Assembly (NCBI GenBank): GCA_041651115.1
Contig: JBAZJY010000005.1
Coordinates: 6,405 to 70,404 of the forward strand
From: Candidatus Omnitrophota bacterium
GTDB lineage: Bacteria > Omnitrophota > Gorgyraeia > Gygaellales > Profunditerraquicolaceae
Length of the DNA: 64,000 bases
Reading direction: 5' to 3'
Positions within the stretch are counted from its first letter, which is position 1. Every line of letters starts with the position of its first letter. Shown one piece after another: positions 1 through 64,000 of the stretch. A program made the translations under genes and the position numbers. The notes under the pieces are model-generated. The model was given only the letters and a program-made list of their open reading frames with translations. It was not told the origin of the DNA and did not search any database.

Positions 1-178
1 CTCCGGCATCTACCGGGGTGGAATTTACCAAGTAAGAATACAGCTACATAATCAGGCGGATATAGAGAGAGCTACGGGGTATTGGTCAAAAATTACCGGT
101 GTAAAAAGCGATCAGTTTACAAAAGCATATGTAAAAACAAGTCCCAACAAAAATCAAAGGTTGGATACAAGGTTTTAT

Positions 179-253
179 GGCGCTATCGTCTAGCCTGGTC
201 TAGGACATCAGCTTCTCAAGCTGAGTACACGAGTTCAAATCTCGTTAGCGCTA
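179..253 (+). tRNA. tRNA-Glu, anticodon CUC read from the fold
   Basis: Cloverleaf by eye: acceptor GGCGCTA/TAGCGCT (one G:U), D-arm GTCT..GGAC, anticodon stem TCAGC/GCTGA with loop TTCTCAA, T-arm ACGAG-TTCAAAT-CTCGT, discriminator A, no encoded CCA. The D-arm TCGTCTAG..CAGGAC resembles E. coli tRNA-Glu. Confidence 0.7.
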
Positions 254-337
254 TTTACTATTTTTAATCAGAAAAGAATTCACTTGATTTTTGTAAAGGA
301 TTGTGGTAAAAAGAGAACAAATAATGGAGAATAATTA

Positions 338-580
338 ATGCGGGAACATTTGGGATTTCTTAGGGTGTCCAGTGCGGTCGTGAAGATGGCTGCCTGGATT
401 TTTTTGTTGTTGGGCCTGAGCGGCGGGATCGCGATCTTTCTCGGTAAGGTCCCCGGATATCCGAGCTGGACCGGTGCAGTGATAATTGCGGTGTACGCGT
501 TCGTCTTTTTCTTCCTTTCTTTGATCGCGAAGATCGCTGATCTGCTGGGTAAGATCATTAACGAAATAAAAAAAGAATAA
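338..580 (+). CDS. small hypothetical membrane protein with two predicted TM helices
   Basis: 80-aa ORF with two hydrophobic stretches (AAWIFLLLGLSGGIAIFLG and AVIIAVYAFVFFFLSLIA). GGAG lies about 9 nt upstream of the ATG. No recognised family. Confidence 0.35.
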   Translation: MREHLGFLRVSSAVVKMAAWIFLLLGLSGGIAIFLGKVPGYPSWTGAVIIAVYAFVFFFLSLIAKIADLLGKIINEIKKE

Positions 581-638
581 ACGCACCCAAACCTAAAGGA
601 TGGTTTGGTGTGCACTTACTGTGCGAGGAGGTTTAAAA

Positions 639-1553
639 ATGAAACGCCTGATCTTATTTGTTGCGGCAGCGGGTTTTGTGTTTTGCGGCCTGACCGGCTG
701 CGACAAAATGAATTTTCTTAAGCCTAAAAAAGCCGAAGTTGTCAAGGAAAGCCCGGCGGCAGCCCCGGCAGTCGCCGTAAAGGGCCCGGTAGTCGCGAAA
801 GTAAATAATATGCCCATCGGGCTGGAAGACCTGAATCAGGAAGTGGAAAGTTATAATTCAATGGTGCCCGAAGAAAATCCGGAAATGAAGATTGTTACGC
901 GCGAGAAAAAACTGTCCTATCTAAAAGACGAAATGGTGCGCCGGATGCTGCTTTATCAGGCAGCTTTAGACCGCGGCCTTGACCGCAACGAAGACGTGGT
1001 AGACGCGCTGGCAAAGACCAAGATGGACCTCCTGGTAGTCTCTCTGGTCAAGCAGGAAGCCGATAAGATAAACGTGACCTCCAAAGATATCGAAGATTAT
1101 TATAATACTTATAAAGATCAGCTTAAAGAGCCGGAAGAAGTGAGCATCAGGGAAATAGTATTGGCCGGCGAGCCGGAAGCAAAAGACGTCCTGGTGCAGT
1201 TGCTCCAGGGTGGTGATTTTGCCACGCTGGCAAGAGAGCGCTCAAAAGGCAAGACCGCCAATAACGGCGGCGACCTGGGGTTTGTCGCGCTCGACGGTAT
1301 TTTTAAGGAAATGGCCAATGTTGCCGCTACTTTGGATGCCGGCCAGATCTCCAGCGTGTTCAAGGGCCCCGAGGGTTATTATATTATCAAGGTTGAGGCA
1401 AAGCGCGGCGGTAAGCAGAAAACACTCAATGAAATGTGGGATGATATCAAGCGCGGCCTGACTTTCTTAAAACAGCAGCAGCAGGTAGAAGATCTGATCG
1501 GTAAACTTTCCCGCCAGGCAAAGATAGAAGTTTACGAAGGAGAGATAAAGTAA
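639..1553 (+). CDS. parvulin-type peptidyl-prolyl cis-trans isomerase lipoprotein (PrsA/SurA-like)
   Basis: GAGGAGG RBS before the ATG at 639. Lipoprotein signal MKRLILFVAAAGFVFCGLTGC with an LTGC lipobox. C-terminal parvulin domain with a GGDLGFV motif and FKGPEGYYIIKV. Confidence 0.7.
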   Translation: MKRLILFVAAAGFVFCGLTGCDKMNFLKPKKAEVVKESPAAAPAVAVKGPVVAKVNNMPIGLEDLNQEVESYNSMVPEENPEMKIVTREKKLSYLKDEMVRRMLLYQAALDRGLDRNEDVVDALAKTKMDLLVVSLVKQEADKINVTSKDIEDYYNTYKDQLKEPEEVSIREIVLAGEPEAKDVLVQLLQGGDFATLARERSKGKTANNGGDLGFVALDGIFKEMANVAATLDAGQISSVFKGPEGYYIIKVEAKRGGKQKTLNEMWDDIKRGLTFLKQQQQVEDLIGKLSRQAKIEVYEGEIK

Positions 1554-2477
1554 ATGCGGAAAAAACTGCCTTTAATAATAGGTATAGTTTTGGCTTTAGT
1601 AGCCGCGTATCTGATAAAGGTTTATACTGACCAGCAGCGCCAGCTTATTATTGAGGACGCAAGAAAAAAGATAGAGAAGATAAGGACAGAACAGGTGCCG
1701 ATACTTATAGCGGCAAAGGACATCCCTAAAGGCGCGGTCATTGATAAAGAAAGCGTGGGCGTTGCCATTGCGCCTATACAGCATGTACAGCCCCAGGCGG
1801 CTACGTCATTGGACAGGGTTGCCGGTATGATCGCGGTTGTCCCTCTGTCAAAAGGCGAGCAGATCACCTTGAATAAATTAATGTCGTCCAAAGAAGCTGT
1901 GGGCACCGGCTCTCTGGCAATGACCACTCCTATAGGTAAAAGGGCGGTCACTATATCCGTAGATAATATTTCCGCAGTCGGAGGCATGATCTTACCGGGT
2001 GATTATATTGATGTATCGGTGATGATCAGCGTGCCGGTTACAAACCCGGACGGCAAACAGGTTTCGCAGCAAGCAGTTGTGCCTTTGTTTCAGAACATCC
2101 TCGTGCTTGCCGTAGGCCAGGAATTGGCTGCAATGCCTGAAGTGGCGGCAGAAGGCCGTTATGCCAAGAAAGGCAGCAAGCGGGAATTTTCTCCGGCAAT
2201 CACTTTGGCGCTTAGCCCCCAGGAAGCAAATGTCCTCGCTTTTGTCCAGGAGCAGGGAAAGATCCGCCTGTCCCTGCGTTCGCCTTCCGATGCCAAGATC
2301 GAATCAGTGCAACCGGCAAGCTGGGATAGCTTATTCCAGTATCTTATGCCGAAAGAAGAGTTGGAAGCGCAGGCAAGGCAGCGGCAGAAAAAACCCGAGG
2401 AGCCTGCCCCGGAACCGGAGTCATACGTGGAAGTATATAGAGGCTTAAATAAAGAAAAAGTTCCCCTGTTCAAGTGA
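1554..2477 (+). CDS. cpaB: Flp pilus assembly protein CpaB/RcpC
   Basis: N-terminal TM anchor (LPLIIGIVLALVAAYLI), an SAF-like domain (IAAKDIPKGAVIDKESV) and an RcpC-like region (NILVLAVGQ). First gene of a co-oriented Tad cluster. Confidence 0.7.
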   Translation: MRKKLPLIIGIVLALVAAYLIKVYTDQQRQLIIEDARKKIEKIRTEQVPILIAAKDIPKGAVIDKESVGVAIAPIQHVQPQAATSLDRVAGMIAVVPLSKGEQITLNKLMSSKEAVGTGSLAMTTPIGKRAVTISVDNISAVGGMILPGDYIDVSVMISVPVTNPDGKQVSQQAVVPLFQNILVLAVGQELAAMPEVAAEGRYAKKGSKREFSPAITLALSPQEANVLAFVQEQGKIRLSLRSPSDAKIESVQPASWDSLFQYLMPKEELEAQARQRQKKPEEPAPEPESYVEVYRGLNKEKVPLFK

Positions 2478-2487
2478 GGCCGATAAA

Positions 2488-4101
2488 ATGAGAAAGTCTT
2501 TCCTGTCAGTTATTTTGGTGCTTGCGGCAATAACGATGTTCCCTCTTCAGCAGTATGCTTCCGACAGCATAGACGAAGAAATAAAATTATATATGGGTGA
2601 ATTAAAAGTCATCCCGGTCAACGGTATTGCCCGCATTGCCATCGGTAATCCCGCAGTAGCCGACGTAGTTAACGTCGCTAAAACCGAAATAACCATTAGC
2701 CCCAAAGCCCCGGGAACAACCACTTTAGTTTACTGGGACCTTTACGGCGAGCAGTCGTATAAATTAAAAGTTTTTGCGGAAGATATCACAGAGGCAAAAC
2801 GCCGGGTGGATAATCTTTTATCAAAACTTGACCTGCCCGGAGTTTACGCCCAGGCAGAAGAAGACGAGGGAAAAGTATTATTGCTTGGCACGGTAAAGGA
2901 GCCCCAGGACCGCGAAAAGATCGCATTGGCATTAGGAACCTTAAAGGACAAGACAGTTGATCTTATTACCGTAAAGGAAGAAGAAACCGCAGTTGAGATA
3001 GACGTGCAGGTGTTAGAGTTGGATAAAGACGCTACCAAGACATTAGGCTTTACTAATCCTCTGCAGGGCACGACCAGCATTACCGAAGTCGGTTCAGATA
3101 GCCTGACTTCAGTTTGGTGGACCAGGATTTTCCGGGTGGCAAACGTTAAAAGAGATACGGCATTTAACTGGACCATTACGATGCTGGAGCAGGAAGGCAA
3201 AGCGCGCATACTTTCCCGTCCGCGGCTTGCCTGCCAGAGCGGTAAGGAAGCGGAATTGTCCATCGGCGGTGAAAAGCCGGTATTTACTACCGACGTTGCT
3301 TCCGCAGGCGGAGAAGGCACCAGCGTTGACTATAAAGAATTCGGGATCAAGCTAAAGATTAAGCCTACGGTAACCACGGATAACCGTATCAAAGTAGCGT
3401 TAAACGTGGAGATCAGCGAAGTCGGGGTAGCGGATACGATCGGCGCTGCTAACGCGCCCACGGCCAAGGCGTATCCCCTGACCAAGCGCACAGTATCTAC
3501 CGAGCTTTTCCTTGATGACGGCCAGACATTGGCAGTCGGAGGGTTGATCAAGCAAAAACAGGAAGAGAGCCTTACAAAAACCCCCTGGTTGGCAGACCTG
3601 CCGGTTGTGGGAGGGCTTTTCCGTAAAAGAAGCACGACAACAGGCGGCGGGTTCGGAGAAAAGGGCAATACCGAATTATTCATTACCCTTACGCCTAAGA
3701 TTGTCGGCAGGCAAATTGACGCTGCTTCCGGCCAAACAGAAAAAAGTGCGGCAGGTAAAAGCAGTATAACTTCTCCGGCGGCAGAATCTCTCATGGGTGA
3801 GAATGTGCCCGCCGAAATGAAAAGCTATGTCCGCATTATTCAGAAGCGCATCCTTGATAATATAAGCTATCCGGTTTCGGCAAAAGAAGCAGGTTTCCAG
3901 GGGACGGTAAAATTAAGCTTGCATTTGTCTTACCTTGGCCAGCTCATTGATGCTACGGTCAAACAGTCTTCGGGATACAAGATCCTCGACGACAATGCCG
4001 TTACCACGAGCCGCCAGTTGATTTCTTATCCGCCGTTTCCTCCCTCAATAGATAAGAAAGACCTGTGGATAGATATCCCGATACTATACCGCTTGGATTA
4101 A
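2488..4101 (+). CDS. cpaC: Tad secretin CpaC/RcpA with an extra C-terminal TonB_C-like domain
   Basis: Signal peptide. CpaC N-terminal domain (IPVNGIARIAIGNPAVADVVNV...TTLVYWD). Secretin domain (RPRLACQSGKEAELSIGGEKPV...LAVGGLIKQKQEE...TPWLADLPVVGGLFR...ELFITLTPKIV). The last ~90 aa (YPVSAKEAGFQGTVKLSLHLSYLGQLIDATVKQSSGYKILDDNAVTTSRQLISYPPFPP) fit the TonB C-terminal fold. Confidence 0.8.
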   Translation: MRKSFLSVILVLAAITMFPLQQYASDSIDEEIKLYMGELKVIPVNGIARIAIGNPAVADVVNVAKTEITISPKAPGTTTLVYWDLYGEQSYKLKVFAEDITEAKRRVDNLLSKLDLPGVYAQAEEDEGKVLLLGTVKEPQDREKIALALGTLKDKTVDLITVKEEETAVEIDVQVLELDKDATKTLGFTNPLQGTTSITEVGSDSLTSVWWTRIFRVANVKRDTAFNWTITMLEQEGKARILSRPRLACQSGKEAELSIGGEKPVFTTDVASAGGEGTSVDYKEFGIKLKIKPTVTTDNRIKVALNVEISEVGVADTIGAANAPTAKAYPLTKRTVSTELFLDDGQTLAVGGLIKQKQEESLTKTPWLADLPVVGGLFRKRSTTTGGGFGEKGNTELFITLTPKIVGRQIDAASGQTEKSAAGKSSITSPAAESLMGENVPAEMKSYVRIIQKRILDNISYPVSAKEAGFQGTVKLSLHLSYLGQLIDATVKQSSGYKILDDNAVTTSRQLISYPPFPPSIDKKDLWIDIPILYRLD

Positions 4102-4110
4102 AAACCGTAA

Positions 4111-6264
4111 ATGGCTAAGACAATAGTAGTATTCAGCACAAAAGGCGGCGTGGGTAAAACCCTGGTCGCCTCCAACCTTGCCGTATCATTGGCCAAGGAC
4201 CAGAACCAGCGGGTCTGCCTCCTGGATTTTGACCTCCAGGCGATCGGCGACATGTCGCGGATGCTCGGGCTTAACCCCGAAAGGTCGCTGGTAGATATGC
4301 TGGAGCCTTTGAAACAGCAAGGCGCTGATTTTAAAAAAGACCAGTTTTTCAACCGCAATGCTTTTGGAGTTGACTTCTTACCCGCAGTTTTAAAACCCCA
4401 GCATATCCCCAGCCTTAACCCCGAAGGAATAAGAAATGCCTTCAGCCTGCTGGATAAAGAGTACGATTATATCATCGTCGACGGCGGTAAAAGTTTTAAC
4501 GACGCTTTTATGGCGGCATTAAATCAAGCCAATCTTATCCTGTTGGTAATTACTCCGGATATTCTTTCCATATATCAAACTAAACTGGCATTTGATACGC
4601 TGCAGTTCCTGCATTTCCCGCTTTCAATGCTGCGCATCGTTTTAAACCGCGCTGAATCGCTGGCAAGCATCAGCTGGCAGGAGATCAGGGCAAATCTGCC
4701 CGTAGATATCGTTTCGCTTATTCCGTCGGAAGGCAGGGTCGTCGGCCAGGCAGTGAACCGCGGTATACCGGTTGTCGTTGATAATCCCCGCTCAAAGATT
4801 GGCCTGGCAATAAAGAAACTCGCCTTTGATGTTACTAAAGACAGCGGCCTGTTTATTGAGCGCCGTAATTTAGACGAGCTGCAGCTTAAGGAAGAGCCGT
4901 TTGAGAAGTCGGGCGACTTTTGGAAAAAACAGGGCCTCTCGGAAACAATCGCCGAATCCGCATATTCCGAAGAAAGGGATGAAATACAACTTTTAAAACG
5001 CAGGATCCATAACCGCTTGATTGATGAGCTTGATTTGAAACGGCTGGATCTGAAGGTCTTTTCCGACGCTAAGAAAAACAGAGAGATAAATGATAAAGCC
5101 GAGATCCTGGTTGCTAATCTTTTGGCGGATGAAGCCGGCAGCCTGATCTCTTCCCAGGAAGAGCGTAAGAAGATCGTCAAGGAAATCTTAAACGAAGCCT
5201 TGAGGCTCGGGCCCCTGGAAGATTTACTTGCTGACCCGGATGTCACCGACATCATGGTCAACAATAAGGATGAAGTTTACGTAGAACGCAGGGGAAGGAT
5301 TGAGCGGACTGATAAAAAATTCGTTTCCAATATTCAGGTAAAGACGGTTATTGAGCGTATTATTGCGCCCATCGGCAGGCGTATTGATGAAAGCGTTCCA
5401 ATGGTAGATGCCCGCCTGCCTGACGGTTCGCGCGTAAACGCGATCATCCCGCCGCTTTCGCTGACCGGCCCGGCGCTGACAATCAGAAAATTCCGCAAGG
5501 AAAGGTTTAAGATAGACGAGTTGATCGGGATGAACAGTTTAAATTCGGCAATGTCTATATTCTTACAGGCATGCGTAGCCTCGCGCAAAAATATCATTGT
5601 TTCAGGCGGCACAGGTTCCGGTAAAACTACGGTATTGAATGTCTTGTCCGGTTTTATTCCCGACCGGGAGCGCATTATCACCATTGAAGACGCGGCAGAA
5701 TTAAGGCTGCACCAGACCCATTGGATAAGGCTGGAATCACGGCCTCCGAATATTGAAGGAAAGGGCGCGGTGACCATCCGCGATCTTTTCCGTAATACCC
5801 TGCGTATGCGGCCGGACCGCATCATCATCGGCGAATGCCGCGGCATTGAGACATTAGACATGCTCCAGGCAATGAACACCGGCCACGACGGGTCTATGAC
5901 CACTATCCATGCCAATTCCACGTTTGATGCATTAACCAGGCTTGATTCAATGATCCTGATGTCCGGCGTGGACCTGCCGGTCAGGTCAATACGCGAGATG
6001 ATCGCTTCAGCGATTGATATGATTGTCCACACTGCGCGGCTTGCCGACGGCACGCGTAAGATTACCCAAGTAAGCGAGATCTCCGGTATGAAGGAAGACG
6101 GGCACATTGGGCTGCAGGATGTTTTTATGTTCAAGCAGACCGGCATTGACAAGCAACAGATGGCAATAGGTAATTTCTATGCTACCGGATATGTGCCATC
6201 GTTTATTGAAGAAATGAAAGTAAGAGGCATTGCCCTTCCCGAAGATCTCTTCAAAACCCCGTGA
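4111..6264 (+). CDS. fused CpaE/TadZ-like ParA-family ATPase (N-terminal) and CpaF/TadA secretion ATPase (C-terminal)
   Basis: N-terminal deviant Walker A KGGVGKT (MinD/ParA family, as in CpaE/TadZ). C-terminal half has Walker A GGTGSGKTT, RIITIEDAAEL, GHDGSMTTIHANS and a T2SSE-family His box. One continuous 717-aa ORF. Confidence 0.8.
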   Translation: MAKTIVVFSTKGGVGKTLVASNLAVSLAKDQNQRVCLLDFDLQAIGDMSRMLGLNPERSLVDMLEPLKQQGADFKKDQFFNRNAFGVDFLPAVLKPQHIPSLNPEGIRNAFSLLDKEYDYIIVDGGKSFNDAFMAALNQANLILLVITPDILSIYQTKLAFDTLQFLHFPLSMLRIVLNRAESLASISWQEIRANLPVDIVSLIPSEGRVVGQAVNRGIPVVVDNPRSKIGLAIKKLAFDVTKDSGLFIERRNLDELQLKEEPFEKSGDFWKKQGLSETIAESAYSEERDEIQLLKRRIHNRLIDELDLKRLDLKVFSDAKKNREINDKAEILVANLLADEAGSLISSQEERKKIVKEILNEALRLGPLEDLLADPDVTDIMVNNKDEVYVERRGRIERTDKKFVSNIQVKTVIERIIAPIGRRIDESVPMVDARLPDGSRVNAIIPPLSLTGPALTIRKFRKERFKIDELIGMNSLNSAMSIFLQACVASRKNIIVSGGTGSGKTTVLNVLSGFIPDRERIITIEDAAELRLHQTHWIRLESRPPNIEGKGAVTIRDLFRNTLRMRPDRIIIGECRGIETLDMLQAMNTGHDGSMTTIHANSTFDALTRLDSMILMSGVDLPVRSIREMIASAIDMIVHTARLADGTRKITQVSEISGMKEDGHIGLQDVFMFKQTGIDKQQMAIGNFYATGYVPSFIEEMKVRGIALPEDLFKTP

Positions 6265-6608
6265 AAATAATAAACATCACAAAAGGCACTGTCGTAGCAG
6301 ATAATGCCGTTATCGCTTCTACTTTTTTTAAGCGTCTCAAAGGCCTGCTTGGTAGAAAAAGCATTGAGAAGGGCGAAGCGCTTATAATACAATCCTGCAA
6401 TTCTATCCACAGTTTTTTTATGCGTTTTCCCATTGATGTCCTATTTGTTAATAAGACCGATAAAGTAGTTGCTGTCACAAATTCCTTTGCTCCTTTTCGT
6501 ATCAGCAAGATCTATTTTACCGCTTCTTATGTTATTGAGCTTCCCGCCGGCTCTATAAAAGCTACTTCTACCTCTGTGGGAGATAAGATAGAAATAACTG
6601 CTGGTTAA
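6261..6608 (+). CDS. DUF192 (COG1430) family protein
   Basis: 115 aa. GTG start overlaps the upstream TGA (GTGA), suggesting translational coupling. LKGLLGRK...GEALII..CNSIHSFFMRFPIDVLFV...VIELPAG matches the DUF192 pattern. Confidence 0.55.
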   Translation: MKIINITKGTVVADNAVIASTFFKRLKGLLGRKSIEKGEALIIQSCNSIHSFFMRFPIDVLFVNKTDKVVAVTNSFAPFRISKIYFTASYVIELPAGSIKATSTSVGDKIEITAG

Positions 6609-6725
6609 GGTATTGGGTTAGGGTTAAGATGCCAGTATGGTAGGTGGGTTAAGGTTAAGGATTAATGGCCTAACCTCAACCTCTAAACCATACCGGCTTC
6701 TTGACCGTAACCTTAACCATAGCCT
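6603..6725. repeat. ~120-bp palindromic hairpin repeat (GGTTAAGG / CCGGTATGGTA family), copy 1
   Basis: Left arm ggttaaggtattgggttagggttaag..ccagtatggta..ggttaaggttaagg, and right arm cctaacc..aaaccataccggcttc..ccttaaccatagcc is its reverse complement. The same architecture recurs at 19377, 20634/21199, 21364 and 29199. Confidence 0.8.
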
Positions 6726-6730
6726 ATCTA

Positions 6731-6795
6731 ATGTCCATTGACAATCCCTATCTTTAATGATATTCTGGCTTTATAAATGTCCAATCTGAGGAGAG
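6731..6795 (+). promoter_or_regulatory. pair of AATGTCCA(A/T)T boxes overlapping a candidate sigma70-like promoter and RBS for the 6797 gene
   Basis: Boxes at 6731-6741 (aatgtccattg) and 6775-6787 (aaatgtccaatct). TTGACA (6738-6743), 17 nt, then TATTCT. GAGGAG RBS 6788-6793 before the ATG at 6797. The same box recurs at 21313, 21343, 29131 and 29161. Confidence 0.4.
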
Positions 6796-6796
6796 C

Positions 6797-8323
6797 ATGG
6801 GGGTTGTCCATAAATTAACACCGGAAGTCAGGCAATTTGTCCTTGAAAAAAAGCAGCTTAACCCGGAATTAAGCTGCCGGAAGATCAGTTCATTGGTTCT
6901 GGACAAATTCCAGTTCAAGCTCTCCAAGTCCAGCGCCAATGCCATATTTAAGGAAGCAGGTTTAAGCTTAGCCGTAGGCAGGCGGCGCAGCCGCGCTCCG
7001 CTGCCTAAATCTAAACCGTTTATTTATTCCGGCCTTGCGCTTTTTAAAGCCGCGGACAGTATGTTCGGCGGCTCCTTTCATATCAGCGAAGCAATAAAGC
7101 GCGTTGCCGGCGACCCGGATGCCGCGTTAAAAACTGAAAGCCTGCTTGAAGCGCATATCCTGAAGTCCGCGTTAGGCCTGCCGGTGAGTTGGCCTCAATC
7201 TTTTGCCGGAAGTCTTAACCGCAATTCCGGCCTGCTTTCAGAGATCAGCCAGGTATTAAAAAATATCAGCCAGGTCGCCGGCGGTGTTAAAGCCGTTACC
7301 ACCGACGGAAAAGAATTCTATCTTGACGGCCAACTGCACACGCTTTGGCAATCCTCTCAAATCCCGTCTGCGCTTTCCTGCCCTGCCCATAATTTAGAGC
7401 AGCGTATCCTGCAGCAGGCCAAAGGAAAACTGCCGTTCGTACTTTTTTTTGCCCCGGGATTTCGTGAGCCAACGCAGATGTTTTTTGATTTTATCCGCGG
7501 CTTCTCCGATACAGAAAAAAAATTTTCCCACTTCGTTGCGTATAATTATAACCTTGAAGAGCTCAAAAGTATAAAGCTTCCGGAGCCTGCAGGAATAATT
7601 TTCGGCATCTGGCCGTGGCAATTCAAGGAATATATAAAAATAAACGCTGTCTCCGGAATTAAAAAATTTGAATTTGCTCCGCTTAAAAAAGAATTTTTTA
7701 TCTCCGCGGTGGATGTTGAGCTTAAGCAGCCAAAACTGGATGCGACTTTGCATTTTAACGGCTGCCTGCTGAAAGCAAACGCGGAAGAAAAAACCGGTTT
7801 AATTGTTTTAGGCAGCCCGCAGCCCGCAGCTAGTGATCCTGCGGCCCTGGCTAAGGCTTACCTGGAGCATTGGCCTGACCCAACAGGCTCTTTTCAAAGC
7901 TTTAGCCGCAAGGTTGAGGCATCAACCAAGCAAAAAGATACGCAAGACAACGGGGAAGAGACCACATTGTCATTGCGAAGTGCCGCAGGCGCTGAAGCAA
8001 TCCCAATCCCCGGCCTCGATTCCTTACTTGATAACTATCTGAAAACATTAGAGTTATATGTTAGAGATAACCTGCTGCCGGGTAAATATTCAACTGAAAG
8101 CGCGACAATAATAAAAGAGCGTTTTTACCTGTTTGAGTGCGGCCTGACAAAAACAAAAGATAATCTATTTATAAATTTTAAACTTTCCCATGAAGCCGAT
8201 TCTATAAAAGACATTACCTATATCTGCAATCAGGTTAATGAAAAAATAATAATTATGCCTGACAGCCGCAGGCTTTGGCTGGCAGTTTGCTTAGAAAACG
8301 CTTTCCCGGAGGCAGGCAAATGA
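6797..8323 (+). CDS. hypothetical protein with N-terminal helix-turn-helix-like domain
   Basis: 508 aa. The first ~60 aa (LTPEVRQFVLEKKQLNPELSCRKISSLVLDKFQFKLSKSSANAIFKEAGL) look like a homeodomain / transposase-N-type HTH. The rest has no recognised domain. Sits directly downstream of the box pair and hairpin repeat. Confidence 0.5.
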   Translation: MGVVHKLTPEVRQFVLEKKQLNPELSCRKISSLVLDKFQFKLSKSSANAIFKEAGLSLAVGRRRSRAPLPKSKPFIYSGLALFKAADSMFGGSFHISEAIKRVAGDPDAALKTESLLEAHILKSALGLPVSWPQSFAGSLNRNSGLLSEISQVLKNISQVAGGVKAVTTDGKEFYLDGQLHTLWQSSQIPSALSCPAHNLEQRILQQAKGKLPFVLFFAPGFREPTQMFFDFIRGFSDTEKKFSHFVAYNYNLEELKSIKLPEPAGIIFGIWPWQFKEYIKINAVSGIKKFEFAPLKKEFFISAVDVELKQPKLDATLHFNGCLLKANAEEKTGLIVLGSPQPAASDPAALAKAYLEHWPDPTGSFQSFSRKVEASTKQKDTQDNGEETTLSLRSAAGAEAIPIPGLDSLLDNYLKTLELYVRDNLLPGKYSTESATIIKERFYLFECGLTKTKDNLFINFKLSHEADSIKDITYICNQVNEKIIIMPDSRRLWLAVCLENAFPEAGK

Positions 8324-8468
8324 GATTGACGCTTGTTTGTGCGGATGTTATAGTTAGATTGCGATTATAAATATATATATAAGGTAGGATGGTCGGGGGG
8401 GCCGGCCAAGCAAAGCCACGGATGATGTATACTAATTGTCTTTTTATGATTTTGTGGCGTGAAAGCTT

Positions 8469-8500
8469 GCAGCCGGCAGTATTCTGCCGGCTTTTTATTT
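8469..8500 (+). terminator. Rho-independent terminator-like hairpin just upstream of the first pilin gene
   Basis: Perfect 9-bp stem agccggcag / ctgccggct with loop tatt, followed by TTTTTATTT. It lies 10 nt before the pilin RBS (gggag), so it could also act as a 5'-UTR attenuator. Confidence 0.6.
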
Positions 8501-8510
8501 GGGAGTAAAA

Positions 8511-8834
8511 ATGATTTTTAAAAAAGCATTAAGCCAGAGTACCATTGAATATGTGTTGCTGGTGGCAATCACTATAATCGCGCTGGTGGTAGGAGCGAAT
8601 TTTGTTGATCAGATCAAGGGCGGTGCGTTTCAGGCGCATTTTGATGCGGCAAAACCCTTTGTAGCCGGGGAAACAGTTATCTATACCGCGCAGCCTGAGG
8701 CTCCAAGTAACACAGGCAGTACGGGAAATGTTCCGGCGGGCTGTGAATCCTGCCCCAATGATTGCCAATTGTGGCGGACCCAGGTGGGGCCGGATATGCA
8801 GACTTATTGGCGGTGCCCGCCGAACAGAGGATGA
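8511..8834 (+). CDS. Flp-type pilin paralog P1 with a 4-Cys C-terminal extension
   Basis: GGGAG RBS. Class-III leader MIFKKALSQSTIEY followed by the hydrophobic helix VLLVAITIIALVVGA. C-terminus GCESCPNDC...WRCPP. Confidence 0.6.
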   Translation: MIFKKALSQSTIEYVLLVAITIIALVVGANFVDQIKGGAFQAHFDAAKPFVAGETVIYTAQPEAPSNTGSTGNVPAGCESCPNDCQLWRTQVGPDMQTYWRCPPNRG

Positions 8835-8835
8835 G

Positions 8836-9306
8836 ATGATAGATCTGTTAAAGACGACAAGAAAACTAGCCCAGAGCCTTATTGAATACGTGATGATCTT
8901 TGCGATCGTCGCTGCGGCGCTGGGGGTAACTTATAAATATGTTTACCGTTCAATGAACGCGCGTTTGGATGATATACAGGATGTGGTAACTCCTGACCGG
9001 CCTGACGGCGGCAATTGGGATCTGCCCGACGTTGATCCGCCGGATGATCCTGAGCCGCCGAATACGGATTTAGAGAGTTGCCTTGCCGGTAATGACGCGG
9101 AATGTAACCAGCGTTTACAAGAAGGCATAGAATATTGTTGCGTGGAGTGTTGCGGCGCTGTTATGGCTGCTTGTAATGCTAATCCAAGCGACAGCGGTAT
9201 TTGTAACCCGGGTGCTCCCAGTAATGGTTGCCGCTATCCAGAGATTACCAATTGTCAGCAAAGCGGTGAGGCCCAGAGGGATATTTGCTGCGAGAATAAA
9301 TATTAA
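8836..9306 (+). CDS. Flp-type pilin paralog P2 with a 12-Cys C-terminal domain
   Basis: ATG 1 nt after the P1 stop. Leader MIDLLKTTRKLAQSLIEY plus VMIFAIVAAALGV. Pro/Asp-rich linker, then 12 Cys including CC pairs (YCCVECCG, DICCENKY). Confidence 0.6.
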   Translation: MIDLLKTTRKLAQSLIEYVMIFAIVAAALGVTYKYVYRSMNARLDDIQDVVTPDRPDGGNWDLPDVDPPDDPEPPNTDLESCLAGNDAECNQRLQEGIEYCCVECCGAVMAACNANPSDSGICNPGAPSNGCRYPEITNCQQSGEAQRDICCENKY

Positions 9307-9322
9307 CGCGGGTAAAGAAAAG

Positions 9323-9841
9323 ATGAAGAGACCTTACAGATTAGCCCAGAGTCTTATTGAATACGTGATGATCTTTGTGATCGTCGCTGCGGCAGTAGGG
9401 GTAACTTATAAATATATTTATCGCGCAATAAACGCGCGCTTAAAAAACACGCAGGATGAGCTGAACTATAGCCGTTCTGTTGAGGGAGTGGAAGCAGATG
9501 AGTATAATGACGGCAGCGGAGATAAAATTGAGACTTCTGTCGGGAATACTCGTCCGGGCTGTGAGTCTTGCCCGGATAATTGTCGGTCGCGGGTAGTAGC
9601 AACAGGCCGCGGCGGACCTAGTGCGGGTAATTGGGGGGTTGAGTGGTATTGCGCACCGGCTACAGGCGGAAACACAGGTGGAGATACAGGCGGAAACACA
9701 GGTGGAGATACAGGCGGAAACACAGGTGGAGATACCGGCGGTGACACAGGTGGGAATACCGGTGGTTGTCCTGCCGGCTCGCATCGGGTTTGTCATCCAT
9801 GCGGCCGCGGGGATACTTGTTGTAATTGCGTAGGCAATTAA
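9323..9841 (+). CDS. Flp-type pilin paralog P3 with Gly-rich repeats and a 10-Cys C-terminal domain
   Basis: Leader MKRPYRLAQSLIEY plus VMIFVIVAAAVGV. GCESCPDNC motif shared with P1. (GGNTGGDTGG)n repeat encoded by a 30-nt DNA tandem repeat. C-terminal CPAGSHRVCHPCGRGDTCCNC. Confidence 0.6.
   Translation: MKRPYRLAQSLIEYVMIFVIVAAAVGVTYKYIYRAINARLKNTQDELNYSRSVEGVEADEYNDGSGDKIETSVGNTRPGCESCPDNCRSRVVATGRGGPSAGNWGVEWYCAPATGGNTGGDTGGNTGGDTGGNTGGDTGGDTGGNTGGCPAGSHRVCHPCGRGDTCCNCVGN
9655..9765 (+). repeat. 30-nt tandem repeat (about 3.5 copies) inside pilin P3, encoding (GGNTGGDTGG)n
   Basis: acaggcggaaacacaggtggagat acaggcggaaacacaggtggagat acaggcggaaacacaggtggagataccggcggtgacacaggtgggaat. Confidence 0.8.
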
Positions 9842-9897
9842 TGTTGAGCGATCTTAATATGAACAAAAAACAGCAAAACGAAGGAGGTGAAAGAGAA

Positions 9898-10095
9898 ATG
9901 AGAAAGATGAGAAGGGAAGGACAGAGTATTCTTGAATACACCCTGCTTTTGGGTGCGATAATTGCAGTAATCGTAGCGGTTTTATTAGGTGGCCAAAGCA
10001 GCATGAAAGGTAAGGTAGAGGATACGTACGATGCGTTTGGTAATGCAATAAGCAATACGGCAAACGATGCGGATATCGGCGTGCTTACTCCGTAA
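9898..10095 (+). CDS. canonical short Flp pilin P4 (66 aa)
   Basis: GGAGGTG RBS. MRKMRREGQSILEY with the G-XXXX-EY Flp prepilin motif, then LLLGAIIAVIVAVLLGG. Typical Flp size. Confidence 0.75.
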   Translation: MRKMRREGQSILEYTLLLGAIIAVIVAVLLGGQSSMKGKVEDTYDAFGNAISNTANDADIGVLTP

Positions 10096-10114
10096 CGGAT
10101 AAGGAGGTAGTAAA

Positions 10115-10507
10115 ATGTTTCTAAGGAAGAAAGGACAATCTACTGCCGAATACGCGATTGTCATCGGCTTAGTGATTGCCGTGGCAGCAGGCATACTTCA
10201 GGTTGCCTTAAAAGGCGGCATCCGGCAGAAGAATAAACAGGCTACGGATTATTTGGTTGGTGAGAATGACGGCACAGACGGCGGTGCAGGCGGCTACGCG
10301 GCAATGAACGCCCAGATCGCATTAGGTGATCCTGCTGAACTCTACACCCAGGAAATGCGCGATACTACGGTTTTAGGCGGAGATGCCAACTACGTAGATG
10401 AAAGCGTAATGCTTAAAGGCGGAGCAGAGGAAAGACGGCAGAAGCAGGTTACCGAGACAACAGCTGTCAGCGTAGAGGCTATTGAAGGCGTAACAACGGG
10501 GAATTAA
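10115..10507 (+). CDS. Flp-type pilin paralog P5
   Basis: AAGGAGGT RBS. MFLRKKGQSTAEY plus AIVIGLVIAVAAGILQ. Confidence 0.7.
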   Translation: MFLRKKGQSTAEYAIVIGLVIAVAAGILQVALKGGIRQKNKQATDYLVGENDGTDGGAGGYAAMNAQIALGDPAELYTQEMRDTTVLGGDANYVDESVMLKGGAEERRQKQVTETTAVSVEAIEGVTTGN

Positions 10508-10548
10508 ACCGTACCGTAGATCAAAAAGTCATAGGGAGGTGAGCAATA

Positions 10549-11004
10549 ATGTTAAGGCGCAATAGTGGTCAATCAATAGTGGAGTACGCTATTCTTTTAG
10601 GCGTAATCATCGCGGCCTTATTGATCATGCAGGCATTCATCAAAAGAGGCTATCAGGGCGGCCTGAAAGATTCCGCGGACAAGATGGGCGAGCAGTTTTC
10701 CGCAGGAAATACCACAATCAAACAGGCAAGGACAATGGCAGAGGATCAAACTATCAGGGAAGCAGTGGCAACTGATGATGAAATAGCGCTGTTTACCGGC
10801 GACGTAGGCATAGCAGACGTACCGCGTACGCTTGACGCAGGCGCTTATTCTTATAGCGAGCGCAGCCCGGTGGAAATAGCTTCTACCACGCACGTAGTAA
10901 CTGACAGCGCTGATCAGGAAGCAACAAGAAAAGACGCATACGCTAATGTGCAAGTGACCAACTTTCAGTTTGTCAGTCCTGATAGTGATTTTGAAAGGCC
11001 GTAA
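10549..11004 (+). CDS. Flp-type pilin paralog P6
   Basis: GGGAGGTG RBS. MLRRNSGQSIVEY plus AILLGVIIAALLIMQ. Confidence 0.7.
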   Translation: MLRRNSGQSIVEYAILLGVIIAALLIMQAFIKRGYQGGLKDSADKMGEQFSAGNTTIKQARTMAEDQTIREAVATDDEIALFTGDVGIADVPRTLDAGAYSYSERSPVEIASTTHVVTDSADQEATRKDAYANVQVTNFQFVSPDSDFERP

Positions 11005-11017
11005 TAAGGTGGAAAAA

Positions 11018-11209
11018 ATGAAAAGACCCCTTAAGAGAGGACAGAGTATTCTTGAATACGCCCTGCTTTTGGGCGCGATAATCGCAGTGATCGTCGCAGC
11101 TTTACTGGGCAGAGGCGGTATCCAGAGTAAGGTGAGGAATAGTTATGATACTTTCGGAGATGCGATTGAGAGCACGACAACTGATCTAACAAGCAGTGTA
11201 TTTAGATAA
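11018..11209 (+). CDS. canonical short Flp pilin P7 (paralog of P4)
   Basis: AAGGTGG RBS. MKRPLKRGQSILEY plus ALLLGAIIAVIVAALLG. 64 aa. Confidence 0.75.
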   Translation: MKRPLKRGQSILEYALLLGAIIAVIVAALLGRGGIQSKVRNSYDTFGDAIESTTTDLTSSVFR

Positions 11210-11221
11210 GGAGGTAGTAAA

Positions 11222-11581
11222 ATGTTTCTAAGGAAGAAAGGACAATCTACTGCCGAATACGCGATTGTCATCGGCTTAGTGATTGCCGTGGCAGCAGGCA
11301 TACTTCAGGTTGCCTTAAAAGGCGGCATCCGGCAGAAGAATAAAAAAGCAGTGGATTTCTTAGTCGGCGCAGGCAATGACGTTGCTGCCTTTAGCAATGC
11401 CGCGTCCACAGACATCCAACTCTACACCCAGGAAATGCGCGATACTACGGTTTTAGGCGGAGATGCCAACTACGTAGATGAAAGCGTAATGCTTAAAGGC
11501 GGAGCAGAGGAAAGACGGCAGAAGCAGGTTACCGAGACAACAGCTGTCAGCGTAGAAACAATTGACGCTGCAGGACAATAA
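11222..11581 (+). CDS. Flp-type pilin paralog P8 (duplicate of P5)
   Basis: RBS and first ~40 aa identical to P5, and the C-terminal ~45 aa are near-identical. The middle segment has diverged. Confidence 0.7.
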   Translation: MFLRKKGQSTAEYAIVIGLVIAVAAGILQVALKGGIRQKNKKAVDFLVGAGNDVAAFSNAASTDIQLYTQEMRDTTVLGGDANYVDESVMLKGGAEERRQKQVTETTAVSVETIDAAGQ

Positions 11582-11603
11582 AAAATTAGGGAGGTGAGCA
11601 ATA

Positions 11604-12059
11604 ATGTTAAGGCGCAATAGTGGTCAATCAATAGTGGAGTACGCTATTCTTTTAGGCGTAATCATCGCGGCCTTATTGATCATGCAGGCATTCATCAAAA
11701 GAGGCTATCAGGGCGGCCTGAAAGATTCCGCGGACAAGATGGGCGAGCAATATTCTGCCGGCGGAACAACGATCCATAAAAGGAACGCGTTAGGCGCGGG
11801 AGGCCAGCAGATCGTAGAAGAAGTAGCGACAGTAGACGGGTCATCGCCGCTTGCTACTCTTAGCGGGCTTACGCCGGTAGGCACAATCGGCGGCGGAAAG
11901 AGCGCCTATTCTCTGAATACCAGGACAGGCGATACGATGACCTCAACCACAAAAGTGGATACTGACGATGCCCGGCACGAAGCGACAAGAGTGGCGGATT
12001 ACGGCGATGTGTCCAGTTCGGGAGGTAATTTCGCGCTGAGCGATAACGTTGATTTTTAA
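11604..12059 (+). CDS. Flp-type pilin paralog P9 (duplicate of P6)
   Basis: RBS and first ~55 aa identical to P6. The C-terminal half has diverged. Confidence 0.7.
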   Translation: MLRRNSGQSIVEYAILLGVIIAALLIMQAFIKRGYQGGLKDSADKMGEQYSAGGTTIHKRNALGAGGQQIVEEVATVDGSSPLATLSGLTPVGTIGGGKSAYSLNTRTGDTMTSTTKVDTDDARHEATRVADYGDVSSSGGNFALSDNVDF

Positions 12060-12082
12060 GCAGCTAAAAACGGGACAGTGCA

Positions 12083-12409
12083 ATGTTTATAAAAAAGAAT
12101 GGCCAGAGCCTGATGGAATACGCGATACTCTTCAGCGTAGTCGCGGCAGCGCTGTTGATCATGCAGTTTTACGTCAAGCGCGCATACCAGGGCAGGATAA
12201 AGCAGGACGCCGATGAGGTTGGCCAGCAGTATTCTCCGGGCCACACTGCATCTTCGATTTATACCAATACGATGGCAACAAGCACGACCTGCATCGGCGG
12301 CAACTGCTTTGGCCAGGATATTCCCATGGGTATGACCGTGACGAGCGGCAGTACAAGCACGACAATGAGAAAACGGGAAGGGGTTGATTCCTTTGCTTCC
12401 GAGAGGTAG
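12083..12409 (+). CDS. Flp-type pilin paralog P10
   Basis: MFIKKNGQSLMEY plus AILFSVVAAALLIMQ. VKRAYQGRIKQDADEVGQQYSPG is paralogous to the matching segment of P6/P9. Confidence 0.65.
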   Translation: MFIKKNGQSLMEYAILFSVVAAALLIMQFYVKRAYQGRIKQDADEVGQQYSPGHTASSIYTNTMATSTTCIGGNCFGQDIPMGMTVTSGSTSTTMRKREGVDSFASER

Positions 12410-12764
12410 GGCATGCCGCAACAGCGGCTATAGCGTAGTGATGTGGGCAGCAATGTTTGCCGTAATGGTGGGCATGGTGCTTTTTTTCCGCACGCCGATA
12501 AAACGGGCGATGCAGGGGAAAATAAACGATATGGCTGATTATATGTTTTGGACCAAATGGGGCCAGGCGCGTGAGCAATATAAGGGCGATGACACCGGTT
12601 ATACCAAGACAGATACTACCACCATTTCAAGAACAGAACTGGCAGACCGGAGAGGATTTGTTACTTCGGCAATGGATATTTCCGTAGGCGACAGCACCTC
12701 AACTACCGGCGTGAATGACGGGGATCAGGACGCATTGAAAAGCATTGACCTTAACGCTATTTAG
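12384..12764 (+). CDS. degenerate pilin-like paralog, possible pseudogene
   Basis: RNSGYSVVMWAAMFAVMVGMVLFF aligns to RNSGQSIVEYAILLGVIIAALLIM of P6/P9 but the EY is lost, there is no in-frame ATG with an RBS (TTG/GTG only), and it overlaps the P10 stop. IKRAMQGKINDMADYM is conserved with paralogs. Confidence 0.3.
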   Translation: MIPLLPRGRACRNSGYSVVMWAAMFAVMVGMVLFFRTPIKRAMQGKINDMADYMFWTKWGQAREQYKGDDTGYTKTDTTTISRTELADRRGFVTSAMDISVGDSTSTTGVNDGDQDALKSIDLNAI

Positions 12765-12771
12765 CCATAAA

Positions 12772-13584
12772 ATGAAAAAGAATAGGCATAACGATCATAA
12801 AATAATGGGTCAGGCAGCAGTTGAGCTGGCTATTTTCGGCAGTCTGGTGGTATTGGCTTTTTCTGTCCTTATAATGTACGGCCAGCGTTTTGACAACCAG
12901 CAGGAAATAAAAATGGAAGCGTTCCGTCGTGCCCTGCAAAAAGCTTATGAGCGTAATTCAAGCGTAAGTTATACCTATAAAAAAGAAGGCCGTAACTTGA
13001 ACCTTTTCGGCGCGTTTGGCCGCGGCCAGCCCTCTACCGTAGTTTCCACGGCCAGCGTAATGTGGCAAAAAGGCGTATCCGGCGAGCAGGACAGCAGCGG
13101 AAAAGAAAACTTCGCTTATTACCGGATCAACGACTATATGGTAGGCGATGAGATGGGCCTTCCGCGTTATCCTAAACACGTAGAAAGCCTTAGCGGCAAA
13201 AAGGAAAGGGTCCGGGTGCCTGCCAGCGTTTATTCCGAGGAAACGGAAAGAACAGAGATTTACGGTTCCAGCGTAGGCAAGCGCGAGAGCGCTGCGAGCA
13301 TAATTAATACCGCGACTTCCGACTTGACCGATACCGTTTATACAAAATTGCATGTGCGCGTTGACCATTCATACGACGACAATCCTCATGACAATTCAGT
13401 GCCCTTACCGGACTATGCGTATGAAGATCACAGCTATGATAACGAAGGTTCGCAAACAGTCCAATCCGTGCCGGGGGTTTCTCTTGGCGCTTACTCTAAG
13501 GATGCTACCAATCGCGTGAGCTACCGCCAAGATCAGGTTGGCACAACCATTCACCGCGAAAGGACATGGCAAACTGATAATTAA
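12772..13584 (+). CDS. TadE/TadF-like pseudopilin
   Basis: N-terminus GQAAVELAIFGSLVVLAF matches the TadE-like signature (G-x-x-x-VE-F/L-A plus a hydrophobic helix). ~270 aa is typical of TadE/TadF. Confidence 0.55.
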   Translation: MKKNRHNDHKIMGQAAVELAIFGSLVVLAFSVLIMYGQRFDNQQEIKMEAFRRALQKAYERNSSVSYTYKKEGRNLNLFGAFGRGQPSTVVSTASVMWQKGVSGEQDSSGKENFAYYRINDYMVGDEMGLPRYPKHVESLSGKKERVRVPASVYSEETERTEIYGSSVGKRESAASIINTATSDLTDTVYTKLHVRVDHSYDDNPHDNSVPLPDYAYEDHSYDNEGSQTVQSVPGVSLGAYSKDATNRVSYRQDQVGTTIHRERTWQTDN

Positions 13585-13585
13585 T

Positions 13586-15082
13586 ATGAGATCTAAAAAG
13601 TCCCAGTCAATTTTTGATTACACACTTGCCTTTATTGCCTTGGCAGCGCTGGTAGTGGGCATTGTCCGCACCTGGGTCTGGTTCAACGCCAACTATGCCA
13701 AGCGCCAGATGGCTTATCAGACCAGTCGTATTGTTGCCGGCGGCCGCACCTGGCTTGAAGATACCCCAACGGCTTTTGATACTCCTTACGAGGTTCCTTA
13801 TGATATCGGCGCTACCCAGGAAAGCCCCAGCCGTATTTATCAACCCCTTCCTTTGAATAATAACTGGGTATTCGGCGGTCTGGCTTCAGGCAGCACAGGC
13901 GTTGCTGTTGTCGGCGGAGAAGACTGGGTCGGCGGTTTAGGCGCCTGCGGGGACCAATGCACCCAAGAGTGCATTGGTGACACAGCGTGTTATTCAGGAG
14001 TCGGAGATTTTAACACCCTTTGCAGCTGTTACCAGGCTTGTTTTTCAGAATGTAATTGTTTAAGGCAGATATCGCCCATGACCACTCTCTATGCGTCGCA
14101 AATAAGGGATATTTGCGGCCCGGATAACGATTGTAATGTTTCTACTTGCGTTTATTCCGATTGTGAAACTACTGCCGGCTGCGGTCTTGCCTGTAATATG
14201 CGCTGGAGCGCGCAGAGGATGCGGGATGCCGCAGAGCGCTGCGATGACTTTTGGGACGGGCCGTGCAACTGGTTTGGCGGCGGAAGGTCAGCCAGGCAGC
14301 TTAGAGCAGCGGCAAAAGAACTTATCAGGATGGCCTGGCAGCAGGAAATGGGAGCAAGGTTGTCAGGGCGTTCTTCCGTGCGTTTACAGCGTTGCTGTGA
14401 GATGCAGACTGATCTTTTAGCAGCGCAGTGCATGGAAACCGCGCAGAGTACAAATGAATGCGATGCCAATTGCCTGGAGGCCGCTATTGATGTTTTTTAT
14501 GCATGCGTAGAGCGGGGAGTTGATATGGGAATGGTTACCGTTCATCTTGACGGCCCTTGTTTTGTAGAAGCGGAAATCCATAATACTTTTTGCGCTGTTG
14601 CATGCATGACCGGGGAAAACGTACCTTGCGAGGACAAAGTAACGACGCACATTAACGGCTTAAATAGTCAGATAGATGCTTATGAACAGATTATTGAAGA
14701 TAATGAAGATCTTGTAGAAGAAATAGGGGATGTGCTTGCGCAGGCCGCAGCTGCTGCAAGCACAGCTTGTGCTTATAGCAATGATACTTCCTGTTATGCC
14801 GCGGCAAGAAACGATTACTGCATGAACAACTGTTGCCGGGGAGGGGCTTGGGGCAGGGCTTGCGATGAGCCTGCGGAAAACTGCGATAATTGCGCGGGAG
14901 ATGAGTCTTGTCCTGCGTGCGGGCTTTCCCAGCTTAGCGCCAATGTCCAGGCTCAAAATGAAAACTTTGAAGAGGCGATATTAGCGATGCAGGAGGCGAT
15001 CGCGGCTTTGCCGGCCTGCTGCGATGAAGCCGTTGCGATCGTGCAGGACAGGTGCATCAGTAATATAATCAATAACCTATAA
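13586..15082 (+). CDS. Flp/TadE-like prepilin N-terminus fused to a ~400-aa domain with about 40 cysteines
   Basis: MRSKKSQSIFDY plus TLAFIALAALVVGIV, then a domain dense in C-x-x-x-C and CC motifs (GACGDQCTQECIGDTACY, CSCYQACFSECNC, CMNNCCRGG, ENCDNCAGDESCPACG). Confidence 0.6.
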   Translation: MRSKKSQSIFDYTLAFIALAALVVGIVRTWVWFNANYAKRQMAYQTSRIVAGGRTWLEDTPTAFDTPYEVPYDIGATQESPSRIYQPLPLNNNWVFGGLASGSTGVAVVGGEDWVGGLGACGDQCTQECIGDTACYSGVGDFNTLCSCYQACFSECNCLRQISPMTTLYASQIRDICGPDNDCNVSTCVYSDCETTAGCGLACNMRWSAQRMRDAAERCDDFWDGPCNWFGGGRSARQLRAAAKELIRMAWQQEMGARLSGRSSVRLQRCCEMQTDLLAAQCMETAQSTNECDANCLEAAIDVFYACVERGVDMGMVTVHLDGPCFVEAEIHNTFCAVACMTGENVPCEDKVTTHINGLNSQIDAYEQIIEDNEDLVEEIGDVLAQAAAAASTACAYSNDTSCYAAARNDYCMNNCCRGGAWGRACDEPAENCDNCAGDESCPACGLSQLSANVQAQNENFEEAILAMQEAIAALPACCDEAVAIVQDRCISNIINNL

Positions 15083-15099
15083 TTAAAAGAGATGCTGCG

Positions 15100-16428
15100 A
15101 TGATCAAGATATCCCGGAATAAAGCGCGTTATGAAAAAGGCCAGATATTCCCGTTTCTTATTGCCGTATTGGTAGTCATTTTGATCGCAATAATGATTAC
15201 GGTCAACCTTGGCCAAGTCGGGATGCTTAAGGTTGATACATCCAATGCGGCAGATGCCGGAGCGCTTGCCGCGGCCAGCACTTTAAGCGGTTATTTGTTG
15301 GGTTTTGGCCTAAAAAGCGATTTTATGGAAGCGCATATGATCACTACCGAAATCTGGGCGGTGATTAACTTTCTGGTGCATTGCGGGGATGGGCCTTATG
15401 GCTGGATAGTCGGACTGGTCCTGGCGCTTATCACCCATATCGCCGGCATGATCAAGAACTTCATAGAATATTTTATCGCGCTCACCGAAGGTAAAATGGC
15501 TTGGGGCCAGGCGAAAAAAACTGCTTTTCAGTATGCTTTTCAAAACGCCGGGGTAGATGAGGTGCGGCCGACTTTCCGGCAGTTCCTGGAGGGCGTATAT
15601 GGGATTTCCGGCGATGAAATAAACGATGTTTCGCCGGCAGACATGGCGCATTACTACAATGTTTATTCCATTGGCGATGATCCCAATAACGCCGGCTTAA
15701 GAAGCCTGATAAAGCAATATACGCAAACCGGATTTAACAAATATATGGAAGAAGCCAGGTATTGGAGATGGGGAAAGATCGCGCCGTGGGAAGGGACTTT
15801 TCCGCCGCGCGTGACTTCCGGTTACGGGTGGAATGATGATGGCACAAACGTCTGTACGGGCAGTAATGATTGCAGGGTTAATGAAGGCGAAGCGTATAAA
15901 AATTACGAAAACTGGGTAGAAGTTGAAATAATGGGTAACATAATGTATCCCCTTGATATATACAGCCCGCTTGCCGAACTTTTTGAAGCGGCCAGGGACC
16001 GGATCCTTGATGCGATTGAAGATGCAGATATGTGGGGCTGGGTAGAAGATATAGCCGATTTCGTCGTCAATCTGATATTCGGAATTACTGCCGGATCTAC
16101 GCAATTTACTTTTCCCGCCGGCTTGGAAATGAGCCCCATAGTGCCCAATACAAGACAAAATCCCATGCATGTCTGGGTCAGGCGCTACAAGAAGAATAAA
16201 GATATTGGACTATGGAATTTTGATTATGGAACCAGCGAATCGTATGCCCAGGGACGCGCTTTTGGCGAAAGAGGAACTGAAGATATTACGCCTGCATTAA
16301 GCGGCCAGATATCGGGATTTATAACCCAATGGATTGACAGCGGAGATAAGCCGGAAGTAGATGACATGTATGACATGTTTGATACCAGTCAGCATTTGTT
16401 TGAAACCGAAATTTCATACGCGAGGTAG
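15100..16428 (+). CDS. TadG-like pilus assembly protein
   Basis: KGQIFPFLIAVLVVILIAIMITVNLGQVGMLKVDTSNAADAGALAAASTL matches the TadE/G-like N-terminal signature (hydrophobic helix, then VD...A.DAAALAAA). Confidence 0.6.
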   Translation: MIKISRNKARYEKGQIFPFLIAVLVVILIAIMITVNLGQVGMLKVDTSNAADAGALAAASTLSGYLLGFGLKSDFMEAHMITTEIWAVINFLVHCGDGPYGWIVGLVLALITHIAGMIKNFIEYFIALTEGKMAWGQAKKTAFQYAFQNAGVDEVRPTFRQFLEGVYGISGDEINDVSPADMAHYYNVYSIGDDPNNAGLRSLIKQYTQTGFNKYMEEARYWRWGKIAPWEGTFPPRVTSGYGWNDDGTNVCTGSNDCRVNEGEAYKNYENWVEVEIMGNIMYPLDIYSPLAELFEAARDRILDAIEDADMWGWVEDIADFVVNLIFGITAGSTQFTFPAGLEMSPIVPNTRQNPMHVWVRRYKKNKDIGLWNFDYGTSESYAQGRAFGERGTEDITPALSGQISGFITQWIDSGDKPEVDDMYDMFDTSQHLFETEISYAR

Positions 16429-16432
16429 AACT

Positions 16433-17284
16433 ATGCTTAGACAAAAGAATATCTTGATTGCGGCAGTTGTTTTAGCATTGATCACGGTATTTTGCCTGCC
16501 CGGTTTTGCGCAAGCCAATGTTGATTTTGAAGTGCCGGTGCCCGAAGGCAGTAGTTTAGTAGAAGATAGGGATATTGCTATGGGGGGCAGGCAGATAAAG
16601 ATAAAGGTTTATACTGCTCCCGTGAGCAGCGCAGCCATCCTGGGCTATTACCGGAGTTTTTTCAGCCAACAGGGGTTCCAGAAAATCCTGGATAAACCCG
16701 AACCGGAGTTAAACAAGCACCTCTTGCGTTTTAAGCAAGGTGATGCGGTAGTTGCCATCGGTGTCTTGAATAAGCCCGGGATAAACAAGATAGTGATTGC
16801 CCGTTATTTGCAGAAAGCCGGCCAGCTTCCTCCGGAAAAATCCGGCGTTTCTTTGACGGAGCTTTTTTCTATGGTGCCGAAAAAAGAGGCTGCAGGCAAG
16901 GATTTGGCAGCTGTGCCCCGCCCGGATAATAGTATCAGGGCGGCTTTTACGGAGCGCGGCGATCATACGCAGCTTTTGTATATCGCGCCGATGAACGCAG
17001 TATCCGTAGTTGATTTTTACAAGAAAGAAATGGAAGCCCAGGGATGGGAGTTAAAAAGGGAGGTTCTCGGCTCTGAAGGCCTGGGTGCTTACGGGATAGC
17101 TAAAGAAGACGCCTTTACCCCGGAAAATCCTATTCTTGAAAGGCCGGGCCATAAGCAGGTCATCCAGGAGATGTCTATACTTGAGTTCAGCGCTGATTTT
17201 GGCGACGCGGAAATAACTATTTTACCGGATCCCAGCCAGGCCCCTGCTGGTTCCGTAATTAAAATTGAGTACGATGAAAAATGA
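16433..17284 (+). CDS. secreted hypothetical protein with an internally duplicated ~110-aa domain
   Basis: GAGG RBS. Signal peptide MLRQKNILIAAVVLALITVFCLPGFAQA. Two similar halves (ILGYYRSFFSQQGFQKI and VVDFYKKEMEAQGWEL). No recognised family. Confidence 0.5.
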   Translation: MLRQKNILIAAVVLALITVFCLPGFAQANVDFEVPVPEGSSLVEDRDIAMGGRQIKIKVYTAPVSSAAILGYYRSFFSQQGFQKILDKPEPELNKHLLRFKQGDAVVAIGVLNKPGINKIVIARYLQKAGQLPPEKSGVSLTELFSMVPKKEAAGKDLAAVPRPDNSIRAAFTERGDHTQLLYIAPMNAVSVVDFYKKEMEAQGWELKREVLGSEGLGAYGIAKEDAFTPENPILERPGHKQVIQEMSILEFSADFGDAEITILPDPSQAPAGSVIKIEYDEK

Positions 17285-17601
17285 AAAAAAATAGCCAAAC
17301 AATATTGGATTATGTTATACTACTGCTGGTTGTGATTACTGCCTTGATGATCATGGGGCATTATGTGAGGAACAGCCTCTCCGGAAAAATGCGCGAAGGC
17401 GCAGATGTATTTTCGCAGGGAGAAGTTTACAGCAACGCGAATACGCACATAACGGAGAACACCATAACGAACGAGGGCGGGTCTATAGATATTGACCTTA
17501 GCGGCCTTGAAGGTCTTAATCTTACCGGCCTTGATTTCACTTGGCTCAACAACTGGACTTTATTTGATGTTGATTTTGGCGGCTGCCCGTTTTGTTGGTA
17601 A
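17281..17601 (+). CDS. Flp-type pilin paralog P13
   Basis: ATGA overlap with the upstream stop. MKKNSQTILDY plus VILLLVVITALMIMG. C-terminal GGCPFCW. Confidence 0.55.
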   Translation: MKKNSQTILDYVILLLVVITALMIMGHYVRNSLSGKMREGADVFSQGEVYSNANTHITENTITNEGGSIDIDLSGLEGLNLTGLDFTWLNNWTLFDVDFGGCPFCW

Positions 17602-17637
17602 GTAAGTCATAAGCCGGAAAATTAAAAAAACGGAATA

Positions 17638-18495
17638 ATGGTATTTGTCGGCATACTCATAGCTGTTTTTCTTGCCCTCTATATGCTTTCCGATTATTTT
17701 ATGGAAAGCGTCATCCCTTCCCTGACCGGTTATTACGGTGAAATTCAATTAAGGCGCACCGGTAAACTCAGGGGCCAACTTGAAGAATCATTTATTTTCT
17801 GGGAAAAAAAGCGGCTGATGTTGATTTCGCTTGCCCCGCTTATCTTCGGCGGTATATCTTTTCTTTTACTCCGCCACGTCCTTGCCGCGGCTGCCGGGTT
17901 TTTACTGGGGTTTGCTTTCCCGGGATTTATGGTCAAAATGGCGTATCAGGCAAGGATGAAAAAGTTCCAGGGCCAGCTGGTTGATTCGTTGATCATGCTT
18001 TCTTCGTCGCTGAAAGCGGGTTTGAGCTTTATCCAGGCAATAGAGGTTATGTGCGAAGAAATGCCCGCTCCCATATCACAGGAATTCAAGCTGGTTTTGA
18101 AAGAAAACCGCTGGGGCTTAAACCTTGAAGAATCCCTAAAAAGACTACGTAAGCGCGTGCCGCTTGAAGAGGTCAATCTCCTGGTCAGTTCTATCCTCAT
18201 TGCCCGTGAATCAGGCGGCGAGCTGCCCAAGGTCCTTATGCGGTTGACAACTACTATACGCGATAACATTAAATTAAAAGAAAAGATCGCCACTCTCACA
18301 TTGCAGGGAAGGCTGCAGGGCTTAATCATGATGTTTTTGCCTATCGGCTTTAGCTATTTTGTTTCCAAGCAGAACCCCGAGCATTTTGTGGTAATGTGGC
18401 AGAATGCCACGGGCAGGATGTTCATTATGATTGCCGTAGGGCTGCAGATCGTCGGCATGGTCTTGATAAAGAAGATAAGCACAATACGCATATGA
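17638..18495 (+). CDS. tadB: Tad pilus inner-membrane platform protein TadB (T2SS F-type domain)
   Basis: Polytopic. T2SSF-type domain (SLKAGLSFIQAIEVMCEE...VNLLVSSILIARESGGELPKVLMRL). Confidence 0.75.
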   Translation: MVFVGILIAVFLALYMLSDYFMESVIPSLTGYYGEIQLRRTGKLRGQLEESFIFWEKKRLMLISLAPLIFGGISFLLLRHVLAAAAGFLLGFAFPGFMVKMAYQARMKKFQGQLVDSLIMLSSSLKAGLSFIQAIEVMCEEMPAPISQEFKLVLKENRWGLNLEESLKRLRKRVPLEEVNLLVSSILIARESGGELPKVLMRLTTTIRDNIKLKEKIATLTLQGRLQGLIMMFLPIGFSYFVSKQNPEHFVVMWQNATGRMFIMIAVGLQIVGMVLIKKISTIRI

Positions 18496-19373
18496 TGCTC
18501 TATATAATTCTCGCCCTAATCGCAAGTTCAGTATTCCTAATTGTTTACGGAATTTTTGAAGCAAGGCAGGTGCCCCGGCTGCAGTTATTTAATAATATGC
18601 CGCGCCAGAAAAAAGGCGGCTTTGAAAGTATTAAAAAGTCAGCGGCTTACGGCCTGTTGTTGAGGCAAACCGGATTTATTACCCGGCCGTTATTAAAGCT
18701 GCCGTATTTTGTGAACTTGCAGGCGCAGGCAGACGTATTAAAGATAAACATTGACCTCCCCGCGTTTATTCTATTAAAGTTGATCGTGGGCGTCATTGTT
18801 TCTTTCTTAGTCTTTAGATTGCTGTCTCCGACCTATGCCATAATCGGCCTTTTGGTGGGGTTTTTCGTGCCGGATTTTTTTATGTGGAACAAAGTCAAAG
18901 AAAAGAAAGACGCCATTGTCAGGATCTTTCCGGAAACAGTTGACCTTTTGGACATGTGTATTAATGCCGGAGCGGATTTCCTTTCCGCTATTAAATGGGT
19001 GGTGGAAAAAAGCGACCCCAATCCATTTATTGAGCAGCTTTCTATTGTCTTAAGCGAGATCCAGGTTGGTAAAACCCGTTCGCAGGCGCTCAAGGACTTG
19101 GGCAACAGGCTCAAACTTCCCGATATCAGTAGTTTTGTGCGCACGATAATCCAATCGGAAAGAATGGGTACTTCCATTGAAGAGGCGTTCGGCAACATGT
19201 CCCAAGATACGCGCGAAAAGCGCTTCCAGTCCGGCGAGAGATATGCCATTAAGGCTTCGCTGAAGATCCTTTTCCCCTTGCTTTTTTGTATCCTGCCTGC
19301 TATATTAATCGTAGTTGCCGGCCCGGTTATTATTAAATTTACCTCGGGCGAGCTGATCCCCAAGAATTTCTAA
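18492..19373 (+). CDS. tadC: Tad pilus inner-membrane platform protein TadC (T2SS F-type domain)
   Basis: ATGA overlap with the tadB stop. T2SSF domain (TVDLLDMCINAGADFLSAIKWVV...SFVRTIIQSERMGTSIEEAF). TM helices at both ends. Confidence 0.75.
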   Translation: MMLYIILALIASSVFLIVYGIFEARQVPRLQLFNNMPRQKKGGFESIKKSAAYGLLLRQTGFITRPLLKLPYFVNLQAQADVLKINIDLPAFILLKLIVGVIVSFLVFRLLSPTYAIIGLLVGFFVPDFFMWNKVKEKKDAIVRIFPETVDLLDMCINAGADFLSAIKWVVEKSDPNPFIEQLSIVLSEIQVGKTRSQALKDLGNRLKLPDISSFVRTIIQSERMGTSIEEAFGNMSQDTREKRFQSGERYAIKASLKILFPLLFCILPAILIVVAGPVIIKFTSGELIPKNF

Positions 19374-19376
19374 TAT

Positions 19377-19473
19377 AGGTTAAGGTTAGGGTTATGAAGC
19401 CGGTATGGTAGTTAGGTTAGGGTTAAGTGTCAATAACCTAACCTTAACCACTAAACCATACCGGTATCCTTAC
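19377..19473. repeat. palindromic hairpin repeat, copy 2
   Basis: ggttaaggttagggttatgaagccggtatggtagttaggttagggttaag, loop, then aacctaaccttaaccactaaaccataccggtatccttaccctaacc. Sits between tadC and the lipoprotein gene. Confidence 0.8.
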
Positions 19474-19487
19474 CCTAACCATACACT

Positions 19488-20024
19488 ATGAGATACAAAC
19501 TATTTTTTCAAAAGTCATATAGTCTACTAGTACTGCTGCTTTGCCTTGCCGGGTGTACTTCAGAATGGACCCGCTACGTTAATAAAGAACATAAGCTATC
19601 CATACTCCTGCCTGCTTCGTGGGAAAAAGAAGAAGGGGCTTTTAAGACCGTGATTATTGCCTTAGCGCCCCTTGATACAACCAAGCCCAAGCTTTCCCGT
19701 GTCCGGACAAATATAAACGTTATTGCTTCCGAATTGCCTACACCCGTTGATGTAAGCACGCTTTTTGAATTGAATAAGACCGAGCTAGGCACTAAGCTGG
19801 CGAGGATGGATGAATTCCTTGAAGGTGATATATATGCGGGAACTCTGCGCGGTAAATGGCTGTCTTTTGAGGGGTTACTGCGCGAGGCGAGAGTGAAAAT
19901 AATCAGCGGCATCTGGGTAAAGGACAGGCGCGTTTATAGCGTTACTTGCACTGCCCGTACAGATGAGTTCGCGAAATACGATCCGTTATTCCAGAAGGTA
20001 CTGCGCAGCCTGCGCGTCAAATAA
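19488..20024 (+). CDS. lipoprotein, possibly PsbP/DUF1795-like (family assignment tentative)
   Basis: Lipobox LLCLAGC. ILLPASWEKEEG...NVIASELP...AGTLRGKWLSFEG...RVYSVTCT. Confidence 0.55.
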   Translation: MRYKLFFQKSYSLLVLLLCLAGCTSEWTRYVNKEHKLSILLPASWEKEEGAFKTVIIALAPLDTTKPKLSRVRTNINVIASELPTPVDVSTLFELNKTELGTKLARMDEFLEGDIYAGTLRGKWLSFEGLLREARVKIISGIWVKDRRVYSVTCTARTDEFAKYDPLFQKVLRSLRVK

Positions 20025-20070
20025 GTAGGGACAGAGACTACTTTTCTTCGGTTTTATCAAGTATCCTGCT

Positions 20071-20601
20071 ATGAAGCCTCGATTCTTTCCAAAATTATGT
20101 GTTTTACTGCTGTTGGTGCCTTTTCTATGCAGCTGTGAATTCGGCTGGAAACAGTATATTAACGAAGATAATGATTTTTCTATATTATTGCCTGCTTCAT
20201 GGGAAAAACAAGAAGATGTGTTTGATGCGGCATTGATTGTCTTGGCTCCCGTAAAAGGCAAAAATAAAAACCCGCCGGTCAGGGCGAATATGAATATCAT
20301 CGTCGCTGACTTGCCGGCAAGGGCGGACCTGGATATAGTTTTTGATTTTAACAGAACCGAGCTTTCCAGCAAACTGGCAAGAATAGACGATATCATTGCA
20401 GGCGATATCTATGCCGGTCCATTACTCGGCAGGCAGGTTTCATTTGCGGGCCTGCTTAGCGGATTCCAAGTGAAGATAATCAGCGCCAACTGGGTAAAAG
20501 GCAGGCGCGTTTATACCGTTACCTGCACCTCCGCCCTAAATGAATTCCCCAAATACGAGAAAACATTCAAAAAAATGTTCCGCACCCTGCGTATTAAGTA
20601 G
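20071..20601 (+). CDS. lipoprotein, tandem paralog of 19488-20024
   Basis: Lipobox FLCSC. ILLPASWEKQED...NIIVADLP...AGPLLGRQVSFAG...RVYTVTCT, collinear with the upstream paralog. Confidence 0.55.
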   Translation: MKPRFFPKLCVLLLLVPFLCSCEFGWKQYINEDNDFSILLPASWEKQEDVFDAALIVLAPVKGKNKNPPVRANMNIIVADLPARADLDIVFDFNRTELSSKLARIDDIIAGDIYAGPLLGRQVSFAGLLSGFQVKIISANWVKGRRVYTVTCTSALNEFPKYEKTFKKMFRTLRIK

Positions 20602-20633
20602 TTCTTCCAAGAGTAGTTAAATCTAAGTTGTAA

Positions 20634-21260
20634 TCGTTAGGTTTAGTAATTAGGTTATGGTAAGGAAGCCGGTATGGTAGTTAGGTTATGGTTAAGTATA
20701 AAACCCGGATCGTTTTTTGAATTTAGTCCAAGACATTGACAGCTTATATAATTGCCTGCCCGAGATATCATATGAAGTAATAAGCTCATCGCATAGTTGC
20801 ATATTTATGGCATAGGAATATATATCTTTACACTGATTTAGACTCACTACCGTTTCATTACATTCTCCCATAGCATCATCAAGGTATTTTTGAAACCCCA
20901 TTTTTTGGTGTCTCTTGGCATAGCCTTCAGCTATCAATCTTGGGATAGCCTTACATGATCTCGCCAGTTGGTCTTTTAAATCATATTTTTCGTTATCAGG
21001 TAATCTCGGGATAATTTTTGTCATTACCTCTATGGCAGCTTTATAAGTGTTTTGGTACACATTCAAATCACAAAAACTTCTAATTGGTTTTTTAATTTCC
21101 ATAATTTGGTCCTATTTCTTCAGCTAGACTTAGAATACGATCGCCTTCTGTAATAATAGACGAATAAACAGAATAAATCTAACTCAAAAACATGTCATTT
21201 TAACCTAACCTTAACCCTTTAAACTATACTGGTTTCTTTACCATAACCTTAAACATAACC
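20634..21260. mobile_element. IR-flanked cassette: arms of the hairpin-repeat family enclosing a four-helix-bundle gene
   Basis: Left arm 20634-20696 (..ggttatggtaaggaagccggtatggtagttaggttatggttaag). Right arm 21199-21260 (aacctaaccttaacc..aaactatactgg..ccataaccttaaacataacc) is its reverse complement. In copies 1, 2 and 5 the arms abut across a short loop. Here they are ~500 bp apart with a gene between. Confidence 0.5.
20692..21102 (-). CDS. four-helix-bundle protein (23S rRNA intervening-sequence / Avd-like family)
   Basis: SFCDLNVYQNTYKAAIEVMTKIIPRLPDNEKYDLKDQLARSCKAIPRLIAEGYAKRHQKMGFQKYLDDAMGECNETVVSL matches the conserved F-x-DL-x-VWQ / IAEG signature of this family. Only convincing minus-strand gene in the window. 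Confidence 0.7.
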   Translation of the reverse strand: MEIKKPIRSFCDLNVYQNTYKAAIEVMTKIIPRLPDNEKYDLKDQLARSCKAIPRLIAEGYAKRHQKMGFQKYLDDAMGECNETVVSLNQCKDIYSYAINMQLCDELITSYDISGRQLYKLSMSWTKFKKRSGFYT

Positions 21261-21281
21261 TGGGGAGTGTTATCAAGTACT

Positions 21282-21355
21282 TCAGTTTGGACATTAAAAA
21301 TAAACGTTTTTTAAATGTCCAATCTATTTTTAATCGTTAAATAATGTCCAAACTG
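21282..21355 (+). promoter_or_regulatory. three AATGTCCAA(T/A)CT boxes (one inverted, two direct) upstream of giant gene 1
   Basis: cagtttggacatt at 21283-21295 is the reverse complement of aatgtccaaactg at 21343-21355. A direct aaatgtccaatct sits at 21313-21325. The direct copies are 30 bp apart, as at 29131/29161. Confidence 0.45.
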
Positions 21356-21363
21356 GAATAAAT

Positions 21364-21437
21364 TGGTTAAGTCAGCTTATAACCTAACCTTAACCGCTAA
21401 ACTATACCGGTATCCTTGCCCTAACCTTAACCATAAC
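21364..21437. repeat. hairpin-repeat family, partial copy (short left arm ttggttaagtca plus full right arm)
   Basis: ttggttaagtcagcttataacctaaccttaaccgctaaactataccggtatccttgccctaaccttaaccataacc. Confidence 0.6.
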
Positions 21438-21561
21438 CAGGCTTATATACATAACTGAAGAAAGCGTTATCAATATCCGTATCTTTATACCTTGATAGAT
21501 ATATGCTTTGTGCTATACTTTTTGTGCTAATTATTTAAATATAAAAGTAATATAAATATAT

Positions 21562-24500
21562 ATGATGAATCCAACCTCATTACTTGAAAGAAGAAAAATG
21601 ACAAAGGCCGGATTTTTTACTTTCGGGTTTCTTAGAAAACAAAAATGGCTTAGCGTGATCCTGGCGCTGGCCTTTTTGCTTAATACTATTTCACCTGCTT
21701 TTGCGCGCGAGGGAAATTCCGGCAGACGGACTTCTCTTGAAATGTACGGCCTCGGCGCATTAGCCGGCTCCGCTTTAGGCGCCTCTATCCTTATCGGTTA
21801 TGAAACCGGCCAATGGTGGGGCGTTGCCGCTGCCGCAGCCGCAAATATGGCAAGCGACCTTACCGGCCTTGTGATGTATTACTATTTTTATGAGAGCTAC
21901 GGGGAAACCGCAACAGTATTCGGAAAAGAACTTAAATTCGGCAATGTAGAAATTAGCAAAGGAATGCTTTATTCAATGTATGCCGGAACGATCACCGGCG
22001 CGCTTGTTGGTATTGTGGGAGGCCTGGCCTCTGGTGCTTCCAGCGGCGCAAGTTCAAGCCTTGAAAGCGGCGCAAGTTCAGGCATTGAGAGTGCTGCTGC
22101 TAGCGCCGGGGAAGGTGCTGTGTCAGGCGCGGCTACCGGTGCTGCGTCAGGCGCGACATCTGGTGCTGTAGCAGGCGCAGCCAATAGCGTGATTACAGCT
22201 ATTGTGAATGCCGCAAAAGCCCTCTGGCAAGCTATCGTGAATGCAGCCAAAGCCATTTGGACAGCGCTTAAAAACGCTTGGCAAGCTATCGTGAAATTTT
22301 TTGATCGTCCTCTTAAGGAAATATTAAAGTCAGTCGGAAAAGCCCTTTGGGAGAACGTATTAAAGCCGATTTTAGAGCCTATCTGGAAGAATCTCATTAA
22401 GCCTATCTGGAACTTCATTACGCACCCCATTAGGACAATAAAGGATTTTTTTGCTAGAATCGCGAAAACTGCGGCAGACAACAATATTAATTGGTTAAGA
22501 GCAGCAATAAGAGTTGTGTATAAGCTTGATAAGCTTAAACCCGGCAGCGTTGCCAATCCTTATATCCGTTACGGAGCAGAACGCTCTTTTGGAGCTGCGT
22601 TTGCGCATTTAGTAGGCGACCTGGTTATTAATACGGCAAAGCTGTTTTTCAGAGAAACAATAAAGCAGAACCTTGAGAAAGGATTTGAGATCACGATTGG
22701 TAAAGGTAAGAATAAGAAAACGCTCATTGCAATTGACGAGCAAGATGAAACTATCGCCGAGATCGCTGCCGATATCGCAACCATATATTTTTCAGCATGT
22801 ATCACTCCGACAGTAAGGATACTTTTGGGCAACTTAATGCACGTGTATGGAGGCAAGGGCAAGTTTGTTCTTGATAACCAGGGCGGATACTTAAGTAAGG
22901 AAGGGGAAGGCTTTATTGATGAGGGCGTAACCTATGAAATTGACGCAGTAGAGATGAATTCTCAGGAAATCAACAGGCGCCTGGAAGCCAAGCAAATTAA
23001 GGGTGACGCAATGGTGAAAGTTACCCGTGACGGAAAAACCGAAGAGATAAAGGCTGAAGCGGTAGCCAATATGTTAAACGGCAAGAATTACACCGTTACC
23101 CTGCAAGCCGACGTAACTTTAAACGGCGAAACCGTGAAAGCCGGCACAAAGATAGCCGTTAATGCGACAGAGTTTACTAACCTTTGGCAGCAGGAAGGCG
23201 TGATCAACAAATCCGGTTCCGTAGATGTCACTAATACAGATGGAGTAACGCAGCAGATCAGCGCGGAGGCGGCATACGCAGGCGCAGTTAATATTTTGAG
23301 CGCCAGTTATACTGCCGGGATTACCATAGCCGCCCACGACTATTTCCAGATGCGGGAAAGTGAAACGATCAAAGAAGGCAGCACGCCTGTGCGCGTTACT
23401 TCTGCCGACAAAAAAAATCAGGTTGATACTACTGCCAAAGAATTAGACGGCGTTTTTAACGATACCTATGTGCAGCTGGAAATGGCCCGGCGGCTGGAAA
23501 ATAAAATCATTACTTTTCAAGACGCTGCCACCGGCGAACTGCATGAAATGAAAATGAGCGAGGTTGCCCGGGAAATAGCCCCGAATAAAGACGGCACAGT
23601 AGGCGTACAAAACGATAACGGCACTTATAGCGTAGTAATAAACGGCAAGGAAGTTATAGTTGACGCTGCCACATCTGCTCAACTGCACAGCAATCTTGTT
23701 GCCTACGCTACTATCATGGCAAGCAGTGCCCATCAGACCGCGCTCGCCTTAACCGGTGGACTCTTAAACGACATTCACGGCAATCCCGTAAGCAGTAAAC
23801 CGCTTAAGGCAGGCTTGCAGACCATGCGCAGCATCGGCCTGCATCCTCTTGTCGGCGCGGGAGTAAAAATACTTGCTTTGAAATTGATGAAGTACCGCAC
23901 GCATTACGGCGATGAAAGCGGCCGCGTTGCGGAAAACGCGAAAAAAATGGCAATTGCTGATTTCTTCGGCAATCTTGCTTCGTCAGCAGTGGCCAATTCC
24001 TCGCGTTTCAATACTTGGTATGCCGGCACAGATGAAAATCCATATGTGCAAAGGGGCGACTCCGGTGAATATTTAGGCAGGGAATATGCCCAGCGAATGG
24101 GCAAAGAATTTGTTACACAAACCGCCCTATTGGCCAATGAATTAGCTTGGGCAAATTATTGCAAGAAAAAAGACATTACTCCCGATGCGTTAGATGAAGT
24201 AAGGCATCTGGCAGCAGGTTCGCTTGTTAGCGGCTTGGTAGATGCAATTTACCGCCGCGATCCCGGCACCGTAGAGAAAAAAGACCAGGTGCTGGTAGAA
24301 ACCAGCGGTATGGCATCTGGCAACGGAGAGCTTATGTTTGTAGACCGCGACAGCCTTACCGAGAGCACATATGACAAAGATACCTTTTTATTCAAGGTTA
24401 ACGGCGAGGACCTAAGAGGTAAAATCAGAACACTTGATAATAAAGAAAAAGTATTCCTTAATGAAGATGACGTTCTCTTTGTCGGCGCCAAGGCGCCCGA

Positions 24501-27500
24501 CGACAACAAGAAGTGGTCTGCGGTAACATGGCAGACGAATAACGCTTCTGTAAAAACAGGCGGGCAGGTATCTTATAATGTTACATACGACGTGTCTTCC
24601 CGGCTTAATGATCCTCAATTCCAGAGCAGGCAGAATCTGACCGCTGGCAAGTTTGTAAAGAGCGTGGCGCAGGATTTCAATAACCATTTTATACAGGCGG
24701 CCGCGCGCAGCAGCCTGTATTTATCTCCGATGTTTACGCCCGGCACAGGCCCGGCAGGATTTTTGGCGCAGCAGCAGATGCAGGACCAGTGGATCCAGCA
24801 CATCCAAGGCATGGCGCAAGGCACTGGCCCGGGAATGCTGATGGCCAACCGCCTTGGCGGCAACATGCGCTATTATGCCAATATGAACGTTGCCGATTCG
24901 CTCGGCGCGGCAATCACCAATCGCTTTATGCGCCAGGAGCTGCGTTCTTATGCTACCTTCATGACTACGCAAGAAAAACTCCAGTATTTGCAGGTTACAG
25001 AAGAGAAAAATCTGAAACGGAAAGTAGAATTATTGGGTAGCCTGCGGGCTTTTAATAAAGAATATGGCGGTGACATTAATAAATTGAATGCAGACATAGA
25101 GCAGGCGAATATAGATCTGGCAACAGCGGAACAGGCCGGGCGCGTTGATGAGGTCAATACCATGCGCAAAGCGCTGGAGACGATGTACGGCATGGTAATA
25201 GCTGCAGATGAAGTTTTAAAGAAAGCTTACAGCCTGCAAATCGTCCGCGCTAACGAAGTTTATAGCCTTCCCGCAGAGGCGCAGTCAAGAATCTTTAATG
25301 ATTTAATGCCGGAAGTAATAGACGGCCTGCAAGCGGACGTAGATGCCTCTGCTTATAAGATTGGGGCCATGGAAAGGGCTAAGGGTTCGCTGGGCATACT
25401 CTCCAGCGTGCCTATCCTCGGCGCAATGATCCAGTCAGCCGTGCTTTCTAACCTGGCGACATCAACCGGCCAGGCGCAAGGCATAAATGATTTTATTATC
25501 GGCGGTATAGTTGATTATAATGTTGACCGCACTTTTGATATCTATGCGCCGATGAGCGGCTATACGGCAGGGGCGCTGGAAAGCACGGTAGATAACAGCG
25601 CGAAAACAACGCAGATGAGTGAAAAAGATAAACAGGCTTTCCGTTCGCTTTTAAAAGATCCCGAGCTCAGGAAGCGCAGCGAGCTTAGAAGCAATTATTC
25701 AATGTCGGTTGCCGGGGTTTATCAGGGCAGTGAAAGCTACGCCAATACTCCGCTTTTGAATGCAAGCGGCATCTCGCAGGAGGTAAGGTCAACAAGAATG
25801 GAGCTTAGGGAAGCCGAGACCGGCGGTAAGGCGCTGGTAGTAACAGATTCTACAAAAATAGATGCCATTAACGTGATTAAAGAAATGAGAAAAAATAACC
25901 CGAATGTTGAGGCATTTACTTATATACCGGAAGATAAGGATAAAACACCGGAGCAGGTTGAAACTGCGCTATATGAATTAAAGACCGGCAGGGTGTTGTT
26001 CTCCGATTATGGCCTGACCAGTCGCACCACAGTTGATCAGTTCGGCCGCGCCGTAGAAACCAGGCATTATGCCCCCGACTTTGTTTTTAGCGATATCGGG
26101 AGTGAATGGCAAACCGGCATAGAGCAGGATGTGATCACCCGGCATTATTACGGGCCGTTTGGCCACGCGGTTTCCATTACTACCGACTATACGCAGATAG
26201 GGGTTCCTGATGCGGATAACTGGCCGGGAGCAAAAGATTGGACTATCGGCATGGGCAAGGTATGGAATGATCTGGCCGCGGAATTCAAGGTTGTCGGCGT
26301 AACGCCCGAGCAGCTTGCCGGAAAATTAGGCATTGAACTCACTGGCCAGGAAAGCGCAGAAGAGCTGCAGGTTAAATTCACCAGCTTTCTGCAGGAAAAG
26401 CTCAAAGAAGGGCCTGATGCGATTGAGAAAATTGATGCAGATATTAAAACTTTTGCCGGTAGCTTAAATGTTGAGCCGAAGAATATCGGCGGCGATTTCA
26501 GCAATTATATTCCTAAGATCAAAAAATATGTTTATGCTACAGATCCCAAGACAGGAGAATACCGTACTGATAAATCCGGCCGCTTAATCCCTATCGGCAG
26601 CGTGCTTAACGCAAAGGCGGCGCAAACTCAGCGTTTCCTTGCTGCAGCGCAAAATTTAAGGGAGGGCAAACCTATAGAATATTCATACGCAGGTAAGGAG
26701 GATTATCAGGTAACCGCCCTCAAGGTTCCTCAAGAAGAAATTGATAAGAGCAGGGCTCTTGTGACCCAGGACATGCTTGAAGAATTTGCCGGCTTTGCAA
26801 CAGACGTATACGGTAAAAAGGTCAGGGCAAAGGATATCAACATGAATACGCCCTGGGGCGGCATCCTTGCGTATATGGCGGTTAACCCGCAGCCGGATGG
26901 CCGTAAATGGTCAGAGCTGACAACTGATGAAAAGCAGGACATCTTTGCGGGTGTAACTGCATGGAGGCTTCTAACCTACGGATTATACGCAGAGGATCCG
27001 AACGTAAAGCAAACCATTCCTAATAATCAAAGCACTTTGACCCTTTTCTTAGGCAGCGGCGCTGATCAGATCCGCGGCGCCAACTATTTATACGTGCCTG
27101 CGATCGCCGGGCAGAAAATGGAACCTTTGAAAACTACCCTAACCGGGCCCGAAGGCTATTATCAGCCGGTTTCTGTCGGCCCGAATTACAGCTACGATAT
27201 CAGTATTTATTCTACCGGAGAGGGCAAGACCCCGTATTCCGGGCCAAGCCACAGGGCCAGCGTCAGCGATATTAATTCCGGCCCCGCGCTCAATGCCGCT
27301 GCGCAGTACACGCTTCCGACAGATGCCGTTGAGCGGCAATTGCAGCAATTGGTTTATAACTTTGCAGCTACCGATTTTAAAGGCGCTGACCAGCGCGCAG
27401 AATTGATCGGCTTTATGAAAAATGAACTGGGTATAGACGAAGAAGATGCTATTGCAAAAGTAGATAGGTTAAATTCAAGAGAATATGGTAGAGAATTTTT

Positions 27501-29109
27501 GGAAGGCATACAGGAAAAAGTAGATGAATCCAGGATCAACCTTGATAAGATCACGCAGGCGCCGCTTACGCTTACTGCTACTACTGCGCAAACAGAAACT
27601 CCAAAACTAAAAACTCAGGCTCTTCCCAATATGTCTTTTCCGGATTTAGATAGAACTAAATGGGCAATGCAAAGGCTTGAGGGCCAGGATTTAGAAGTAT
27701 ATACCGCGGTGCAGAATAAACAACAGGAATTAAATAGCAATTTAAACCGCGACCTGTCTAATGTCAAACAAATGCAGTTCTTTGAATATAAGGATATTGG
27801 CGGCAGGACACTGATGCTTCCGACATGGGGCATGAGTATGGGTTCTGTTTTGCAGACGCGGGATGATGCTATGGCAGCTGCCATAAATCAGGAAGAATTA
27901 AGGTTCAGCAAGCTCATGGCCTATAATTATGACAGGCAAGGCATAGAAACTTCCATTGACAAAGGCTACAAGGAAGCGTTGGTTAGCGGCAATGATTTCC
28001 TTACTAACATGTTCAAAGAAACCAAGACCCTTCCCATAAACGGCCATAGCTTAGTAATGGAGCCTAATAATAATGGCATGTTGGGAGCTTTTTACGATCG
28101 TTCAACTACGGTTTATGTGCCGGGAGAATATGGCAGCTATGACGCCGCACTTCCCGAGGGTACCTACAAGTATGACGGAAGGGGTTCTGCGGATGTTATT
28201 CAGAGAAGCCAATTAAGGCTAAAAAATTCAGAAGAAGCAAAATTGGTCCCGTTAGACGGCAGGTCTACTTCTACGAACACGGCCGCGGCGCCGGTAATTA
28301 ATAATCCGCCGGTACAAACAGCGCCTGCGCCGGTTACAGGCCCTGACCTGCAGTCGCAGGAAGCAGAGCTTAAACCGCTTAAGCCTATCGTAAAACCTAT
28401 ACCAAACAATATTGATCAATCAATCCCGCTGTCCCGGGCATATCCGCAGCAGCAACCTGTAAGTGTTAATACAACCGTGCCTGAATTGACCGACGAGCCG
28501 GCAGTTGAAACAATAAAACAGGAAACTGTAACCGTACCCCAATATGACCTAAAAGATTACATCCAGCTTGAAACAGCTGTTTTGAATATGGCCCCTACCC
28601 TAGGCGTAGGCGACATCGGCTTCTTATCCCAATGCGCTCAATATGGAACAATCGATAGCGATAATATCAATAAGATCGTGCCTTTGTTTGCAGAAGCAAG
28701 AAAAAATGGCGCGATTGATGATATGGGGTTAGTATACCTAGAGCAGTTTATGTCTATTAAAAAGATACCAATAGTACCAGAGGGCTCTGTTCGAGAAGGT
28801 GACGTTACAGCACTTGCTTTGGCAGAAGAAGAAGCTCTCAAGCAAGGAAATGTAGTAGAGATCCCTCCTATCATAACTTCGGAAAATTCCGAGGCATTTT
28901 TTACCACAATAGGCAATCAAGATTTTGTCAATAGATTAGGGAGGAATAACGAAGCTATATATGGATTCTACTCGGCTTTGAATAAACTATCGGATAGCGG
29001 TAAGGTATCTCCAGACAATCTGTTGAAAGTCACGGATTATTTACGCGATCATCCAGACGAGATTGAGTATTCCCGCAGAACCGGTGAGCTAAGAGGTTTT
29101 GAGAAATAA
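21562..29109 (+). CDS. giant secreted/surface protein (2,515 aa), function unknown
   Basis: Uninterrupted ORF. N-terminal signal-like segment WLSVILALAFLLNTISPAFA. Gly/Ala/Ser-rich low-complexity block. Trp-containing amphipathic 11-mer repeats (AIVNAAKALWQAIVNAAKAIWTALKNAWQAIV...KPIWKNLIKPIWNF). Pro-rich segment near 28280-28400. No recognised catalytic motif. Confidence 0.7.
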   Translation: MMNPTSLLERRKMTKAGFFTFGFLRKQKWLSVILALAFLLNTISPAFAREGNSGRRTSLEMYGLGALAGSALGASILIGYETGQWWGVAAAAAANMASDLTGLVMYYYFYESYGETATVFGKELKFGNVEISKGMLYSMYAGTITGALVGIVGGLASGASSGASSSLESGASSGIESAAASAGEGAVSGAATGAASGATSGAVAGAANSVITAIVNAAKALWQAIVNAAKAIWTALKNAWQAIVKFFDRPLKEILKSVGKALWENVLKPILEPIWKNLIKPIWNFITHPIRTIKDFFARIAKTAADNNINWLRAAIRVVYKLDKLKPGSVANPYIRYGAERSFGAAFAHLVGDLVINTAKLFFRETIKQNLEKGFEITIGKGKNKKTLIAIDEQDETIAEIAADIATIYFSACITPTVRILLGNLMHVYGGKGKFVLDNQGGYLSKEGEGFIDEGVTYEIDAVEMNSQEINRRLEAKQIKGDAMVKVTRDGKTEEIKAEAVANMLNGKNYTVTLQADVTLNGETVKAGTKIAVNATEFTNLWQQEGVINKSGSVDVTNTDGVTQQISAEAAYAGAVNILSASYTAGITIAAHDYFQMRESETIKEGSTPVRVTSADKKNQVDTTAKELDGVFNDTYVQLEMARRLENKIITFQDAATGELHEMKMSEVAREIAPNKDGTVGVQNDNGTYSVVINGKEVIVDAATSAQLHSNLVAYATIMASSAHQTALALTGGLLNDIHGNPVSSKPLKAGLQTMRSIGLHPLVGAGVKILALKLMKYRTHYGDESGRVAENAKKMAIADFFGNLASSAVANSSRFNTWYAGTDENPYVQRGDSGEYLGREYAQRMGKEFVTQTALLANELAWANYCKKKDITPDALDEVRHLAAGSLVSGLVDAIYRRDPGTVEKKDQVLVETSGMASGNGELMFVDRDSLTESTYDKDTFLFKVNGEDLRGKIRTLDNKEKVFLNEDDVLFVGAKAPDDNKKWSAVTWQTNNASVKTGGQVSYNVTYDVSSRLNDPQFQSRQNLTAGKFVKSVAQDFNNHFIQAAARSSLYLSPMFTPGTGPAGFLAQQQMQDQWIQHIQGMAQGTGPGMLMANRLGGNMRYYANMNVADSLGAAITNRFMRQELRSYATFMTTQEKLQYLQVTEEKNLKRKVELLGSLRAFNKEYGGDINKLNADIEQANIDLATAEQAGRVDEVNTMRKALETMYGMVIAADEVLKKAYSLQIVRANEVYSLPAEAQSRIFNDLMPEVIDGLQADVDASAYKIGAMERAKGSLGILSSVPILGAMIQSAVLSNLATSTGQAQGINDFIIGGIVDYNVDRTFDIYAPMSGYTAGALESTVDNSAKTTQMSEKDKQAFRSLLKDPELRKRSELRSNYSMSVAGVYQGSESYANTPLLNASGISQEVRSTRMELREAETGGKALVVTDSTKIDAINVIKEMRKNNPNVEAFTYIPEDKDKTPEQVETALYELKTGRVLFSDYGLTSRTTVDQFGRAVETRHYAPDFVFSDIGSEWQTGIEQDVITRHYYGPFGHAVSITTDYTQIGVPDADNWPGAKDWTIGMGKVWNDLAAEFKVVGVTPEQLAGKLGIELTGQESAEELQVKFTSFLQEKLKEGPDAIEKIDADIKTFAGSLNVEPKNIGGDFSNYIPKIKKYVYATDPKTGEYRTDKSGRLIPIGSVLNAKAAQTQRFLAAAQNLREGKPIEYSYAGKEDYQVTALKVPQEEIDKSRALVTQDMLEEFAGFATDVYGKKVRAKDINMNTPWGGILAYMAVNPQPDGRKWSELTTDEKQDIFAGVTAWRLLTYGLYAEDPNVKQTIPNNQSTLTLFLGSGADQIRGANYLYVPAIAGQKMEPLKTTLTGPEGYYQPVSVGPNYSYDISIYSTGEGKTPYSGPSHRASVSDINSGPALNAAAQYTLPTDAVERQLQQLVYNFAATDFKGADQRAELIGFMKNELGIDEEDAIAKVDRLNSREYGREFLEGIQEKVDESRINLDKITQAPLTLTATTAQTETPKLKTQALPNMSFPDLDRTKWAMQRLEGQDLEVYTAVQNKQQELNSNLNRDLSNVKQMQFFEYKDIGGRTLMLPTWGMSMGSVLQTRDDAMAAAINQEELRFSKLMAYNYDRQGIETSIDKGYKEALVSGNDFLTNMFKETKTLPINGHSLVMEPNNNGMLGAFYDRSTTVYVPGEYGSYDAALPEGTYKYDGRGSADVIQRSQLRLKNSEEAKLVPLDGRSTSTNTAAAPVINNPPVQTAPAPVTGPDLQSQEAELKPLKPIVKPIPNNIDQSIPLSRAYPQQQPVSVNTTVPELTDEPAVETIKQETVTVPQYDLKDYIQLETAVLNMAPTLGVGDIGFLSQCAQYGTIDSDNINKIVPLFAEARKNGAIDDMGLVYLEQFMSIKKIPIVPEGSVREGDVTALALAEEEALKQGNVVEIPPIITSENSEAFFTTIGNQDFVNRLGRNNEAIYGFYSALNKLSDSGKVSPDNLLKVTDYLRDHPDEIEYSRRTGELRGFEK

Positions 29110-29130
29110 AACTAATAAAAATATTAAATT

Positions 29131-29172
29131 AATGTCCAATCTGAAATAAAATCGCTTATAAATGTCCAATCT
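29131..29172 (+). promoter_or_regulatory. two direct AATGTCCAATCT boxes, 30 bp apart, between the giant genes
   Basis: aatgtccaatctg at 29131 and aatgtccaatcta at 29161, followed by ttggttaagtca and hairpin repeat copy 5. Confidence 0.45.
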
Positions 29173-29198
29173 AAAATAAGAGTCTTAATTCCAATATT

Positions 29199-29321
29199 GG
29201 TTAAGTCATTAGGTTAAGGTTAAGAGGCCAGTATGGTAAATAGGTTATGGTTAAGTGCCAAATAACCTAACCTTAACCCCTAAACCATACCGGCTTCCTG
29301 ACCCTAACCTTAACCTAATTA
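29199..29321. repeat. palindromic hairpin repeat, copy 5
   Basis: ggttaagtcattaggttaaggttaagaggccagtatggtaaataggttatggttaag, loop, then aacctaaccttaacccctaaaccataccggcttcctgaccctaaccttaacc. Confidence 0.8.
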
Positions 29322-29527
29322 CCCTTTTATTACCAATAAGTTTTAGCTCTCCTTAAGAAGAAAACGCTACCAAAAATCACCGACAAAATTCTTGACAACT
29401 ACTATATATATGTTATATTTAGAGTGTCATTCCTGAACAATATTACCGAATAGAAAAATGAAGTTCGGTTTTTATATTGCTACTTAATAATGAGTTTTAA
29501 AAAGTACCGCTAAAACTCACAAAAAAA

Positions 29528-32500
29528 ATGGAAAACCCGGCTAACAAAGCTGAAAGAAAAATGGGGGAAAGGGGGAATTTGTCGGTTCCCCTTTTCTATT
29601 TAGGTACTAATAAGAAACAAGAAAATCTTTCAGCGGTCGTTGATGAGCCACAATTTAAATCCAAGTTCAAAACCTGGATCAGAGTTGTGGCTTTTATTGT
29701 GGTCGCGGTATTCCTGCCGGAGCAGGTAGCGCAGGCAGTAGAATATGATTGGCGCGTGCTCTGGCAGAAGCCGGCGGCAATGGGCAATGCGTTTGCGCCT
29801 GCGTATTTGGCGGACACAAAGAACCTTGATATCCCTATTGCCGTAAGAAACATCCTCAAAGACGTTGCCGGCAAACCGATCACATCAATAAAAATTTCTC
29901 CTACGCTTACAGTTGACCTGCCCAAGCCACTGAATATTTCCAAACAAAGAATTGAAGAGATCTTTAATTGGCTACAGGGCAGGCCTTGCGGTTCCAAGGC
30001 GCTGTATGATCTATTAAGTTATGGCGGCGCCAAGGCAACAGAGCAGGATATTGCCGTATTCGCCCTGACCGTGGATATCTTAAGCGGTACAGTCAAGCCA
30101 GAGGGTAACCCGGAAATAATCAAAAATTCCCTCTACGCCTTAGCTAAAGCTTCCGAATTTTTCGGCGTTAAACTTTATCCGGCCAAGGTTAATAACCAAA
30201 CACCTAACACCCAGCACCTAACACCTTTTATTGTCCACTTGAGCAATGATCACTATGTTCTCGTTACCAACATCACTCCGGAAAAAGTTTATTATATTTC
30301 AAACCACAAAGAAGAATTCATCCCCACGGAGAAATTTAATGCCAGATTCACCGGCTATTGTTTGGTATCTGAGATAAAAGGCAGCCTTGAAGCAATAAGC
30401 GAAGAAGAGGCCAAGAAAATAAAAGGCGCCAGCGATTGGGGCGATAATTATAGCTATGACGCCGGCACTTATGGCTCCAACAGCTATTACACCAACAATT
30501 ATAGCAACAACTACAATTACAATAATTATAATTCCGGCTATACCGGATTTGATTACCGCCGCAATAATGCTAATCTTAATCTTAACCCGTTCGGCGTTAA
30601 CTTGACGTTAAACAACGGCTCAAGGCAGCAAGCCATACAGCAGGTCTGGGGTTTTGAAACCCGCTATAACCAGCCCAACACAAAAAATTATGCCAGTTTT
30701 TATACTAGCCTTAATAAGCCGATAACCGGCTATTATAAAGATAGCGGCAAGGGCCTTGTCTTAGACAAAGGCAAATTTGGCAATACCTGGCTTACTCCGG
30801 GAGGCAGCTCCATTTCTACCCCGATCACCGGTATTAACAATTGGCAGATCGGCAGCAATAGCGGGGCGGTAGCGTATAAGACAGCGAGCAAGGATTTTGC
30901 TAAATTTGACGACCGGATGACGGTTTGGGTAGGCTCAACGCCAAGCGCAGTATTTGCCCAGAGTTTGAATTTAAATAAAGAATCGTTCTACAAGAGTAAT
31001 TTTGAGACCGGCACAAATCTGCCCGTATGGCATTTTACGCCGATGATGAATACTTTCTTTAACCCGGAAGAGATCGGCAAGGCAGGCGCAGGTTATACTC
31101 CGCCGATCGGCGCTCCTTCGCCCGTAGCTTCACAGTTTTCCATTAATCCCGTAAAAGCAAGTAACGGCAGCGCCATAGGCGTAAAAGACGGATTTTTTGC
31201 CATGGGCGGCCTGAAAGATAAGCCATTCCAGATCAACCTTACCAATGCCGGTGTAACTATCAGGCCGGGCAGCACCATCGGGGTGAGTACAGATTATAAA
31301 AGTGTAGCCGGAAGCACAGCCGCATTTAATAAATATTTTATTCCCGGTCAGCAATTCAATCTTGAGTCCGGCGTTGAATCCCAATTCCATTTCCAACCGC
31401 AAGTGCAGTCAGGCAGATCCTTGGTGTTACAGCCGGGTAAAGGCGTTTTAAGCATGGCCAATACCGGCCGCGATGACGTGCGCTTTGTCGGCACCGGATA
31501 TCTGCAGGGTTTTGATAAGACGTACAGCGCTGCCATATTTACCCGCGAATTAAAAAAGGATAATTGGAAAATTGATTTTAAAGATGAGATGCCGACTTTA
31601 AGCAGCTTGAATAAAGCGGCGAAATCAGCCGGAGAATTACGCAGCCGCACCAGTGAAGGCTTTGAAAGAATAGCCAAGATCCAGAATTGGCATGGTCAGG
31701 ATGATGTCATTACGGGTTTTAGGGCGCAGGGCGACTGGGTCAGGCCGATCACAACTTTGCCCGGAGCTGCTGGTGAAGATAATAAGCGCTATGACAGCTG
31801 GGTAGGCGGCACAGGCACGATCGGCAACCTTGGTAAGGAAACCTTAGAGTTGCATAAGGCCCAGTTCAATATGGGCGTTACCAAAGACGGCCTTGATTTT
31901 ACGCCTACACTCTGGGGTAAATGGAATATCCGCGATAACGCGGTAAAGATCCAGGGTTTGAATTTCCGCGGAGAAAAACTCTTCAATGCCAAAGACGGAT
32001 TTTATTCCGACAGAAAATTAGATGTAGATATTTACGAGATCCTTGACCGCGACAGCCATGGCATTATTACCCGTGCCCCGCTTGTATCCGCAGCGAAATT
32101 AGCCACCTTTACTCCGAAGAGCGGATGGAAAGAGCTGCCGCGTTCGTCTGATACGCAATTCAAGTCAATAACTCAATATACACAGTCTCCTGATACCGGC
32201 GAACTGCAAACAATTAACCGTGCCCTTGGAACCTTGACTAAAGATAATAAGATCCTTATTGATAAAATTGTTTATAGCGCAGTGGAAGTTCCGGAAGCGC
32301 AACTGGGCGCGGACAAGGCAAGCCAGGCTGGCCTGAACGAAAAGCACCGCATTGCAGCTTGGAACACGAGCCTGTTCGCAGACAAGAAATATACATATTT
32401 TTCAGAAAGCGGAGATACTAAACTTCAGCACGCGGCGAACTTAACCTTAAAAATGACTGCGGATAAAAAATATCTCCAGGGCACAGGCCTGGATTATTCG

Positions 32501-35500
32501 CCGATGTTCCATAATGTCAAGCATACCTTCACCGGCGAGATCAAGGAATTCGTCGGCCAGATAGATACAAAGGGCAACAAGTTCATTTCCGCGATCAGAG
32601 AAGACGGCAGGAAGCTCGCCAATAGCAAACAGGTCTATATTAATGCCAGCGGCATTGCTGATACAAAAGGCGTGATGTCAAGATATGAAGCGGCAGCGCC
32701 GGATAAGAAATTAAACATCCTGTTAACAGGGCTTACTAACAGGCCGGATGACCCCAAAAATCACGATGAAATTAATTTCTTGGTTCGCCTGCATTCAGTC
32801 AATATCAAGGATGGCGGCAAGACCCTTTCAGGCCTCAAGGGCCTGGACGCGCTTTCCTTTAAAAAGGATAAATGGACAAATGTAAGCGCAAGTATTGACA
32901 AGGATAATCCGGGCCTCCTGTCTGTTAAGGACATTAAGGGTCAGAAGTATATATTAGGCAATCAGGCATTGCCACATAACGACGCTGAATTTGAAAATAG
33001 TTTACGGGATCAGGCAAAGAAGGCTGGCATGGCTGACGCGGATAAAGCCGCAATGGCAGCGGTTGTGGAGCATATTAATAAGATTAACGAAGATTCTCCT
33101 GCTGCAAAAATAACCCAGGAACCGGTTCTTGTGCCGACCACCACAATCAGCAATAAGGGTATTGCCGATTCACAGAAGCTCCTCGTAAGCTTAAGTGGCG
33201 ATTTCCGCGGCGCGGCAGAACAGGATTTAAGAAATGCCGTGATCAAGAATGAATACGGCAAGGATTTTAACCTTGCAGCTGTCAAGGATCCTACCAAAGG
33301 CGAAATTCACGCTTATCTGGGCCTGAAATCCGGAACACAAAATAATCCCGCGATCATGCGTTTTAACGAGAGCGGCATCCAGGATTTTGTCAAGGGCACA
33401 GGCTACTATCAGGCAAGACAGGGCGATTATCATTATGTAGGCTTTACGAGCAATAATGCAGACCTGCCGGCTGTCGGTTTGCAGTTGAGCCGTATCGAAT
33501 TTACCACTCAGAAAAACAACGCAGGCGAATATGTCAGCAAGACTGTTGATATTACCCGTTTTACTCCAGATAAAAATGTACTCACCTCTACTTCCGGCGA
33601 TGTTGGTTTCAGTAAATTACTGCGTTCCCCGGATTCCGGCGCGTTAGCATTTAAGGACGTAAAAGGCATTGATTATTCTGCCACGGTAAACTATGGCTTG
33701 AACGGCTCAATGGCTATTCCGCAGCTCCAGGAAACCAGCAAAGAAAAAGAAAAGCAACCTTCCATGATGAAGCGGGAGGATTTATTCCTGCGTTTCGCTA
33801 ATTGGCTGAATAGATATGCCGCGAATAATAAAGAAGATAAAGCCTTAACTGAATTTGCCGAATCACTGAGGAGCCAGCACGCGGATTATGTGGATAAATC
33901 CAATAAGTTAAAATGGATAGAAGTAGGAGATCAATTAATCCTTCAGGTTAAGTTTGATGGGATTGAGGGTAAAATAAAAGCTATTTTTACTGTCGGTAAA
34001 AACGATGAGGATCTTTTGGTCGAGTTGGGGCGCGGTAATACCGAGGCTGTTAACAAGGCGTTAGGAGATGGCTATGAAGTAGAGCTGCGCCGGAACGGTG
34101 AGTTTAAAAATGTCTATAAATATGACAAAGATAAAAATAAGTATGAAGTATTGGGAAAATTCAAGGATCGTTTCGGAGAAAAACATAAATGGGCCAGGCA
34201 ACCCAATGTTGAGGACTATCTTGTAGTTAAACAGGTTGAGAATAAAGAGGGAAAGCAGGTCAAACGCAGCGCCTGGGGATTTTTAAGTAACGAGGGTGAG
34301 TTTTCTAATTCGCTCAGCCAAAAAATAGCAGATAACGCCGAGATATTCTCCACGGTTGATAAAAAAGGCAGCGTAACAAACACCGCTATTATTCATGCGG
34401 CCGCGGGCGACATATCGACTGAATATTTTGAATACAGTGATGGCGGTTACTTTGGGCTTCCCCTGCTTACCTTTACCGCCAACATATCGCCAACGATTAC
34501 CCATGGCACCAGTGTTTCCGAAACCTCCACGGAAGTCGAAGTTTCCAATAACCTAAAAATAGAAATTAATGAATTCGCTCCTGCCGATAACATTAATAGA
34601 GTCGTGACTACTATGTCCCCGGGTGAATTTGAGGCAGCTACTGCGCTTGAGAGCACAGCCTATGCCATCATCGGCGGCCAGGCGGTTCTCATTGATTCCG
34701 AAGCGGCTAAGAATGCCGGCAAGGCCCAGATCTTGAATCATCTCCGCAGTGAGGGCATAACAGCAGAAAATATCAACGAAAACAGTGTATCTATAACGTC
34801 CTACGGCTCACTCTCAAGGGCATCGTTTAAATTTGATGGCGAAGATCAACAGGGTATGGAATATGAGTTCTATGGGATCAAAAGAAATGAATCCGGAGAT
34901 GTCTTTATCAAGGTCAATAGATTCAACGCAGCTAATATTAATGACGGTGGATTCTGCATGATCACCAGAGAAGGCCAGGTCCTCAATAGCTACACAACTC
35001 CGGACGGGAGAGATTCCATCAGCATAGATCCTTCAACCGGAAATTTCCATTCGACATGGACCGGCCCCGACGGCAATAAATATAACTATGTTACTACTAT
35101 ATTAGGCCAGAATATCTACACTCTGGACAGGCCCGCGCAGGAGGCGCCGGACGCATTCTGGTTTAATCTAAGCAATTTCAGCCTGGCGGAGTATTTCAAT
35201 AAACAATATACGGAACAAGCAAGGTTTGACCGGCTGTATTTCACCGACGGAAAAGGAAATATGGTTGAACACGCCGAAGGTATGAAATCTTTAAGCAGGT
35301 ATTTATCTCAGGTGCAGTTAAGCGCTTTGAATTCCGGCAATAAAATGGATTTTGATAATACTATAGCTCTTTATCGCGTTCCCGGCCGTGGATTTTTCCA
35401 TAGTACCTGGGCATTTGCCAGTCCCTTAAAGAGGAGGCGCGGGATCATGGTAGAGGAAGAGGGCCAGGTAAAGGATATGAGCTTTAAGGACCTGGGCCTC

Positions 35501-38500
35501 AATAAAGAAGACCTCCGCAATATCAACAGCCTTTTTGTAGGACTAAAAGGTCGCATCAAAAACGGAACCTATATACATCAAGCGGAGTATTTAAATGCGT
35601 TGGCGTGTTCTCAAGCCAGGGCTTTTGAATACCTGCTTATTAATACTGACTTAGGCGCAAAAGGCATTATTCCTCTGGGTATCAGAGATAAGGCAGTTAC
35701 CGGAGGTAAAATAAATACTATCGCCACAGCCACGGTCTTGATTGCCGGCGGCACCGTTGCCAGCTTCTACAGCGCGGGCGCTGCCAGCCCCATAGCTGCT
35801 GCGGGCTTGACCATGCTTGCCGGAGCCCTCGGCGCTACCTCCTCGGAAGTTTTCAAATACGGCTTCAGAGGCGAACATCTTACGTTTAAAGAGGGAGCTA
35901 CTTCTTTTGTTTTTTCCGCGGCTCCCGGAGCATTAGGAAGATTAGGGGCCGGAGTTAAAGGCGCCGGAACGATAAAGACCATCGCCGATATCGCCGTTAA
36001 GGGAACCAGAAGCGGCTATGTTATTTATAATGCTTCTAACGCGCTGAATATCTACACTACAGGTAAACCGCTTAATTTTGCCCAAAGTGCAGGAGTTTTA
36101 GCGGCAAATTATCTTTTTACCGCGCCGTCTGCAATGGGAGGGATTTTCGGCAGCACCGGCAAAATAGCTACTAAGTATACCCAATTGATAACTAAGGTAG
36201 GTTTTGGTAGTCCCCGGCTTGGTAGGGTGATCGTTAACACGGCAACCAACCAGATTTTATTGCAAGGTACTTCGTTAGTAACCACGGGTAAATGGGCTGA
36301 CAGGAAGGTTACCTTGGGAGTTATTGGAGCCAGCATATTACCTTCAGTTTATATGCGCAGCAGCGGTATTGGCATTCTTCCGGGCATGGCGATTACCACT
36401 GCCGATACGGTTAAATATAAGATTACCCAAAAGAAAGACAAAGACGGTATTGGCCAGCACTTGACTTGGGGACAGATTAGTTTGATCGGCGGCGCGGCAA
36501 TGGTTCCGGGAATTTTAAAGAGAGGATTTACCGCATTAGAATCCAGACTTGGCACTATGACAGGAAAATTTGCCATACCCAAGATACCTGCCTTAGTAAC
36601 CGGGAAAACCGCGTCTTATGTTGCAAAGGCCGGGTTACATTCTCTTGCCGGCGCAGCGCTTTATCCTGCTTTTACTAAGGATAGATATACCGTAAAGAAT
36701 ATCGGTATTGGAGCGCTCGTAGGCTTAGGCGTTTGGGGCCTGCGTTTAGTCAATAACTGGGCAGGCAAAAAGCTTGAATCTTTGATCAGCCGCGCTACAA
36801 AAGCAAATGCCGAGCGCATAGATGTGGCAAATAGGCTGCTGAATAAGGTTGGCGTTCAGACAGCTGAAGAGGTAATTAAAGTACCGACAAACGCAAAAAG
36901 CTTTTTTGTAAATCAGGCTACATTCCTTACTACTTCTACTGTTTTTGCTTATTTAGAACAGAAAGACCCGCTCTACAATTCTTTTGGCACTGCCAGCGCA
37001 ATCAGCTCCGTACTTCTTAATCCGGGGAGAAATATACTTTCTACCATTTCCAACCTCGGCAGATATCTTGACAATAGAAAAGGCCTTGCCGATAAGGAAG
37101 AGGTAGAGGCGATCCTGGGCGATCGGTGGCAGGAATTCTTTAAAGAGGACAAAGATCTAGGAGGCAAATACGTCAGATTTAAAGAGAGCAGGTTTAAAGA
37201 CGCATTAAAAGATTATAATCTTGATTCCGACACTAAGCGTAAACTACGCACTCTTTGGACAAAGTCGGAAAGCGCATTATCTGCCCGGCTTGCATACATA
37301 CAAGGAAAAGAAAGAAACACTTTTAATGAACTTCTACGCAATGAAGTCGGCGGCATACCGTCGGCAATCCTTGCTTTTGGTTATTACGGTTTAGATACTT
37401 ATCTGCAGGCTTTTAGCGGCAGCTATACCATAAAGGCAGCAGCTAATTTCAAACAGACCGCGCAGGATTTCTTCTCTTTTGCCGATAAGACCAGAGAGGT
37501 GATTACCGAGATCCGGCAGACCTATGAGCTTCCCGACGATAAATGGGTGGAGGTTGGCATGCTTTTAGGAAGCGTGATGGGCGCAAAAAGAGGATATAGC
37601 GCCCTTGGCAATAAATTTAAAGGCATGGCAGCTGCTGATAAGAGCAAGTTCCTGCAGTTTGTTTCCAAGACCCATATTAATGCCGCTAATCTTACTTTTT
37701 TAAATACCGGTTTTGCCGTAGTTGCTCCTCTGTTGAATAAAGGCGCTGATTCAGAAGACTACTTAAGACAGATTTTTTACACTGCTTATGCTAAGGATTC
37801 GGTAATGGAGGGCGCAATGGGAGCAAGCTTGGTCTGGAATAGTTTTGCCGGCGCAGCGAATTTATTAACCAAGACCGGCGCAGGCAAGTCCATTAAAACT
37901 TATATGGATGGCCAGTATAAATTCAGGGTCATTGATACGCCTGTTACCGTCGGAAAGTCCACTACTCTCCTTAAGCCGGTGATCAAGGTTGGCGTCAAAT
38001 TTGGCACACCCGCGGCGCTAGTCGGCGTTGGCACAGGCACGTATCTTTTAGCCACAGAAAATAAATTTGTTGAAGAACGTCTTGATCCTACGGTACGCGC
38101 AGTGGTTGCTAATTTAGGCTTGATCACTGCTGCGGCAGGCTTAAGGCTTTTGACAAAAAGCATCAGCAATGTTAAGCAATTTAAGCAGTTAATGCGCGAA
38201 GGAAAGATTATGAGGCCTGAGAGGGTTGTATATAAACATAACGTTAAGGACTTATCGGCAATTAAATATAAACCCGGATCAGCTAACTGGTTTTTCGGCA
38301 CAGGCAATGAACATCTGCAAGGATGGAAAGCCTTCGGCCACCAGATGAAATATAACGCCATCTGGACCGGCGTAGGCACTGGCGCTGGTTTGGCGCTGCA
38401 TAGGATAAATGTTGCCCGCGGCAAAGCAGATAAGGATGACCGGCTGCTTTATATGGTATTGGGCGGATTATCAGGTATGGGTGCCAAGAATCTACCGGGC

Positions 38501-41500
38501 ATTACCCGTTTTGGCGCGCACGCCGCAGTTAATCTCGTGGATATAGCTGCTACCGGTGCTCTTGTTTACAGCGCTAAGAAACTTATCATTGACCCTGCCC
38601 TATCTAAGATAGAATCAAGATTTGATTATAATAATAAAGATTTTAGCTATGCAGAGATCGCCATGCCGCACGTTTTTGATAAACATTCCACCAATGAAAT
38701 TGAAACCGAGTTGGATAAGGATGCTTTAACAAGTGGCAACCTGCAGTCTAAGAAGAAAGAAGACCCCGCCGGCAAAGGCTATATTTACAAGAACGAACAG
38801 ACCAGCGATTGGGATTATATTTTACTTACCGGTTTGCTGGTTTCCTCTATATTTAAGGTAGGTAAAGTAGCTGCCAAGTCTTATAAAGGCCCTGACTTAA
38901 AAGATCCCAGAGGATGGAAGGGCATTTGGCAGGAAGGCTGGAACCAGGGCATCTTGCGCGCAGGTTTGGAAAAAGAAACCTTTAAAGCCAGCTTCTCCAA
39001 GTTCCAATTGTCCAATACTCTGGCTACCCCGGCGATTATGGCTGCCGGCGGCGGCGCTTTACTGATGGCAGGCAAGTCAAAAGAGATAGAAAAGACCCCC
39101 TGGGGTAAGTTGTTCAGGTACGCTGGTACAGGTTTATTAGCTTACGGCTCTTTAAAATTAGTGGACAGTTTAGGTGGTAACTTAAGCCCGCTTCAGATAC
39201 ACCGCTATGCTATGGAGAATTTAAGATTCGGCAAGCTTGGCGCAGTAGGCAAAGGCGCAGCTTCGGTGCTGGCCGCAGGCAAATGGGGAGTTTGGAACTT
39301 TGCCACCCGTGGCACTTTAGCAAACATGTTCACGGTAATCGCTCCTTTATACGGCGTGGTTGAGCTGGCTTCTTTGTTGACCAAACGGACAATAACTCCT
39401 TCCGCCTTTACCCAGACAGAAAAATCTTTCTGGAACGCCACCCTTGGCGCATTCTGGCGCGATGCCGAGTTCTATAGCACGGTTACCGGCGAGCGCGTGG
39501 GTTATGATCAAAGCGATAAGAGCTCGGTGATCCTCTTACCCGGCACCGGCAATGATTTAAAATACCGCAAGGTATTACTTGATGAAAAAGGCGAAAGTAA
39601 ATGGAAATCGCTTAACCTCTTCCAAAAGGCCGTGCTTTCCGGCAGGCTGGCAGAGATCTCTTATTGCACCGGTTTATTCGGCGTTGATCCGGAAACAGGC
39701 TTGCCCAAGATTGATTCTTTCCAGGATAGCCGCTTAAAGACTTTTAAGGGATTCTTTAAGGCAATTGATAAACAGAACCTGCAATTCTCCGCGATCTTAG
39801 CCGTGTTCCAGCCGATTGCCAATGCGATTTTCTCTAACATCAAGAACATTAACGCCATTGGCGTGAAGAACTTCGGCAGGAAATTCCAGGCTATTGGTAC
39901 GGGTATGGAAAATGTCTTTAGCGCCGATGTTGTCTTAGGTAAGTCTCCGCGTTTTGCCAAGTCAAACCCGCTTTCCGGAGGCCAGTTATTAAATATGGTA
40001 GTTACCGGCACAGTTGAAGAAACCATCACTGAACAGGGCATCCAGATGGGCTTAAGCCTGATTCCCTTTAATTTCTTAGGCCCGCGCACCGGCCCGTTAG
40101 TCAGCGAAGTATTGCAGGAAATCCTTTCACCTTTTGGCGCAGGTTCGCCCAATTATATGTATACTCGCAAAGAAGCGATCAATTTCAACAATCAGAAACT
40201 CGTGCAGTTTGCCGAGCAGATGCTTGGTAGCCAGATCTCTGACCAACAGCGCAAGCAGTTAAGCGATAGCATGGCTACCCTGCAGAATAAAAAATCAGAC
40301 AAGAAAGCGCAAAAAGCTGCAGCAGAAGCTATTGTTAAGGTAGGCGAGCAGACCGCCAGCCTGGGAGACGCCAGAAAGATCAAGGCTCATGCCAAGTCAT
40401 TGGGGCTCCTTCAGAATTTAAAATCAAACACCGCGGAGGCCGTGGGCGATTGCCTGCTGCCGGTTGCGGAGCAATACGGCAAAGAACTAAACCGCGAATT
40501 TGAAGGTAGGCTAAAGCTGGCTTTTGGCGATAAGATAAAGATAGCGCCGCTTAAGGCCATGGGTGTTAATAAACTAATTAATAAGCTAACCGGGTCTCCT
40601 ACTCCGGCGCAGTATAACCCGAACCCTAACGGTAAAGATTATATTACTTTTGATATCGGCCAGAATTTCCTCTTTACCACCGATGAAAAAGGCAACCACG
40701 AAATAAAGCCGAGCATCATTGCCGTTTATAACATCATCCACGAAAATATCCACGGTATAATTAATCATAACAAGGAGGACCTTGATACATTCAAGAATAG
40801 CGTAGAATTCAAGGAACGCATGGGCCAGATTGCTGACTTCTTAGGTTATAAAGGCGCGGATAAATTAAAGATGGTAGATCTGGATATCAGCGAATGGAAC
40901 CCCAATGAAATGCTTACCCAGTATTACAGCATGCTTATGCTCGCCAGTTATGTTATTGAAGGCAAGCAGAAATACGGCGAAGATTACGGTACCGAGAATA
41001 TGAAAGACCTGATTGAGCGTACCTTGAACAAACATTTTGACAGCTTTACCGACTCTATGCAGGCTTTATTTGATATGGGCGAGGCAGGTTACGTAAGAGA
41101 GGCCGATCCTTATATAGTTAACCCCGAGTTTATGTCTAATGTCATTGATTTTGTGCAGTGGACCAACGGTAACATTGCCGTGCCAAGGCCTTTGGTAGGC
41201 ATTCCTGATGATGACGAGGTGGATAAACAGATAATGGACCTGCTTAAGCTTTCAGCAGATAAGCAGGAAGAGTTGCGCAAGCTGGGCATTGAGCCCGGAG
41301 AGCGTATTACCAATGCCACATATAAGAAACTCCTTTCGCTGCCCGTTGAGTTCGCGGGTAGGGTTGATGCTATTTTTGAGAAAGGCACCGATCAATTAAA
41401 GGACTATTACCACAAACTGATCAAGAAGGACAACGCAGATACCCGTTTAAAGATCGTTTCCAGGCTTGCCCCGTTCTTTTTAATGCCGGCAGTGTACGGA

Positions 41501-44500
41501 GGTATAGAATTGTTTGCGGGCAATAAGAGCCCTGTGCATAAGGATGTGCTTTTAGGCAGGATGATCTTTGAGCTTGATGCCGAAAGCAACGCAGAAGTGA
41601 AAAAAGAATTGGAAAGCCTTTATGCTCAAGAAACCGGCTGGAATATTGAAAAATTACGCGTTGAACCTAATTACGAAGTAATGGCAGGGAAAGTTTCCGA
41701 AGAAATGAATAAGGTGTTTGAGGAAAAGGGCATCAATATAAAAATTCATCCTAAAGAGCAGATGGACGAAGTTACGCGGGCAAAGGGCGTATTTACTCCG
41801 GCTGCGGCAAACGTCAGCGAAGATTCAACCGAAGACGTAAGCATAGACTTTGCTGCTGAAAGTTTATTTGACGCGAAGATGTTCCTTAAGGCCTATCTGC
41901 ATGACGGCCACCATGCCCTGCTTACAAGGATGGGGTACAAATATGTGGTGGATAAAATACAGGCCTTTGATGCGCTTCTGCATAAGGTAGCTTCTGAAGC
42001 AAAAGACAAGGAATTAGAGAGTCTGCGTAAAGATATAATGAAGTACTTCAGCGGAGAAAAGGTCAAGAATGAGTTTACTGAAGAAAAAGAAAGCTATGAT
42101 CATACCGTTGACGCTTTCTATAAGAACAAGATTGCAGGAATTGAAAACGACGAGGCACAAAAGAAGGCTTATACGAATGAGGAATTCGCGAAAGACCTGA
42201 AGATATTGAAGAATCGCATTACTACCAGCCTGCACCTTACGAACAATGGGGTAGTCTTGCCTCAGAATAAGAAAATAATTAAGCAGCTAGAAAAAGCGAT
42301 CAACACCGCAGAGCAAACCCCGAGCCTTTCTTTTGAACAGATGGAGAAGATAACCAGAGATTTAAGGGCTATGCCTTTGCGTAAGTCAGATTTTGGTATT
42401 TCTATTGAGCAGCTTGGTCATTTGAGCGAAGAATTATATATGCGTTCAGCCGCCAGGTCTTCCTATAAATATACGCCGGCAGTGGTTAATTTGATGAAGA
42501 AAGTCAGGCAATACGGGCAGCTGGAAGAATTTTTAGTCAACTTGAACGCCGAGATCGGCATGCCCAAGATAGAAAATGTCATTTCCTCACCGCTTAAGCA
42601 GGCCGAACCCAAAGATATTGTCCTGGCAGGCGCAATTGCCGCAATGACCGGAGGTAAAGTTGTTGGTAGAGGCGCTAATATAGGTAAGGGTAACGGCTTT
42701 GGCGGCGATATTAAGGTAAGTGAGCCAATAAAGCCTGCAAATAAGAAGCAAGATAAGGAATCTTCGCCTCTTGAAAGGCAGCAGCCGGCCAATGTTCCTG
42801 TGGTACCGTTCAACCTGCCTATAGTCAACGTGGTCTTTGGCCAAAACAGCACTGGCTGGGGCGCTTTAGTCAGCTTCCTGGGCCGCAGCCAAACAAAGGC
42901 ATTTTCATCCAGCCCCATGGCATTATATGAGGCTGCACAAGTCAATATAGAAGACATATTACCCCTTAAGTCCCCAGTTTTACACCTTTCAACCGGCGTT
43001 GCCCCGCCTGTTGGCGCCTTCTTGGCTAAACTTTTTGCGCAAGCCTTAGCCAAGGTTGCAAATATAGGCGCAAATATAGTAGAATTTATAGCAGAAAGCA
43101 GCACAGTAGTAGAAGCAAATGGCAACATTTGGGGTTCTTGGAGTCTGTTCGCCGAGAATACCAGAGAAGCAGAAGGTGTAAGCGAAAAAACCAAATATGC
43201 CAGCAGTGCAGTTAATGATTCAACCATAGAAGACGCACTCCGCGCCACAAGCAACGGAGTTTTGCCTGTTTCCAGCCCGATTTTAGCTGATAAAACCTTA
43301 GAAACCAAAGCACGTATGGCCAGGCTTTTGATGATCCTGATGAAAGCTCAGCTTAAATACCGTAAATTAGGCACAAGCCTCTTTTCCAAAGACGAAACCC
43401 GCGATATCTTCTTGGAATCTGCCGGTATTATCAGCGATACCTTAATGTCCACTGCCAAGAATATCAATGGTAAGACCGTCAAAGAAGAAGCGGTTGAATC
43501 CCTGGATCAGTGGTTAGAAGAAACAATACAGACCCTTGGCCTGGACGCTAAAGATTTAGCTGAATTAGAACATGACATTGTGGATGAAAATCCTGATAAT
43601 AACAAGAGAGTTGGTTCCAGGATTTCTGATATGCGCAATGGCCTTGGTGATATGATTGAAACCGGTATTGATGTCCTTGGTACAGTAATAGGAGCTGATG
43701 AGGGGTTAAGAAGGGCCCTTGCCCTGGAAGGAACTGATCCGGGAACTAAGTATATATTGAGACAGATATTAGATGAGCAGAAGAAGATGTCTAAGAAGCT
43801 CACTGAAGTAGAAGAAAAAGCAGTGGAAGCTAATATCCAGGCAAAAGTAGCAGTTAAGGGCGTTGTAAAATATTTGAATACCGATAACCCCGTTGACTGC
43901 TTAATCTTTTCTATCTATGCCTTAGTAGACAGAAAAGCCGGTGAAAAACTGGAAAATCAGATCCGTATGTTAAGGGCAGAAGGTAAAGAGGTTTCCTTAG
44001 AGACTGCGATAGAGATAGCCCAGGGTATATTAGGTGCGTTTGCTTTCTCCGAGGAAGCTTTACGTCAGATGCCGGAAGAATTACTGAGCAGGCTTATATT
44101 AATGAAGAAAGTCGGAAATGGTAAATATCACGCCTTTAATGTCATGGGTAGAGAGTCTAATGGCGATTTGATTATTTCTGAAGATAATGCAGCTGCGCGT
44201 ACTGCAATAGGAAGAACCGTTTCTTTAAAAGATTTAGCTACATATAATGGAGATATCGTTGTGTTAGGCCTCAATACAGAAACGGAAGCATTAGAAAATG
44301 AAGGCGCAAGAAAATTAAGTGATAAAGAAGTAAAAGAAATTTCTAAAGAGATAAGAGATATACAGGGTGAAGGTAATGGCGCAGGCGCTGGCAACGGCAC
44401 AAGCGGCACCGGCACCACCGGTACAGATGCAGGCGGCGCTGGTTCTTCCCCTGCTGGCAATGGCGATGATGATAACGCAAGAGGCGCATTCGTCGGTGTA

Positions 44501-47500
44501 AATGGCTATACCAAGAGCACTGCCAAAAAGCAGGATCGTATATCAATCGCTCCTTTGAAGATTACCGGTCATATTGGCGTTAATTACGTCGGAAATAATA
44601 ATTATTTTGCATACGCCATTTATCACAATAGAGGGGCAAATGTTGTTTACACTATGGTTGATCCTAAAGATGCAAGCAGAGATCGCCAGTTAATTAATAA
44701 CTTTGGCAAAGTATTTAATGTGGCGTTAGTAATGTTGACGAATAGCAACAAAGATGCTGATACTCGCAGCAACGAAACAACGACTACAACTACAACAGCA
44801 ACCACCGTCAATAACAATAACCGCAATACTACCGGCAACGGATCAAACAACAACGAGATTGCTTCGCTCGCTATGCTCGCTGGCAATGACAAGATCAATA
44901 TCAATAGCACCGGCTTAATCAATCACAGCATTTATCCTTATACTAATATTACCTTAATTAACCTGTATGAAACCGCTCCTCCGGCAGGCAATGCTATATC
45001 CTCTCCTGCCGCAGAAAATACCACCGTTGAAAAGACCTCATCTTCTATTAGAAAATTCGATCTTGCTAAAACCTCAATTAATTTTGTTGTTTCCCTGATG
45101 TTCGGTAAGGAAGAAGGCCGCGACATATCAAATGAATGGGCAGCGGAAAGAGATGCGCGCAAAGCCACAGCTAAAGCAAAGAAAGAAGAAGTTTCCCATT
45201 CCCAGAGCCGCAGGAATTTCATTAAATTAGCAGTAGGGGTAAGCGCAGCTGCCGCTACGGTTGGCTTGATTGGTTTGTCTGGACAGGATAAAGAAGAGGC
45301 TGAAACTGCAGCCGAAACGCTGCGTTACGGATTGTTGACTGACATAGCTAAATTTGAATCCGGCAACACCATTACCGAAGGCGTAGTGGGGATCACCTCC
45401 GGCTACCTGGGCACAAACGAGATCCAGGCTAATCAGTGCGTTGTCGTCCTTACTTACGATAGCCGCAGTAATAAAGTGGTCCTGGCGCATATATTCTCCG
45501 GCGCCACGGATGAGATGGAATATAACTCCTATGTTTATAGCCCGGATGCGGCAAAAACCCAGGTCAGTAACCTCGCCGAAGTATTAAGACAGAACAATAT
45601 TGATCCTAAGGCGCTCGTAGCCAACGCGATTTATGCTTATCCGGTGCTTTATACCGAAGCCTATAATGAAATTGAGGCTGCTGTCCGCATGGCTGCTTTT
45701 AAAGATGCGGTTATTGAAGCCTTGAATAGAGAATTCGCTTCCGCAGCGGAATTCAATTATAACCAGAATACTATAAAGGTAGATGTGACCGCTGGAGAAT
45801 TAAGCGGCAGCGTGTACACCGGCACTTTAAACGACCTCGCCGAATTTGATATCGCCAAAGACAGCAGCCTGACAATGAAGCAGCCCGGCAACAGCCTTGC
45901 TATCCTGCTGGCCTTATTTGCCGGTTCAACATTCTTGATGGGCGGGTTAGTTTCATATGCATACAACAAGTTCTCCAAGAAGGCTGCCAATTCCAGCTCG
46001 CCGATCGTGCCGAACGCCGAAGAAATAATCATCAAAAAGATGATGGAGCGTTTTACGGATGGAAAGATTAACGGGATCAAGATTGATACTCTCATCTGGA
46101 ATGTCAGGACCTATAACGCAAGCCAGCAAGCCCCGGCGAAATTCGTGAGCCTGGCCAAGCCTGCCAGCTCGCCTATAGATAACCTGCCGGTTAATGGCAA
46201 GAATATGCCGGTTGGCTTACCTATTAATACGGCTGTCGCGGTTTCCGTAATTGCGGCTAACGGCACTGACGCAAATAATGATTTTGTTCAGCAGGCATTA
46301 GTTGCCGATGCAAAGAATTTAAAGACCAGCTCTTCTGCTGATGCGCTTACTGATAACTTAGCGGAATTATTCAAACTGAAAGCAATTATAACCAGCATCA
46401 AGGCGCAGGGTCCTCCTGCCTTTGTTGGTATTGTTTCTGCTGTTAGTGGGTCAGTAACAGAAACGCAAACCAACAAAGGAGGAAGCAATGGACGCAAGAT
46501 TGAGAAGAGTAAGATTAGACAGGTTTCAGGAGGAAATGAGGAGCTTAGAAACACAGTACGCCATACGGGAACTGGAACTACGCCGGGAAGAGAGAGAAAT
46601 ACCCGGAGAGTTTATTATTCCGGAAATGCCGGAAACCAGAAGGATTTTGAATTAATATCAGGCGTTAAATTCGTCTTCATCAAAGCGTTATTCAGCCGCT
46701 TAGGCGCTTTAGTTGCGTTGTTGTCGCGCAACGAAGCAGCATTTCATATTGATTCTACAGGCCCACCTTTAACTACCAAGAGAGAAAATCGGAGAAACCT
46801 TTTAACCAGGCTGCAAGCTATACCTTCCGTGGCAGGAAATATGGCTGCAGCCATTGTTGTATTCGGGAGCGCAGTGGCCCTCCTCCGGGGACTGACCCCC
46901 ACTGTTGCTCCCGTTACAACTATTCAAGGAGGTGTAACATGTGTAACATACGGTTTGAAGAACTTGAACTCGATCATATTGTCGAGTTCACAAAAGATTC
47001 AACGCTCTTTGTGGCAGCGCGCGAAAGCGTCAGCGGTTACCTTAGGCTCTTTCTTGTTCACAGCGTTACCGGAAACGTTTATACAAGAAATGGCCGTGTT
47101 GATTCGTGGGAACAACTCTTCGGATCAAATCGCGATGCAGTTCTCGCTCGCCTCGTCTCCGCTCGCAACGGAAAGCACATCCCTACCTATAAGATTAACG
47201 GCTCCCATAACAATTAATTCGGGGGCCGTTAGTTCCTCTCCTGTTAACTTAAAGGTTGCCGGGTTTATGGTTGGCGTGTTAATGGTATTAAGTGTCTTGG
47301 CAGCCAATGCGCAGAAGTTTCATATCGTACAGAAAGGTGAGACCATTTGGGGCATTACCGGCAATAATTGGCCGGTTATTTACGAAAAGAATCCCCAGAT
47401 ACAAAATAGGCCTGGTGAAAGAGTCTACCGTAGCCAGAGTGGGGATATTTATATTAAAGGCAGCAAGCGGGAAGCGCCCAATGATTACGACTTGGTTATT

Positions 47501-50500
47501 ATCTACCCGGGCGATACGATTGTCTTTGAGCCTAATGCGGCAGTAGCCACCACAGTTGCCCCCGAAAACAAGCCTGTTGCTCCGGCGGTTGATTCAGCTA
47601 AGATAGAGGCCCAGAATAAAGCCAAACTTGAAGCCCAGAAAAAAGCTGAAGCGGAGAAGGCTAAAATCGAGGCTGAGAAAAGGGCTGAAGAACTCAAGAA
47701 GCAGCAGGCTTTGAAAGAGCAGGCCAGGCAGGACAGCATAGCCAGAGCAGATAGTATAGCCAATGCAAAAGCCGCACAGCAAGAACTGCTTCAGGAAGAG
47801 AAGCCGGCCGCTGATTCAGTAAATATCGCAGATTCCCTTGCCAATGATACCGTTTTAACCACGGTTGCCCAGGAGCCGGTTGATACTGTTTTACCTGCCC
47901 CTGCCCAGCTTCAGGCCAAGGTTGACGCCGGCTTATCCGCCAAGATTGACCTGTATTTATCCTATATTTTATGGCTGGTGCCGGTACTTCTTTTATTGGC
48001 CATTGCAAAGAGGATATTCGGCAGACGTAATATAACCAAAGTTGATCCAACAGAAAAGAAGATAGGACCCGTAGAAGAATCAAAGGATGAGGAAGAAGCC
48101 GAATTAAAAGCCCAGCAAATAGATGATGCTTGGAAGAAATTTGAAAAAGACAATAAGAAAAAGCTCAATAAAACCGCCAAAGAAACCAAGACCTCAAAAG
48201 CAGGCGATATGGATAAGGCTTGGGAAGATAAGGCAAGGGCTGAAGCAGATGAAAAGAGTAAGCTTGAACAGGAAATAGATGATTATGAGAGCGCCTCCGG
48301 CGTTAAAGAAATATGGGAAATGTTTAATGAAGCCGCGCCTGAGGAAAAGCAGGTAATTAATACCGCCAAGGCAGAAGCCTTGAAACAAGTTGGAGCGGCA
48401 TTAGAGAGCGCGGCGCAGAAGCTTAATGATAAAAAGGTTGATGAGTGTATAGCAGAATTAGAAGAACTTAGGGACAATCTCAAGGATATGCCTTTTGAAG
48501 AAGAGAGAAAGGCGGAGTTTATAAATGGTATAAATAACTCTTTGGCTTTGATAAAAAGAGATTTCAAGAAAACAGAAACTATTTCTAATAAAGATAATGC
48601 TACCAGTAAGGACAACACCGTTAAGCAGAATAAAGAAACCGGTAAAAAGATATTAAAGATCTTTAAGAAATTATTCACTCTTGTTGCGGTCATTGGTCTT
48701 ATTCTCGGTGCTTTCTACGCTGCCTATAGCTTTTTCCAGAATAATCGTTCTGCATTAGCAGGAGTTCCTGCTAATTCCGGCGATGTAACCAATAAGGTCA
48801 TAACCGTAGATAGCATCCCCAGCGTAAGCCTTACCTCATTTGAAGGCCTTGGAACGTTCACGTTTTTACCTGAAGAAGAGCTCAAAACCGGATTTGCATC
48901 AGAAGGCGATCAGGAAGAATTCTGGGCATTAGTCAACGGCGAAGTCGGCAGATACAAAGCTTCTATGGAGCGCCATAAGCAGACCAACGTGATCAACCGC
49001 ACTTATGCCGGCCGCCTGCAAGACCATGAGGTACTCTTTAATAACGCATTCAATAACCTCATTCGCGATAATAGGGCAATCTTCATTGATATAGGCCCGG
49101 GCGTAGGTAATGCAGAGGGCCCGACCACTTCCCTGGAAATTGCCAAGGCATTCTCCGGTTATGACTTTACGGTTGTGGCGCTTGACCTGCTCGAATCTGT
49201 AACGATGTTTAACGATGAAGTCAGCCCGGCAGTGCAGGAAAAATATCTAAGCCAATCAAACCTCTTTATTATCAGCGGAGACGGCCTTGAGCCGCTTAAA
49301 CAGCAGATAAATAGTCGGATTCCGGCAGTAGGTACCGATGATGTTGTGATCATCCGCGCTGCCAACTCCATAGACGTATACTTTGAGCGGCCGGTAATTG
49401 AAAAATGGCTTAGCAGCGTTGCCGAAGATTTCAGGGAACAGAAAGTAGTGCTCTTATTCAACCGGGCGATCCTCGTCAAAGACAATAACAGCCTGCAGTG
49501 GAATTTTACCGGAAAGGTTTCTTCAAGAGGCTTCAATCATAACAGCCGGGCAATAACGCCTTATGGCGCAGGGTATCCGGCTGCTTATGTTATCTTAAAT
49601 ACTACAAGCTCAAGCCCCTTAAAGGCCAGGAGCAAATTTAACGAATATCTTAAATACGGCCTGCTCATTCTGGCTTATATGAGTTATACGGGCTTGGCCC
49701 TTACCCTTTACAATAGCCTGCTTGTGGAATATATCGCCAGCCATATCTTGAACCTCTTGATTGTAAATTCAATCGTCGCCCTGCCGGTCGGCCCCTTAAG
49801 CAGCTATATCAACCAGAGCTATAAAGTGAATATTAAAAAGGAAACGCCGCGCATTGACCGCAGTAAGGTATTAAGCGTGCTTAAGGTATTTCCTTACTTT
49901 GTATTGATCTGGGGCACTCTCTGGTACGGCATTCTTCTGCCCATAATCCCCGCGGCAGCCATGCTTATCATTCCTGCGGTTTTCCTGGGGATTTACATAA
50001 AGCATTCCCGTGTTGGCATCTTCTCTGTAAAGGCGCTTAAGGCGACGCTTATCGCTGCTGCCGTCGGAACTTCAATATATCTGCTTATGCCTTTCATCCC
50101 GCATTATATTGCTACGGCAATGATCAACGAGCTGATCTGGTCTCCTTTATTATCTTACAGGCTGGCTTCCCTGCTTTTTAACTACCATGTGGAGAAGCGC
50201 ACGCTTAAACAGAGCCTCAAGAACGCTAGTAGCATAGGATATAAGATATACATTGTCACTCTTATCCCCTGGATATCCGTAATGTCCTTCGGCGCGATGT
50301 TTGAGCCTGTGACGACCTTTGTCATTGTTGAAGTAGCCACCCTTATTGAGAGTGTCTTCATACTTAGATGGATAGACGCGAATGAGATTAAAATATTTGA
50401 TTCGGTGGCCGGAAAGCTAAAAGGCATTACCAGCCGCCGCGGCGCGGTCATGACGACCGTTACTACCAGCTCGCCGGTTGAAGCGGAGCAGTTATTTAAG

Positions 50501-53500
50501 ATAGCTGAAGCTGCTGTAGGCAAGGAGAATATGGCGATCATTGAAAAGGCCCAGGCGGTTGCCGCGGCAGTGCATGCTTCCAAAAAAGATAAAGCAGCTG
50601 TTCAGGAAAGCCTTGAACTGGCTGCTATATTGATTGAGATTTCAGGCAGTATTTTTGCCGCGGATGGAGATAAAAAGGCCTATGCTCAGCTTATTGCCGC
50701 ATCTCTGATGTTCGGCCTTCCTTCCCAGAGTATAGAGGCGTCATTCGGCAAACAGGGCAAGGATATCGCCAAATTAGTAAATAAAATAAAGTTTGCCGTC
50801 TCTACCACCGCCTACGAACATAACAGTAAAGATAATTACCATCTGAATAAGTTTAAAAATATGATCAAGGATATCCTTGATACCACCGAAGAAGTAATGC
50901 TTTACTTTGCAGTCAGGATGCTTGAGCTGAAAATTTCAGAAGATATCACCAGCCTCAAGAATGAGGAATTCATTTATGTGGTTGCCGCCATTGCCTACGA
51001 TTACCATCTCAAGGAATTGGGAAATGAAATCCGCAAGCAGTCGCTGATGAAATTCAGCCCGCAATCATGCACGGATATTTCCACGAAGATAGAAGAAGCA
51101 ACCGGGATGGATGAAGAGACCTCAAAGGTTTACATCGGTTATCTTATTGAGCAGCTCAAAAAGGAACTGGCAGCGCAGGGAGTAAACGTTGCCAAATTTG
51201 AGTTCTCCGGCAGGCGTAAGGATTTTGTGAGCACCCTTGAGAAGATAAATGATCGGGATTATGAGTTTGAAGCAATATCTGACCTTTTCGCCCTCAGAAT
51301 AGTTACGAGGGATGAAGACAGGTGTTGGGAGGCCTTCAGCAAATTAAGGGCTGCCCTGCAGGAAGAAGATTCGCTATTAGGGCAGGAAAATTCCGAGGAT
51401 TTTGATGATTATATCTCCAAGCCCAGAGGCGGCTATCAGGCCTTGCACGGCTCAATATGGCACCCTATCAATAAAACCCTTATCCCCGATACGTTAAAAG
51501 ATGCGATTTACGGAGAAGGCAATATTGTCGGAGTAGAAGTGCAGATCCGTACTGAAAAAATGGATAAAATTGCTAAAACCGTCCTTGCCGACCATGAACG
51601 CAAGGCAGAAAATAGCGGGCATAAGCATTATGATTATGCCTTTATGCGCGAGGCAGGAGAGAGTTTAGCCCAGAACATCGCTGCGGTCAAGGAGCAGATC
51701 TGGTTTGGCGACGAAGAGCATAAGTGGGGCAAATCGGTATTCGTGAATGTTTCCCGTAAGGGTAAAGAGGAGAGGATTTTTGTCATACCGGTGAGCGAAA
51801 ACGGGCCTACAGTTGTGGACGCGCTTAGCCACCGCCGTTCAGCGTTTGAGGCTATTCCGAATAACCTGCGTTTGAGCCTGGTATTACGCGACCGCGATAC
51901 GGAAACCGAAAAAACAGTAAAGATTATTGTAGACTCAAGCGGAAAAAACCTTGGCATTTCCTATTTGGGATATGTCTTGCGCAGCGGAGACCGCGTTAAT
52001 ATAGAATTTAGCGAACCTTATAAGAAGGGCCAGGGAGTTTCCAATCTACCTGCCAAATTCCTGCAGTATGCGACTACCTACCGGGCAAAGGTGCTTGCGG
52101 TTGCGGTAGATGAAAATAAGAGAAAAGACCTGATCAATAGCGGCCGGCAGATCCTGAATTCAAAGAAAAACGGGATATTCCTGTCTGATCCGAATATACG
52201 CAGCTACCTGGAGTTAATTACCCGCAATCTCTATCCCTTAAGAGCAGAGTCATGGTCTGATGAATTAAGCATTGCCATTGCCGCCGGTATTATTGATGTG
52301 GCAGAGGTAAAATCCATTATTGACCAGATGCAGGCAAAGATCAACGTTGTTTTTGACAGCGCGCGCAAAACTTCCAGCTCGCCGGTTTCCACTATTATTG
52401 ATATAGCTGTGGAATTATTAAGATTTGGTTCCGTGGATTTAATGGTGGGCCAGAGAAAATTATCAGTTAATCTGGCTTCAGAATCAAGTTTGGGCAACAT
52501 AGAGAAAATACTCTTGCAGTTGTATTCAGGCGCCGGACGCATCGGCTTCAGATATTTTACCGTTAACCCGAATACCAGAGAAGCCATTGCAGATGATACG
52601 CTGTATTGCGGAGAAGAAAAGGTCGGCATACAAATAATTCATAATGAACAGCATAGCGGATTGGCCTTATTCCTTACCAATCTTTCAAGGGCCATTGCTG
52701 CTTTAAAGAATTCCACAGTTTTTATCGTTAAGCGCGTTGACTACGAATACCACATCCATAACGCTTTTCAGTCAGTTAATACAAGAGAGGCCGGGCCGTT
52801 AGAGATGGTCCTTAGGAAAGCCGGCTTCGTTGCCTTAGAAGAAAAGGCAGAGACAGTATCCATACCGCGCCATCATTCTAGGGATACAAAGGCATTATCG
52901 CTTTCGATGGTGTGTAACCTTAAACAGCCCATTGTTGGCTCAACGATCAAGGTAGCTGAAACCTGGGGCGAAGGCAATATAGTCGCGAGGGAGTATTTGC
53001 CGGAAATTATCGGCCGTAACACCAGCTCGCCGCTTGAGGCAGTCAAATTCGGCGCGGTGGTGGCTGGTGGATTGATCGTATCTAGTCCGATAGAGATAAT
53101 TTTAATAAGCAAAGATGGTAAGCGAGAGGCGTTGGAGGTTAATTTCCCGGCCATCCCTTCTGATATGCCAACCCAAAAGCAGCTTATTAAGCGGGCATTA
53201 TTAGAAAACCATGGAACAATGCCGCGTTATTCCCGCCACTCATATATTCAGCCTGAGCCTATAAGGCGCCCTTTTGGGACCTACCGGAAAGTTTGTGGAA
53301 ATAGCAAGATAAATTCAGATGGTTCAATACTGGACGATATTCTTAGCGATAAGATGAAATCATTTTTCTCTTGGCTGGCGGGTATGGATACGCTTACCGC
53401 AGCCGCAATGTTGGTCCTTGTGCCTGCCATAAAGCTTGTGGATGGACTTTGCAGCCTGGGAGAAAAGATATTCTTTGCCATAGCCAATGCGCTTTACAAG

Positions 53501-56500
53501 CCTAGTGCCATGAAATACAGGGTTCAGCGCTTCTTTTCGGGATTGTCACACTTAGACGAACTGACCGCAGCCGCAATGCTGGTTCTTGTGCCTGCCATAA
53601 AGCTTGTGGATGGACTTTGCAGCCTGGGAGAAAAGATATTCTTTGCCATAGCCAACGCCTTTTACAAACCCAGCGCCCTGAAATACAAAATCCAGAATTT
53701 CTTCTCTAGCTTTAGCGGTATGGATGAGCTTACCGCAGCCGCAATGTTGGTCCTTGTGCCGTTTATATCATTATTAGATAAAATCGCAAATGCGGGCGAA
53801 AGGATATTAGATGTAATTGATATCCGCGGTAAAGTTAATGCATTTAAACTTAACACAGAACGTTTTCTTTTAGGCTTAGCAAATACAGATGTATTAACTG
53901 CGGTTGGAATGATTATCTTAGCGGTTCCTATGTATTTGATGAATAAACTATGGCTAAAGAGAGTTAGGTTGGCTGTTTTTGGTCTGACTTTTATGACTCT
54001 TGCTTCTTCATTCACGATCCCTTCAGAGGCAGCAATACTTGATAATAAAGTTGCGAAATTGAATACAATAAAGGCAAAAGCTTTTGAAGACGGTAAACTT
54101 GATTATAAAGAAGTTATTAAAATAGATGAAGCTTACGAAAATGTATTAGAAAAAGAAATAGCCGCGTTAGGATGGGAAGCAGGAGCCAGCGCGCGTAAAG
54201 AAAAGATAAAAGAGATTACCGGACAAATTAAGAATGAAAAAGACGCAAATAAGCTTACGGAACTTAAGAAAGAATTGCTCCAGCTTTATAAATTGCAGCT
54301 AATATATTATCAGGATAAGGTGGAATTGGAATCACGGAAGATGGCCGAGCTTAGCGAAAAGAACAAAAAGAAGCATAGCGACCGGATTGAAGAGAAAATC
54401 AATGAGAAGATAGACAATATTGCTGATGCGACAAAAGAGCTTAAGGATACCTATAATGAACAGTGGCCGATGTTAAAAGAAGTCATCGCTGAAGTAGAGC
54501 CTAATGTTAAAACAGCCGAAGATATAGCATTTTTACAGGATTTATATAGGATGGCCGTAGATAACCGCAGCTTTGTCTTAAAAAGCCTGGATGAATCGAG
54601 CAAAGAACAAGCCATAGTAAAACAAGAATTAGATTATTATTCCAGCAAGATCCCGGAATATAAAGAGAGCAGAGAAATTGCGGATAGCCAGGAAAAGTCC
54701 GAAGCTACAAATACACCTAATATGGCCGATACCCAAATAGCGGGAACAGAGAATAAGGCTTATAAGCCGGAAGGTAAAATTGAAGAAATTAATAAGGTTA
54801 TTGAAGCAATAAATGATAAAACATTAGAAATCGTAGCGGATATGGCCAAGAAAGAAACGGCTTTTGAAGGGTTGGAATATTATTGGCAGATTATTAAGGC
54901 GGCTGAAGAAAATAATGAAAATGGCAGATTTGATACCCAGATAGCCGAAATCAGGAAACTGTATGATCTTGCCCGCATTTTAGAAGGATATAACCGTAAG
55001 GATGCTGATATAAGCTATTCTACCCGTATCAATCTTATTGATTTTATGTTCCTTAACCGCGCAGCCGGCACTGAAGACACCTATTTGGATATGTTAAAGG
55101 GTACAGATACACTCTTGGCAGATGATATTAATGAAGCGGTTTTGGCAGTAGAGCTTAATGCAGTGCCCTTACTTAAAGATATACGGCTGTATGAAAACGC
55201 AACTGTTACGATTAACAAACAGATAAAAACTTCCAATGATGCACTAGCTAAGGCAGATGCTGATGCGAAAGATATTTATCAGAGCCTTATTGAAGAAAAT
55301 ACCAAGCTCGTAAATATATTTACCGATTTGACTAAAGTTTTAAGAGAAAGATTAAATCTTAGCGACAAGTATAAAACGATTCAAACCGGCAGCAAGGGAG
55401 AAAGGATTGTTGTTATTGCATTGCCCCCGGAAGAAGAGGATAAGCTTAATGATGCGGAAAATAAGTTTAAGCAAGAAATCAATGCCATAAGCGCAAAAGG
55501 TAAAGTTTTAGGAGAAGCTGCCAAATTATATCAGGAGCGTAAAGGTGAGAGAGACACGGATAAGATCAAGCTGATAGATTTGAAGATCAGTTTAGTTAGA
55601 AAACAATTGGCAGGCGCAGTTTTACTTGATAAAAACATCCAGGCTGCTTTACAGGAAGTCAACAATACGCCCAACAGAGAAAGGCCGGCGTTAATTGAAA
55701 AGAAGATTTCAGGGCTTAAGGGGCTGGATTTGGGGTATAAGAATGATTTTAGCGAGATGCTGAATATCAGCCGCCAGATCAGTGAGCAGGAGAAGAAAAT
55801 AGCTGATAAGCAGGGCTTAGAGGAAAAATTAGCTCAAGCCGGCGCAAATAATAAGGAGTCCGAAATTAACGCGGAAGCTGCCGATGAATCGACCAAGAAA
55901 TCAGCCAAGGCAGTAGTAAAACTTTTCTTGGAAAAATTAGGCGTTCCGGAATTAAACGATACAATTGATGCTAATGCTTGGGATAATCTTAACACGCTTG
56001 AACAGTGGCTCGCGGAAAACGTCTTTATCGGCACATTAAAGGATGCGGATGCTAACGAGCTCTTGGGAATTGCCCTTTCGGCAATATACCGGACAACAAT
56101 ATCTCTTAAAGAGATCAGGGGCCAGCCAATGGGCGCTATAGAGATAAAGTATGAGTATCGTCGGGAAGAGATAGCCGGCAAAAGCAGCACCGATAACAAT
56201 ATGTCTATTTTCTACTTTGTCGGCGGCATACGCGTGAGCGAAAAATCACTTTCTTTTGTCGGTGGCGTGAATTTGGGCGGGGAGCTGGATAATATTGGCC
56301 GTTCCATTGCGGAAATGTTCAAAAAGACAATTACTCGCAAAGACCTGATTTCTTTACAGGAAGAGATCGGCAATAAGATCACCAGCAAGATTGAAGAAAT
56401 AGAAAAAGCAAGAATTGATATCATTGCTGCGGCGCGGAAGGTGCAGTTGATTGACGCAAGAGAAAAGAACGGAGAGATTCTTCCTTACAGCCGCCAGGAA

Positions 56501-59500
56501 GCAGAGTTGGATTTACTTGCGGCGCAGGAAAATTACTATAAGGTTACTGAAAATTATTTTGGCAAAGACAAAGGCCAGTATGTAGCTATTGACCGTGGTA
56601 ATTGGACCATAAAGATTAAAGATATTAACATAGAAATTGACGATGATAAGGCTGTGAAAAAAGCATTAACAGACTTAATGAGAGAAGATTTGAATAATGT
56701 GCAGAAAGGCCTTGAGGATTATCTTAATAATAATTTAGCGCGCTACCGCGTGCCTAAGGCTCATGTAGGTTTCATCAGCCGCACCCTTTCCCATATTTTT
56801 GTTAATCTCGGCGCTACCTTTACCGGCGTAAGGATCCAGCAGGGTTTGGTTGTAAGCTGGACCTTATGGGATGGGGGACGCAAGTTTGAAGAAGCCCTGA
56901 AGCTATTGGAAGACGGAGGAAAAGTATTACAGATTGAGCAGGAAATCGCGGAGTTAGATGCTTTGATTATTGAGTTCAACGGTTTTTATGAGGCCGCAGG
57001 TGACAATGATATAGAAAAGAAATACTACAGCCTTTACGCCGCTATTACGTTGGAGGCTCATCGGGATATGCTTCGTGATGAACTGAAGCAGGACACTAAG
57101 GGCATGCTTAAAGCTCCCAGAGCTAAAAATCACACCAAGACCGATAAAAATATCCCAGCCACCACTAATTTTAGCACTGTTTCGGAGCCGGCAGATGATG
57201 ATATTCTCGTTGACTACGCGGAAGGGGTTATTGATGGATTTGTCGCTAAGAAGACCTTGTCCGTAGATTGCACCATTGTCGCTAATGATGCTCCGGCAGG
57301 CAGGATCAGCGAAGCTAATAGCACTAACTGGAGGCTTTATGAAAGAGGGAATATCGCAGATGAAGCTGGAAAGACTGCGGAAGAGAAGATCAAAGAAGCC
57401 GGAAATGAACTTTGGAAGAATGCCACGCAGAGTAGCAGGGTGATATCGGATAAGCAGGAATTATTTATTCTTGCTGAAAGTTTCAGCCGCTATACGATGG
57501 TTAATTTTGACGTAATCAAGGCCTGGTTTGAGGCTAAGGCCGATCAGTTATCAGCAGAAGAAAGCTGGATAAAGGCCAAAATAGAAGCTTTAGCTGAAAT
57601 GAGGCTGGAGCAGTTAGACTCAAGAAGGCAGAAATTATTAAAAGAGAAATTTGATCTTGCGGCAGAAGGAAAAGATATTACAGCGGTTGAAACCAAACTA
57701 GGGCTAATAGAAACAGAAGCAATGGCCATAAACGCTGGTTGGAAAACTAATGCGGATCAGGAAAAGGCAATAAAAGACGCCCTGACGGAGCAATTCAAGC
57801 AGAAGTGGGATGCCTGGTTTAGCCCGGCAAGCAAGAATGGCAAATTAGATAAGTTCAGTGATGAGTTAAAAAGAATAATCCAGCCGGAGCTGGATAAGTA
57901 TAGTAATATTTTTGATTTATTATCTGAAATAGTAACAACCGGTAAGCTCGCCGGAAAAGACGTCCGTCCAGAACTCATAAAGGAAGTTTACCGGTTGTTA
58001 AGCGCAGTATTGGTAGATCTTTCCGGAACAATAAGGTTGGTAGGTGCGGTTGAGGTGGAGATTAATGGCGTAAAGACAACCATTGACAACAGCATATTAA
58101 GCCAGAAGCAAGCGGACCTGCAGAAATCCTATTCTACAAGAGAAACTGATAGAATTAATGCGCTAAAGAAATATAACGATGAGAAAGACAAGCTCATAAC
58201 CGACATCCTCGTAAATACCAAAGACAGCAAGTCCAAGAAAAATACAAACCAGAAGTCTGCGGATATCTTAATTTCTGAATGGAATGATTTATTTAAAAAG
58301 AATGCTCAATACTTTAACTCAACAGATGGCGATTACGAGCTTCAGTTGATCAGTACCTATGAAGATATTTTTAGCAAGCAATTAAACGCCTCAAACCTGA
58401 AGAATAAATCTCCTCCGTCCGTAGATGATTTCAACGCCGCCGTTAATACATTCTATTCCGCGTATGACAAATTAAACGATGATAATAAATCCAAGATCAA
58501 TAGTATTTTAAGAGTATTTACCCACCCCAAGAATAACGCTCAGCTCGATCTCTCTGACGGTTTAAATGACGATGATCGTTATATACTTGGCTATAGAAGC
58601 GGCCTCATTTATGGTGACAATGGTAAAATCATAAACGATTTTGATATCCTCATGCAGTCATTTATTGCCGTCTACGATCATCTTAATAAAGGTGCCTTTA
58701 ACCATCCTTACGAAAGAATAGATTATCTGGAAGAGTTCATAGCTTCCGCATATCCTGCCTACAGTAGAAAAGTAACAGTTTCCTTAGTAAATGTCCTCGG
58801 CGTGCTGCAATACAGCGAAGGCAAAGAAGTATCACCCGAATATAGAGAATTTCTCCAAAATTCCGTTAAAGCGCTGGTAGTTTTAAGCGGAGATATTTTT
58901 GAAATAGATCTCACTAAAGATACCAAATTTGACCGCCAGCTTAGCCGCAGGCTTGAAGACATCAAGAAACGTTTTCAAACTTCTATAGATGAAGCCGCAC
59001 TTCCTTACAGCCTGATCCAGATAGAAAAAGCCATAAAAGTGGCAGCTGCTGATCCCAGCCTTGACCAGAGTTTTGTCCAAGAATTGGAAAGCCTGCGCCA
59101 GCAATATGTCAGCCAGTATATGAATTATGCCCTTGCTGCGCAGCGTTCTTATCTGAAATTCTTAGCCAATAATCCCCGCGCAATTAATGTAAGCATAGCT
59201 TCAGATTACACTATGTGCGCCATACTCTTGGCTTATTCCGGATTATCCATGGCCCTGCCGCAAAAGGATAATAAGCAGGAAATAAATGCCTATCTTAACG
59301 TCGTAAAGCAGACCGTTGAGAAGCTGATGCCGCCGAAAGCCACTCCTACTTCAGATGACCATCTTTATTACGATCATGAGGGATTATATATCAGGACCAT
59401 CGTAATAAGGAATGGCCAGCCCTTAGAGAAATATTTGACTCCTGATGAATACCTTGAACTGTTAATGAGGAACATAATTTATCAGGATAACAACTTTATC

Positions 59501-62500
59501 CTCGGGACCAATCAGGAAGGTTTTGACACCATCAATCACGATACATTTGCCAGCACAAACAATAATTATTCCTATTACGGCCGTGCCTTTAATCAGTTCA
59601 GCCTTGGAGAATTAAATGACGGCCAGATCAACCTGAACGCGGTTTATAGTTTCTGGTTGAACGCGGAAGATTCTAATTGGAAAGGCTTAAAAGATGCGTC
59701 AGAGGAAGGGATATTAAGAAAGCCTAACCAGCAGAGGATGAGCATTGATCTTGGCCATAATGGCAATAACAACCAGAGCATGCGCATAGATTACATTATC
59801 AGCGAAAGTTCTAATAAGAGGGAGTTGGATTCCCTGAACGGAGAGATCGCTTCTCTAGAAAATGAATTAAGCGTATTGGAAAATAAAGACCCGGCCCAAT
59901 TGACCCAGGAAGAATTAACTCGCATTAATCAATTGAACAATCAAATTACAGAAAAGAACGCCAACAAAGAAGAATTAAAGGGCAAGGATATGTATGATGA
60001 GAAAATGGTCCTGACTTTTAATCAGAACGGAGAACATGTCTCCTTTACCGTGGGCGCGGAAATAAAAGAAAATCAGGGCTATGGCGTTGAGGGTGCTGAA
60101 GATAAAGATAAGAAATATGATGCGCGAGTGCTTGCCGGAGTAAACGCATCTTATAACACAGATAAGAATTCCGATTACCGGGGTAATCTTGGGATATACT
60201 TGACTGAAGGAATGGTTTCTGTGAACTGGAATCAGGATCTTGGCGGATTCCAGCTTAGGTTTAATGCCAATAAAGATTACAACAGCAATAGCCAGGATGA
60301 ATATTCTTCCGATTATAAGAGCAGCCGCATTGGCCTTGAAGTAACCCGTGAATCATCTGTAAATAAACAGTTCATGACCGGTATAGGGTTTATGTCTTCT
60401 GAATATTCCGGCGATAACCTGCAGAAAAAAGAGGATATTGTTTATGTAGTGATGAAAGGCCCCGGGCTGCTTGGAGCGGATAATCTTGACTTGAGGATAG
60501 GCTATGATATGGAGAATGACAGGCCGGTATTGGATTTCAACATACAGGGCACTGCCGGCAAGTGGAATCCGCATTTTGGCATCAGCTCTTTTAGCGAAGA
60601 ATATTTTGAATTAACCGCAGGGGTAAAATATACCAATGATAGAGGAAGCTATATTGAAACCACCGCGAATGCCTCTGAAGATTACTTTGGCTGGGGCGTC
60701 AGGATGGGCAATCGTTGGGGCAATATCTTAGCCGGAGCCAACACCCGTTTTGCTACGGTCCAGGCCAGGGTTAATCCTTTTGCCTCTATCTTTAAGAGCA
60801 AGGCTGTGAATGCGGGAGATAAGAAAGATAATTTTGCCGCTCAAGGCGACATCATCTATGAGGAAGATCTTGAACAGCTAGCCAAAAACCTGCAGCAGGC
60901 ATTTAATGAAGTTCCCGGATCAAAAAAGAAGGTTTTCTCTTTTGTTGACCAATTAAAAGGCTTAGTTAAAGGCAAAAAGACGGTTTACAAATCATGGATA
61001 GATTTAGCGGAGAACTTAGGCGAAAATGTAACAGATATGAAGGATAACGAACTGGATAAGTTTAACAAGTTCTATCTGGTTGAGAAGTTCTTTAATAAGG
61101 AAAATAGAAAACACCCGACATTATTTAAGGATTTTGACGAATTATTTGAATATATACAAATAGCAGCAGAGCTGGAAACTGCCGAAGGTAAGAGCCTTAA
61201 GGATTATCTTTATCTGAATAATCCTTCCCAGCAGATAGACATCGCTGAAAATGAACTGGTTTTCTGGGAGGCAGTAACAACGGCAGGAATGATTAAGAAA
61301 TATGTAGATGAAGGATCAACCCTGGATGAGGCCAAGAGAAAAGTAACAGAAACATTATCCCGCTCAATTGAAATTGAAGAAGAGGTGGGAGGGCTTTTCG
61401 CCGGAAGATTCTTGCCCGGAGACGAAGAAAACCTGGCAGTCTTAAGGTTCTTCCGTTCTCTGGATACGAAAGATATCAAAAATACTGAAGATTTTCTGGT
61501 CGCCTTAAAAAATTACCTGCCGGCAATAAGCAAGATCTATAAGCAGGAGAATAATAAGGGATTGGACCTCTCCAGCAAGGAAGGAATGCAATACGTGCTG
61601 GATTGGATGGCGGTATTGAGCAACAACAAGGAAGATGATCAGCAGATGCTCAATAATGTCCTCTGGCTCTTAGAAGGTGGCGTCAAAATCGCCGATGCCA
61701 AGGCGCAAGCAAAGGATATTCACGGCGCAATGATTACCGCCGGTAACTACAAATACTCCAAGGAAACCGTGGATAACCTGATAATTATTAACCGGTTAAC
61801 CGGAGATTGGCAGTTGGCCGCGGAGATGATTAATCTCTTCCGCTATAGCGTGGTTGAGGATGTGCTGAAAAATGCGCTGGCTGAAGTAAATAAATATGGG
61901 GTCAAGAAGGACGATAATATCAAGTTCTACGGCAATCTGGTTTATAGAGAATATGTCACCCTGCAGAACAATGGCAAGCCCAGCGGTAATATTCCTTATA
62001 TCTTAGATGTTAGAAATGTTGCTCTGCGGGCTGGAGTAGAATTGAATGATTCTGCCAGCCACTATGACAGCTTAGTTTACTGGGCAGGAATTTTAAGGAT
62101 CCTTGAAGGCAAGCAAGATAAGGCGCAGGCATTGGAACGCTTAGAAACAGTTTTTGTGATTAATAGAGGCAGCTTTTCTTCCCGCTTAACCCATAATTCT
62201 AATTTGATAAAGTTTATTTTAGGCGAGCAGGCAATAGACAATGTCTCTATCAAGAACAAGGAAGAGTTAGGCGGTTCAGTTAGCGAGGCAAAGAAGTTCA
62301 TTGGCTTAGTCCTGAAAGAATCCGGGGCAGCTTCTCAAGACAAAAAATTGAACAGCCTGCAATTTAAGAGCTCCAACTTGATCAGGGAACCGGCTAATGA
62401 CGGAAACACAACCATATATCTGCCCGCAGGGTTATTCTCTAATAACAATGAGTTGACCAAGGCGATTATCCATGAGACTGGCGCCTTATTAGGCTTTGAG

Positions 62501-64000
62501 CACAGCAAAAACATTGCATTGGAAAATGCTTATGAAGATTGGAAGGGCGGAAAGCTTGCCCTTTCAGAAGATTTGAAATCATATATTAGAGGAAACGTTA
62601 ATAAAATCAGTATTGACCGTCATGCTGAACCGTTCCCGGATGGAAGCGACGATCCGTATGTTCAGATCGCCCATGAACTGTTACATAATGCTTCTTTCCT
62701 TGAGCTGTTTGGGGTAAATACCTACGATGATTGGAATCTTATCTATGGCGAGAATCAGGATGCGATAACCTTTGTGGCTGTACGCGCCTGGGATGCGGAT
62801 GTTAATTTCGGCGGCATGTATGCGTATATAAGCGCATTAGAGGAAAATCAGAATTTATCATACGAGTTAAACAATCTTGACAGCGATACGCAGCAGCTTT
62901 TCTATCAGGCTTACGGAACGATGCCGCAGCAATTGACCTGGCAGAGCGAAAATTATATGGCATTGTTATTCTCCATCACCATGAGCCCGGATTATCTGGG
63001 TGCTGACGCGGTGATCAGCAATTTGGCAGAAATGAATGGATTCTTCAGCAGCTGGCAGCACGAAGATTTATATTACCGTAATGAGATCAATAGCCGCATC
63101 TTAAGCAACTTTGGGATAAATCTAAACGACGGCGTACAGGCTTCGGATATTGCCGCGGTCAATAACCGCCAGTTTGGCATTCTTTATAATGAAGCTGGCC
63201 AGCCGCGCGATGTCTTCAGGGTAATTGAGTTTTATGAGTTGGCAATTAGATACGATGACGCTTTTCATAACGCTGATTATTCCAGCGAGATCAGCCAGCA
63301 GATACTTTCCTTATTCAATATGAACTTAGCTGATAATAATATTTCTATCAGCGACCTGCGGGGTTTTGGCGATCCTGATTTCGGCGTATTGTATAAAGAA
63401 AACGGCGTGGCGCGCGATGCCGATGAAGTGATGAGAGTCTTTGATTCCGTGATATACCTGACCAGGCTCTCTGGTTCCAGGATAGCGTTGCTTGGTGACA
63501 TATTCTCTGGCGAAGGTATAAATTTAAGCAACGGCATTAATTCCACCAATGAATTACAGGCAACCATTGATCGTATATCCTATGCCGCGGAATATGATAT
63601 CAACGGTAATCCTATAGATATTAACGGCAACGGCATTAGCGGGGAATATTTATATTACGACAGCGCAAGCCGCACCTTTGATTTCAGCTTATTGGAAGAA
63701 AATCTTGACGGTGTCAATGACCTTAGGGGAGTAGTTATCGGTAACGGACAGACGGATAATCTTAGAAGAATATTCGGGGTTGATTTTAATGATCTTGATG
63801 TAGAAGGGTTTATAGCCGCCATAGACATAATCCACGGCCATAAAGTCTATGACAACGGATATGTTTATGATTACACTGATGCCGAGACTTTCGTGGCGAA
63901 CTTAGAGAAGGTAGTTGCTTTATACAATGAGCTGGCTTCCAGGGGCCAGGTTGATAATTTTAACGCTATATTTAAAGCCGTGATCGGAGGCGATTTAAGC
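29528..64000 (+). CDS. giant multi-domain protein, more than 11,491 aa, 3' end beyond the window. Contains C39-like peptidase, methyltransferase-like fold, polytopic membrane block, RelA/SpoT-like (toxSAS-like) nucleotidyltransferase domain, LysM-like module, coiled coils, beta-barrel-like segment
   Basis: ATG at 29528 (alternative 29561) after an in-frame TAA at 29498. The frame (positions congruent 2 mod 3) was hand-checked at the start, around 46.9-47.3 kb and at the last codon 63998-64000. The ORF track lists no complete plus-strand ORF in this frame, consistent with one ORF open to the window edge. N-terminal TM anchor TWIRVVAFIVVAVFL. Confidence 0.75.
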   Translation, partial: MENPANKAERKMGERGNLSVPLFYLGTNKKQENLSAVVDEPQFKSKFKTWIRVVAFIVVAVFLPEQVAQAVEYDWRVLWQKPAAMGNAFAPAYLADTKNLDIPIAVRNILKDVAGKPITSIKISPTLTVDLPKPLNISKQRIEEIFNWLQGRPCGSKALYDLLSYGGAKATEQDIAVFALTVDILSGTVKPEGNPEIIKNSLYALAKASEFFGVKLYPAKVNNQTPNTQHLTPFIVHLSNDHYVLVTNITPEKVYYISNHKEEFIPTEKFNARFTGYCLVSEIKGSLEAISEEEAKKIKGASDWGDNYSYDAGTYGSNSYYTNNYSNNYNYNNYNSGYTGFDYRRNNANLNLNPFGVNLTLNNGSRQQAIQQVWGFETRYNQPNTKNYASFYTSLNKPITGYYKDSGKGLVLDKGKFGNTWLTPGGSSISTPITGINNWQIGSNSGAVAYKTASKDFAKFDDRMTVWVGSTPSAVFAQSLNLNKESFYKSNFETGTNLPVWHFTPMMNTFFNPEEIGKAGAGYTPPIGAPSPVASQFSINPVKASNGSAIGVKDGFFAMGGLKDKPFQINLTNAGVTIRPGSTIGVSTDYKSVAGSTAAFNKYFIPGQQFNLESGVESQFHFQPQVQSGRSLVLQPGKGVLSMANTGRDDVRFVGTGYLQGFDKTYSAAIFTRELKKDNWKIDFKDEMPTLSSLNKAAKSAGELRSRTSEGFERIAKIQNWHGQDDVITGFRAQGDWVRPITTLPGAAGEDNKRYDSWVGGTGTIGNLGKETLELHKAQFNMGVTKDGLDFTPTLWGKWNIRDNAVKIQGLNFRGEKLFNAKDGFYSDRKLDVDIYEILDRDSHGIITRAPLVSAAKLATFTPKSGWKELPRSSDTQFKSITQYTQSPDTGELQTINRALGTLTKDNKILIDKIVYSAVEVPEAQLGADKASQAGLNEKHRIAAWNTSLFADKKYTYFSESGDTKLQHAANLTLKMTADKKYLQGTGLDYSPMFHNVKHTFTGEIKEFVGQIDTKGNKFISAIREDGRKLANSKQVYINASGIADTKGVMSRYEAAAPDKKLNILLTGLTNRPDDPKNHDEINFLVRLHSVNIKDGGKTLSGLKGLDALSFKKDKWTNVSASIDKDNPGLLSVKDIKGQKYILGNQALPHNDAEFENSLRDQAKKAGMADADKAAMAAVVEHINKINEDSPAAKITQEPVLVPTTTISNKGIADSQKLLVSLSGDFRGAAEQDLRNAVIKNEYGKDFNLAAVKDPTKGEIHAYLGLKSGTQNNPAIMRFNESGIQDFVKGTGYYQARQGDYHYVGFTSNNADLPAVGLQLSRIEFTTQKNNAGEYVSKTVDITRFTPDKNVLTSTSGDVGFSKLLRSPDSGALAFKDVKGIDYSATVNYGLNGSMAIPQLQETSKEKEKQPSMMKREDLFLRFANWLNRYAANNKEDKALTEFAESLRSQHADYVDKSNKLKWIEVGDQLILQVKFDGIEGKIKAIFTVGKNDEDLLVELGRGNTEAVNKALGDGYEVELRRNGEFKNVYKYDKDKNKYEVLGKFKDRFGEKHKWARQPNVEDYLVVKQVENKEGKQVKRSAWGFLSNEGEFSNSLSQKIADNAEIFSTVDKKGSVTNTAIIHAAAGDISTEYFEYSDGGYFGLPLLTFTANISPTITHGTSVSETSTEVEVSNNLKIEINEFAPADNINRVVTTMSPGEFEAATALESTAYAIIGGQAVLIDSEAAKNAGKAQILNHLRSEGITAENINENSVSITSYGSLSRASFKFDGEDQQGMEYEFYGIKRNESGDVFIKVNRFNAANINDGGFCMITREGQVLNSYTTPDGRDSISIDPSTGNFHSTWTGPDGNKYNYVTTILGQNIYTLDRPAQEAPDAFWFNLSNFSLAEYFNKQYTEQARFDRLYFTDGKGNMVEHAEGMKSLSRYLSQVQLSALNSGNKMDFDNTIALYRVPGRGFFHSTWAFASPLKRRRGIMVEEEGQVKDMSFKDLGLNKEDLRNINSLFVGLKGRIKNGTYIHQAEYLNALACSQARAFEYLLINTDLGAKGIIPLGIRDKAVTGGKINTIATATVLIAGGTVASFYSAGAASPIAAAGLTMLAGALGATSSEVFKYGFRGEHLTFKEGATSFVFSAAPGALGRLGAGVKGAGTIKTIADIAVKGTRSGYVIYNASNALNIYTTGKPLNFAQSAGVLAANYLFTAPSAMGGIFGSTGKIATKYTQLITKVGFGSPRLGRVIVNTATNQILLQGTSLVTTGKWADRKVTLGVIGASILPSVYMRSSGIGILPGMAITTADTVKYKITQKKDKDGIGQHLTWGQISLIGGAAMVPGILKRGFTALESRLGTMTGKFAIPKIPALVTGKTASYVAKAGLHSLAGAALYPAFTKDRYTVKNIGIGALVGLGVWGLRLVNNWAGKKLESLISRATKANAERIDVANRLLNKVGVQTAEEVIKVPTNAKSFFVNQATFLTTSTVFAYLEQKDPLYNSFGTASAISSVLLNPGRNILSTISNLGRYLDNRKGLADKEEVEAILGDRWQEFFKEDKDLGGKYVRFKESRFKDALKDYNLDSDTKRKLRTLWTKSESALSARLAYIQGKERNTFNELLRNEVGGIPSAILAFGYYGLDTYLQAFSGSYTIKAAANFKQTAQDFFSFADKTREVITEIRQTYELPDDKWVEVGMLLGSVMGAKRGYSALGNKFKGMAAADKSKFLQFVSKTHINAANLTFLNTGFAVVAPLLNKGADSEDYLRQIFYTAYAKDSVMEGAMGASLVWNSFAGAANLLTKTGAGKSIKTYMDGQYKFRVIDTPVTVGKSTTLLKPVIKVGVKFGTPAALVGVGTGTYLLATENKFVEERLDPTVRAVVANLGLITAAAGLRLLTKSISNVKQFKQLMREGKIMRPERVVYKHNVKDLSAIKYKPGSANWFFGTGNEHLQGWKAFGHQMKYNAIWTGVGTGAGLALHRINVARGKADKDDRLLYMVLGGLSGMGAKNLPGITRFGAHAAVNLVDIAATGALVYSAKKLIIDPALSKIESRFDYNNKDFSYAEIAMPHVFDKHSTNEIETELDKDALTSGNLQSKKKEDPAGKGYIYKNEQTSDWDYILLTGLLVSSIFKVGKVAAKSYKGPDLKDPRGWKGIWQEGWNQGILRAGLEKETFKASFSKFQLSNTLATPAIMAAGGGALLMAGKSKEIEKTPWGKLFRYAGTGLLAYGSLKLVDSLGGNLSPLQIHRYAMENLRFGKLGAVGKGAASVLAAGKWGVWNFATRGTLANMFTVIAPLYGVVELASLLTKRTITPSAFTQTEKSFWNATLGAFWRDAEFYSTVTGERVGYDQSDKSSVILLPGTGNDLKYRKVLLDEKGESKWKSLNLFQKAVLSGRLAEISYCTGLFGVDPETGLPKIDSFQDSRLKTFKGFFKAIDKQNLQFSAILAVFQPIANAIFSNIKNINAIGVKNFGRKFQAIGTGMENVFSADVVLGKSPRFAKSNPLSGGQLLNMVVTGTVEETITEQGIQMGLSLIPFNFLGPRTGPLVSEVLQEILSPFGAGSPNYMYTRKEAINFNNQKLVQFAEQMLGSQISDQQRKQLSDSMATLQNKKSDKKAQKAAAEAIVKVGEQTASLGDARKIKAHAKSLGLLQNLKSNTAEAVGDCLLPVAEQYGKELNREFEGRLKLAFGDKIKIAPLKAMGVNKLINKLTGSPTPAQYNPNPNGKDYITFDIGQNFLFTTDEKGNHEIKPSIIAVYNIIHENIHGIINHNKEDLDTFKNSVEFKERMGQIADFLGYKGADKLKMVDLDISEWNPNEMLTQYYSMLMLASYVIEGKQKYGEDYGTENMKDLIERTLNKHFDSFTDSMQALFDMGEAGYVREADPYIVNPEFMSNVIDFVQWTNGNIAVPRPLVGIPDDDEVDKQIMDLLKLSADKQEELRKLGIEPGERITNATYKKLLSLPVEFAGRVDAIFEKGTDQLKDYYHKLIKKDNADTRLKIVSRLAPFFLMPAVYGGIELFAGNKSPVHKDVLLGRMIFELDAESNAEVKKELESLYAQETGWNIEKLRVEPNYEVMAGKVSEEMNKVFEEKGINIKIHPKEQMDEVTRAKGVFTPAAANVSEDSTEDVSIDFAAESLFDAKMFLKAYLHDGHHALLTRMGYKYVVDKIQAFDALLHKVASEAKDKELESLRKDIMKYFSGEKVKNEFTEEKESYDHTVDAFYKNKIAGIENDEAQKKAYTNEEFAKDLKILKNRITTSLHLTNNGVVLPQNKKIIKQLEKAINTAEQTPSLSFEQMEKITRDLRAMPLRKSDFGISIEQLGHLSEELYMRSAARSSYKYTPAVVNLMKKVRQYGQLEEFLVNLNAEIGMPKIENVISSPLKQAEPKDIVLAGAIAAMTGGKVVGRGANIGKGNGFGGDIKVSEPIKPANKKQDKESSPLERQQPANVPVVPFNLPIVNVVFGQNSTGWGALVSFLGRSQTKAFSSSPMALYEAAQVNIEDILPLKSPVLHLSTGVAPPVGAFLAKLFAQALAKVANIGANIVEFIAESSTVVEANGNIWGSWSLFAENTREAEGVSEKTKYASSAVNDSTIEDALRATSNGVLPVSSPILADKTLETKARMARLLMILMKAQLKYRKLGTSLFSKDETRDIFLESAGIISDTLMSTAKNINGKTVKEEAVESLDQWLEETIQTLGLDAKDLAELEHDIVDENPDNNKRVGSRISDMRNGLGDMIETGIDVLGTVIGADEGLRRALALEGTDPGTKYILRQILDEQKKMSKKLTEVEEKAVEANIQAKVAVKGVVKYLNTDNPVDCLIFSIYALVDRKAGEKLENQIRMLRAEGKEVSLETAIEIAQGILGAFAFSEEALRQMPEELLSRLILMKKVGNGKYHAFNVMGRESNGDLIISEDNAAARTAIGRTVSLKDLATYNGDIVVLGLNTETEALENEGARKLSDKEVKEISKEIRDIQGEGNGAGAGNGTSGTGTTGTDAGGAGSSPAGNGDDDNARGAFVGVNGYTKSTAKKQDRISIAPLKITGHIGVNYVGNNNYFAYAIYHNRGANVVYTMVDPKDASRDRQLINNFGKVFNVALVMLTNSNKDADTRSNETTTTTTTATTVNNNNRNTTGNGSNNNEIASLAMLAGNDKININSTGLINHSIYPYTNITLINLYETAPPAGNAISSPAAENTTVEKTSSSIRKFDLAKTSINFVVSLMFGKEEGRDISNEWAAERDARKATAKAKKEEVSHSQSRRNFIKLAVGVSAAAATVGLIGLSGQDKEEAETAAETLRYGLLTDIAKFESGNTITEGVVGITSGYLGTNEIQANQCVVVLTYDSRSNKVVLAHIFSGATDEMEYNSYVYSPDAAKTQVSNLAEVLRQNNIDPKALVANAIYAYPVLYTEAYNEIEAAVRMAAFKDAVIEALNREFASAAEFNYNQNTIKVDVTAGELSGSVYTGTLNDLAEFDIAKDSSLTMKQPGNSLAILLALFAGSTFLMGGLVSYAYNKFSKKAANSSSPIVPNAEEIIIKKMMERFTDGKINGIKIDTLIWNVRTYNASQQAPAKFVSLAKPASSPIDNLPVNGKNMPVGLPINTAVAVSVIAANGTDANNDFVQQALVADAKNLKTSSSADALTDNLAELFKLKAIITSIKAQGPPAFVGIVSAVSGSVTETQTNKGGSNGRKIEKSKIRQVSGGNEELRNTVRHTGTGTTPGRERNTRRVYYSGNAGNQKDFELISGVKFVFIKALFSRLGALVALLSRNEAAFHIDSTGPPLTTKRENRRNLLTRLQAIPSVAGNMAAAIVVFGSAVALLRGLTPTVAPVTTIQGGVTCVTYGLKNLNSIILSSSQKIQRSLWQRAKASAVTLGSFLFTALPETFIQEMAVLIRGNNSSDQIAMQFSLASSPLATESTSLPIRLTAPITINSGAVSSSPVNLKVAGFMVGVLMVLSVLAANAQKFHIVQKGETIWGITGNNWPVIYEKNPQIQNRPGERVYRSQSGDIYIKGSKREAPNDYDLVIIYPGDTIVFEPNAAVATTVAPENKPVAPAVDSAKIEAQNKAKLEAQKKAEAEKAKIEAEKRAEELKKQQALKEQARQDSIARADSIANAKAAQQELLQEEKPAADSVNIADSLANDTVLTTVAQEPVDTVLPAPAQLQAKVDAGLSAKIDLYLSYILWLVPVLLLLAIAKRIFGRRNITKVDPTEKKIGPVEESKDEEEAELKAQQIDDAWKKFEKDNKKKLNKTAKETKTSKAGDMDKAWEDKARAEADEKSKLEQEIDDYESASGVKEIWEMFNEAAPEEKQVINTAKAEALKQVGAALESAAQKLNDKKVDECIAELEELRDNLKDMPFEEERKAEFINGINNSLALIKRDFKKTETISNKDNATSKDNTVKQNKETGKKILKIFKKLFTLVAVIGLILGAFYAAYSFFQNNRSALAGVPANSGDVTNKVITVDSIPSVSLTSFEGLGTFTFLPEEELKTGFASEGDQEEFWALVNGEVGRYKASMERHKQTNVINRTYAGRLQDHEVLFNNAFNNLIRDNRAIFIDIGPGVGNAEGPTTSLEIAKAFSGYDFTVVALDLLESVTMFNDEVSPAVQEKYLSQSNLFIISGDGLEPLKQQINSRIPAVGTDDVVIIRAANSIDVYFERPVIEKWLSSVAEDFREQKVVLLFNRAILVKDNNSLQWNFTGKVSSRGFNHNSRAITPYGAGYPAAYVILNTTSSSPLKARSKFNEYLKYGLLILAYMSYTGLALTLYNSLLVEYIASHILNLLIVNSIVALPVGPLSSYINQSYKVNIKKETPRIDRSKVLSVLKVFPYFVLIWGTLWYGILLPIIPAAAMLIIPAVFLGIYIKHSRVGIFSVKALKATLIAAAVGTSIYLLMPFIPHYIATAMINELIWSPLLSYRLASLLFNYHVEKRTLKQSLKNASSIGYKIYIVTLIPWISVMSFGAMFEPVTTFVIVEVATLIESVFILRWIDANEIKIFDSVAGKLKGITSRRGAVMTTVTTSSPVEAEQLFKIAEAAVGKENMAIIEKAQAVAAAVHASKKDKAAVQESLELAAILIEISGSIFAADGDKKAYAQLIAASLMFGLPSQSIEASFGKQGKDIAKLVNKIKFAVSTTAYEHNSKDNYHLNKFKNMIKDILDTTEEVMLYFAVRMLELKISEDITSLKNEEFIYVVAAIAYDYHLKELGNEIRKQSLMKFSPQSCTDISTKIEEATGMDEETSKVYIGYLIEQLKKELAAQGVNVAKFEFSGRRKDFVSTLEKINDRDYEFEAISDLFALRIVTRDEDRCWEAFSKLRAALQEEDSLLGQENSEDFDDYISKPRGGYQALHGSIWHPINKTLIPDTLKDAIYGEGNIVGVEVQIRTEKMDKIAKTVLADHERKAENSGHKHYDYAFMREAGESLAQNIAAVKEQIWFGDEEHKWGKSVFVNVSRKGKEERIFVIPVSENGPTVVDALSHRRSAFEAIPNNLRLSLVLRDRDTETEKTVKIIVDSSGKNLGISYLGYVLRSGDRVNIEFSEPYKKGQGVSNLPAKFLQYATTYRAKVLAVAVDENKRKDLINSGRQILNSKKNGIFLSDPNIRSYLELITRNLYPLRAESWSDELSIAIAAGIIDVAEVKSIIDQMQAKINVVFDSARKTSSSPVSTIIDIAVELLRFGSVDLMVGQRKLSVNLASESSLGNIEKILLQLYSGAGRIGFRYFTVNPNTREAIADDTLYCGEEKVGIQIIHNEQHSGLALFLTNLSRAIAALKNSTVFIVKRVDYEYHIHNAFQSVNTREAGPLEMVLRKAGFVALEEKAETVSIPRHHSRDTKALSLSMVCNLKQPIVGSTIKVAETWGEGNIVAREYLPEIIGRNTSSPLEAVKFGAVVAGGLIVSSPIEIILISKDGKREALEVNFPAIPSDMPTQKQLIKRALLENHGTMPRYSRHSYIQPEPIRRPFGTYRKVCGNSKINSDGSILDDILSDKMKSFFSWLAGMDTLTAAAMLVLVPAIKLVDGLCSLGEKIFFAIANALYKPSAMKYRVQRFFSGLSHLDELTAAAMLVLVPAIKLVDGLCSLGEKIFFAIANAFYKPSALKYKIQNFFSSFSGMDELTAAAMLVLVPFISLLDKIANAGERILDVIDIRGKVNAFKLNTERFLLGLANTDVLTAVGMIILAVPMYLMNKLWLKRVRLAVFGLTFMTLASSFTIPSEAAILDNKVAKLNTIKAKAFEDGKLDYKEVIKIDEAYENVLEKEIAALGWEAGASARKEKIKEITGQIKNEKDANKLTELKKELLQLYKLQLIYYQDKVELESRKMAELSEKNKKKHSDRIEEKINEKIDNIADATKELKDTYNEQWPMLKEVIAEVEPNVKTAEDIAFLQDLYRMAVDNRSFVLKSLDESSKEQAIVKQELDYYSSKIPEYKESREIADSQEKSEATNTPNMADTQIAGTENKAYKPEGKIEEINKVIEAINDKTLEIVADMAKKETAFEGLEYYWQIIKAAEENNENGRFDTQIAEIRKLYDLARILEGYNRKDADISYSTRINLIDFMFLNRAAGTEDTYLDMLKGTDTLLADDINEAVLAVELNAVPLLKDIRLYENATVTINKQIKTSNDALAKADADAKDIYQSLIEENTKLVNIFTDLTKVLRERLNLSDKYKTIQTGSKGERIVVIALPPEEEDKLNDAENKFKQEINAISAKGKVLGEAAKLYQERKGERDTDKIKLIDLKISLVRKQLAGAVLLDKNIQAALQEVNNTPNRERPALIEKKISGLKGLDLGYKNDFSEMLNISRQISEQEKKIADKQGLEEKLAQAGANNKESEINAEAADESTKKSAKAVVKLFLEKLGVPELNDTIDANAWDNLNTLEQWLAENVFIGTLKDADANELLGIALSAIYRTTISLKEIRGQPMGAIEIKYEYRREEIAGKSSTDNNMSIFYFVGGIRVSEKSLSFVGGVNLGGELDNIGRSIAEMFKKTITRKDLISLQEEIGNKITSKIEEIEKARIDIIAAARKVQLIDAREKNGEILPYSRQEAELDLLAAQENYYKVTENYFGKDKGQYVAIDRGNWTIKIKDINIEIDDDKAVKKALTDLMREDLNNVQKGLEDYLNNNLARYRVPKAHVGFISRTLSHIFVNLGATFTGVRIQQGLVVSWTLWDGGRKFEEALKLLEDGGKVLQIEQEIAELDALIIEFNGFYEAAGDNDIEKKYYSLYAAITLEAHRDMLRDELKQDTKGMLKAPRAKNHTKTDKNIPATTNFSTVSEPADDDILVDYAEGVIDGFVAKKTLSVDCTIVANDAPAGRISEANSTNWRLYERGNIADEAGKTAEEKIKEAGNELWKNATQSSRVISDKQELFILAESFSRYTMVNFDVIKAWFEAKADQLSAEESWIKAKIEALAEMRLEQLDSRRQKLLKEKFDLAAEGKDITAVETKLGLIETEAMAINAGWKTNADQEKAIKDALTEQFKQKWDAWFSPASKNGKLDKFSDELKRIIQPELDKYSNIFDLLSEIVTTGKLAGKDVRPELIKEVYRLLSAVLVDLSGTIRLVGAVEVEINGVKTTIDNSILSQKQADLQKSYSTRETDRINALKKYNDEKDKLITDILVNTKDSKSKKNTNQKSADILISEWNDLFKKNAQYFNSTDGDYELQLISTYEDIFSKQLNASNLKNKSPPSVDDFNAAVNTFYSAYDKLNDDNKSKINSILRVFTHPKNNAQLDLSDGLNDDDRYILGYRSGLIYGDNGKIINDFDILMQSFIAVYDHLNKGAFNHPYERIDYLEEFIASAYPAYSRKVTVSLVNVLGVLQYSEGKEVSPEYREFLQNSVKALVVLSGDIFEIDLTKDTKFDRQLSRRLEDIKKRFQTSIDEAALPYSLIQIEKAIKVAAADPSLDQSFVQELESLRQQYVSQYMNYALAAQRSYLKFLANNPRAINVSIASDYTMCAILLAYSGLSMALPQKDNKQEINAYLNVVKQTVEKLMPPKATPTSDDHLYYDHEGLYIRTIVIRNGQPLEKYLTPDEYLELLMRNIIYQDNNFILGTNQEGFDTINHDTFASTNNNYSYYGRAFNQFSLGELNDGQINLNAVYSFWLNAEDSNWKGLKDASEEGILRKPNQQRMSIDLGHNGNNNQSMRIDYIISESSNKRELDSLNGEIASLENELSVLENKDPAQLTQEELTRINQLNNQITEKNANKEELKGKDMYDEKMVLTFNQNGEHVSFTVGAEIKENQGYGVEGAEDKDKKYDARVLAGVNASYNTDKNSDYRGNLGIYLTEGMVSVNWNQDLGGFQLRFNANKDYNSNSQDEYSSDYKSSRIGLEVTRESSVNKQFMTGIGFMSSEYSGDNLQKKEDIVYVVMKGPGLLGADNLDLRIGYDMENDRPVLDFNIQGTAGKWNPHFGISSFSEEYFELTAGVKYTNDRGSYIETTANASEDYFGWGVRMGNRWGNILAGANTRFATVQARVNPFASIFKSKAVNAGDKKDNFAAQGDIIYEEDLEQLAKNLQQAFNEVPGSKKKVFSFVDQLKGLVKGKKTVYKSWIDLAENLGENVTDMKDNELDKFNKFYLVEKFFNKENRKHPTLFKDFDELFEYIQIAAELETAEGKSLKDYLYLNNPSQQIDIAENELVFWEAVTTAGMIKKYVDEGSTLDEAKRKVTETLSRSIEIEEEVGGLFAGRFLPGDEENLAVLRFFRSLDTKDIKNTEDFLVALKNYLPAISKIYKQENNKGLDLSSKEGMQYVLDWMAVLSNNKEDDQQMLNNVLWLLEGGVKIADAKAQAKDIHGAMITAGNYKYSKETVDNLIIINRLTGDWQLAAEMINLFRYSVVEDVLKNALAEVNKYGVKKDDNIKFYGNLVYREYVTLQNNGKPSGNIPYILDVRNVALRAGVELNDSASHYDSLVYWAGILRILEGKQDKAQALERLETVFVINRGSFSSRLTHNSNLIKFILGEQAIDNVSIKNKEELGGSVSEAKKFIGLVLKESGAASQDKKLNSLQFKSSNLIREPANDGNTTIYLPAGLFSNNNELTKAIIHETGALLGFEHSKNIALENAYEDWKGGKLALSEDLKSYIRGNVNKISIDRHAEPFPDGSDDPYVQIAHELLHNASFLELFGVNTYDDWNLIYGENQDAITFVAVRAWDADVNFGGMYAYISALEENQNLSYELNNLDSDTQQLFYQAYGTMPQQLTWQSENYMALLFSITMSPDYLGADAVISNLAEMNGFFSSWQHEDLYYRNEINSRILSNFGINLNDGVQASDIAAVNNRQFGILYNEAGQPRDVFRVIEFYELAIRYDDAFHNADYSSEISQQILSLFNMNLADNNISISDLRGFGDPDFGVLYKENGVARDADEVMRVFDSVIYLTRLSGSRIALLGDIFSGEGINLSNGINSTNELQATIDRISYAAEYDINGNPIDINGNGISGEYLYYDSASRTFDFSLLEENLDGVNDLRGVVIGNGQTDNLRRIFGVDFNDLDVEGFIAAIDIIHGHKVYDNGYVYDYTDAETFVANLEKVVALYNELASRGQVDNFNAIFKAVIGGDLS
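53385..53790 (+). repeat. 168-bp intragenic tandem repeat, about 2.4 copies, inside giant gene 2
   Basis: accgcagccgcaatg recurs at 53396, 53564 and 53732 (period 168 nt). It encodes repeated LTAAAMLVLVPAIKLVDGLCSLGEKIFFAIANA(L/F)YKPSA(M/L)KY units. The third copy has diverged. Confidence 0.8.

Follow-up and report, generated by a model that had tools for sequence, protein, structure and literature searches.

The window analysed here is a stretch of 64,000 nucleotides from a Candidatus Omnitrophota bacterium. Its forward strand carries a Tad-type operon and, after several intervening genes, an open reading frame that continues to the end of the window. The features at this scale are as follows.

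600 to 19373, forward strand: Tad/T2SS-like operon of Pfam-supported genes, upstream of the giant ORF
21562 to 29109, forward strand: gene for a 2,515-aa protein, co-oriented, with a signal-peptide-like N-terminus
29392 to 29419, forward strand: best sigma-70-like promoter match of the region (TTGACA, 16 nt spacer, TATATT, extended -10 TG)
29528 to 64000, forward strand: giant ORF, 11,491 codons long within the window and without a stop at its edge; the frame covers 11,798 codons or more in an identical ENA contig

The operon encodes a Rotamase_2 PPIase, RcpC/CpaB, a secretin with TonB_C, a ParA-like/T2SSE fusion and DUF192, and the operon also contains several Flp-type (GQSxxEY) pilin and TadE/G-like genes together with TadB and TadC. 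The Tad core set is present (RcpC, secretin, TadZ/CpaE-like protein, TadA/CpaF ATPase, TadB, TadC, Flp-type pilins and TadE/F/G pseudopilins); a TadV/CpaA prepilin peptidase (Peptidase_A24) was not found among the scanned window ORFs and may sit elsewhere in the genome. Between the end of TadC, at 19373, and the start of the giant ORF lie further genes, of which two are PsbP-like, one is on the minus strand and one encodes the 2,515-aa protein. A first-pass annotation had placed the giant gene immediately downstream of a Tad locus; the locus does lie upstream, but with these several genes in between. The co-oriented 2,515-aa gene is there as that annotation described it. Its product gave no Pfam match and is not similar to the giant protein, and weak relatives of it are encoded upstream of the giant ORF in four loci. 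TadB/TadC precede the giant ORF on the same strand in 38 of 47 related loci, a synteny which indicates that the giant gene is a partner conserved downstream of a Tad/type II-like secretion operon. The sigma-70-like match, about 110 nt upstream of the giant-ORF ATG, is a consensus match of a kind that is not enriched over shuffled sequences.

An ORF scan of the window shows that frame +2 is free of stops from 29501 to 64000, a run of 11,500 codons; from the first ATG, at 29528, there are 11,491 codons and zero stops up to the window edge. The runner-up in any frame has 2,517 codons (21556-29109). At the base composition of the window about 5.8% of random codons would be stops, and the chance of 11,500 codons without one is therefore approximately e^-687 by arithmetic from the stop frequency. 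Codon usage was scored by log-likelihood, with the Pfam-supported Tad genes of this window as the training set. The giant-ORF frame is positive in 22/22 consecutive 1.5-kb windows at 0.13-0.37 bits per codon (the reference Tad genes score 0.27-0.46), and the remaining two frames score negatively and contain 25-64 stops per 500 codons. Tetranucleotide composition is even along the ORF (r 0.88-0.93), and there are no long repeats within it apart from a 168-nt tandem at 53363-53760. Stop-codon recoding was rejected, as all three stop codons are absent in frame and the neighbouring genes end normally.

The same population was located in ENA assembly ERZ27247363 via the neighbouring proteins. Contig ERZ27247363:k141_3079565 has 100% identity with window positions 11609-39109 and stops 922 nt beyond the window; its gene call starts where the giant ORF does, comprises 11,798 residues and runs off the contig end, and the frame therefore stays open for at least 307 further codons. 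The last 52 nt of the window gave no match in GTDB genomes or JGI metagenomes. Frame scan, codon usage, composition and the ENA contig thus agree with the earlier description of an ORF of over 34 kb that is still open at 11,491 codons, and extension of the gene, which had been proposed as a check, reached no stop by residue 11,798. The giant ORF is a real coding gene throughout its frame.

About 47 Omnitrophota proteins, nearly all of them partial, share 50-67% identity with the first 300 aa of the protein. We also found 79 related loci in MAGs, mostly labelled Omnitrophota and otherwise mainly 'uncultured Planctomycetales'; together these matches bear out the lineage that had been suggested from the letters of the window. 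The giant ORF is open at the locus end in 73 of the 79 loci, and in four of the six closed cases it carries on in another frame. At one locus, L031, the N-terminal module is a separate 409-aa ORF that is followed by a separate 2,384-aa ORF. A further search gave 167 cluster representatives matching at E<=1e-30; they reach 7,821 aa in length and carry the module N-terminally. Beyond the first 300 aa the sequence evolves fast, and the closest relative has about 35% identity there.

The conserved front end contains three features.

29645 to 30430, forward strand: conserved N-terminal module (aa 40-301), holding a C39 peptidase fold at about aa 139-289
29669 to 29737, forward strand: hydrophobic segment WIRVVAFIVVAVFLPEQVAQA (aa 48-70) with AxA at its end, strongly conserved across 206 relatives
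30395 to 30430, forward strand: double-glycine-type leader-like motif ISEEEAKKIKGA (aa 290-301), directly after the C39 domain

The hydrophobic segment (W50 conserved in 186/206 relatives, P64 in 188/206 and A70 in 190/206) probably represents a Sec signal peptide or a signal anchor, oriented with its N-terminal end inside, and may be cleaved. The module matches PF03412 (Peptidase C39) in Pfam with 33.5 bits against a cut-off of 22. An AF2 model of the C39 core has a pLDDT of 80-92, and its best Foldseek matches are LahT150 (E 7e-6), PCAT1, ComA PEP and the HlyB C39-like domain, with TM ~0.7. The predicted catalytic residues Cys154 (29987-29989) and His242 (30251-30253) are each kept in 204 of 206 relatives. 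The third triad residue was sought as Asp/Asn about 16 residues past the His; position 258 is Ser here, with Asn259 adjoining, and Asp, Glu or Asn in 181/206 relatives. No conserved oxyanion Gln ahead of Cys154 could be assigned in the alignment of the 206 relatives. Model and alignment together indicate that the N-terminal region carries a C39 peptidase fold with Cys and His kept.

In fold (Foldseek TM ~0.7) and in the retention of both catalytic residues, this domain resembles the C39 domains of the PCAT/AMS proteins PCAT1, ComA and LahT (PMC6959990, PMC6363468). Those domains are fused to ABC transporters, whereas that of the giant protein comes without one, and their third triad residue is Asp/Asn rather than Ser. 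Canonical C39 domains work in the cytoplasm; the giant's is predicted to lie outside the membrane because a signal peptide precedes it.

The leader-like site has the family consensus L-S-x-x-E-A-x-x-I/V-x-G-A. Conservation is high at L/I/V290 (202/206), I/V298 (201/206) and Gly300 (200/206), the last being almost as conserved as the catalytic Cys and His, and the similarity of the family stops exactly at aa 290-301. AF2 places a helix at aa 292-297, that is -10 to -5 of the site, and pLDDT drops from 90 to 41 at residue 301. In PCAT substrates the leader consensus is L(-12)xxxE(-8)L(-7)xxxxG(-2)G(-1), with positions -10 to -4 helical (PMC6959990). The two share the spacing of L(-12), E(-8), a hydrophobic residue at -4, G(-2) and a small residue at -1, and a helix over nearly the same positions; they differ at -7, which is Ala or Ser in the giant's site and Leu in the PCAT consensus. 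The giant's site also lies in cis, C-terminal to the protease, whereas a PCAT leader is the N-terminus of a separate small substrate. Strict motifs of this type occur twice in the giant protein against 0.1 expected, the second at aa 2312.

The end of conservation at the leader-like site, together with the near-invariant glycine, suggests a self-cleaving N-terminal cassette. We propose, tentatively and at somewhat less than an even chance, that the front end of about 300 aa in these giants is a self-contained export-and-release cassette that cuts itself from a hypervariable body after export. The N-terminus of the protein would be exported by Sec, the C39 domain would cut after Gly300-Ala301, either in cis or between copies, and the cut would set the variable body free of the cassette.

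The body of the protein, as far as the window reaches, contains the following features.

37313 to 40675, forward strand: block collinear in other giant ORFs (aa 2596-3716), from locus comparison
45203 to 45283, forward strand: internal twin-arginine-like motif SRRNFIK with hydrophobic segment (aa 5226-5252), matching TIGR01409
45227 to 50365, forward strand: transmembrane cluster (aa 5234-6946) of at least eight hydrophobic segments, from hydropathy heuristics only
50477 to 51637, forward strand: RelA/SpoT N-terminal region (aa 6984-7370), from Pfam, TIGR00691 and PDB matches
53360 to 53977, forward strand: three to four tandem 56-aa repeats resembling Cpl-7 CW_7 (aa 7945-8150), tentative
54125 to 58027, forward strand: charged region rich in helix-forming residues (aa 8200-9500), from proxy measures

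Pfam and NCBIfam tilings, a check that the first-pass annotation had called for, recovered the C39, RelA-like and Tat-like segments. Some of the clear folds that it expected are therefore recognised, but they amount to just three to four segments in 11,491 aa, and for about 5,000 aa after the N-terminal module there is no match in any domain library. An N/Y/S/G-rich linker at about aa 302-345 is the sole clear low-complexity piece. Sequence entropy stays high along the whole protein (3.7-4.15 bits per 200 aa), and a strict heptad proxy flags 165 aa in total, with three heptad-like segments by proxy measure within aa 8417-8981; the long coiled-coil and low-complexity stretches previously described were overstated. 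The collinear block has a core, aa 2938-3549, that is common to P0124, P0125, P0134 and P0061. It gave no Pfam or PDB profile match, and an AF2 model of aa 2920-3570 built from five sequences was discarded at pLDDT 31. A word-indexed search with aa 2580-3720 returned no match, though relatives exist among the related loci, and a metagenome scan with aa 2584-3716 gave 525 pattern matches and zero relatives.

Hydropathy heuristics support the internal TM blocks reported earlier: numerous TM segments are indicated, with one at the N-terminus and at least eight at aa 5234-6946. The first of the cluster is the hydrophobic segment at aa 5226-5252, whose SRRNFIK region scores 17.4 bits against TIGR01409 (NCBIfam; cut-off 16.7) and E 0.003-0.008 against Pfam TAT_signal. 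Positive charges on the N side of the N-terminal segment, together with its conserved AxA, predict that the downstream sequence lies outside; positive charges are also N-terminal to the first TM of the cluster (SRRNFIK), in conflict with a simple topology that would put aa 71-5233 outside. Hydrophobic peaks at aa 7950-8130, at first taken for TM segments, were reassigned to the CW_7-like repeats. A metalloprotease reading of two HExxH motifs was dropped, since PDB sequence searches around them gave no match and the motifs are not conserved in relatives.

The RelA-like region directly after the TM cluster matches RelA_SpoT (PF04607) in Pfam with E 4e-16 and 59.8 bits (cut-off 27), TIGR00691 in NCBIfam with E 3e-18, and Rel/RelA structures in the PDB. 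The pseudo-HD and synthetase parts align with Rel/RelA over about 330 residues, and the synthetase motifs GRRKD, DLFALRIV, DYISKPRGGYQALH and EVQIRT are intact. The hydrolase half is degenerate, with FG in place of the HD dipeptide and other metal-binding positions lost too; Pfam HD_4 reaches E 0.03 only. An inactive hydrolase half is also found in E. coli RelA. Long RSH proteins carry TGS, ACT or other ribosome-sensing C-terminal domains, but no Pfam or NCBIfam match to TGS or ACT follows the synthetase here and the alignment ends past it; the placement behind a TM cluster within a giant protein is likewise unlike that of long RSH. The only close relative found is a 709-aa Omnitrophota fragment with 37% identity. 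We identify aa 6984-7370, on motif and profile evidence, as a RelA-like alarmone synthetase domain whose hydrolase half is degenerate.

The repeats at aa 7945-8150 match PDB 5i8l at phmmer E 9e-11, and their pairwise identity to Cpl-7 is 27% (27-30% per repeat). They share with the Cpl-7 CW_7 repeats of that structure a tandem arrangement and a similar length, but their unit is 56 aa with a hydrophobic stretch, unlike CW_7. The Pfam CW_7 model (PF08230) is silent on them even at E<=10, and we therefore hold their resemblance to Cpl-7 cell-wall-binding repeats to be tentative.

Giant membrane-protein genes beside pilus/secretion operons are known in tiny, probably predatory Omnitrophota (West-Roberts 2023, bioRxiv 10.1101/2023.11.21.568195; Seymour 2023, PMC10066038; Nielsen & Lui 2026, bioRxiv 10.64898/2026.06.07.730766), with a 39,678-aa ORF of Velamenicoccus archaeovorus as the type protein. 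The set of West-Roberts consists of ORFs of more than 90,000 bp, or 30,000 aa (10.1101/2023.11.21.568195), and the catalogue of Nielsen & Lui takes genes of at least 10,000 aa (10.64898/2026.06.07.730766), a length that the present ORF exceeds both in the window (11,491 codons) and on the ENA contig (11,798 aa). The same catalogue lists a 24-protein PF03412 architecture cluster (10.64898/2026.06.07.730766). The secretion locus described before the giants contains Rotamase_2 PPIase, rcpC, gspD, gspE, gspF and class III signal-peptide genes (10.1101/2023.11.21.568195; 10.64898/2026.06.07.730766). Our locus shares this arrangement (Rotamase_2 PPIase, RcpC, secretin, GspE-like ATPase, two GspF/TadBC and class III signal-peptide genes), and the protein shares with the described giants its lineage, a size above 10,000 aa, an N-terminal C39 beside a signal peptide, multiple TM segments, few annotatable domains and poor conservation. 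On these likenesses we assign the window ORF as the 5' part (34.5 kb) of the published C39-led Omnitrophota giant-gene class. The locus type, PPIase-RcpC-secretin-ATPase-GspF and then a C39-led giant, has already been described, and the gene as a whole is not new.

What sets this case apart from the described giants is the 2,515-aa secreted-protein gene between operon and giant, and the RelA-like synthetase. The term ppGpp is absent from West-Roberts 2023 and Nielsen & Lui 2026, and PF04607 is unlisted in the latter; nor did we find literature, those two giant-gene preprints included, that links Omnitrophota giants to a double-glycine site. Most full-length giants carry a divergent SecA_DEAD / SecA preprotein-binding domain. 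Two offset Pfam tilings of the 11,491 aa gave no SecA_DEAD match, and the domain could lie beyond the window. Many giants are reported to have glycosyl hydrolase and dockerin domains; Pfam gave no match to either in the 11,491 aa. The same stretch contains none of the domains of the 'Archaeovorin' subclass (glycosyl transferases/hydrolases, methyltransferases, NUDIX), C39 being the sole peptidase detected in it; as to the 'Dockerin-type' subclass, it shows no dockerin/TSP3 Pfam matches and almost no internal repeats.

We consider it likely that the gene encodes a giant of the C39-led class and is a downstream partner of the Tad/T2SS-like operon, with the cassette and an envelope model as the joint explanation. 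The TM cluster would hold the body in the inner membrane; large parts of the body would lie outside the cytoplasm, and at least one loop would face the cytoplasm and bear the synthetase. Together with the Tad-like machine encoded nearby, the protein may make contact with, or attack, the cell envelopes of hosts or prey. The suggested role follows from genomic context and from the hypothesis put forward for the class in the literature. An envelope-associated mega-protein, as the first-pass annotation had it, is still the best reading.

An alternative that we regard as unlikely, but deserving of attention, accepts the frame as real and takes its product to be a polyprotein cut at many sites, or a series of internal-start products, one of them from the Tat-like signal near aa 5226. 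The N-terminus has a built-in protease, the internal SRRNFIK with its hydrophobic segment exceeds the TIGR01409 cut-off, the module of L031 stands as an ORF of its own, and cleavage to smaller polypeptides has been raised as a possibility for the class (West-Roberts, 10.1101/2023.11.21.568195). Yet beyond the leader-like site the protein has one further strict double-glycine-type site only, at aa 2312, and neither Met nor an obvious start lies just ahead of the Tat-like motif. In published proteomics of V. archaeovorus, peptides map to its giant ORF, without settling how that protein is processed.

The RelA-like synthetase bears on a second alternative, since it requires cytoplasmic nucleotides: the protein might be an inner-membrane-anchored cytoplasmic scaffold for signalling or metabolism rather than a surface weapon or adhesin, and its proximity to Tad might reflect co-regulation only. 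The charges at the first TM of the cluster favour a cytoplasmic aa 302-5233, and 46% of giants are reported as 'TM-only', alongside many multi-enzyme architectures (Nielsen & Lui, 10.64898/2026.06.07.730766). We give this reading about one chance in a handful, as the N-side charges and conserved AxA predict that the following sequence is outside, the repeats are similar to a cell-wall-binding module, and the gene keeps close, conserved synteny with an operon that includes a secretin.

That the long frame is an assembly artefact, either a chimera of genes or genomes or a consensus that masks frameshifts or stops, is very improbable. The DNA comes from a metagenome; in the public short-read assembly of this population there is one break at the pseudopilin duplication and a second about 0.9 kb beyond the window; and the frame changes inside the giant ORFs of four related loci. 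Against this stand the gene-like codon usage of a single frame, the even composition and the lack of repeats able to mislead an assembler. In-frame blocks at aa 40-301, about 1970-2270 and 2460-3716 are collinear with other giant ORFs, in-frame domains lie at aa 6984-7370 and 7945-8150, and frames are open for more than 3,000 codons in 73/79 relatives too; a random join would almost never preserve a stop-free frame. A conventional repetitive adhesin, RTX-type protein or NRPS/PKS megasynthase, for which size alone speaks, has a negligible probability and was rejected at the sensitivity of the libraries used: self-BLAST of the 11,491 aa gives just three short repeat pairs, no adhesin, RTX, condensation, adenylation or ketosynthase domains were found by Pfam in two offset tilings or by NCBIfam in a single tiling of aa 1-10,000, NCBIfam gave Rel and Tat-signal matches only, and a PHROGs search gave zero matches.

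Giant genes fill a sizeable share of small Omnitrophota genomes, and the window adds one further instance. The embedded synthetase hints at a coupling of envelope events to alarmone signalling or, alternatively, at a nucleotide-pyrophosphokinase that is part of the payload. If the cassette reading is true, a C39 peptidase would be active outside the cytoplasm, with no ABC transporter and on a substrate that exceeds 11,000 aa, and the giants would be akin to polymorphic toxins in joining a constant delivery part to a variable payload. Cleavage at the leader-like site, if real, would be the first defined processing step for the giant class and would mark the border between its 'constant' and 'variable' parts. 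A cassette kept in more than 200 relatives, whose border coincides with a protease recognition site, offers a testable handle on these proteins.

A six-frame ORF scan of the window shows a stop-free frame on the + strand running from 29501 to the window edge at 64000 (11,500 codons); the second-longest open frame in all six frames has 2,517 codons. From its first ATG at 29528 the giant ORF extends 11,491 codons to the window edge, exactly the count given in the first-pass annotation. Stops would make up ∼5.8% of random codons at the window's base composition, giving such a frame a probability of ∼e^-687, and a chance origin is therefore excluded. A codon-usage model trained on those Tad genes of the window that have Pfam support scores above zero in the giant-ORF frame in all 22 consecutive 1.5-kb windows (0.13–0.37 bits per codon, with the reference Tad genes at 0.27–0.46), so no part of the ORF is open merely by accident. 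The two other frames score negatively and contain 25–64 stops per 500 codons. Features of the locus and of the giant protein (aa for protein coordinates) are as follows.

Upstream gene order: Rotamase_2 PPIase; RcpC/CpaB; secretin with TonB_C tail; ParA-like/T2SSE fusion; DUF192
After DUF192: several Flp-type (GQSxxEY) pilin and TadE/G-like genes, then TadB and TadC
Window 6603–6738, 19371–19506, 20640–20697, 21205–21274, 21383–21452 and 29199–29335: palindromic element copies
aa 40–301: conserved module; confident AF2 core, pLDDT 80–92, 16 homologues
aa 302–∼345: linker rich in N, Y, S and G
aa ∼1970–2270 and 2460–3716: blocks collinear with other giant ORFs
aa 5226–5252 (window 45203–45283): near-perfect twin-arginine-like motif SRRNFIK plus hydrophobic stretch, opening the TM cluster; just above the TIGR01409 cut-off
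aa 5234–6946: TM cluster, at least eight hydrophobic segments
aa 6984–7370: RelA/SpoT N-terminal region; PF04607 (E 4e-16), TIGR00691 (E 3e-18), Rel/RelA structures
aa 7945–8150: tandem 56-aa repeats, three to four copies; PDB 5i8l, E 9e-11, 27% identity
aa 8200–9500: charged region rich in helix-forming residues, three heptad-like segments

Several further observations concern the upstream region. A tRNA gene lies at 179–253. A ∼1.1 kb cassette is tandemly duplicated at 9826–12059 (88–98% nucleotide identity). It contains a TadE-like gene, a pseudopilin-like gene of 151 aa and a small Flp-type pilin with the motif GQSILEY. In the public short-read assembly the sequence is broken at precisely this place, between contigs k141_1204789 and k141_3079565. 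Within the ORF at 9176–9841, whose product is pilin-like with a Cys-rich C-terminus, a 12-nt repeat in about nine tandem copies (9637–9780) encodes (T/D-G-G-N/D)n. The first of these ENA contigs departs from the window at position 9712, which fits copy-number variation of this repeat. Its positions 1–6453, upstream of the window start and the PPIase gene, encode a DsbA-like thioredoxin and a divergent set of FIST sensor, HisKA kinase and GGDEF response regulator; regulation of the Tad/giant locus by these genes is possible.

The interval from TadC to the 2,515-aa gene holds two tandem paralogues (178 and 176 aa; 19488–20601) with sub-threshold PsbP-fold matches, and three related loci (L005, L024 and L031) have homologues ahead of their giant genes. 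PsbP/MOG1-like domains are among the fusion partners of the immunity-protein family Imm-SuFu (polymorphic-toxin survey, PMC3482391). The only clearly supported minus-strand gene in the window (20692–21102) belongs to the '23S rRNA-intervening sequence protein' family (PF05635, E 2e-17) and is flanked by copies of the palindromic element. The N-terminus of the 2,515-aa protein (21562–29109) resembles a signal peptide (…ISPAFA|REG); the protein contains no Pfam domain and is not similar to the giant protein. Weak relatives (25–32% identity) precede the giant ORF in only 4 of 79 loci, and the gene appears to be a lineage-specific insertion separating the operon from the giant gene.

The palindromic element is REP- or MITE-like, ∼135 nt long, with GGTTA/GGTTAAGG-like units around a GCCGGTATGG core. 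It is present five or six times, always intergenic, and one copy separates the 2,515-aa gene from the giant gene. The copy at 29195–29340 folds into a long hairpin (−55.5 kcal/mol, z −7.7); no Rfam family matches the element, which may act as a terminator or transcript-stabilising element.

Using the first 1,200 aa of the giant protein as query we recovered 47 proteins, almost all of which carry the annotation of a partial C39-domain protein from Candidatus Omnitrophota, and the lineage guessed in the first-pass annotation was thus right. Similarity is 50–67% across aa 40–301 and, with one exception (35% identity, to aa 1053), absent beyond it; the alignment ends exactly at residue 301 in 26 of the 47. 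Scanning species-representative genomes with a degenerate pattern from the conserved-module alignment gave 79 loci. The majority come from MAGs with the label Omnitrophota; roughly one in four is labelled otherwise, chiefly as 'uncultured Planctomycetales'. In 73 of the 79 loci the module-led ORF has not closed where the fetched sequence stops, at up to ∼3,600 codons, and four of the six closed ORFs carry on in another frame; in L031 the module forms its own 409-aa ORF, with a 2,384-aa ORF after it. Searching 1.84 billion cluster representatives exhaustively with a profile, we identified 167 proteins at E≤1e-30 with the module N-terminal and lengths of up to 7,821 aa, bounded by contig ends. 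Upstream sequence of 6 kb or more is available for 47 loci, of which 38 have TadB/TadC homologues upstream on the same strand.

In the giant-gene literature, a secretion locus with a Rotamase_2 PPIase, rcpC, gspD, gspE, gspF and class III signal-peptide genes is described ahead of giant genes. C39 domains are described close to signal peptides at the N-termini of full-length giants (West-Roberts 2023, bioRxiv 10.1101/2023.11.21.568195), and of 116 Velamenicoccia species genomes, 74 encode Tad complexes and 77 have ORFs longer than 20 kb (Seymour et al., PMC10066038). Nielsen and Lui (2026, bioRxiv 10.64898/2026.06.07.730766) catalogue 916 proteins of ≥10,000 aa (maximum 147,155 aa), report a PF03412 architecture cluster with 24 members, and find secretion or pilus genes beside 13 of 14 of the largest giants. 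Because the published locus type, the N-terminal C39 and the Tad/secretion flank agree, we assign the ORF to this described kind; the kind and its neighbourhood are already published, and the gene in the window is a truncated, highly divergent instance.

Two offset Pfam tilings of the 11,491 aa, single NCBIfam and PHROGs tilings (aa 1–10,000 each) and PDB sequence searches together recognise very little of the giant protein, and find no recognisable domain at aa ∼350–5200. A core at aa 2938–3549 is common to four long relatives; its profile has no match, and its AF2 model (pLDDT 31) gives no usable fold. Cysteine accounts for only 19 of the 11,491 residues (0.17%), among them the near-invariant catalytic Cys154. 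Two HExxH motifs (0.1 expected by chance), at window 40739–40753 (aa 3738, IIHENIHGII) and 62672–62686 (aa 11049, IAHELLHNAS), both lie in hydrophobic helix-like surroundings; neither finds support in Pfam or the PDB, and relatives do not conserve them.

The AF2 core of aa 40–301 best matches the double-glycine peptidase domains of LahT150, PCAT1 and ComA and the C39-like domain of HlyB (TM ∼0.7). Among 206 distinct family members, catalytic Cys154 and His242 are each present in 204, and a second set of positions, almost as constant as these two, follows the domain: L/I/V at 290 (202/206), E/Q at 294 (165/206), A/S at 295, I/V at 298 (201/206), Gly at 300 (200/206) and A/G/S at 301. With residue 301 as −1 these spell a leader-like site, L(−12) S/T(−11) x x E(−8) A(−7) x x I/V(−4) x G(−2) A(−1). 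The leader consensus of PCAT1 substrates is L(−12)xxxE(−8)L(−7)xxxxG(−2)G(−1), with a helix at −10 to −4 that docks on the peptidase (PMC6959990); position −7 is thus Leu there and Ala here. The AF2 model places a helix at residues 292–297 (−10 to −5), and pLDDT drops from 90 at residue 300 to 41 from 301. The giant protein contains the strict motif at just two places, aa 290 and aa 2312 (0.1 expected). The hydrophobic N-terminal segment is unusually conserved, ends in A/S-x-A (A70 in 190/206) and has positive charges on its N side, as in a Sec signal peptide.

The simplest reading is a cassette in which a signal peptide is followed by an exported C39 peptidase and a site for that peptidase to cut, which would release the variable body. 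Known C39 domains act in the cytoplasm, whereas this one is predicted to be exported; the Ser at its third triad position and the Ala in place of Leu at −7 are further caveats. We regard the cleavage step itself as tentative, somewhat more doubtful than probable. The two giant-gene preprints are silent on any glycine motif, leader or cleavage site, and our literature search found no paper combining Omnitrophota with 'double glycine'.

The alignment of aa 6984–7370 lacks the HD dipeptide and other hydrolase metal ligands and keeps the synthetase motifs intact, so that the region is predicted to be a RelA-like synthetase-only module. No TGS or ACT domain was detected downstream, and the sole close relative found is a 709-aa Omnitrophota fragment. 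From its repeat sequence we take PDB 5i8l (a 'Lysozyme' entry) to be the Cpl-7 cell-wall-binding module; the repeats at aa 7945–8150 are only tentatively Cpl-7-like, because the Pfam CW_7 model misses them. Hydrophobic peaks within them are probably not TM segments.

It is probable that the giant gene encodes an envelope-associated mega-protein tied to a Tad-like machine, with which it would be produced and handled jointly. The TM cluster would anchor it, large parts would be exported, and at least one cytoplasmic loop would hold the alarmone synthetase. A polyprotein or internally initiated products are unlikely, and compatible with this view; the SRRNFIK site may be no more than a TM segment with positive-inside charges, or it may mark an internally exported piece. 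Slightly less likely again is a mostly cytoplasmic, membrane-tethered scaffold. The charge distribution of the first cluster TM would place aa 302–5233 in the cytoplasm, contrary to the N-terminal signal, which predicts them outside.

That the ORF is an assembly artefact is very improbable. Besides gene-like codon usage throughout and the many related loci with ORFs open at their ends, tetranucleotide composition is even and the sole long repeat is a 168-nt tandem at 53363–53760. Moreover, a public ENA contig located with the neighbouring 2,515-aa protein (ERZ27247363:k141_3079565; 53,314 bp) is 100% identical to window 11609–39109. The giant gene called on this contig shares the start; at 11,798 residues the call runs off the contig end, so the frame stays open for at least 307 codons beyond the window. 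At the sensitivity of the domain libraries searched, an adhesin, RTX protein or NRPS can be set aside almost entirely. Sequence complexity is high throughout and self-similarity almost nil, unlike in a repetitive adhesin, and the first-pass annotation overstated the 'coiled-coil and low-complexity' character of the protein.

We retain an envelope-associated mega-protein, whose use in host or prey contact would follow the hypothesis in the literature. Modest additions to the described kind of giant gene would be the double-glycine site in cis, the RelA-like domain embedded in the protein and the repeats resembling Cpl-7.

Follow-up and report, generated by a model that had tools for sequence, protein, structure and literature searches.

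A C39-type peptidase domain and one adjoining putative double-glycine-type site at the head of a giant Omnitrophota protein

To our knowledge, the export, anchoring and maturation of bacterial proteins tens of thousands of residues long are unexplained, and the giant proteins of Omnitrophota have almost no annotated parts. Giant ORF 2, which lies in a 64,000-nt stretch of Omnitrophota DNA (the window), raises the question of what the head of such a protein does. The frame has no stop up to the end of the window and is therefore longer than the 11,480 aa that are visible. Apart from a C39 domain at the head, only a RelA_SpoT domain (aa 7217-7345) was matched in it by Pfam, and the C39 head is the most conserved piece of Omnitrophota giant proteins.

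The domain itself is no discovery, since it has already been annotated and published. West-Roberts et al. 2023 (bioRxiv 10.1101/2023.11.21.568195) reported C39 domains at the N-terminus of giant proteins from Omnitrophota ("Archaeovorins"), a PF03412 architecture cluster of such proteins has been described (10.64898/2026.06.07.730766), and NCBI names the homologs "cysteine peptidase family C39 domain-containing protein". The Archaeovorins belong to the same phylum, and their giant ORFs likewise begin with a predicted signal peptide and, close to it, a domain of the same Pfam family. A double-glycine site is mentioned in neither paper, and no report was found of the region just after the domain. 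In contrast to these reports, the window protein is shown to have one conserved site directly after the C39 domain and no further sites in the visible 11,480 aa. The features of the locus are listed in Table 1.

Table 1. Features at and around the head of giant ORF 2 (positions in the window)
Feature	Position (nt)	Strand	Basis or remark
Tad/Flp-type pilus cluster	1554..19373	+	upstream; syntenic with C39-headed giant gene in related genomes
Giant gene 1, 2,515-aa neighbour	21562-29109		best double-glycine motif score 4.7 bits
Sigma-70-like promoter, TTGACA-16 nt-TATATT, 11/12, TG-extended	29392..29419	+	consensus match only
Giant ORF 2	29561..64000	+	frame opens at ATG 29561, reaches window end
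Signal-peptide-like segment, aa 31-59	29651..29737	+	positive-inside and -3/-1 rules
Family-specific N-terminal extension, aa 60-135	29738..29965	+	holds helix ending in conserved Trp137-Leu138
C39 peptidase core, aa 136-270	29966..30370	+	Pfam, profile alignment, fold search
Cys143	29987-29989	+	ComA C17 equivalent
Asp172	30074-30076	+	invariant, inside family-specific insertion
His231	30251-30253	+	ComA H96 equivalent, H-[YF]-V-V motif
Ser247	30299-30301	+	ComA Asp112 / LahT Asp117 position
Tether start	30371..30385	+	poorly conserved; full tether aa 269-278, Leu268 (last strand) to position -12
Double-glycine-leader-like motif LEAISEEEAKKIKGA, aa 276-290	30386..30430	+	conservation, register, AF2 model
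Tyr/Asn-rich low-complexity tract, aa 297-334	30449..30562	+	pLDDT below 50 for aa 293-336

The head of giant ORF 2 is a genuine C39-type papain-like cysteine peptidase domain, as the original prediction had proposed, and HMM search, profile-profile alignment and fold search agree on this. The sequence matches Pfam PF03412 (Peptidase_C39) at 35.4 bits (E=1.1e-8, gathering cut-off 22, profile positions 46-128 of 133). The cut-off was also passed by all nine divergent relatives tested (30-54 bits), two of which span profile positions 11-132. The C39_2, C70 and transglutaminase-like HMMs, which had been named as further candidates, gave no match at E<=1 with either aa 1-380 or aa 1-1000. The AF2 models of the C39 core have pLDDT values of 80-95. 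When two models were searched against the PDB by Foldseek, every top match was a C39 domain, with LahT150, PCAT1 and ComA at TM 0.66-0.72 and with the entries 6mpz, 7n87, 4ry2, 3k8u and 5xe9 at probability 1.0 and TM 0.65-0.73 normalised to the target (E=4e-6 for LahT150, 6mpz). The expected papain-like fold is borne out by these matches to solved C39 domains. The structure of the C39 toxin StbD-CT / Cpe1 (PDB 8ssk) was matched in both fold searches, and further matches included the C39-like domain 3b79 and 4g54, the papain-like periplasmic domain of the T2SS factor EpsAB.

Alignment of the 150-sequence family core with ComA PEP by hhalign gave 96% probability and paired C143, H231 and S247 with C17, H96 and D112, respectively; the ComA sequence used was identical to PDB 8hf4. 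The Cys half of the domain was aligned to ComA only with the 150-sequence profile, and phmmer, a small-profile search of PDB sequences and a 29-sequence hhalign run aligned the His half alone. Relative to ComA-type domains, the core contains two family-specific insertions, one bearing the invariant Asp172. The conserved module begins with the signal peptide at about 29651 and reaches 30430; the span of 29860-30330 first proposed was too short. The module is matched by 619 cluster representatives at 50% identity. A total of 109 genome loci of relatives were found, and the 80 that were listed are all from Omnitrophota-type MAGs.

The two strings quoted in the original prediction, NWLQGRPCGSKALYDLLSYGG (aa 136-156, nt 29966-30028, + strand) and HLSNDHYVLVTNI (aa 226-238, nt 30236-30274, + strand), are real, and both belong to the frame that starts at ATG 29561. 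The Cys and His that they were said to supply are present, at a spacing of 88 residues rather than the claimed 80 or so. Only Cys143, Asp172, His231 and Gly289 are invariant in 150/150 relatives. ComA C17 falls in column 13 of the Pfam profile, as does the corresponding Cys in two relatives, and in the AF2 model a helix starts at residue 145, just after Cys143. The third catalytic residue, whose lack was to count against the original prediction, is not cleanly found in the window protein. The canonical Asp is absent from the window protein, where Ser247 takes its place beside Asn248 and the invariant Asp172 lies elsewhere, but D or E occupies the position in 83% of the relatives (D 102, E 22, Y 9, S 7, others 10).

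A Gln four residues before the Cys had been counted as part of the signature. Gln139 is present, but it is not equivalent to the oxyanion-hole residue and was dropped as a candidate for it, because position 139 is not conserved (K in 73, Q in 24 and R in 20 of the 150 relatives). At Cys-6, the position of the oxyanion-hole residue Gln11 in ComA, Gln was found in 1/146 relatives, and no conserved Gln exists between Cys-12 and Cys-1 across the family. The window protein has Trp137 at Cys-6, and the hhalign alignment of this residue to ComA Gln11 is of low confidence. Trp137 was also considered as a transglutaminase-style oxyanion donor and downgraded, its spacing to the Cys being 6, 11 or 12 across the family. 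The role of the oxyanion Gln has been questioned in LahT150 (PMC6363468). Because Ser247 replaces the canonical Asp and the family has no oxyanion Gln, the residues present suggest that the C39 copy of the window protein could be slow or inactive.

Beyond a tether of 10 residues (8-29 across the family), the domain is followed by a conserved motif that resembles a double-glycine leader. Its fixed-register part, I-S-E-E-E-A-K-K-I-K-G-A (aa 279-290, with Gly289 at 30425-30427), fits the leader consensus at -12, -8, -4, -2 and -1. In the 150 relatives, position -2 is always Gly and position -4 always I/V, whereas -12 is L/V/I in 149 and Met in one. Position -8 is E/Q in 117/150, position -7 is A/S in 125/150 (Ala in the window protein, Leu in the consensus), and position -1 is A/S/G in 131/150 and N, D or K in about 11%. 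No indel occurs between -12 and -2 in any of the 150 sequences. Seven further relatives outside this alignment also retain [IV]-W-G-[SN]. The relatives dropped by the coverage filter either stop before the motif or keep it, with the exception of P0106, which diverges after the domain.

The motif marks the limit of the conserved head. Conservation drops from 2.4 to 0.9 bits per column directly after residue 290, the AF2 pLDDT, above 90 in the motif, lies below 50 from aa 293, and the Tyr/Asn-rich tract that had been noted after the domain does follow. The motif is modelled at pLDDT above 90 as a strand, a two-turn helix (-10 to -5) and an extended P3-P1 segment; LahT150 binds its leader likewise, as a helix with an extended end (PMC6363468). 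An invariant Gly at a helix end can also be purely structural. The NCBIfam leader-peptide HMMs gave no significant match on ten family motifs (best E=0.12). A PSSM of the motif detected one occurrence in giant ORF 2, which scored 28.3 bits where shuffled sequences peaked at 4.1+-3.1; over all six frames of the 64-kb window it is likewise the only occurrence. A loose regex also matches aa 2301-2312, which is compatible with chance. Multi-site polyprotein processing was rejected for the visible 11,480 aa on account of the single motif.

Since the C39 domain has a conserved double-glycine signal adjoining it, the head most likely clips itself off after export, and we consider it moderately probable that it is an exported leader protease that excises itself from the giant protein. 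The site that adjoins the domain lends specific, if inferential, support to the self-processing suggested in the original prediction. The first 290 residues would form a self-contained cassette of Sec-type signal peptide, extension, C39 peptidase, tether and leader helix with a Gly-Ala site. The N-terminus would be exported across the inner membrane first, and the peptidase, which is presumed to be catalytically active, would then bind its own tethered leader helix in a groove that would accept hydrophobic residues at -12 and -4 and a small one at -7. The putative scissile bond is Ala290|Ser291 (nt 30430|30431), after Gly289-Ala290, and may be cut in cis or between neighbouring copies. Cleavage would separate the head, made up of the peptidase and a signal peptide or anchor, from the extracytoplasmic part of the giant protein (~5,000 residues), whose disordered new N-terminus would be the Tyr/Asn-rich tract. 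Such an enzyme would be a single-site "leader protease" and not a polyprotein processor. Self-cleavage predicts a defined neo-N-terminus of the giant protein, and the invariant Gly-[Ala/Ser/Gly] site beside the invariant Cys and His narrows the published idea that the domain "might cleave the giant protein" to one bond.

The peptidase could also act in trans, with the head kept on the giant protein or shed from it, on other double-glycine proteins of the cell or of its prey, and the motif would then be an autoinhibitory pseudo-substrate or a structural helix. Cleavage of other substrates was raised as an option by West-Roberts 2023, and in the relative P0118 the internal C39 copies 2 and 3 lack the motif. 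The non-canonical third triad residue and Gln, and the ability of an invariant Gly to act as a helix cap, are likewise consistent with this explanation. However, the motif has the full leader register, is placed on a variable tether and lies at the exact limit of conservation and order. No other motif-like site was found in giant ORF 2, in any frame of the 64-kb window or in giant gene 1, which was rejected as a trans substrate because its best score (4.7 bits) is within noise. Action in trans is regarded as unlikely.

Self-excision after export would place the head outside the cytoplasm, and the N-terminal segment bears on this point. The hydrophobic stretch, at first read as a membrane anchor, spans only 11 residues and has Pro and an A-x-A site behind it, features that make a cleavable Sec signal peptide the likelier reading. 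The segment consists of a basic n-region (QFKSKFKTWIR), the core VVAFIVVAVFL and then PEQVAQA, with A-x-A before V60 and a net charge of +4 ahead of the core and -2 behind it. An A-x-A or S-x-A site is kept in divergent relatives, and the segment as a whole is unusually conserved (2.8-3.3 bits per column). No KxYKxGKxW-type or other named signal was matched in NCBIfam. A Flp/pilin-like reading of "AQAVEY" was rejected for three reasons: position -1 lacks Gly, the hydrophobic stretch comes ahead of the string instead of behind it, and distant relatives do not keep the Glu. A 75-residue extension separates the segment from the C39 core. On the evidence of its sequence, the head is probably periplasmic or extracytoplasmic. 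A thiol protease in the periplasm would be unusual, because known C39 domains are cytoplasmic and autoprocessing of StbD needs reducing conditions.

Alternatively, the hydrophobic segment may be no Sec signal, and the head may be removed in the cytoplasm before or during hand-over to an exporter, in a PCAT-like manner. All characterised C39 peptidases work in the reducing cytoplasm (PMC6363468; 10.64898/2026.05.07.723447), and a specific partner is suggested by the conservation of the N-terminal segment, which far exceeds that of ordinary signal peptides. On the opposing side stand the basic n-region, 11-residue core, Pro and conserved small-x-small site, which are typical of a signal peptide, and the next ~5,000 residues, which are without a strong membrane segment until a cluster begins at aa 5221. 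Moreover, no ABC_membrane or ABC_tran domain was found by Pfam search in the 11,480 aa of giant ORF 2, and the NCBIfam PCAT equivalogs score 11-14 bits on it against cut-offs of 500-853. Cytoplasmic self-cleavage is considered quite improbable.

The head might instead be a C39-like domain without catalysis, a docking site or chaperone for the unfolded N-terminus while it is secreted, comparable to the CLD of HlyB-type transporters. This would agree with the Foldseek matches to 3b79 and EpsAB 4g54 and with the loss of Asp in the window protein and of Gln family-wide, but is very improbable, since Cys143 and His231 are invariant in a protein otherwise nearly Cys-free (19 Cys in 11,480 aa, 0.17% of residues) and CLDs are established to lack the catalytic Cys, so that the domain is not a CLD. 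HlyB-type CLDs do share the fold and are tied to the secretion of very large proteins, whereas they perform no cleavage.

The self-excising leader protease favoured here would have functional analogues in viruses. FMDV Lpro and pestivirus Npro are N-terminal proteases that, with one cut at their own C-terminus, detach themselves from a very long polypeptide. Npro is described in PMC3677099. The likeness of both to the window protein is a functional analogy only; lineage and cellular context are unrelated. With the AMS/PCAT peptidase domains (ComA, LahT150, PCAT1; MEROPS C39), the window protein shares the fold, the Cys and His, the Pfam family and, in its putative substrate signal, the register (hydrophobic -12 and -4, Glu -8, Gly -2, G/A/S -1; PMC6363468). 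It differs from them in having no ABC transporter, in carrying peptidase and putative substrate site on one polypeptide and in its predicted extracytoplasmic location, as well as in the missing oxyanion Gln, the Ser in place of Asp, the two insertions and the N-terminal extension. StbD-CT / Cpe1 is likewise a C39 domain in a very large exported protein. In the CdiA-like StbD, this domain autoprocesses in cis at a Gly-Gly site under reducing conditions (10.64898/2026.05.07.723447), cutting the adjacent linker and freeing itself from its tether. In StbD the cut falls upstream of the C-terminal toxin domain, at a site with no long leader helix, whereas the putative site of the window protein lies downstream of an N-terminal domain. 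StbD also has an immunity protein and topoisomerase targets; no immunity gene was seen for the window protein. If confirmed, self-excision would represent a C39 peptidase outside an ABC transporter that acts on its own polypeptide, probably outside the cytoplasm.

The C39-headed giant gene lies downstream of Tad-pilus genes in 38 of 47 related loci. In the window, the Tad/Flp-type cluster encodes RcpC, a secretin, a TadZ-TadA fusion, Flp-like pilins, a TadG-like gene, TadB and TadC. The head might serve as an export and hand-over cassette that passes the N-terminus of a giant surface protein to this co-encoded Tad-like secretin/pilus machinery and then excises itself, a role that we hold to be decidedly doubtful. 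If true, it would be a previously undescribed maturation and secretion route for proteins of 10,000-150,000 residues. At one related locus (L001), the module and the giant ORF seemed to be separate genes but share a reading frame that is interrupted by one in-frame stop. The sigma-70-like promoter, a consensus match only, sits ~140 nt upstream of the start codon of giant ORF 2.

The domain at the head of the giant open reading frame, which starts at ATG 29561 (+), is a C39 peptidase by fold and family. Both peptide strings quoted in the original prediction lie in this frame. The Pfam Peptidase_C39 model matches with 35.4 bits (gathering score 22, E = 1.1e-8), in an alignment confined to its His/Asp half. 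The other families suggested for the head (C39_2, C70 and transglutaminase) gave no match to it at E <= 1. Two AlphaFold2 (AF2) models (aa 1-290 and aa 75-340; core pLDDT 80-95) were compared by Foldseek, and every top match of both was a C39 domain, including LahT150 (6mpz, E ~4e-6), the Vibrio C39-like domain 3b79, PCAT1 and ComA (TM 0.65-0.73, normalised to the target). The Cys half of the domain was aligned through a deeper profile, a 150-sequence family core. Comparison of this core with the ComA peptidase domain (ComA sequence 100% identical to PDB 8hf4) by hhalign gave 96% probability over 132 columns and paired C143, H231 and S247 with C17, H96 and D112 of ComA, respectively. Independently of hhalign, ComA Cys17 and the Cys of two distant relatives share one Pfam profile column. 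A helix begins two residues past Cys143 in the AF2 model, as expected for a papain-like nucleophile. A further match of both models was 4g54 (probability 1.0, TM 0.33), the papain-like domain that EpsAB, an assembly factor of type II secretion, has in the periplasm. It is a precedent, in a secretin system, for a periplasmic C39-like fold.

The only invariant columns of the whole module (the first ~290 aa) are Cys143, Asp172, His231 and Gly289. The predicted Cys-His pair is invariant, and its spacing in the window protein is 88 residues, not about 80. The Gln four residues before the Cys, which had been taken as a signature, is not a family trait, as 73 of 150 sequences have K at residue 139, 24 have Q and 20 have R. 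No conserved Gln was found in the 12 residues preceding the Cys across the family, and Gln at Cys -6 occurs in 1 of 146. The residue kept throughout the family before the Cys is Trp137, at a spacing of 6, 11 or 12, and this variability indicates that its role is probably structural. The canonical Asp position (ComA D112), where a third catalytic residue was sought, holds Ser247 in the window protein, whereas the family has D in 102, E in 22, Y in 9, S in 7 and other residues in 10 of 150 sequences. Asp172 is present in 150/150 on an insertion missing from ComA, and may be the true partner of His231. The head is probably catalytically competent, although Ser247 and the missing Gln weaken this expectation for the window protein. 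The original observation is confirmed, and its interpretation needs three corrections and is otherwise supported.

Features of the window and of the giant open reading frame (ORF)
Feature	Nucleotides	Residues	Strand	Remarks
Tad/Flp-type pilus cluster	1554-19373			upstream of giant ORF; RcpC, secretin, TadZ-TadA fusion, many Flp-like pilins, TadG-like gene, TadB, TadC
DUF192 gene	6261-6608		+	after TadZ-TadA gene
23S rRNA-intervening-sequence protein gene (PF05635)	20692-21102		-	between Tad cluster and giant gene 1 (21562-29109)
Near-consensus sigma-70 promoter (putative)	29392-29419			upstream of giant ORF; sequence match
Cys143	29987-29989		+	
Asp172	30074-30076			inside family-specific insertion
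His231	30251-30253		+	
Tyr/Asn-rich tract		297-334		
RelA_SpoT nucleotidyltransferase domain	51209-51595	7217-7345		Pfam, 57.6 bits

The final strand of the C39 domain stops at Leu268 and is followed by a weakly conserved tether of 8-29 residues in the family and 10 in the window protein. The segment past the tether has zero indels across 150 sequences and reads I279-S-E-E-E-A-K-K-I-K-G289-A290 in the window protein. Double-glycine leaders follow the consensus Leu(-12)-X3-Glu(-8)-Leu(-7) and end in Gly-Gly, Gly-Ala or Gly-Ser. The leader bound to LahT150 is helical for two turns, from -11 to -4, and extended at P3-P1, and its side chains at -4, -7 and -12 occupy a hydrophobic groove (PMC6363468). 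Judged by sequence, and counted back from a putative cut after Ala290, the motif has the register of these leaders. Position -12 is L/V/I in 149/150 sequences (Met in 1), and -11 is S/T in 90/150. At -8, 98 sequences have E and 19 have Q; at -7, 102 have A and 23 have S; all 150 have I/V at -4 and Gly at -2; and at -1, 101 have A, 17 have S and 13 have G. Seven additional relatives, excluded by the coverage filter, retain [IV]-W-G-[SN]. The AF2 models give the motif the shape of the LahT150-bound leader, helical from -10 to -5 and with a beta-bridge at -3 (pLDDT >90). Directly past residue 290, conservation drops to 0.9 bits per column, from 2.4; AF2 confidence is <50 from aa 293, and the predicted Tyr/Asn-rich tract does follow.

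A position-specific matrix of the motif, constructed with the window sequence left out, scored aa 279-290 at 28.3 bits (next best in the giant ORF, 0.1; shuffles, 4.1+-3.1) and found no second site >8 bits in all frames of the 64-kb window. At 36461-36496 (aa 2301-2312), LTWGQISLIGGA also fits a loose regex for double-glycine leaders; ~0.06 such matches per ORF are expected by composition, and the family matrix gives LTWGQISLIGGA a score close to zero. No mention of a double-glycine-type site after the domain was found in open-access papers or bioRxiv. The cleavage-site hypothesis is precise and testable, and is what the analysis adds beyond the domain itself.

The N-terminal segment had been described as a membrane anchor. 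Its hydrophobic core (VVAFIVVAVFL) has only 11 residues, preceded by a basic n-region (FKSKFKTWIR) and followed by Pro and VAQA|V, with small residues at -3/-1 retained even in distant relatives. This anatomy is rather that of a cleavable Sec signal peptide, which would place the C39 domain outside the cytoplasm. The signal-peptide-like segment carries 2.8-3.3 bits per column, and the wider region 29651-29770 (aa 31-70) 2.6-3.3 across 150 sequences, matching active-site conservation, with the pattern F-[KR]-S-x-F-K-x-W..., VF[LV]PEQ-x-[AS]-[QW]-A and x-x-Y-[DN]-[WP]. Sec signals are not usually so conserved, and this suggests that a dedicated partner recognises the region.

The somewhat favoured reading is that the head is a self-removing cassette. 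The N-terminus would be exported by Sec, the C39 domain would bind the tethered leader helix, and the chain would be cut after Gly289-Ala290, in cis or by an adjacent copy. The product would be the disordered Tyr/Asn-rich start of a ~5,000-residue extracytoplasmic region, freed from the peptidase and the signal peptide or anchor. The C39 domain of the CdiA-like StbD, which autoprocesses in cis at a Gly-Gly linker site (10.64898/2026.05.07.723447), is a direct precedent for such processing in cis, and the viral leader protease is the closest functional analogy. A peptidase acting in trans, with the tail as a pseudo-substrate or purely structural, is rather unlikely. Self-cleavage as proposed, but in the cytoplasm, is more doubtful still, and the signal-peptide anatomy points the other way. 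A non-catalytic docking domain, like the C39-like domain of HlyB-type transporters, is the least probable, as Cys and His are invariant.

The novelty of the C39 domain itself is low. It belongs to a kind already described, given the N-terminal C39 domains on Omnitrophota giant proteins (West-Roberts et al. 2023), the PF03412 architecture cluster and Tad cassettes beside giant genes in a 2026 preprint (10.64898/2026.06.07.730766), and the listing of both Tad complexes and giant ORFs among phylum traits (Seymour et al. 2023). A word-indexed search gave 46 close homologs (50-65% identity), nearly all from Omnitrophota, several of which carry the NCBI name 'cysteine peptidase family C39 domain-containing protein'. 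An exhaustive profile search gave representatives of 619 clusters, 176 of them at E<=1e-30, with the module at the extreme N-terminus of proteins of up to 7,821 aa, mostly cut by contig ends. Across the species genomes of GTDB, the module is encoded at 109 loci, and Omnitrophota-type MAGs account for 80/80 among the matches listed. In 74/81 modules, the frame stays open until the fetched DNA runs out (up to 3,333 aa). TadB/TadC homologs precede the module on its own strand in 38/47 loci that extend at least 8 kb upstream, at a median distance of 2.6 kb. In one locus (L001, 10001-11800; from a related 307-kb contig), a 480-aa module ORF and the 14,858-aa ORF after it form one frame with a single in-frame stop, which may reflect misassembly, mutation or read-through. 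Another relative (P0118, 3,237 aa) has three internal C39 modules (aa 606-805, 1638-1793 and 1860-2002), with the Gly-Ala motif after the first copy only.

The giant ORF exceeds 11,480 aa, as it is stop-free to the window end. Its hydrophobic (membrane) segments are clustered only from aa 5221 on (~17 at aa 5221-6935), and RelA_SpoT, placed after this cluster, is the sole Pfam match besides C39 in 11,480 residues. A unit that includes LTAAAMLVLVP occurs three times at ~57-aa spacing (aa 7939-8072, about 53375-53776), each copy with one rare Cys ~27 aa upstream. Before the promoter-like site, the intergenic region 29110-29560 holds a direct repeat of 22 nt (at 29128 and 29158), an inverted repeat of 18 nt (29205/29305) and CCTAACCTTAACC, repeated at 29266 and 29303. 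A Pfam search of the 2,515-aa secreted protein encoded after the Tad cluster returned zero domains. At least eight small ORFs at 8499-12409 (+) have Flp/TadE-type leaders (G|QS-x-x-EY, then a hydrophobic helix) and include two near-identical pairs. The C-termini of two of them (8728-9306 and 9176-9841) are rich in Cys, and one carries a GGNTGGDT repeat tract.

Follow-up and report, generated by a model that had tools for sequence, protein, structure and literature searches.

Long RSH enzymes are free cytosolic, ribosome-associated stringent factors, and to our knowledge every toxic or exported alarmone synthetase known is a minimal SAS-type domain. The toxSAS enzymes (FaRel, FaRel2, PhRel and CapRel), the Tas1/Apk1-type enzymes and EAS share the SYNTH fold and the catalytic Asp/Glu with the unit described here, while such toxSAS or secreted synthetases consist of a single SYNTH domain without HD, TGS or AH domains, which usually lies at a C-terminus and comes with an antitoxin, an immunity protein or export. 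Some of these are fused to secretion-system delivery domains (PMC12691689). The giant proteins of Omnitrophota often carry cytoplasmic-type enzyme and regulatory domains, and their cleavage points were stated to be unknown in 2023 (West-Roberts 2023, bioRxiv 10.1101/2023.11.21.568195). Here we describe a RelA-like unit located within such a giant protein.

The giant ORF and its long-RSH-type unit

The window analysed, a stretch of 64,000 nucleotides from a Candidatus Omnitrophota MAG, contains a giant ORF downstream of a Tad pilus locus (Table 1). The frame is open from a stop at 29498 to the window end, and its first ATG coincides with the start called on ENA contig k141_3079565; the gene length is a lower bound, with at least 11,491 codons in the window and at least 11,798 aa on k141_3079565, where the contig end cuts the gene. 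The upstream Tad genes encode RcpC/CpaB, a secretin, a TadE/G-like protein, two T2SSF proteins and an ATPase carrying ParA-like and T2SSE domains, which bears out the adjoining pilus and secretion locus mentioned in an earlier note on this DNA. Pfam scans of all 11,491 aa returned only Peptidase_C39 and RelA_SpoT, with no PAAR/Rhs, LXG/WXG, MuF, XopAD or DUF4157 delivery domains detected, and neither Pfam nor a purpose-built HD HMM found a second RSH-type HD hydrolase in this sequence. The locus has the features of an Omnitrophota giant gene: more than 10,000 aa, an N-terminal C39-like peptidase, several hydrophobic helices, preceding Tad-like genes and an Omnitrophota genome.

Table 1. Features of the giant ORF and of the RSH unit within it
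Feature	Residues (aa)	Position in window	Strand	Remarks
Giant ORF		29528..64000	+	At least 11,491 aa in window, no stop; RSH unit inside
N-terminal hydrophobic segment, signal anchor with K/R-rich N-terminal flank	51-69	29678..29734	+	Kyte-Doolittle scan
Peptidase_C39-like domain	201-281	30128..30370	+	Pfam PF03412, E 1.8e-8, 34.8 bits
Multi-pass hydrophobic unit directly before RSH unit, roughly 8 helices	~6709-6948	49652..50371	+	K/R-rich tail after
SSPV delimiter, N-terminal edge of RSH unit	6981-6984	50468..50479	+	Column-exact with SSPI of L002
All-helical pseudo-HD domain and connecting helices	6988-7216	50489..51175	+	Weak HD_4 match, E 0.023; AF2 helices, pLDDT ~90
SYNTH (RelA_SpoT) domain	7217-7362	51176..51613	+	Pfam core 51209-51595
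TGS-like beta-grasp domain	~7403-7494	51734..52009	+	AF2 strands E416-E507; aligns to Rel/RelA TGS
Helical (AH-like) domain	~7509-7614	52052..52369	+	AF2 helices H522-H627, pLDDT 80-95; clade-conserved
SSPV delimiter, C-terminal edge of RSH unit	7617-7620	52376..52387	+	Model confidence and L002 similarity end here

The earlier note had recognised the motif blocks of a RelA/SpoT-like domain, in order, in 51209-51615 of the forward strand and placed the domain around residue 7,200 of the giant protein. Both observations stand, as this stretch corresponds to aa 7228-7362 and its translation gives GRRKDFVSTLEK, DLFALRIV, YISKPRGGYQALH and EVQIRTEKM, and the assignment to the RelA/SpoT fold is supported by a profile-HMM search (Pfam PF04607, E 2.6e-16, with 60.3 bits where the cutoff is 27) and by NCBIfam spoT_relA (E 1.6e-18). 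With regard to catalysis, which the note had left to be checked, the protein retains every residue that is invariant across 69 long RSHs (R7229, K7231, S7235, K7239, D7252, R7257, D7294, Y7303, H7307, E7337, Q7339 and R7341, with D7252 equivalent to EcRelA D275), and the sole change in the catalytic and substrate-binding motif set relative to these 69 proteins is K to R at aa 7300. The helix following EVQIRT (AE.G.AAHW.YK in long RSHs) is diverged. There are no antisense ORFs of at least 50 aa overlapping the synthetase core. From its sequence, 51209-51615 encodes an RSH-superfamily synthetase domain with an intact set of catalytic residues.

This domain is part of an RSH unit of ~630 aa (aa 6988-7617), made up of a degenerate HD domain, the intact synthetase, a TGS-like beta-grasp and a helical domain, for which the AF2 model has a pTM of 0.77 and high pLDDT throughout, with low confidence past aa 7617. 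The pseudo-HD domain has LMFGLP in place of the Rel LLHDxxED, and the metal and catalytic motif is gone; an active bifunctional Rel was ruled out by the absence of this HD/ED motif. That the domain preceding SYNTH has the HD fold is indicated by the TIGR00691 and PDB alignments, which extend through it, by Rel/RelA alignments beginning at ~chain residue 7-10, and by AF2 helices matching Rel NTD structures. The TGS-like region (pLDDT 65-91) keeps P7421, T7428, D7431, L7484, G7487 and V7490, has the conserved TGS histidine displaced by two residues, and goes undetected by Pfam TGS, while for the AH-like domain the Foldseek alignment covers the entire 6yxa chain. The CC..HC columns of the ZFD/RIS are gaps in the window protein, and the Zn ligands are absent; hhalign of aa 7621-7832 gave a ZFD-motif resemblance at only 0.9% probability, which is insignificant, and no ACT/RRM C-terminal domain was detected. 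Support for a full-length long RSH, with ZFD and ACT, is lacking beyond this one ZFD-like string, and since neither domain was detected, RelA-style ribosome activation is doubtful.

Classification and relatives

The toxSAS-type label of the earlier note did not survive the analysis, as the unit is of the RelA-like, hydrolase-dead long-RSH type rather than of the stand-alone or toxSAS type, with pseudo-HD, TGS-like and helical domains accompanying SYNTH. The TIGR00691 match spans model positions 58-337, PDB phmmer matches are to RelA/Rel only and align from ~chain residue 7 to 320, and all matches in the word-index search (69/69) are ~730-aa proteins with HD, SYNTH, TGS and ACT domains. A profile of the clade of relatives searched against the PDB matched long RSHs only, with E-values from 9e-32 to 1e-16 and E. 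coli RelA as the best (8.9e-32). Structure prediction confirmed the RSH fold, but not the toxSAS affinity: the top Foldseek matches of the AF2 model were B. subtilis Rel 6yxa (2.7e-17), RelA and full-length SpoT, whereas SAS matched at ~1e-6 and CapRel at ~1e-4, in 47th place or lower and ~13 orders of magnitude in E behind Rel. An origin from SAS or toxSAS was rejected on this fold rank, far below the long RSHs, and on the clade profile finding no SAS or toxSAS PDB chain at E<=10. Where long RSHs are free-standing proteins of ~700-800 aa, this unit is embedded in an ORF of at least 11,491 aa.

Word-indexed homologue searches, both with the single sequence and with the clade profile, gave canonical ~730-aa RSHs only and no giant relatives, and a scan of metagenome_contigs gave one canonical 722-aa Rel only; an exhaustive search was needed to find the clade. 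The closest relative, L002, shows 60% identity to the RSH unit over 663 aa versus 47, 43, 37 and 32% for other segments, and on this sequence comparison the unit is the most strongly conserved part of the giant protein so far. Pfam and PDB searches yielded no usable match for two further blocks of the window protein that are conserved in L002 (aa 5227-5905 and 8142-8813). No clade member has kept the HD motif. Of the six others compared with the window protein, five (L002, L003/P0072, L004/P0070, L005 and P0071) retain nearly every residue that does not vary among active long RSHs, the Mg-binding Asp and the EVQIRT Glu among them. The sixth, P0073/L006, has kept the entire unit and lost the active-site R, Q, R and T, so the RSH fold can persist without catalysis. 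A few relatives are found in other large Omnitrophota proteins, together with Sigma70_r2, HD_5 (HD-GYP-type), GerE (LuxR), Response_reg and PGM domains, and P0071 has an intact Rel-type HD domain ~900 aa downstream.

Flanking motifs, topology and proposed function

The SSP[VILA] motif is strongly over-represented, and brackets the RSH unit at conserved positions. A DNA-level repeat as the origin of this motif was ruled out, as the codons differ among the copies. The multi-pass hydrophobic unit upstream is missing at the corresponding position in L002, and the window protein has ~13 uncertain helices upstream of the RSH unit, so that deriving its topology from helix counting was abandoned as unreliable. 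L002 has a Tat-like signal, a single return helix with K-rich sequence after it, and no further clear helix, and its simplest topology would place the RSH unit in the cytoplasm. In the window protein the cytoplasmic side is favoured by the K/R-rich tail past the last helix and by the absence of a signal sequence at the start of the unit. The signalling context also favours a cytoplasmic reading, with sigma-70, LuxR and receiver domains in the relatives and the Rel-type HD domain in P0071.

The reading we prefer, and to which we give about an even chance, is that the unit, captured as a cassette by a giant membrane protein of Omnitrophota, is a regulated (p)ppGpp synthetase with a dead hydrolase that works in the cytoplasm of the producer. 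The RSH unit would move pyrophosphate from ATP onto GDP or GTP, yielding (p)ppGpp, with its output probably controlled via the retained pseudo-HD, TGS-like and helical domains and not by an immunity protein. It would probably sit on the cytoplasmic face of the producer's membrane, either tethered to the giant protein or, should processing occur at the flanking SSPV motifs, set free, and would let stringent-type physiology follow either the condition of the giant-protein/Tad apparatus or the status of translation. As the unit has no hydrolase of its own, degradation of (p)ppGpp must fall to an enzyme encoded elsewhere.

A different destination is conceivable but unlikely: the giant protein and the Tad-like apparatus would carry or release the RSH unit, as an effector, into prey or host cells, where overproduction of (p)ppGpp or another pyrophosphorylated nucleotide would arrest or reprogram the target. 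Published accounts present Omnitrophota as predators or host-dependent organisms whose giant proteins, preceded by a secretion or pilus system, are implicated in attacking prey, and the Tad locus supplies this context here; the giant protein also has an N-terminal signal anchor and C39-like peptidase, and internal signal-like segments and conserved delimiters suggest processing. Likewise, P0071 and P0079 have signal-like N-terminal segments and almost no further helices and could, judged by these features, be exported whole, and there are precedents for exported synthetases that make (p)ppGpp and are toxic in the cytoplasm (PMC12691689). However, the known exported or toxic synthetases are all minimal SAS-type SYNTH domains, the survey cited having deliberately left out large multidomain RSH proteins, whereas this unit is of the long-RSH type and keeps its regulatory domains at 60% identity, lies mid-protein where polymorphic toxins are C-terminal, is accompanied by no detected PAAR/Rhs/LXG/MuF-type delivery domain in the 11,491 aa, and has relatives whose neighbouring domains are of sigma-70, LuxR, receiver and HD-GYP type, with an intact Rel-type hydrolase in one of them. 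There is also a slim chance that the giant ORF is a polyprotein of exchangeable SSP[V/I/L]-delimited cassettes, in which processing at SSPV would free a ~636-aa hydrolase-dead RelA-like enzyme, either as the cell's own contact-coupled stringent factor or as a prey effector. If true, this would be the first long-RSH-type alarmone synthetase deployed via a giant-protein/Tad-like apparatus, and SSP[V/I/L] would give the giant proteins of Omnitrophota their first candidate cleavage signal.

The remaining alternatives concern the activity itself. It is distinctly improbable that the RSH fold serves as a non-catalytic nucleotide-, tRNA- or ribosome-binding or scaffold domain with negligible alarmone synthesis: P0073/L006 keeps the unit despite its four lost active-site residues, the post-EVQIRT helix is diverged, ZFD and ACT are missing and the HD half is already a pseudo-enzyme, but the window protein and five of the six clade members compared keep nearly all active-site invariants, which, at overall identities of 29-60%, indicates selection for catalysis. 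Very unlikely is a different chemistry, in which an active unit pyrophosphorylates ATP or ADP to (p)ppApp, or the tRNA 3' end, like FaRel/Tas1 or CapRel/FaRel2, respectively. A TGS-like domain is retained beside the active site, and the TGS of RelA touches the CCA end of tRNA. All three chemistries are compatible with the RSH fold (PMC11782079), but the acceptor-site elements of the GDP/GTP-type long RSHs are kept here (Y7303, Q7304, H7307 and an acidic DFDD resembling the EFDD of RelA), and no affinity to any toxSAS could be detected at the sequence level.

Comparison with known systems

As in the Omnitrophota giant proteins described to date (Archaeovorin, dockerin and multi-enzyme classes; bioRxiv 10.1101/2023.11.21.568195 and 10.64898/2026.06.07.730766), the protein in the window has a C39-like peptidase near an N-terminal signal segment, many hydrophobic helices, a T2SS/Tad-like locus before it and embedded cytoplasmic-type enzyme or regulatory domains. 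RelA/SpoT, ppGpp and alarmone are unmentioned in the text of both reports and in one supplementary file of the latter, a literature search combining Omnitrophota with ppGpp or the stringent response gave nothing relevant, and we found no earlier description of a RelA-type unit placed inside a giant Omnitrophota protein. Compared with the 2023 account there is the conserved SSP[VILA] delimiter bracketing the RSH unit, and these flanking motifs offer a testable answer to where, and whether, Omnitrophota giant proteins are cut. The unit itself, expressible at ~630 aa, provides a concrete handle on what at least one part of such a protein does.

Residues 1-556 of B. subtilis Rel (6yxa; NTD-TGS-AH) match the RSH unit, with its TGS-like domain, in domain content, with 635 aligned columns covering essentially the whole chain, but B. 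subtilis Rel is a bifunctional, free cytosolic protein of ~730 aa with an active HD domain, whereas the HD domain here is degenerate and the unit embedded. Monofunctional E. coli RelA (PDB 5iqr, 5kpv) likewise combines a lost hydrolase motif with an intact synthetase in the order pseudo-HD, SYNTH, TGS (here TGS-like) and helical domain, and both have the acidic (E/D)xDD motif, albeit at 15-17% identity in the structural alignment. As the RSH unit comes from Omnitrophota, its loss of the hydrolase is probably independent of the proteobacterial RelA lineage. Unlike E. coli RelA, it has no detectable zinc-finger/RIS or ACT/RRM, its AAHW.YK helix is diverged, and it is embedded ~7,000 residues into a membrane protein of >11,500 aa. 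This suggests that alarmone signalling is wired to the giant-protein/Tad machinery in an ultra-small, reportedly host-dependent bacterium, and adds to the free stringent factors and the minimal toxic synthetases a third arrangement, in which a giant envelope-spanning protein incorporates a RelA-like unit that has TGS-like and helical domains but lacks the C-terminus that anchors long RSHs to the ribosome.

Identity of the synthetase domain

The peptide quoted in the earlier note as a toxSAS-type domain (toxic small alarmone synthetase) near residue 7,200 of the giant protein was matched exactly by translation of the (+) strand, and because the frame runs open from its first ATG at 29528, the synthetase motifs fall at residues 7228-7362. 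Pfam RelA_SpoT matches this region with an E-value of 2.6e-16 (60.3 bits, against a gathering score of 27) and NCBIfam spoT_relA with 1.6e-18, and the match is beyond chance. The alignment with the NCBIfam model, which describes long RSHs (RelA/SpoT homologues: Rel, RelA and SpoT), spans model positions 58-337. A PDB phmmer search found RelA and Rel only, from approximately chain residue 7 to 320 and thus including the HD half, while all 69 homologues from a word index were proteins of ~730 aa with HD_4, RelA_SpoT, TGS and ACT domains (22-31% identity). A profile built from the clade of close relatives only matched E. coli RelA (8.9e-32) and B. subtilis Rel (1.7e-28), and no small alarmone synthetase or toxSAS chain in the PDB even at E<=10.

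An AlphaFold2 model of aa 6988-7760 (pTM 0.77, high confidence for aa 6988-7617) shows an all-helical domain, an alpha/beta SYNTH (synthetase) domain, a beta-grasp and a helical domain, in that order. Foldseek ranked B. subtilis Rel 1-556 first (6yxa, E 2.7e-17, 635 aligned columns), followed by ribosome-bound RelA and full-length SpoT, and then by RelP/RelQ (~1e-6) and CapRel (~1e-4). From the sequence profiles, the domain order and this ranking, the RSH unit (aa 6988-7617) belongs to the RSH superfamily and is of long-RSH descent, with pseudo-HD, SYNTH, TGS-like and helical (AH) domains. Profile search and structure prediction thus uphold the RelA/SpoT assignment of the earlier note, but its toxSAS label had to be abandoned, as every testable toxSAS feature failed. 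No zinc-finger (ZFD) or ACT/RRM domain was detected. The string QPIVGSTIKVAETWGEGNIVAREYLPEI at aa 7800-7827 is in register with the long-RSH ZFD motif PiPGD.I.G.iT.G.G..iHR..CpN, without its Cys/His zinc ligands; the resemblance is statistically insignificant (hhalign probability 0.9%), and is therefore a lead and not evidence.

Active sites and relatives

Alignment with the 69 long RSHs showed that all synthetase-core residues conserved in at least 90% are retained (R7229, K7231, S7235, K7239, D7252, A7255, R7257, C7266, D7294, P7299, Y7303, L7306, H7307, E7337, V7338, Q7339, I7340, R7341 and M7345), with a single K to R change at 7300, so that the catalytic set is otherwise intact. G7228, R7229, K7231, D7252, Y7303 and H7307 are equivalent to G251, R252, K254, D275, Y319 and H323 of E. 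coli RelA, and the DFDD of the RSH unit is the counterpart of the RelA EFDD. In the window protein LMFGLP takes the place of the HD/ED hydrolase motif, which is gone in all clade members, making the unit RelA-like in being hydrolase-dead. Divergence is seen in the helix past EVQIRT, which reads AE.G.AAHW.YK in long RSHs, and the conserved TGS histidine is displaced by two residues.

When 1.84 billion cluster representatives were scanned exhaustively with phmmer, four close relatives emerged (E 5e-59 to 2e-41), consisting of a 709-aa contig-length fragment and proteins of 1,682 and 2,292 aa, each on a short contig, and a fourth protein of 6,022 aa (P0071); more distant embedded RSH units are present in 3,619-aa and 1,072-aa proteins. 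A genome scan gave five loci, in three Omnitrophota MAGs, one MAG labelled Planctomycetales (L002, the closest relative, at 61% identity) and one unclassified bacterium, all with the match within an ORF filling or nearly filling its contig. The synthetase set is nearly full in L002, L003/P0072, L004/P0070, L005 and P0071, with isolated changes (histidine to glutamine in P0071, arginine to lysine in P0070, for example), and four of its residues are lost in P0073/L006. Companion domains in the relatives are Sigma70_r2, HD_5 (an HD-GYP-type HD domain), GerE/LuxR and Response_reg. P0071 combines a hydrolase-dead RSH unit (aa 3750-4262) with a separate intact Rel-type HD hydrolase (aa 5140-5295, LLHDTLEDG ... 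ADRIHNLRTL, E 1e-14) ~900 residues further along the same polypeptide.

Cassette boundaries and the giant-gene locus

The L002 and window proteins are collinear, and their best-conserved stretch is the RSH unit (aa 6968-7622, 60% identity over 663 aa), which is under strong purifying selection; other blocks have 47, 43, 37 and 32% identity, and in the remainder similarity is undetectable. An SSPV stands at either edge of the unit (aa 6981 and aa 7617), the second being the endpoint of both AlphaFold2 confidence and L002 similarity, and the unit's boundaries are cassette-like. The window protein has 14 copies of SSP[VILA], against a shuffle expectation of 0.5 (maximum 3), and L002 has 15 against 0.4 expected; in the overlap region 6 of the 10 window copies, among them the two that flank the RSH unit, share an exact alignment column with a copy in L002. 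As the codons vary from copy to copy, selection acts on the protein sequence of the motif, which looks like a candidate inter-cassette delimiter or processing site; cleavage points of giant proteins have been stated to be unknown (bioRxiv 10.1101/2023.11.21.568195). Just upstream of the RSH unit is a hydrophobic membrane unit of ~8 helices (aa 6709-6948), and since just 17 residues separate its two delimiters in L002 (ORF aa 3310-3330), it represents cassette gain or loss. In P0072/L003 (Omnitrophota MAG JBDRBM010000027.1) another recurring string, P(K/R)LASGETI, is found on both flanks of the RSH unit, which suggests that delimiter motifs may be lineage-specific.

Several post-delimiter units open with signal-like segments; the start of the RSH unit has none. 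A Tat-like signal (SRRNFIK... / SRRNFIKLAVGVSAAAATVGLIGL) lies >5,200 residues from the N-terminus, immediately past an SSPI motif, is kept in L002 and has a weak, below-threshold Pfam TAT_signal match (E 0.012). Directly past an SSPV, a Sec-like segment (aa 5907-5928) ends in ANA|QK, and the stretch which follows (HIVQKGETIWGI...IIYPGDTIVF) is LysM-like as read by eye, not as reported by Pfam; the region resembles the beginning of an independent, secreted peptidoglycan-binding protein joined in frame. Further downstream, the hydrophobic string (E)LTAAAMLVLVPAIKLVDGLCSL recurs at a spacing of ~56 aa as part of a ~56-aa unit present in 3-4 tandem copies. Among the stretches shared with L002, aa 8142-8813 (47-48% identity) rank second in conservation; this block has a signal-like start (WLKRVLRPLKRLAVFGLTFMTLASS...) and then a long K/E-rich stretch, helical-looking by composition, and gave no Pfam or PDB match.

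Features of the window and of the giant protein
Feature	Position	Strand	Residues	Remark
Unusual Tad locus fusions	2488-4101, 4111-6264	+		secretin; ATPase
136-aa ORF	20692-21102	-		Pfam 23S_rRNA_IVP (PF05635) on ENA contig; between pilus genes and 2,515-aa ORF
2,515-aa ORF	21562-29109	+		directly upstream of giant gene; NCBI: hypothetical protein (WC532_08835)
SSP[VILA] copies	42584-53092	+	4353-7855	
Tat-like signal	45203-45277	+	5226-5250	
Sec-like and LysM-like region	47246-47527	+	5907-6000	
Delimiters around ~8-helix unit	49610-50479	+	6695-6984	
Synthetase motifs	51209-51615	+	7228-7362	
ZFD-like string	52925-53008	+	7800-7827	
Tandem ~56-aa units	53375-53944	+	7950-8139	
Second conserved block	53951-55966	+	8142-8813	

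The giant ORF is preceded by a stop at 29498 and continues for 11,491 codons without a stop to the window end; on ENA metagenome contig k141_3079565 the gene start is identical and the product, cut by the contig end, has at least 11,798 aa. Besides RelA_SpoT, the only above-threshold Pfam domain is Peptidase_C39-like (aa 201-281). The pilus and secretion locus of the earlier note is indeed present upstream of the giant gene, as a PPIase and a Tad pilus set (RcpC/CpaB, a secretin with TonB_C tail, an ATPase with ParA-like and T2SSE domains, a TadE/G-like protein and two T2SSF proteins), and this Tad/C39 arrangement agrees with the layout published for Omnitrophota giant-gene loci (bioRxiv 10.1101/2023.11.21.568195, 10.64898/2026.06.07.730766). 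Two of the fusions are unusual: the TonB_C domain is C-terminal on the secretin, and a single 717-aa ATPase joins a ParA/MinD-like part (AAA_31/CbiA, possibly TadZ-like) to a T2SSE (TadA-like) part. The 2,515-aa ORF has neither Pfam matches nor SSP[VILA] motifs.

Proposed activity and known systems

With a full synthetase residue set, a dead hydrolase, and TGS-like and helical domains in a long-RSH-type unit, the RSH unit would convert ATP and GDP/GTP to (p)ppGpp, with its accessory domains exerting allosteric control over synthesis. A change of chemistry to (p)ppApp synthesis or tRNA pyrophosphorylation is very improbable given the RelA-like acceptor-site residues. That the unit is non-catalytic is quite unlikely: P0073 points to it, but the window protein and all but one of the six other clade members compared conserve the catalytic residues near-completely.

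The site of action would be the cytoplasmic side of the producer's membrane, as argued by the K/R-rich tail past the last upstream helix together with the lack of a signal sequence at the unit start, by the simplest topology of L002 (Tat-like signal, periplasmic domain, one return helix and K-rich sequence, then no clear helix up to the unit), by the enzyme's requirement for NTP substrates, and by the own-cell transcription and signalling domains of the relatives. The intact hydrolase of P0071 would likewise put synthesis and degradation in one compartment. Delivery of the unit as an effector would fit the lifestyle of the organism, the adjoining Tad system, the N-terminal signal and C39 domain of the window protein, and the signal-like N-termini of P0071 and of another relative (P0079), which have almost no other helices; furthermore, exported, cytoplasm-toxic (p)ppGpp synthetases were recently found (PMC12691689). 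However, known toxic or exported synthetases are all minimal SAS-type domains, that survey explicitly excluded multidomain RSHs, and no delivery domain is detectable in the window protein, leaving delivery unlikely. As relA+ E. coli does not survive the loss of SpoT, a separate hydrolase is predicted elsewhere in the producer genome. With ZFD and ACT undetected, it is doubtful that ribosomes activate the unit in the classical way; regulation via neighbouring parts of the giant protein, or by tRNA through the TGS-like domain, would be speculative.

The two giant-gene papers (bioRxiv 10.1101/2023.11.21.568195, 10.64898/2026.06.07.730766) do not mention RelA/SpoT, ppGpp or alarmones, and a full-text literature search for Omnitrophota with ppGpp or stringent response gave nothing relevant. 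A long-RSH enzyme inside a giant protein is thus a deployment so far unreported, less dramatic than a toxSAS effector, with biochemistry which is directly testable. Long RSHs are free-standing and carry ZFD and ACT domains, whereas the RSH unit is embedded in the giant protein and neither domain was detected, and its likeliest working analogues are E. coli RelA and the N-terminal, TGS and AH fragment of Rel.
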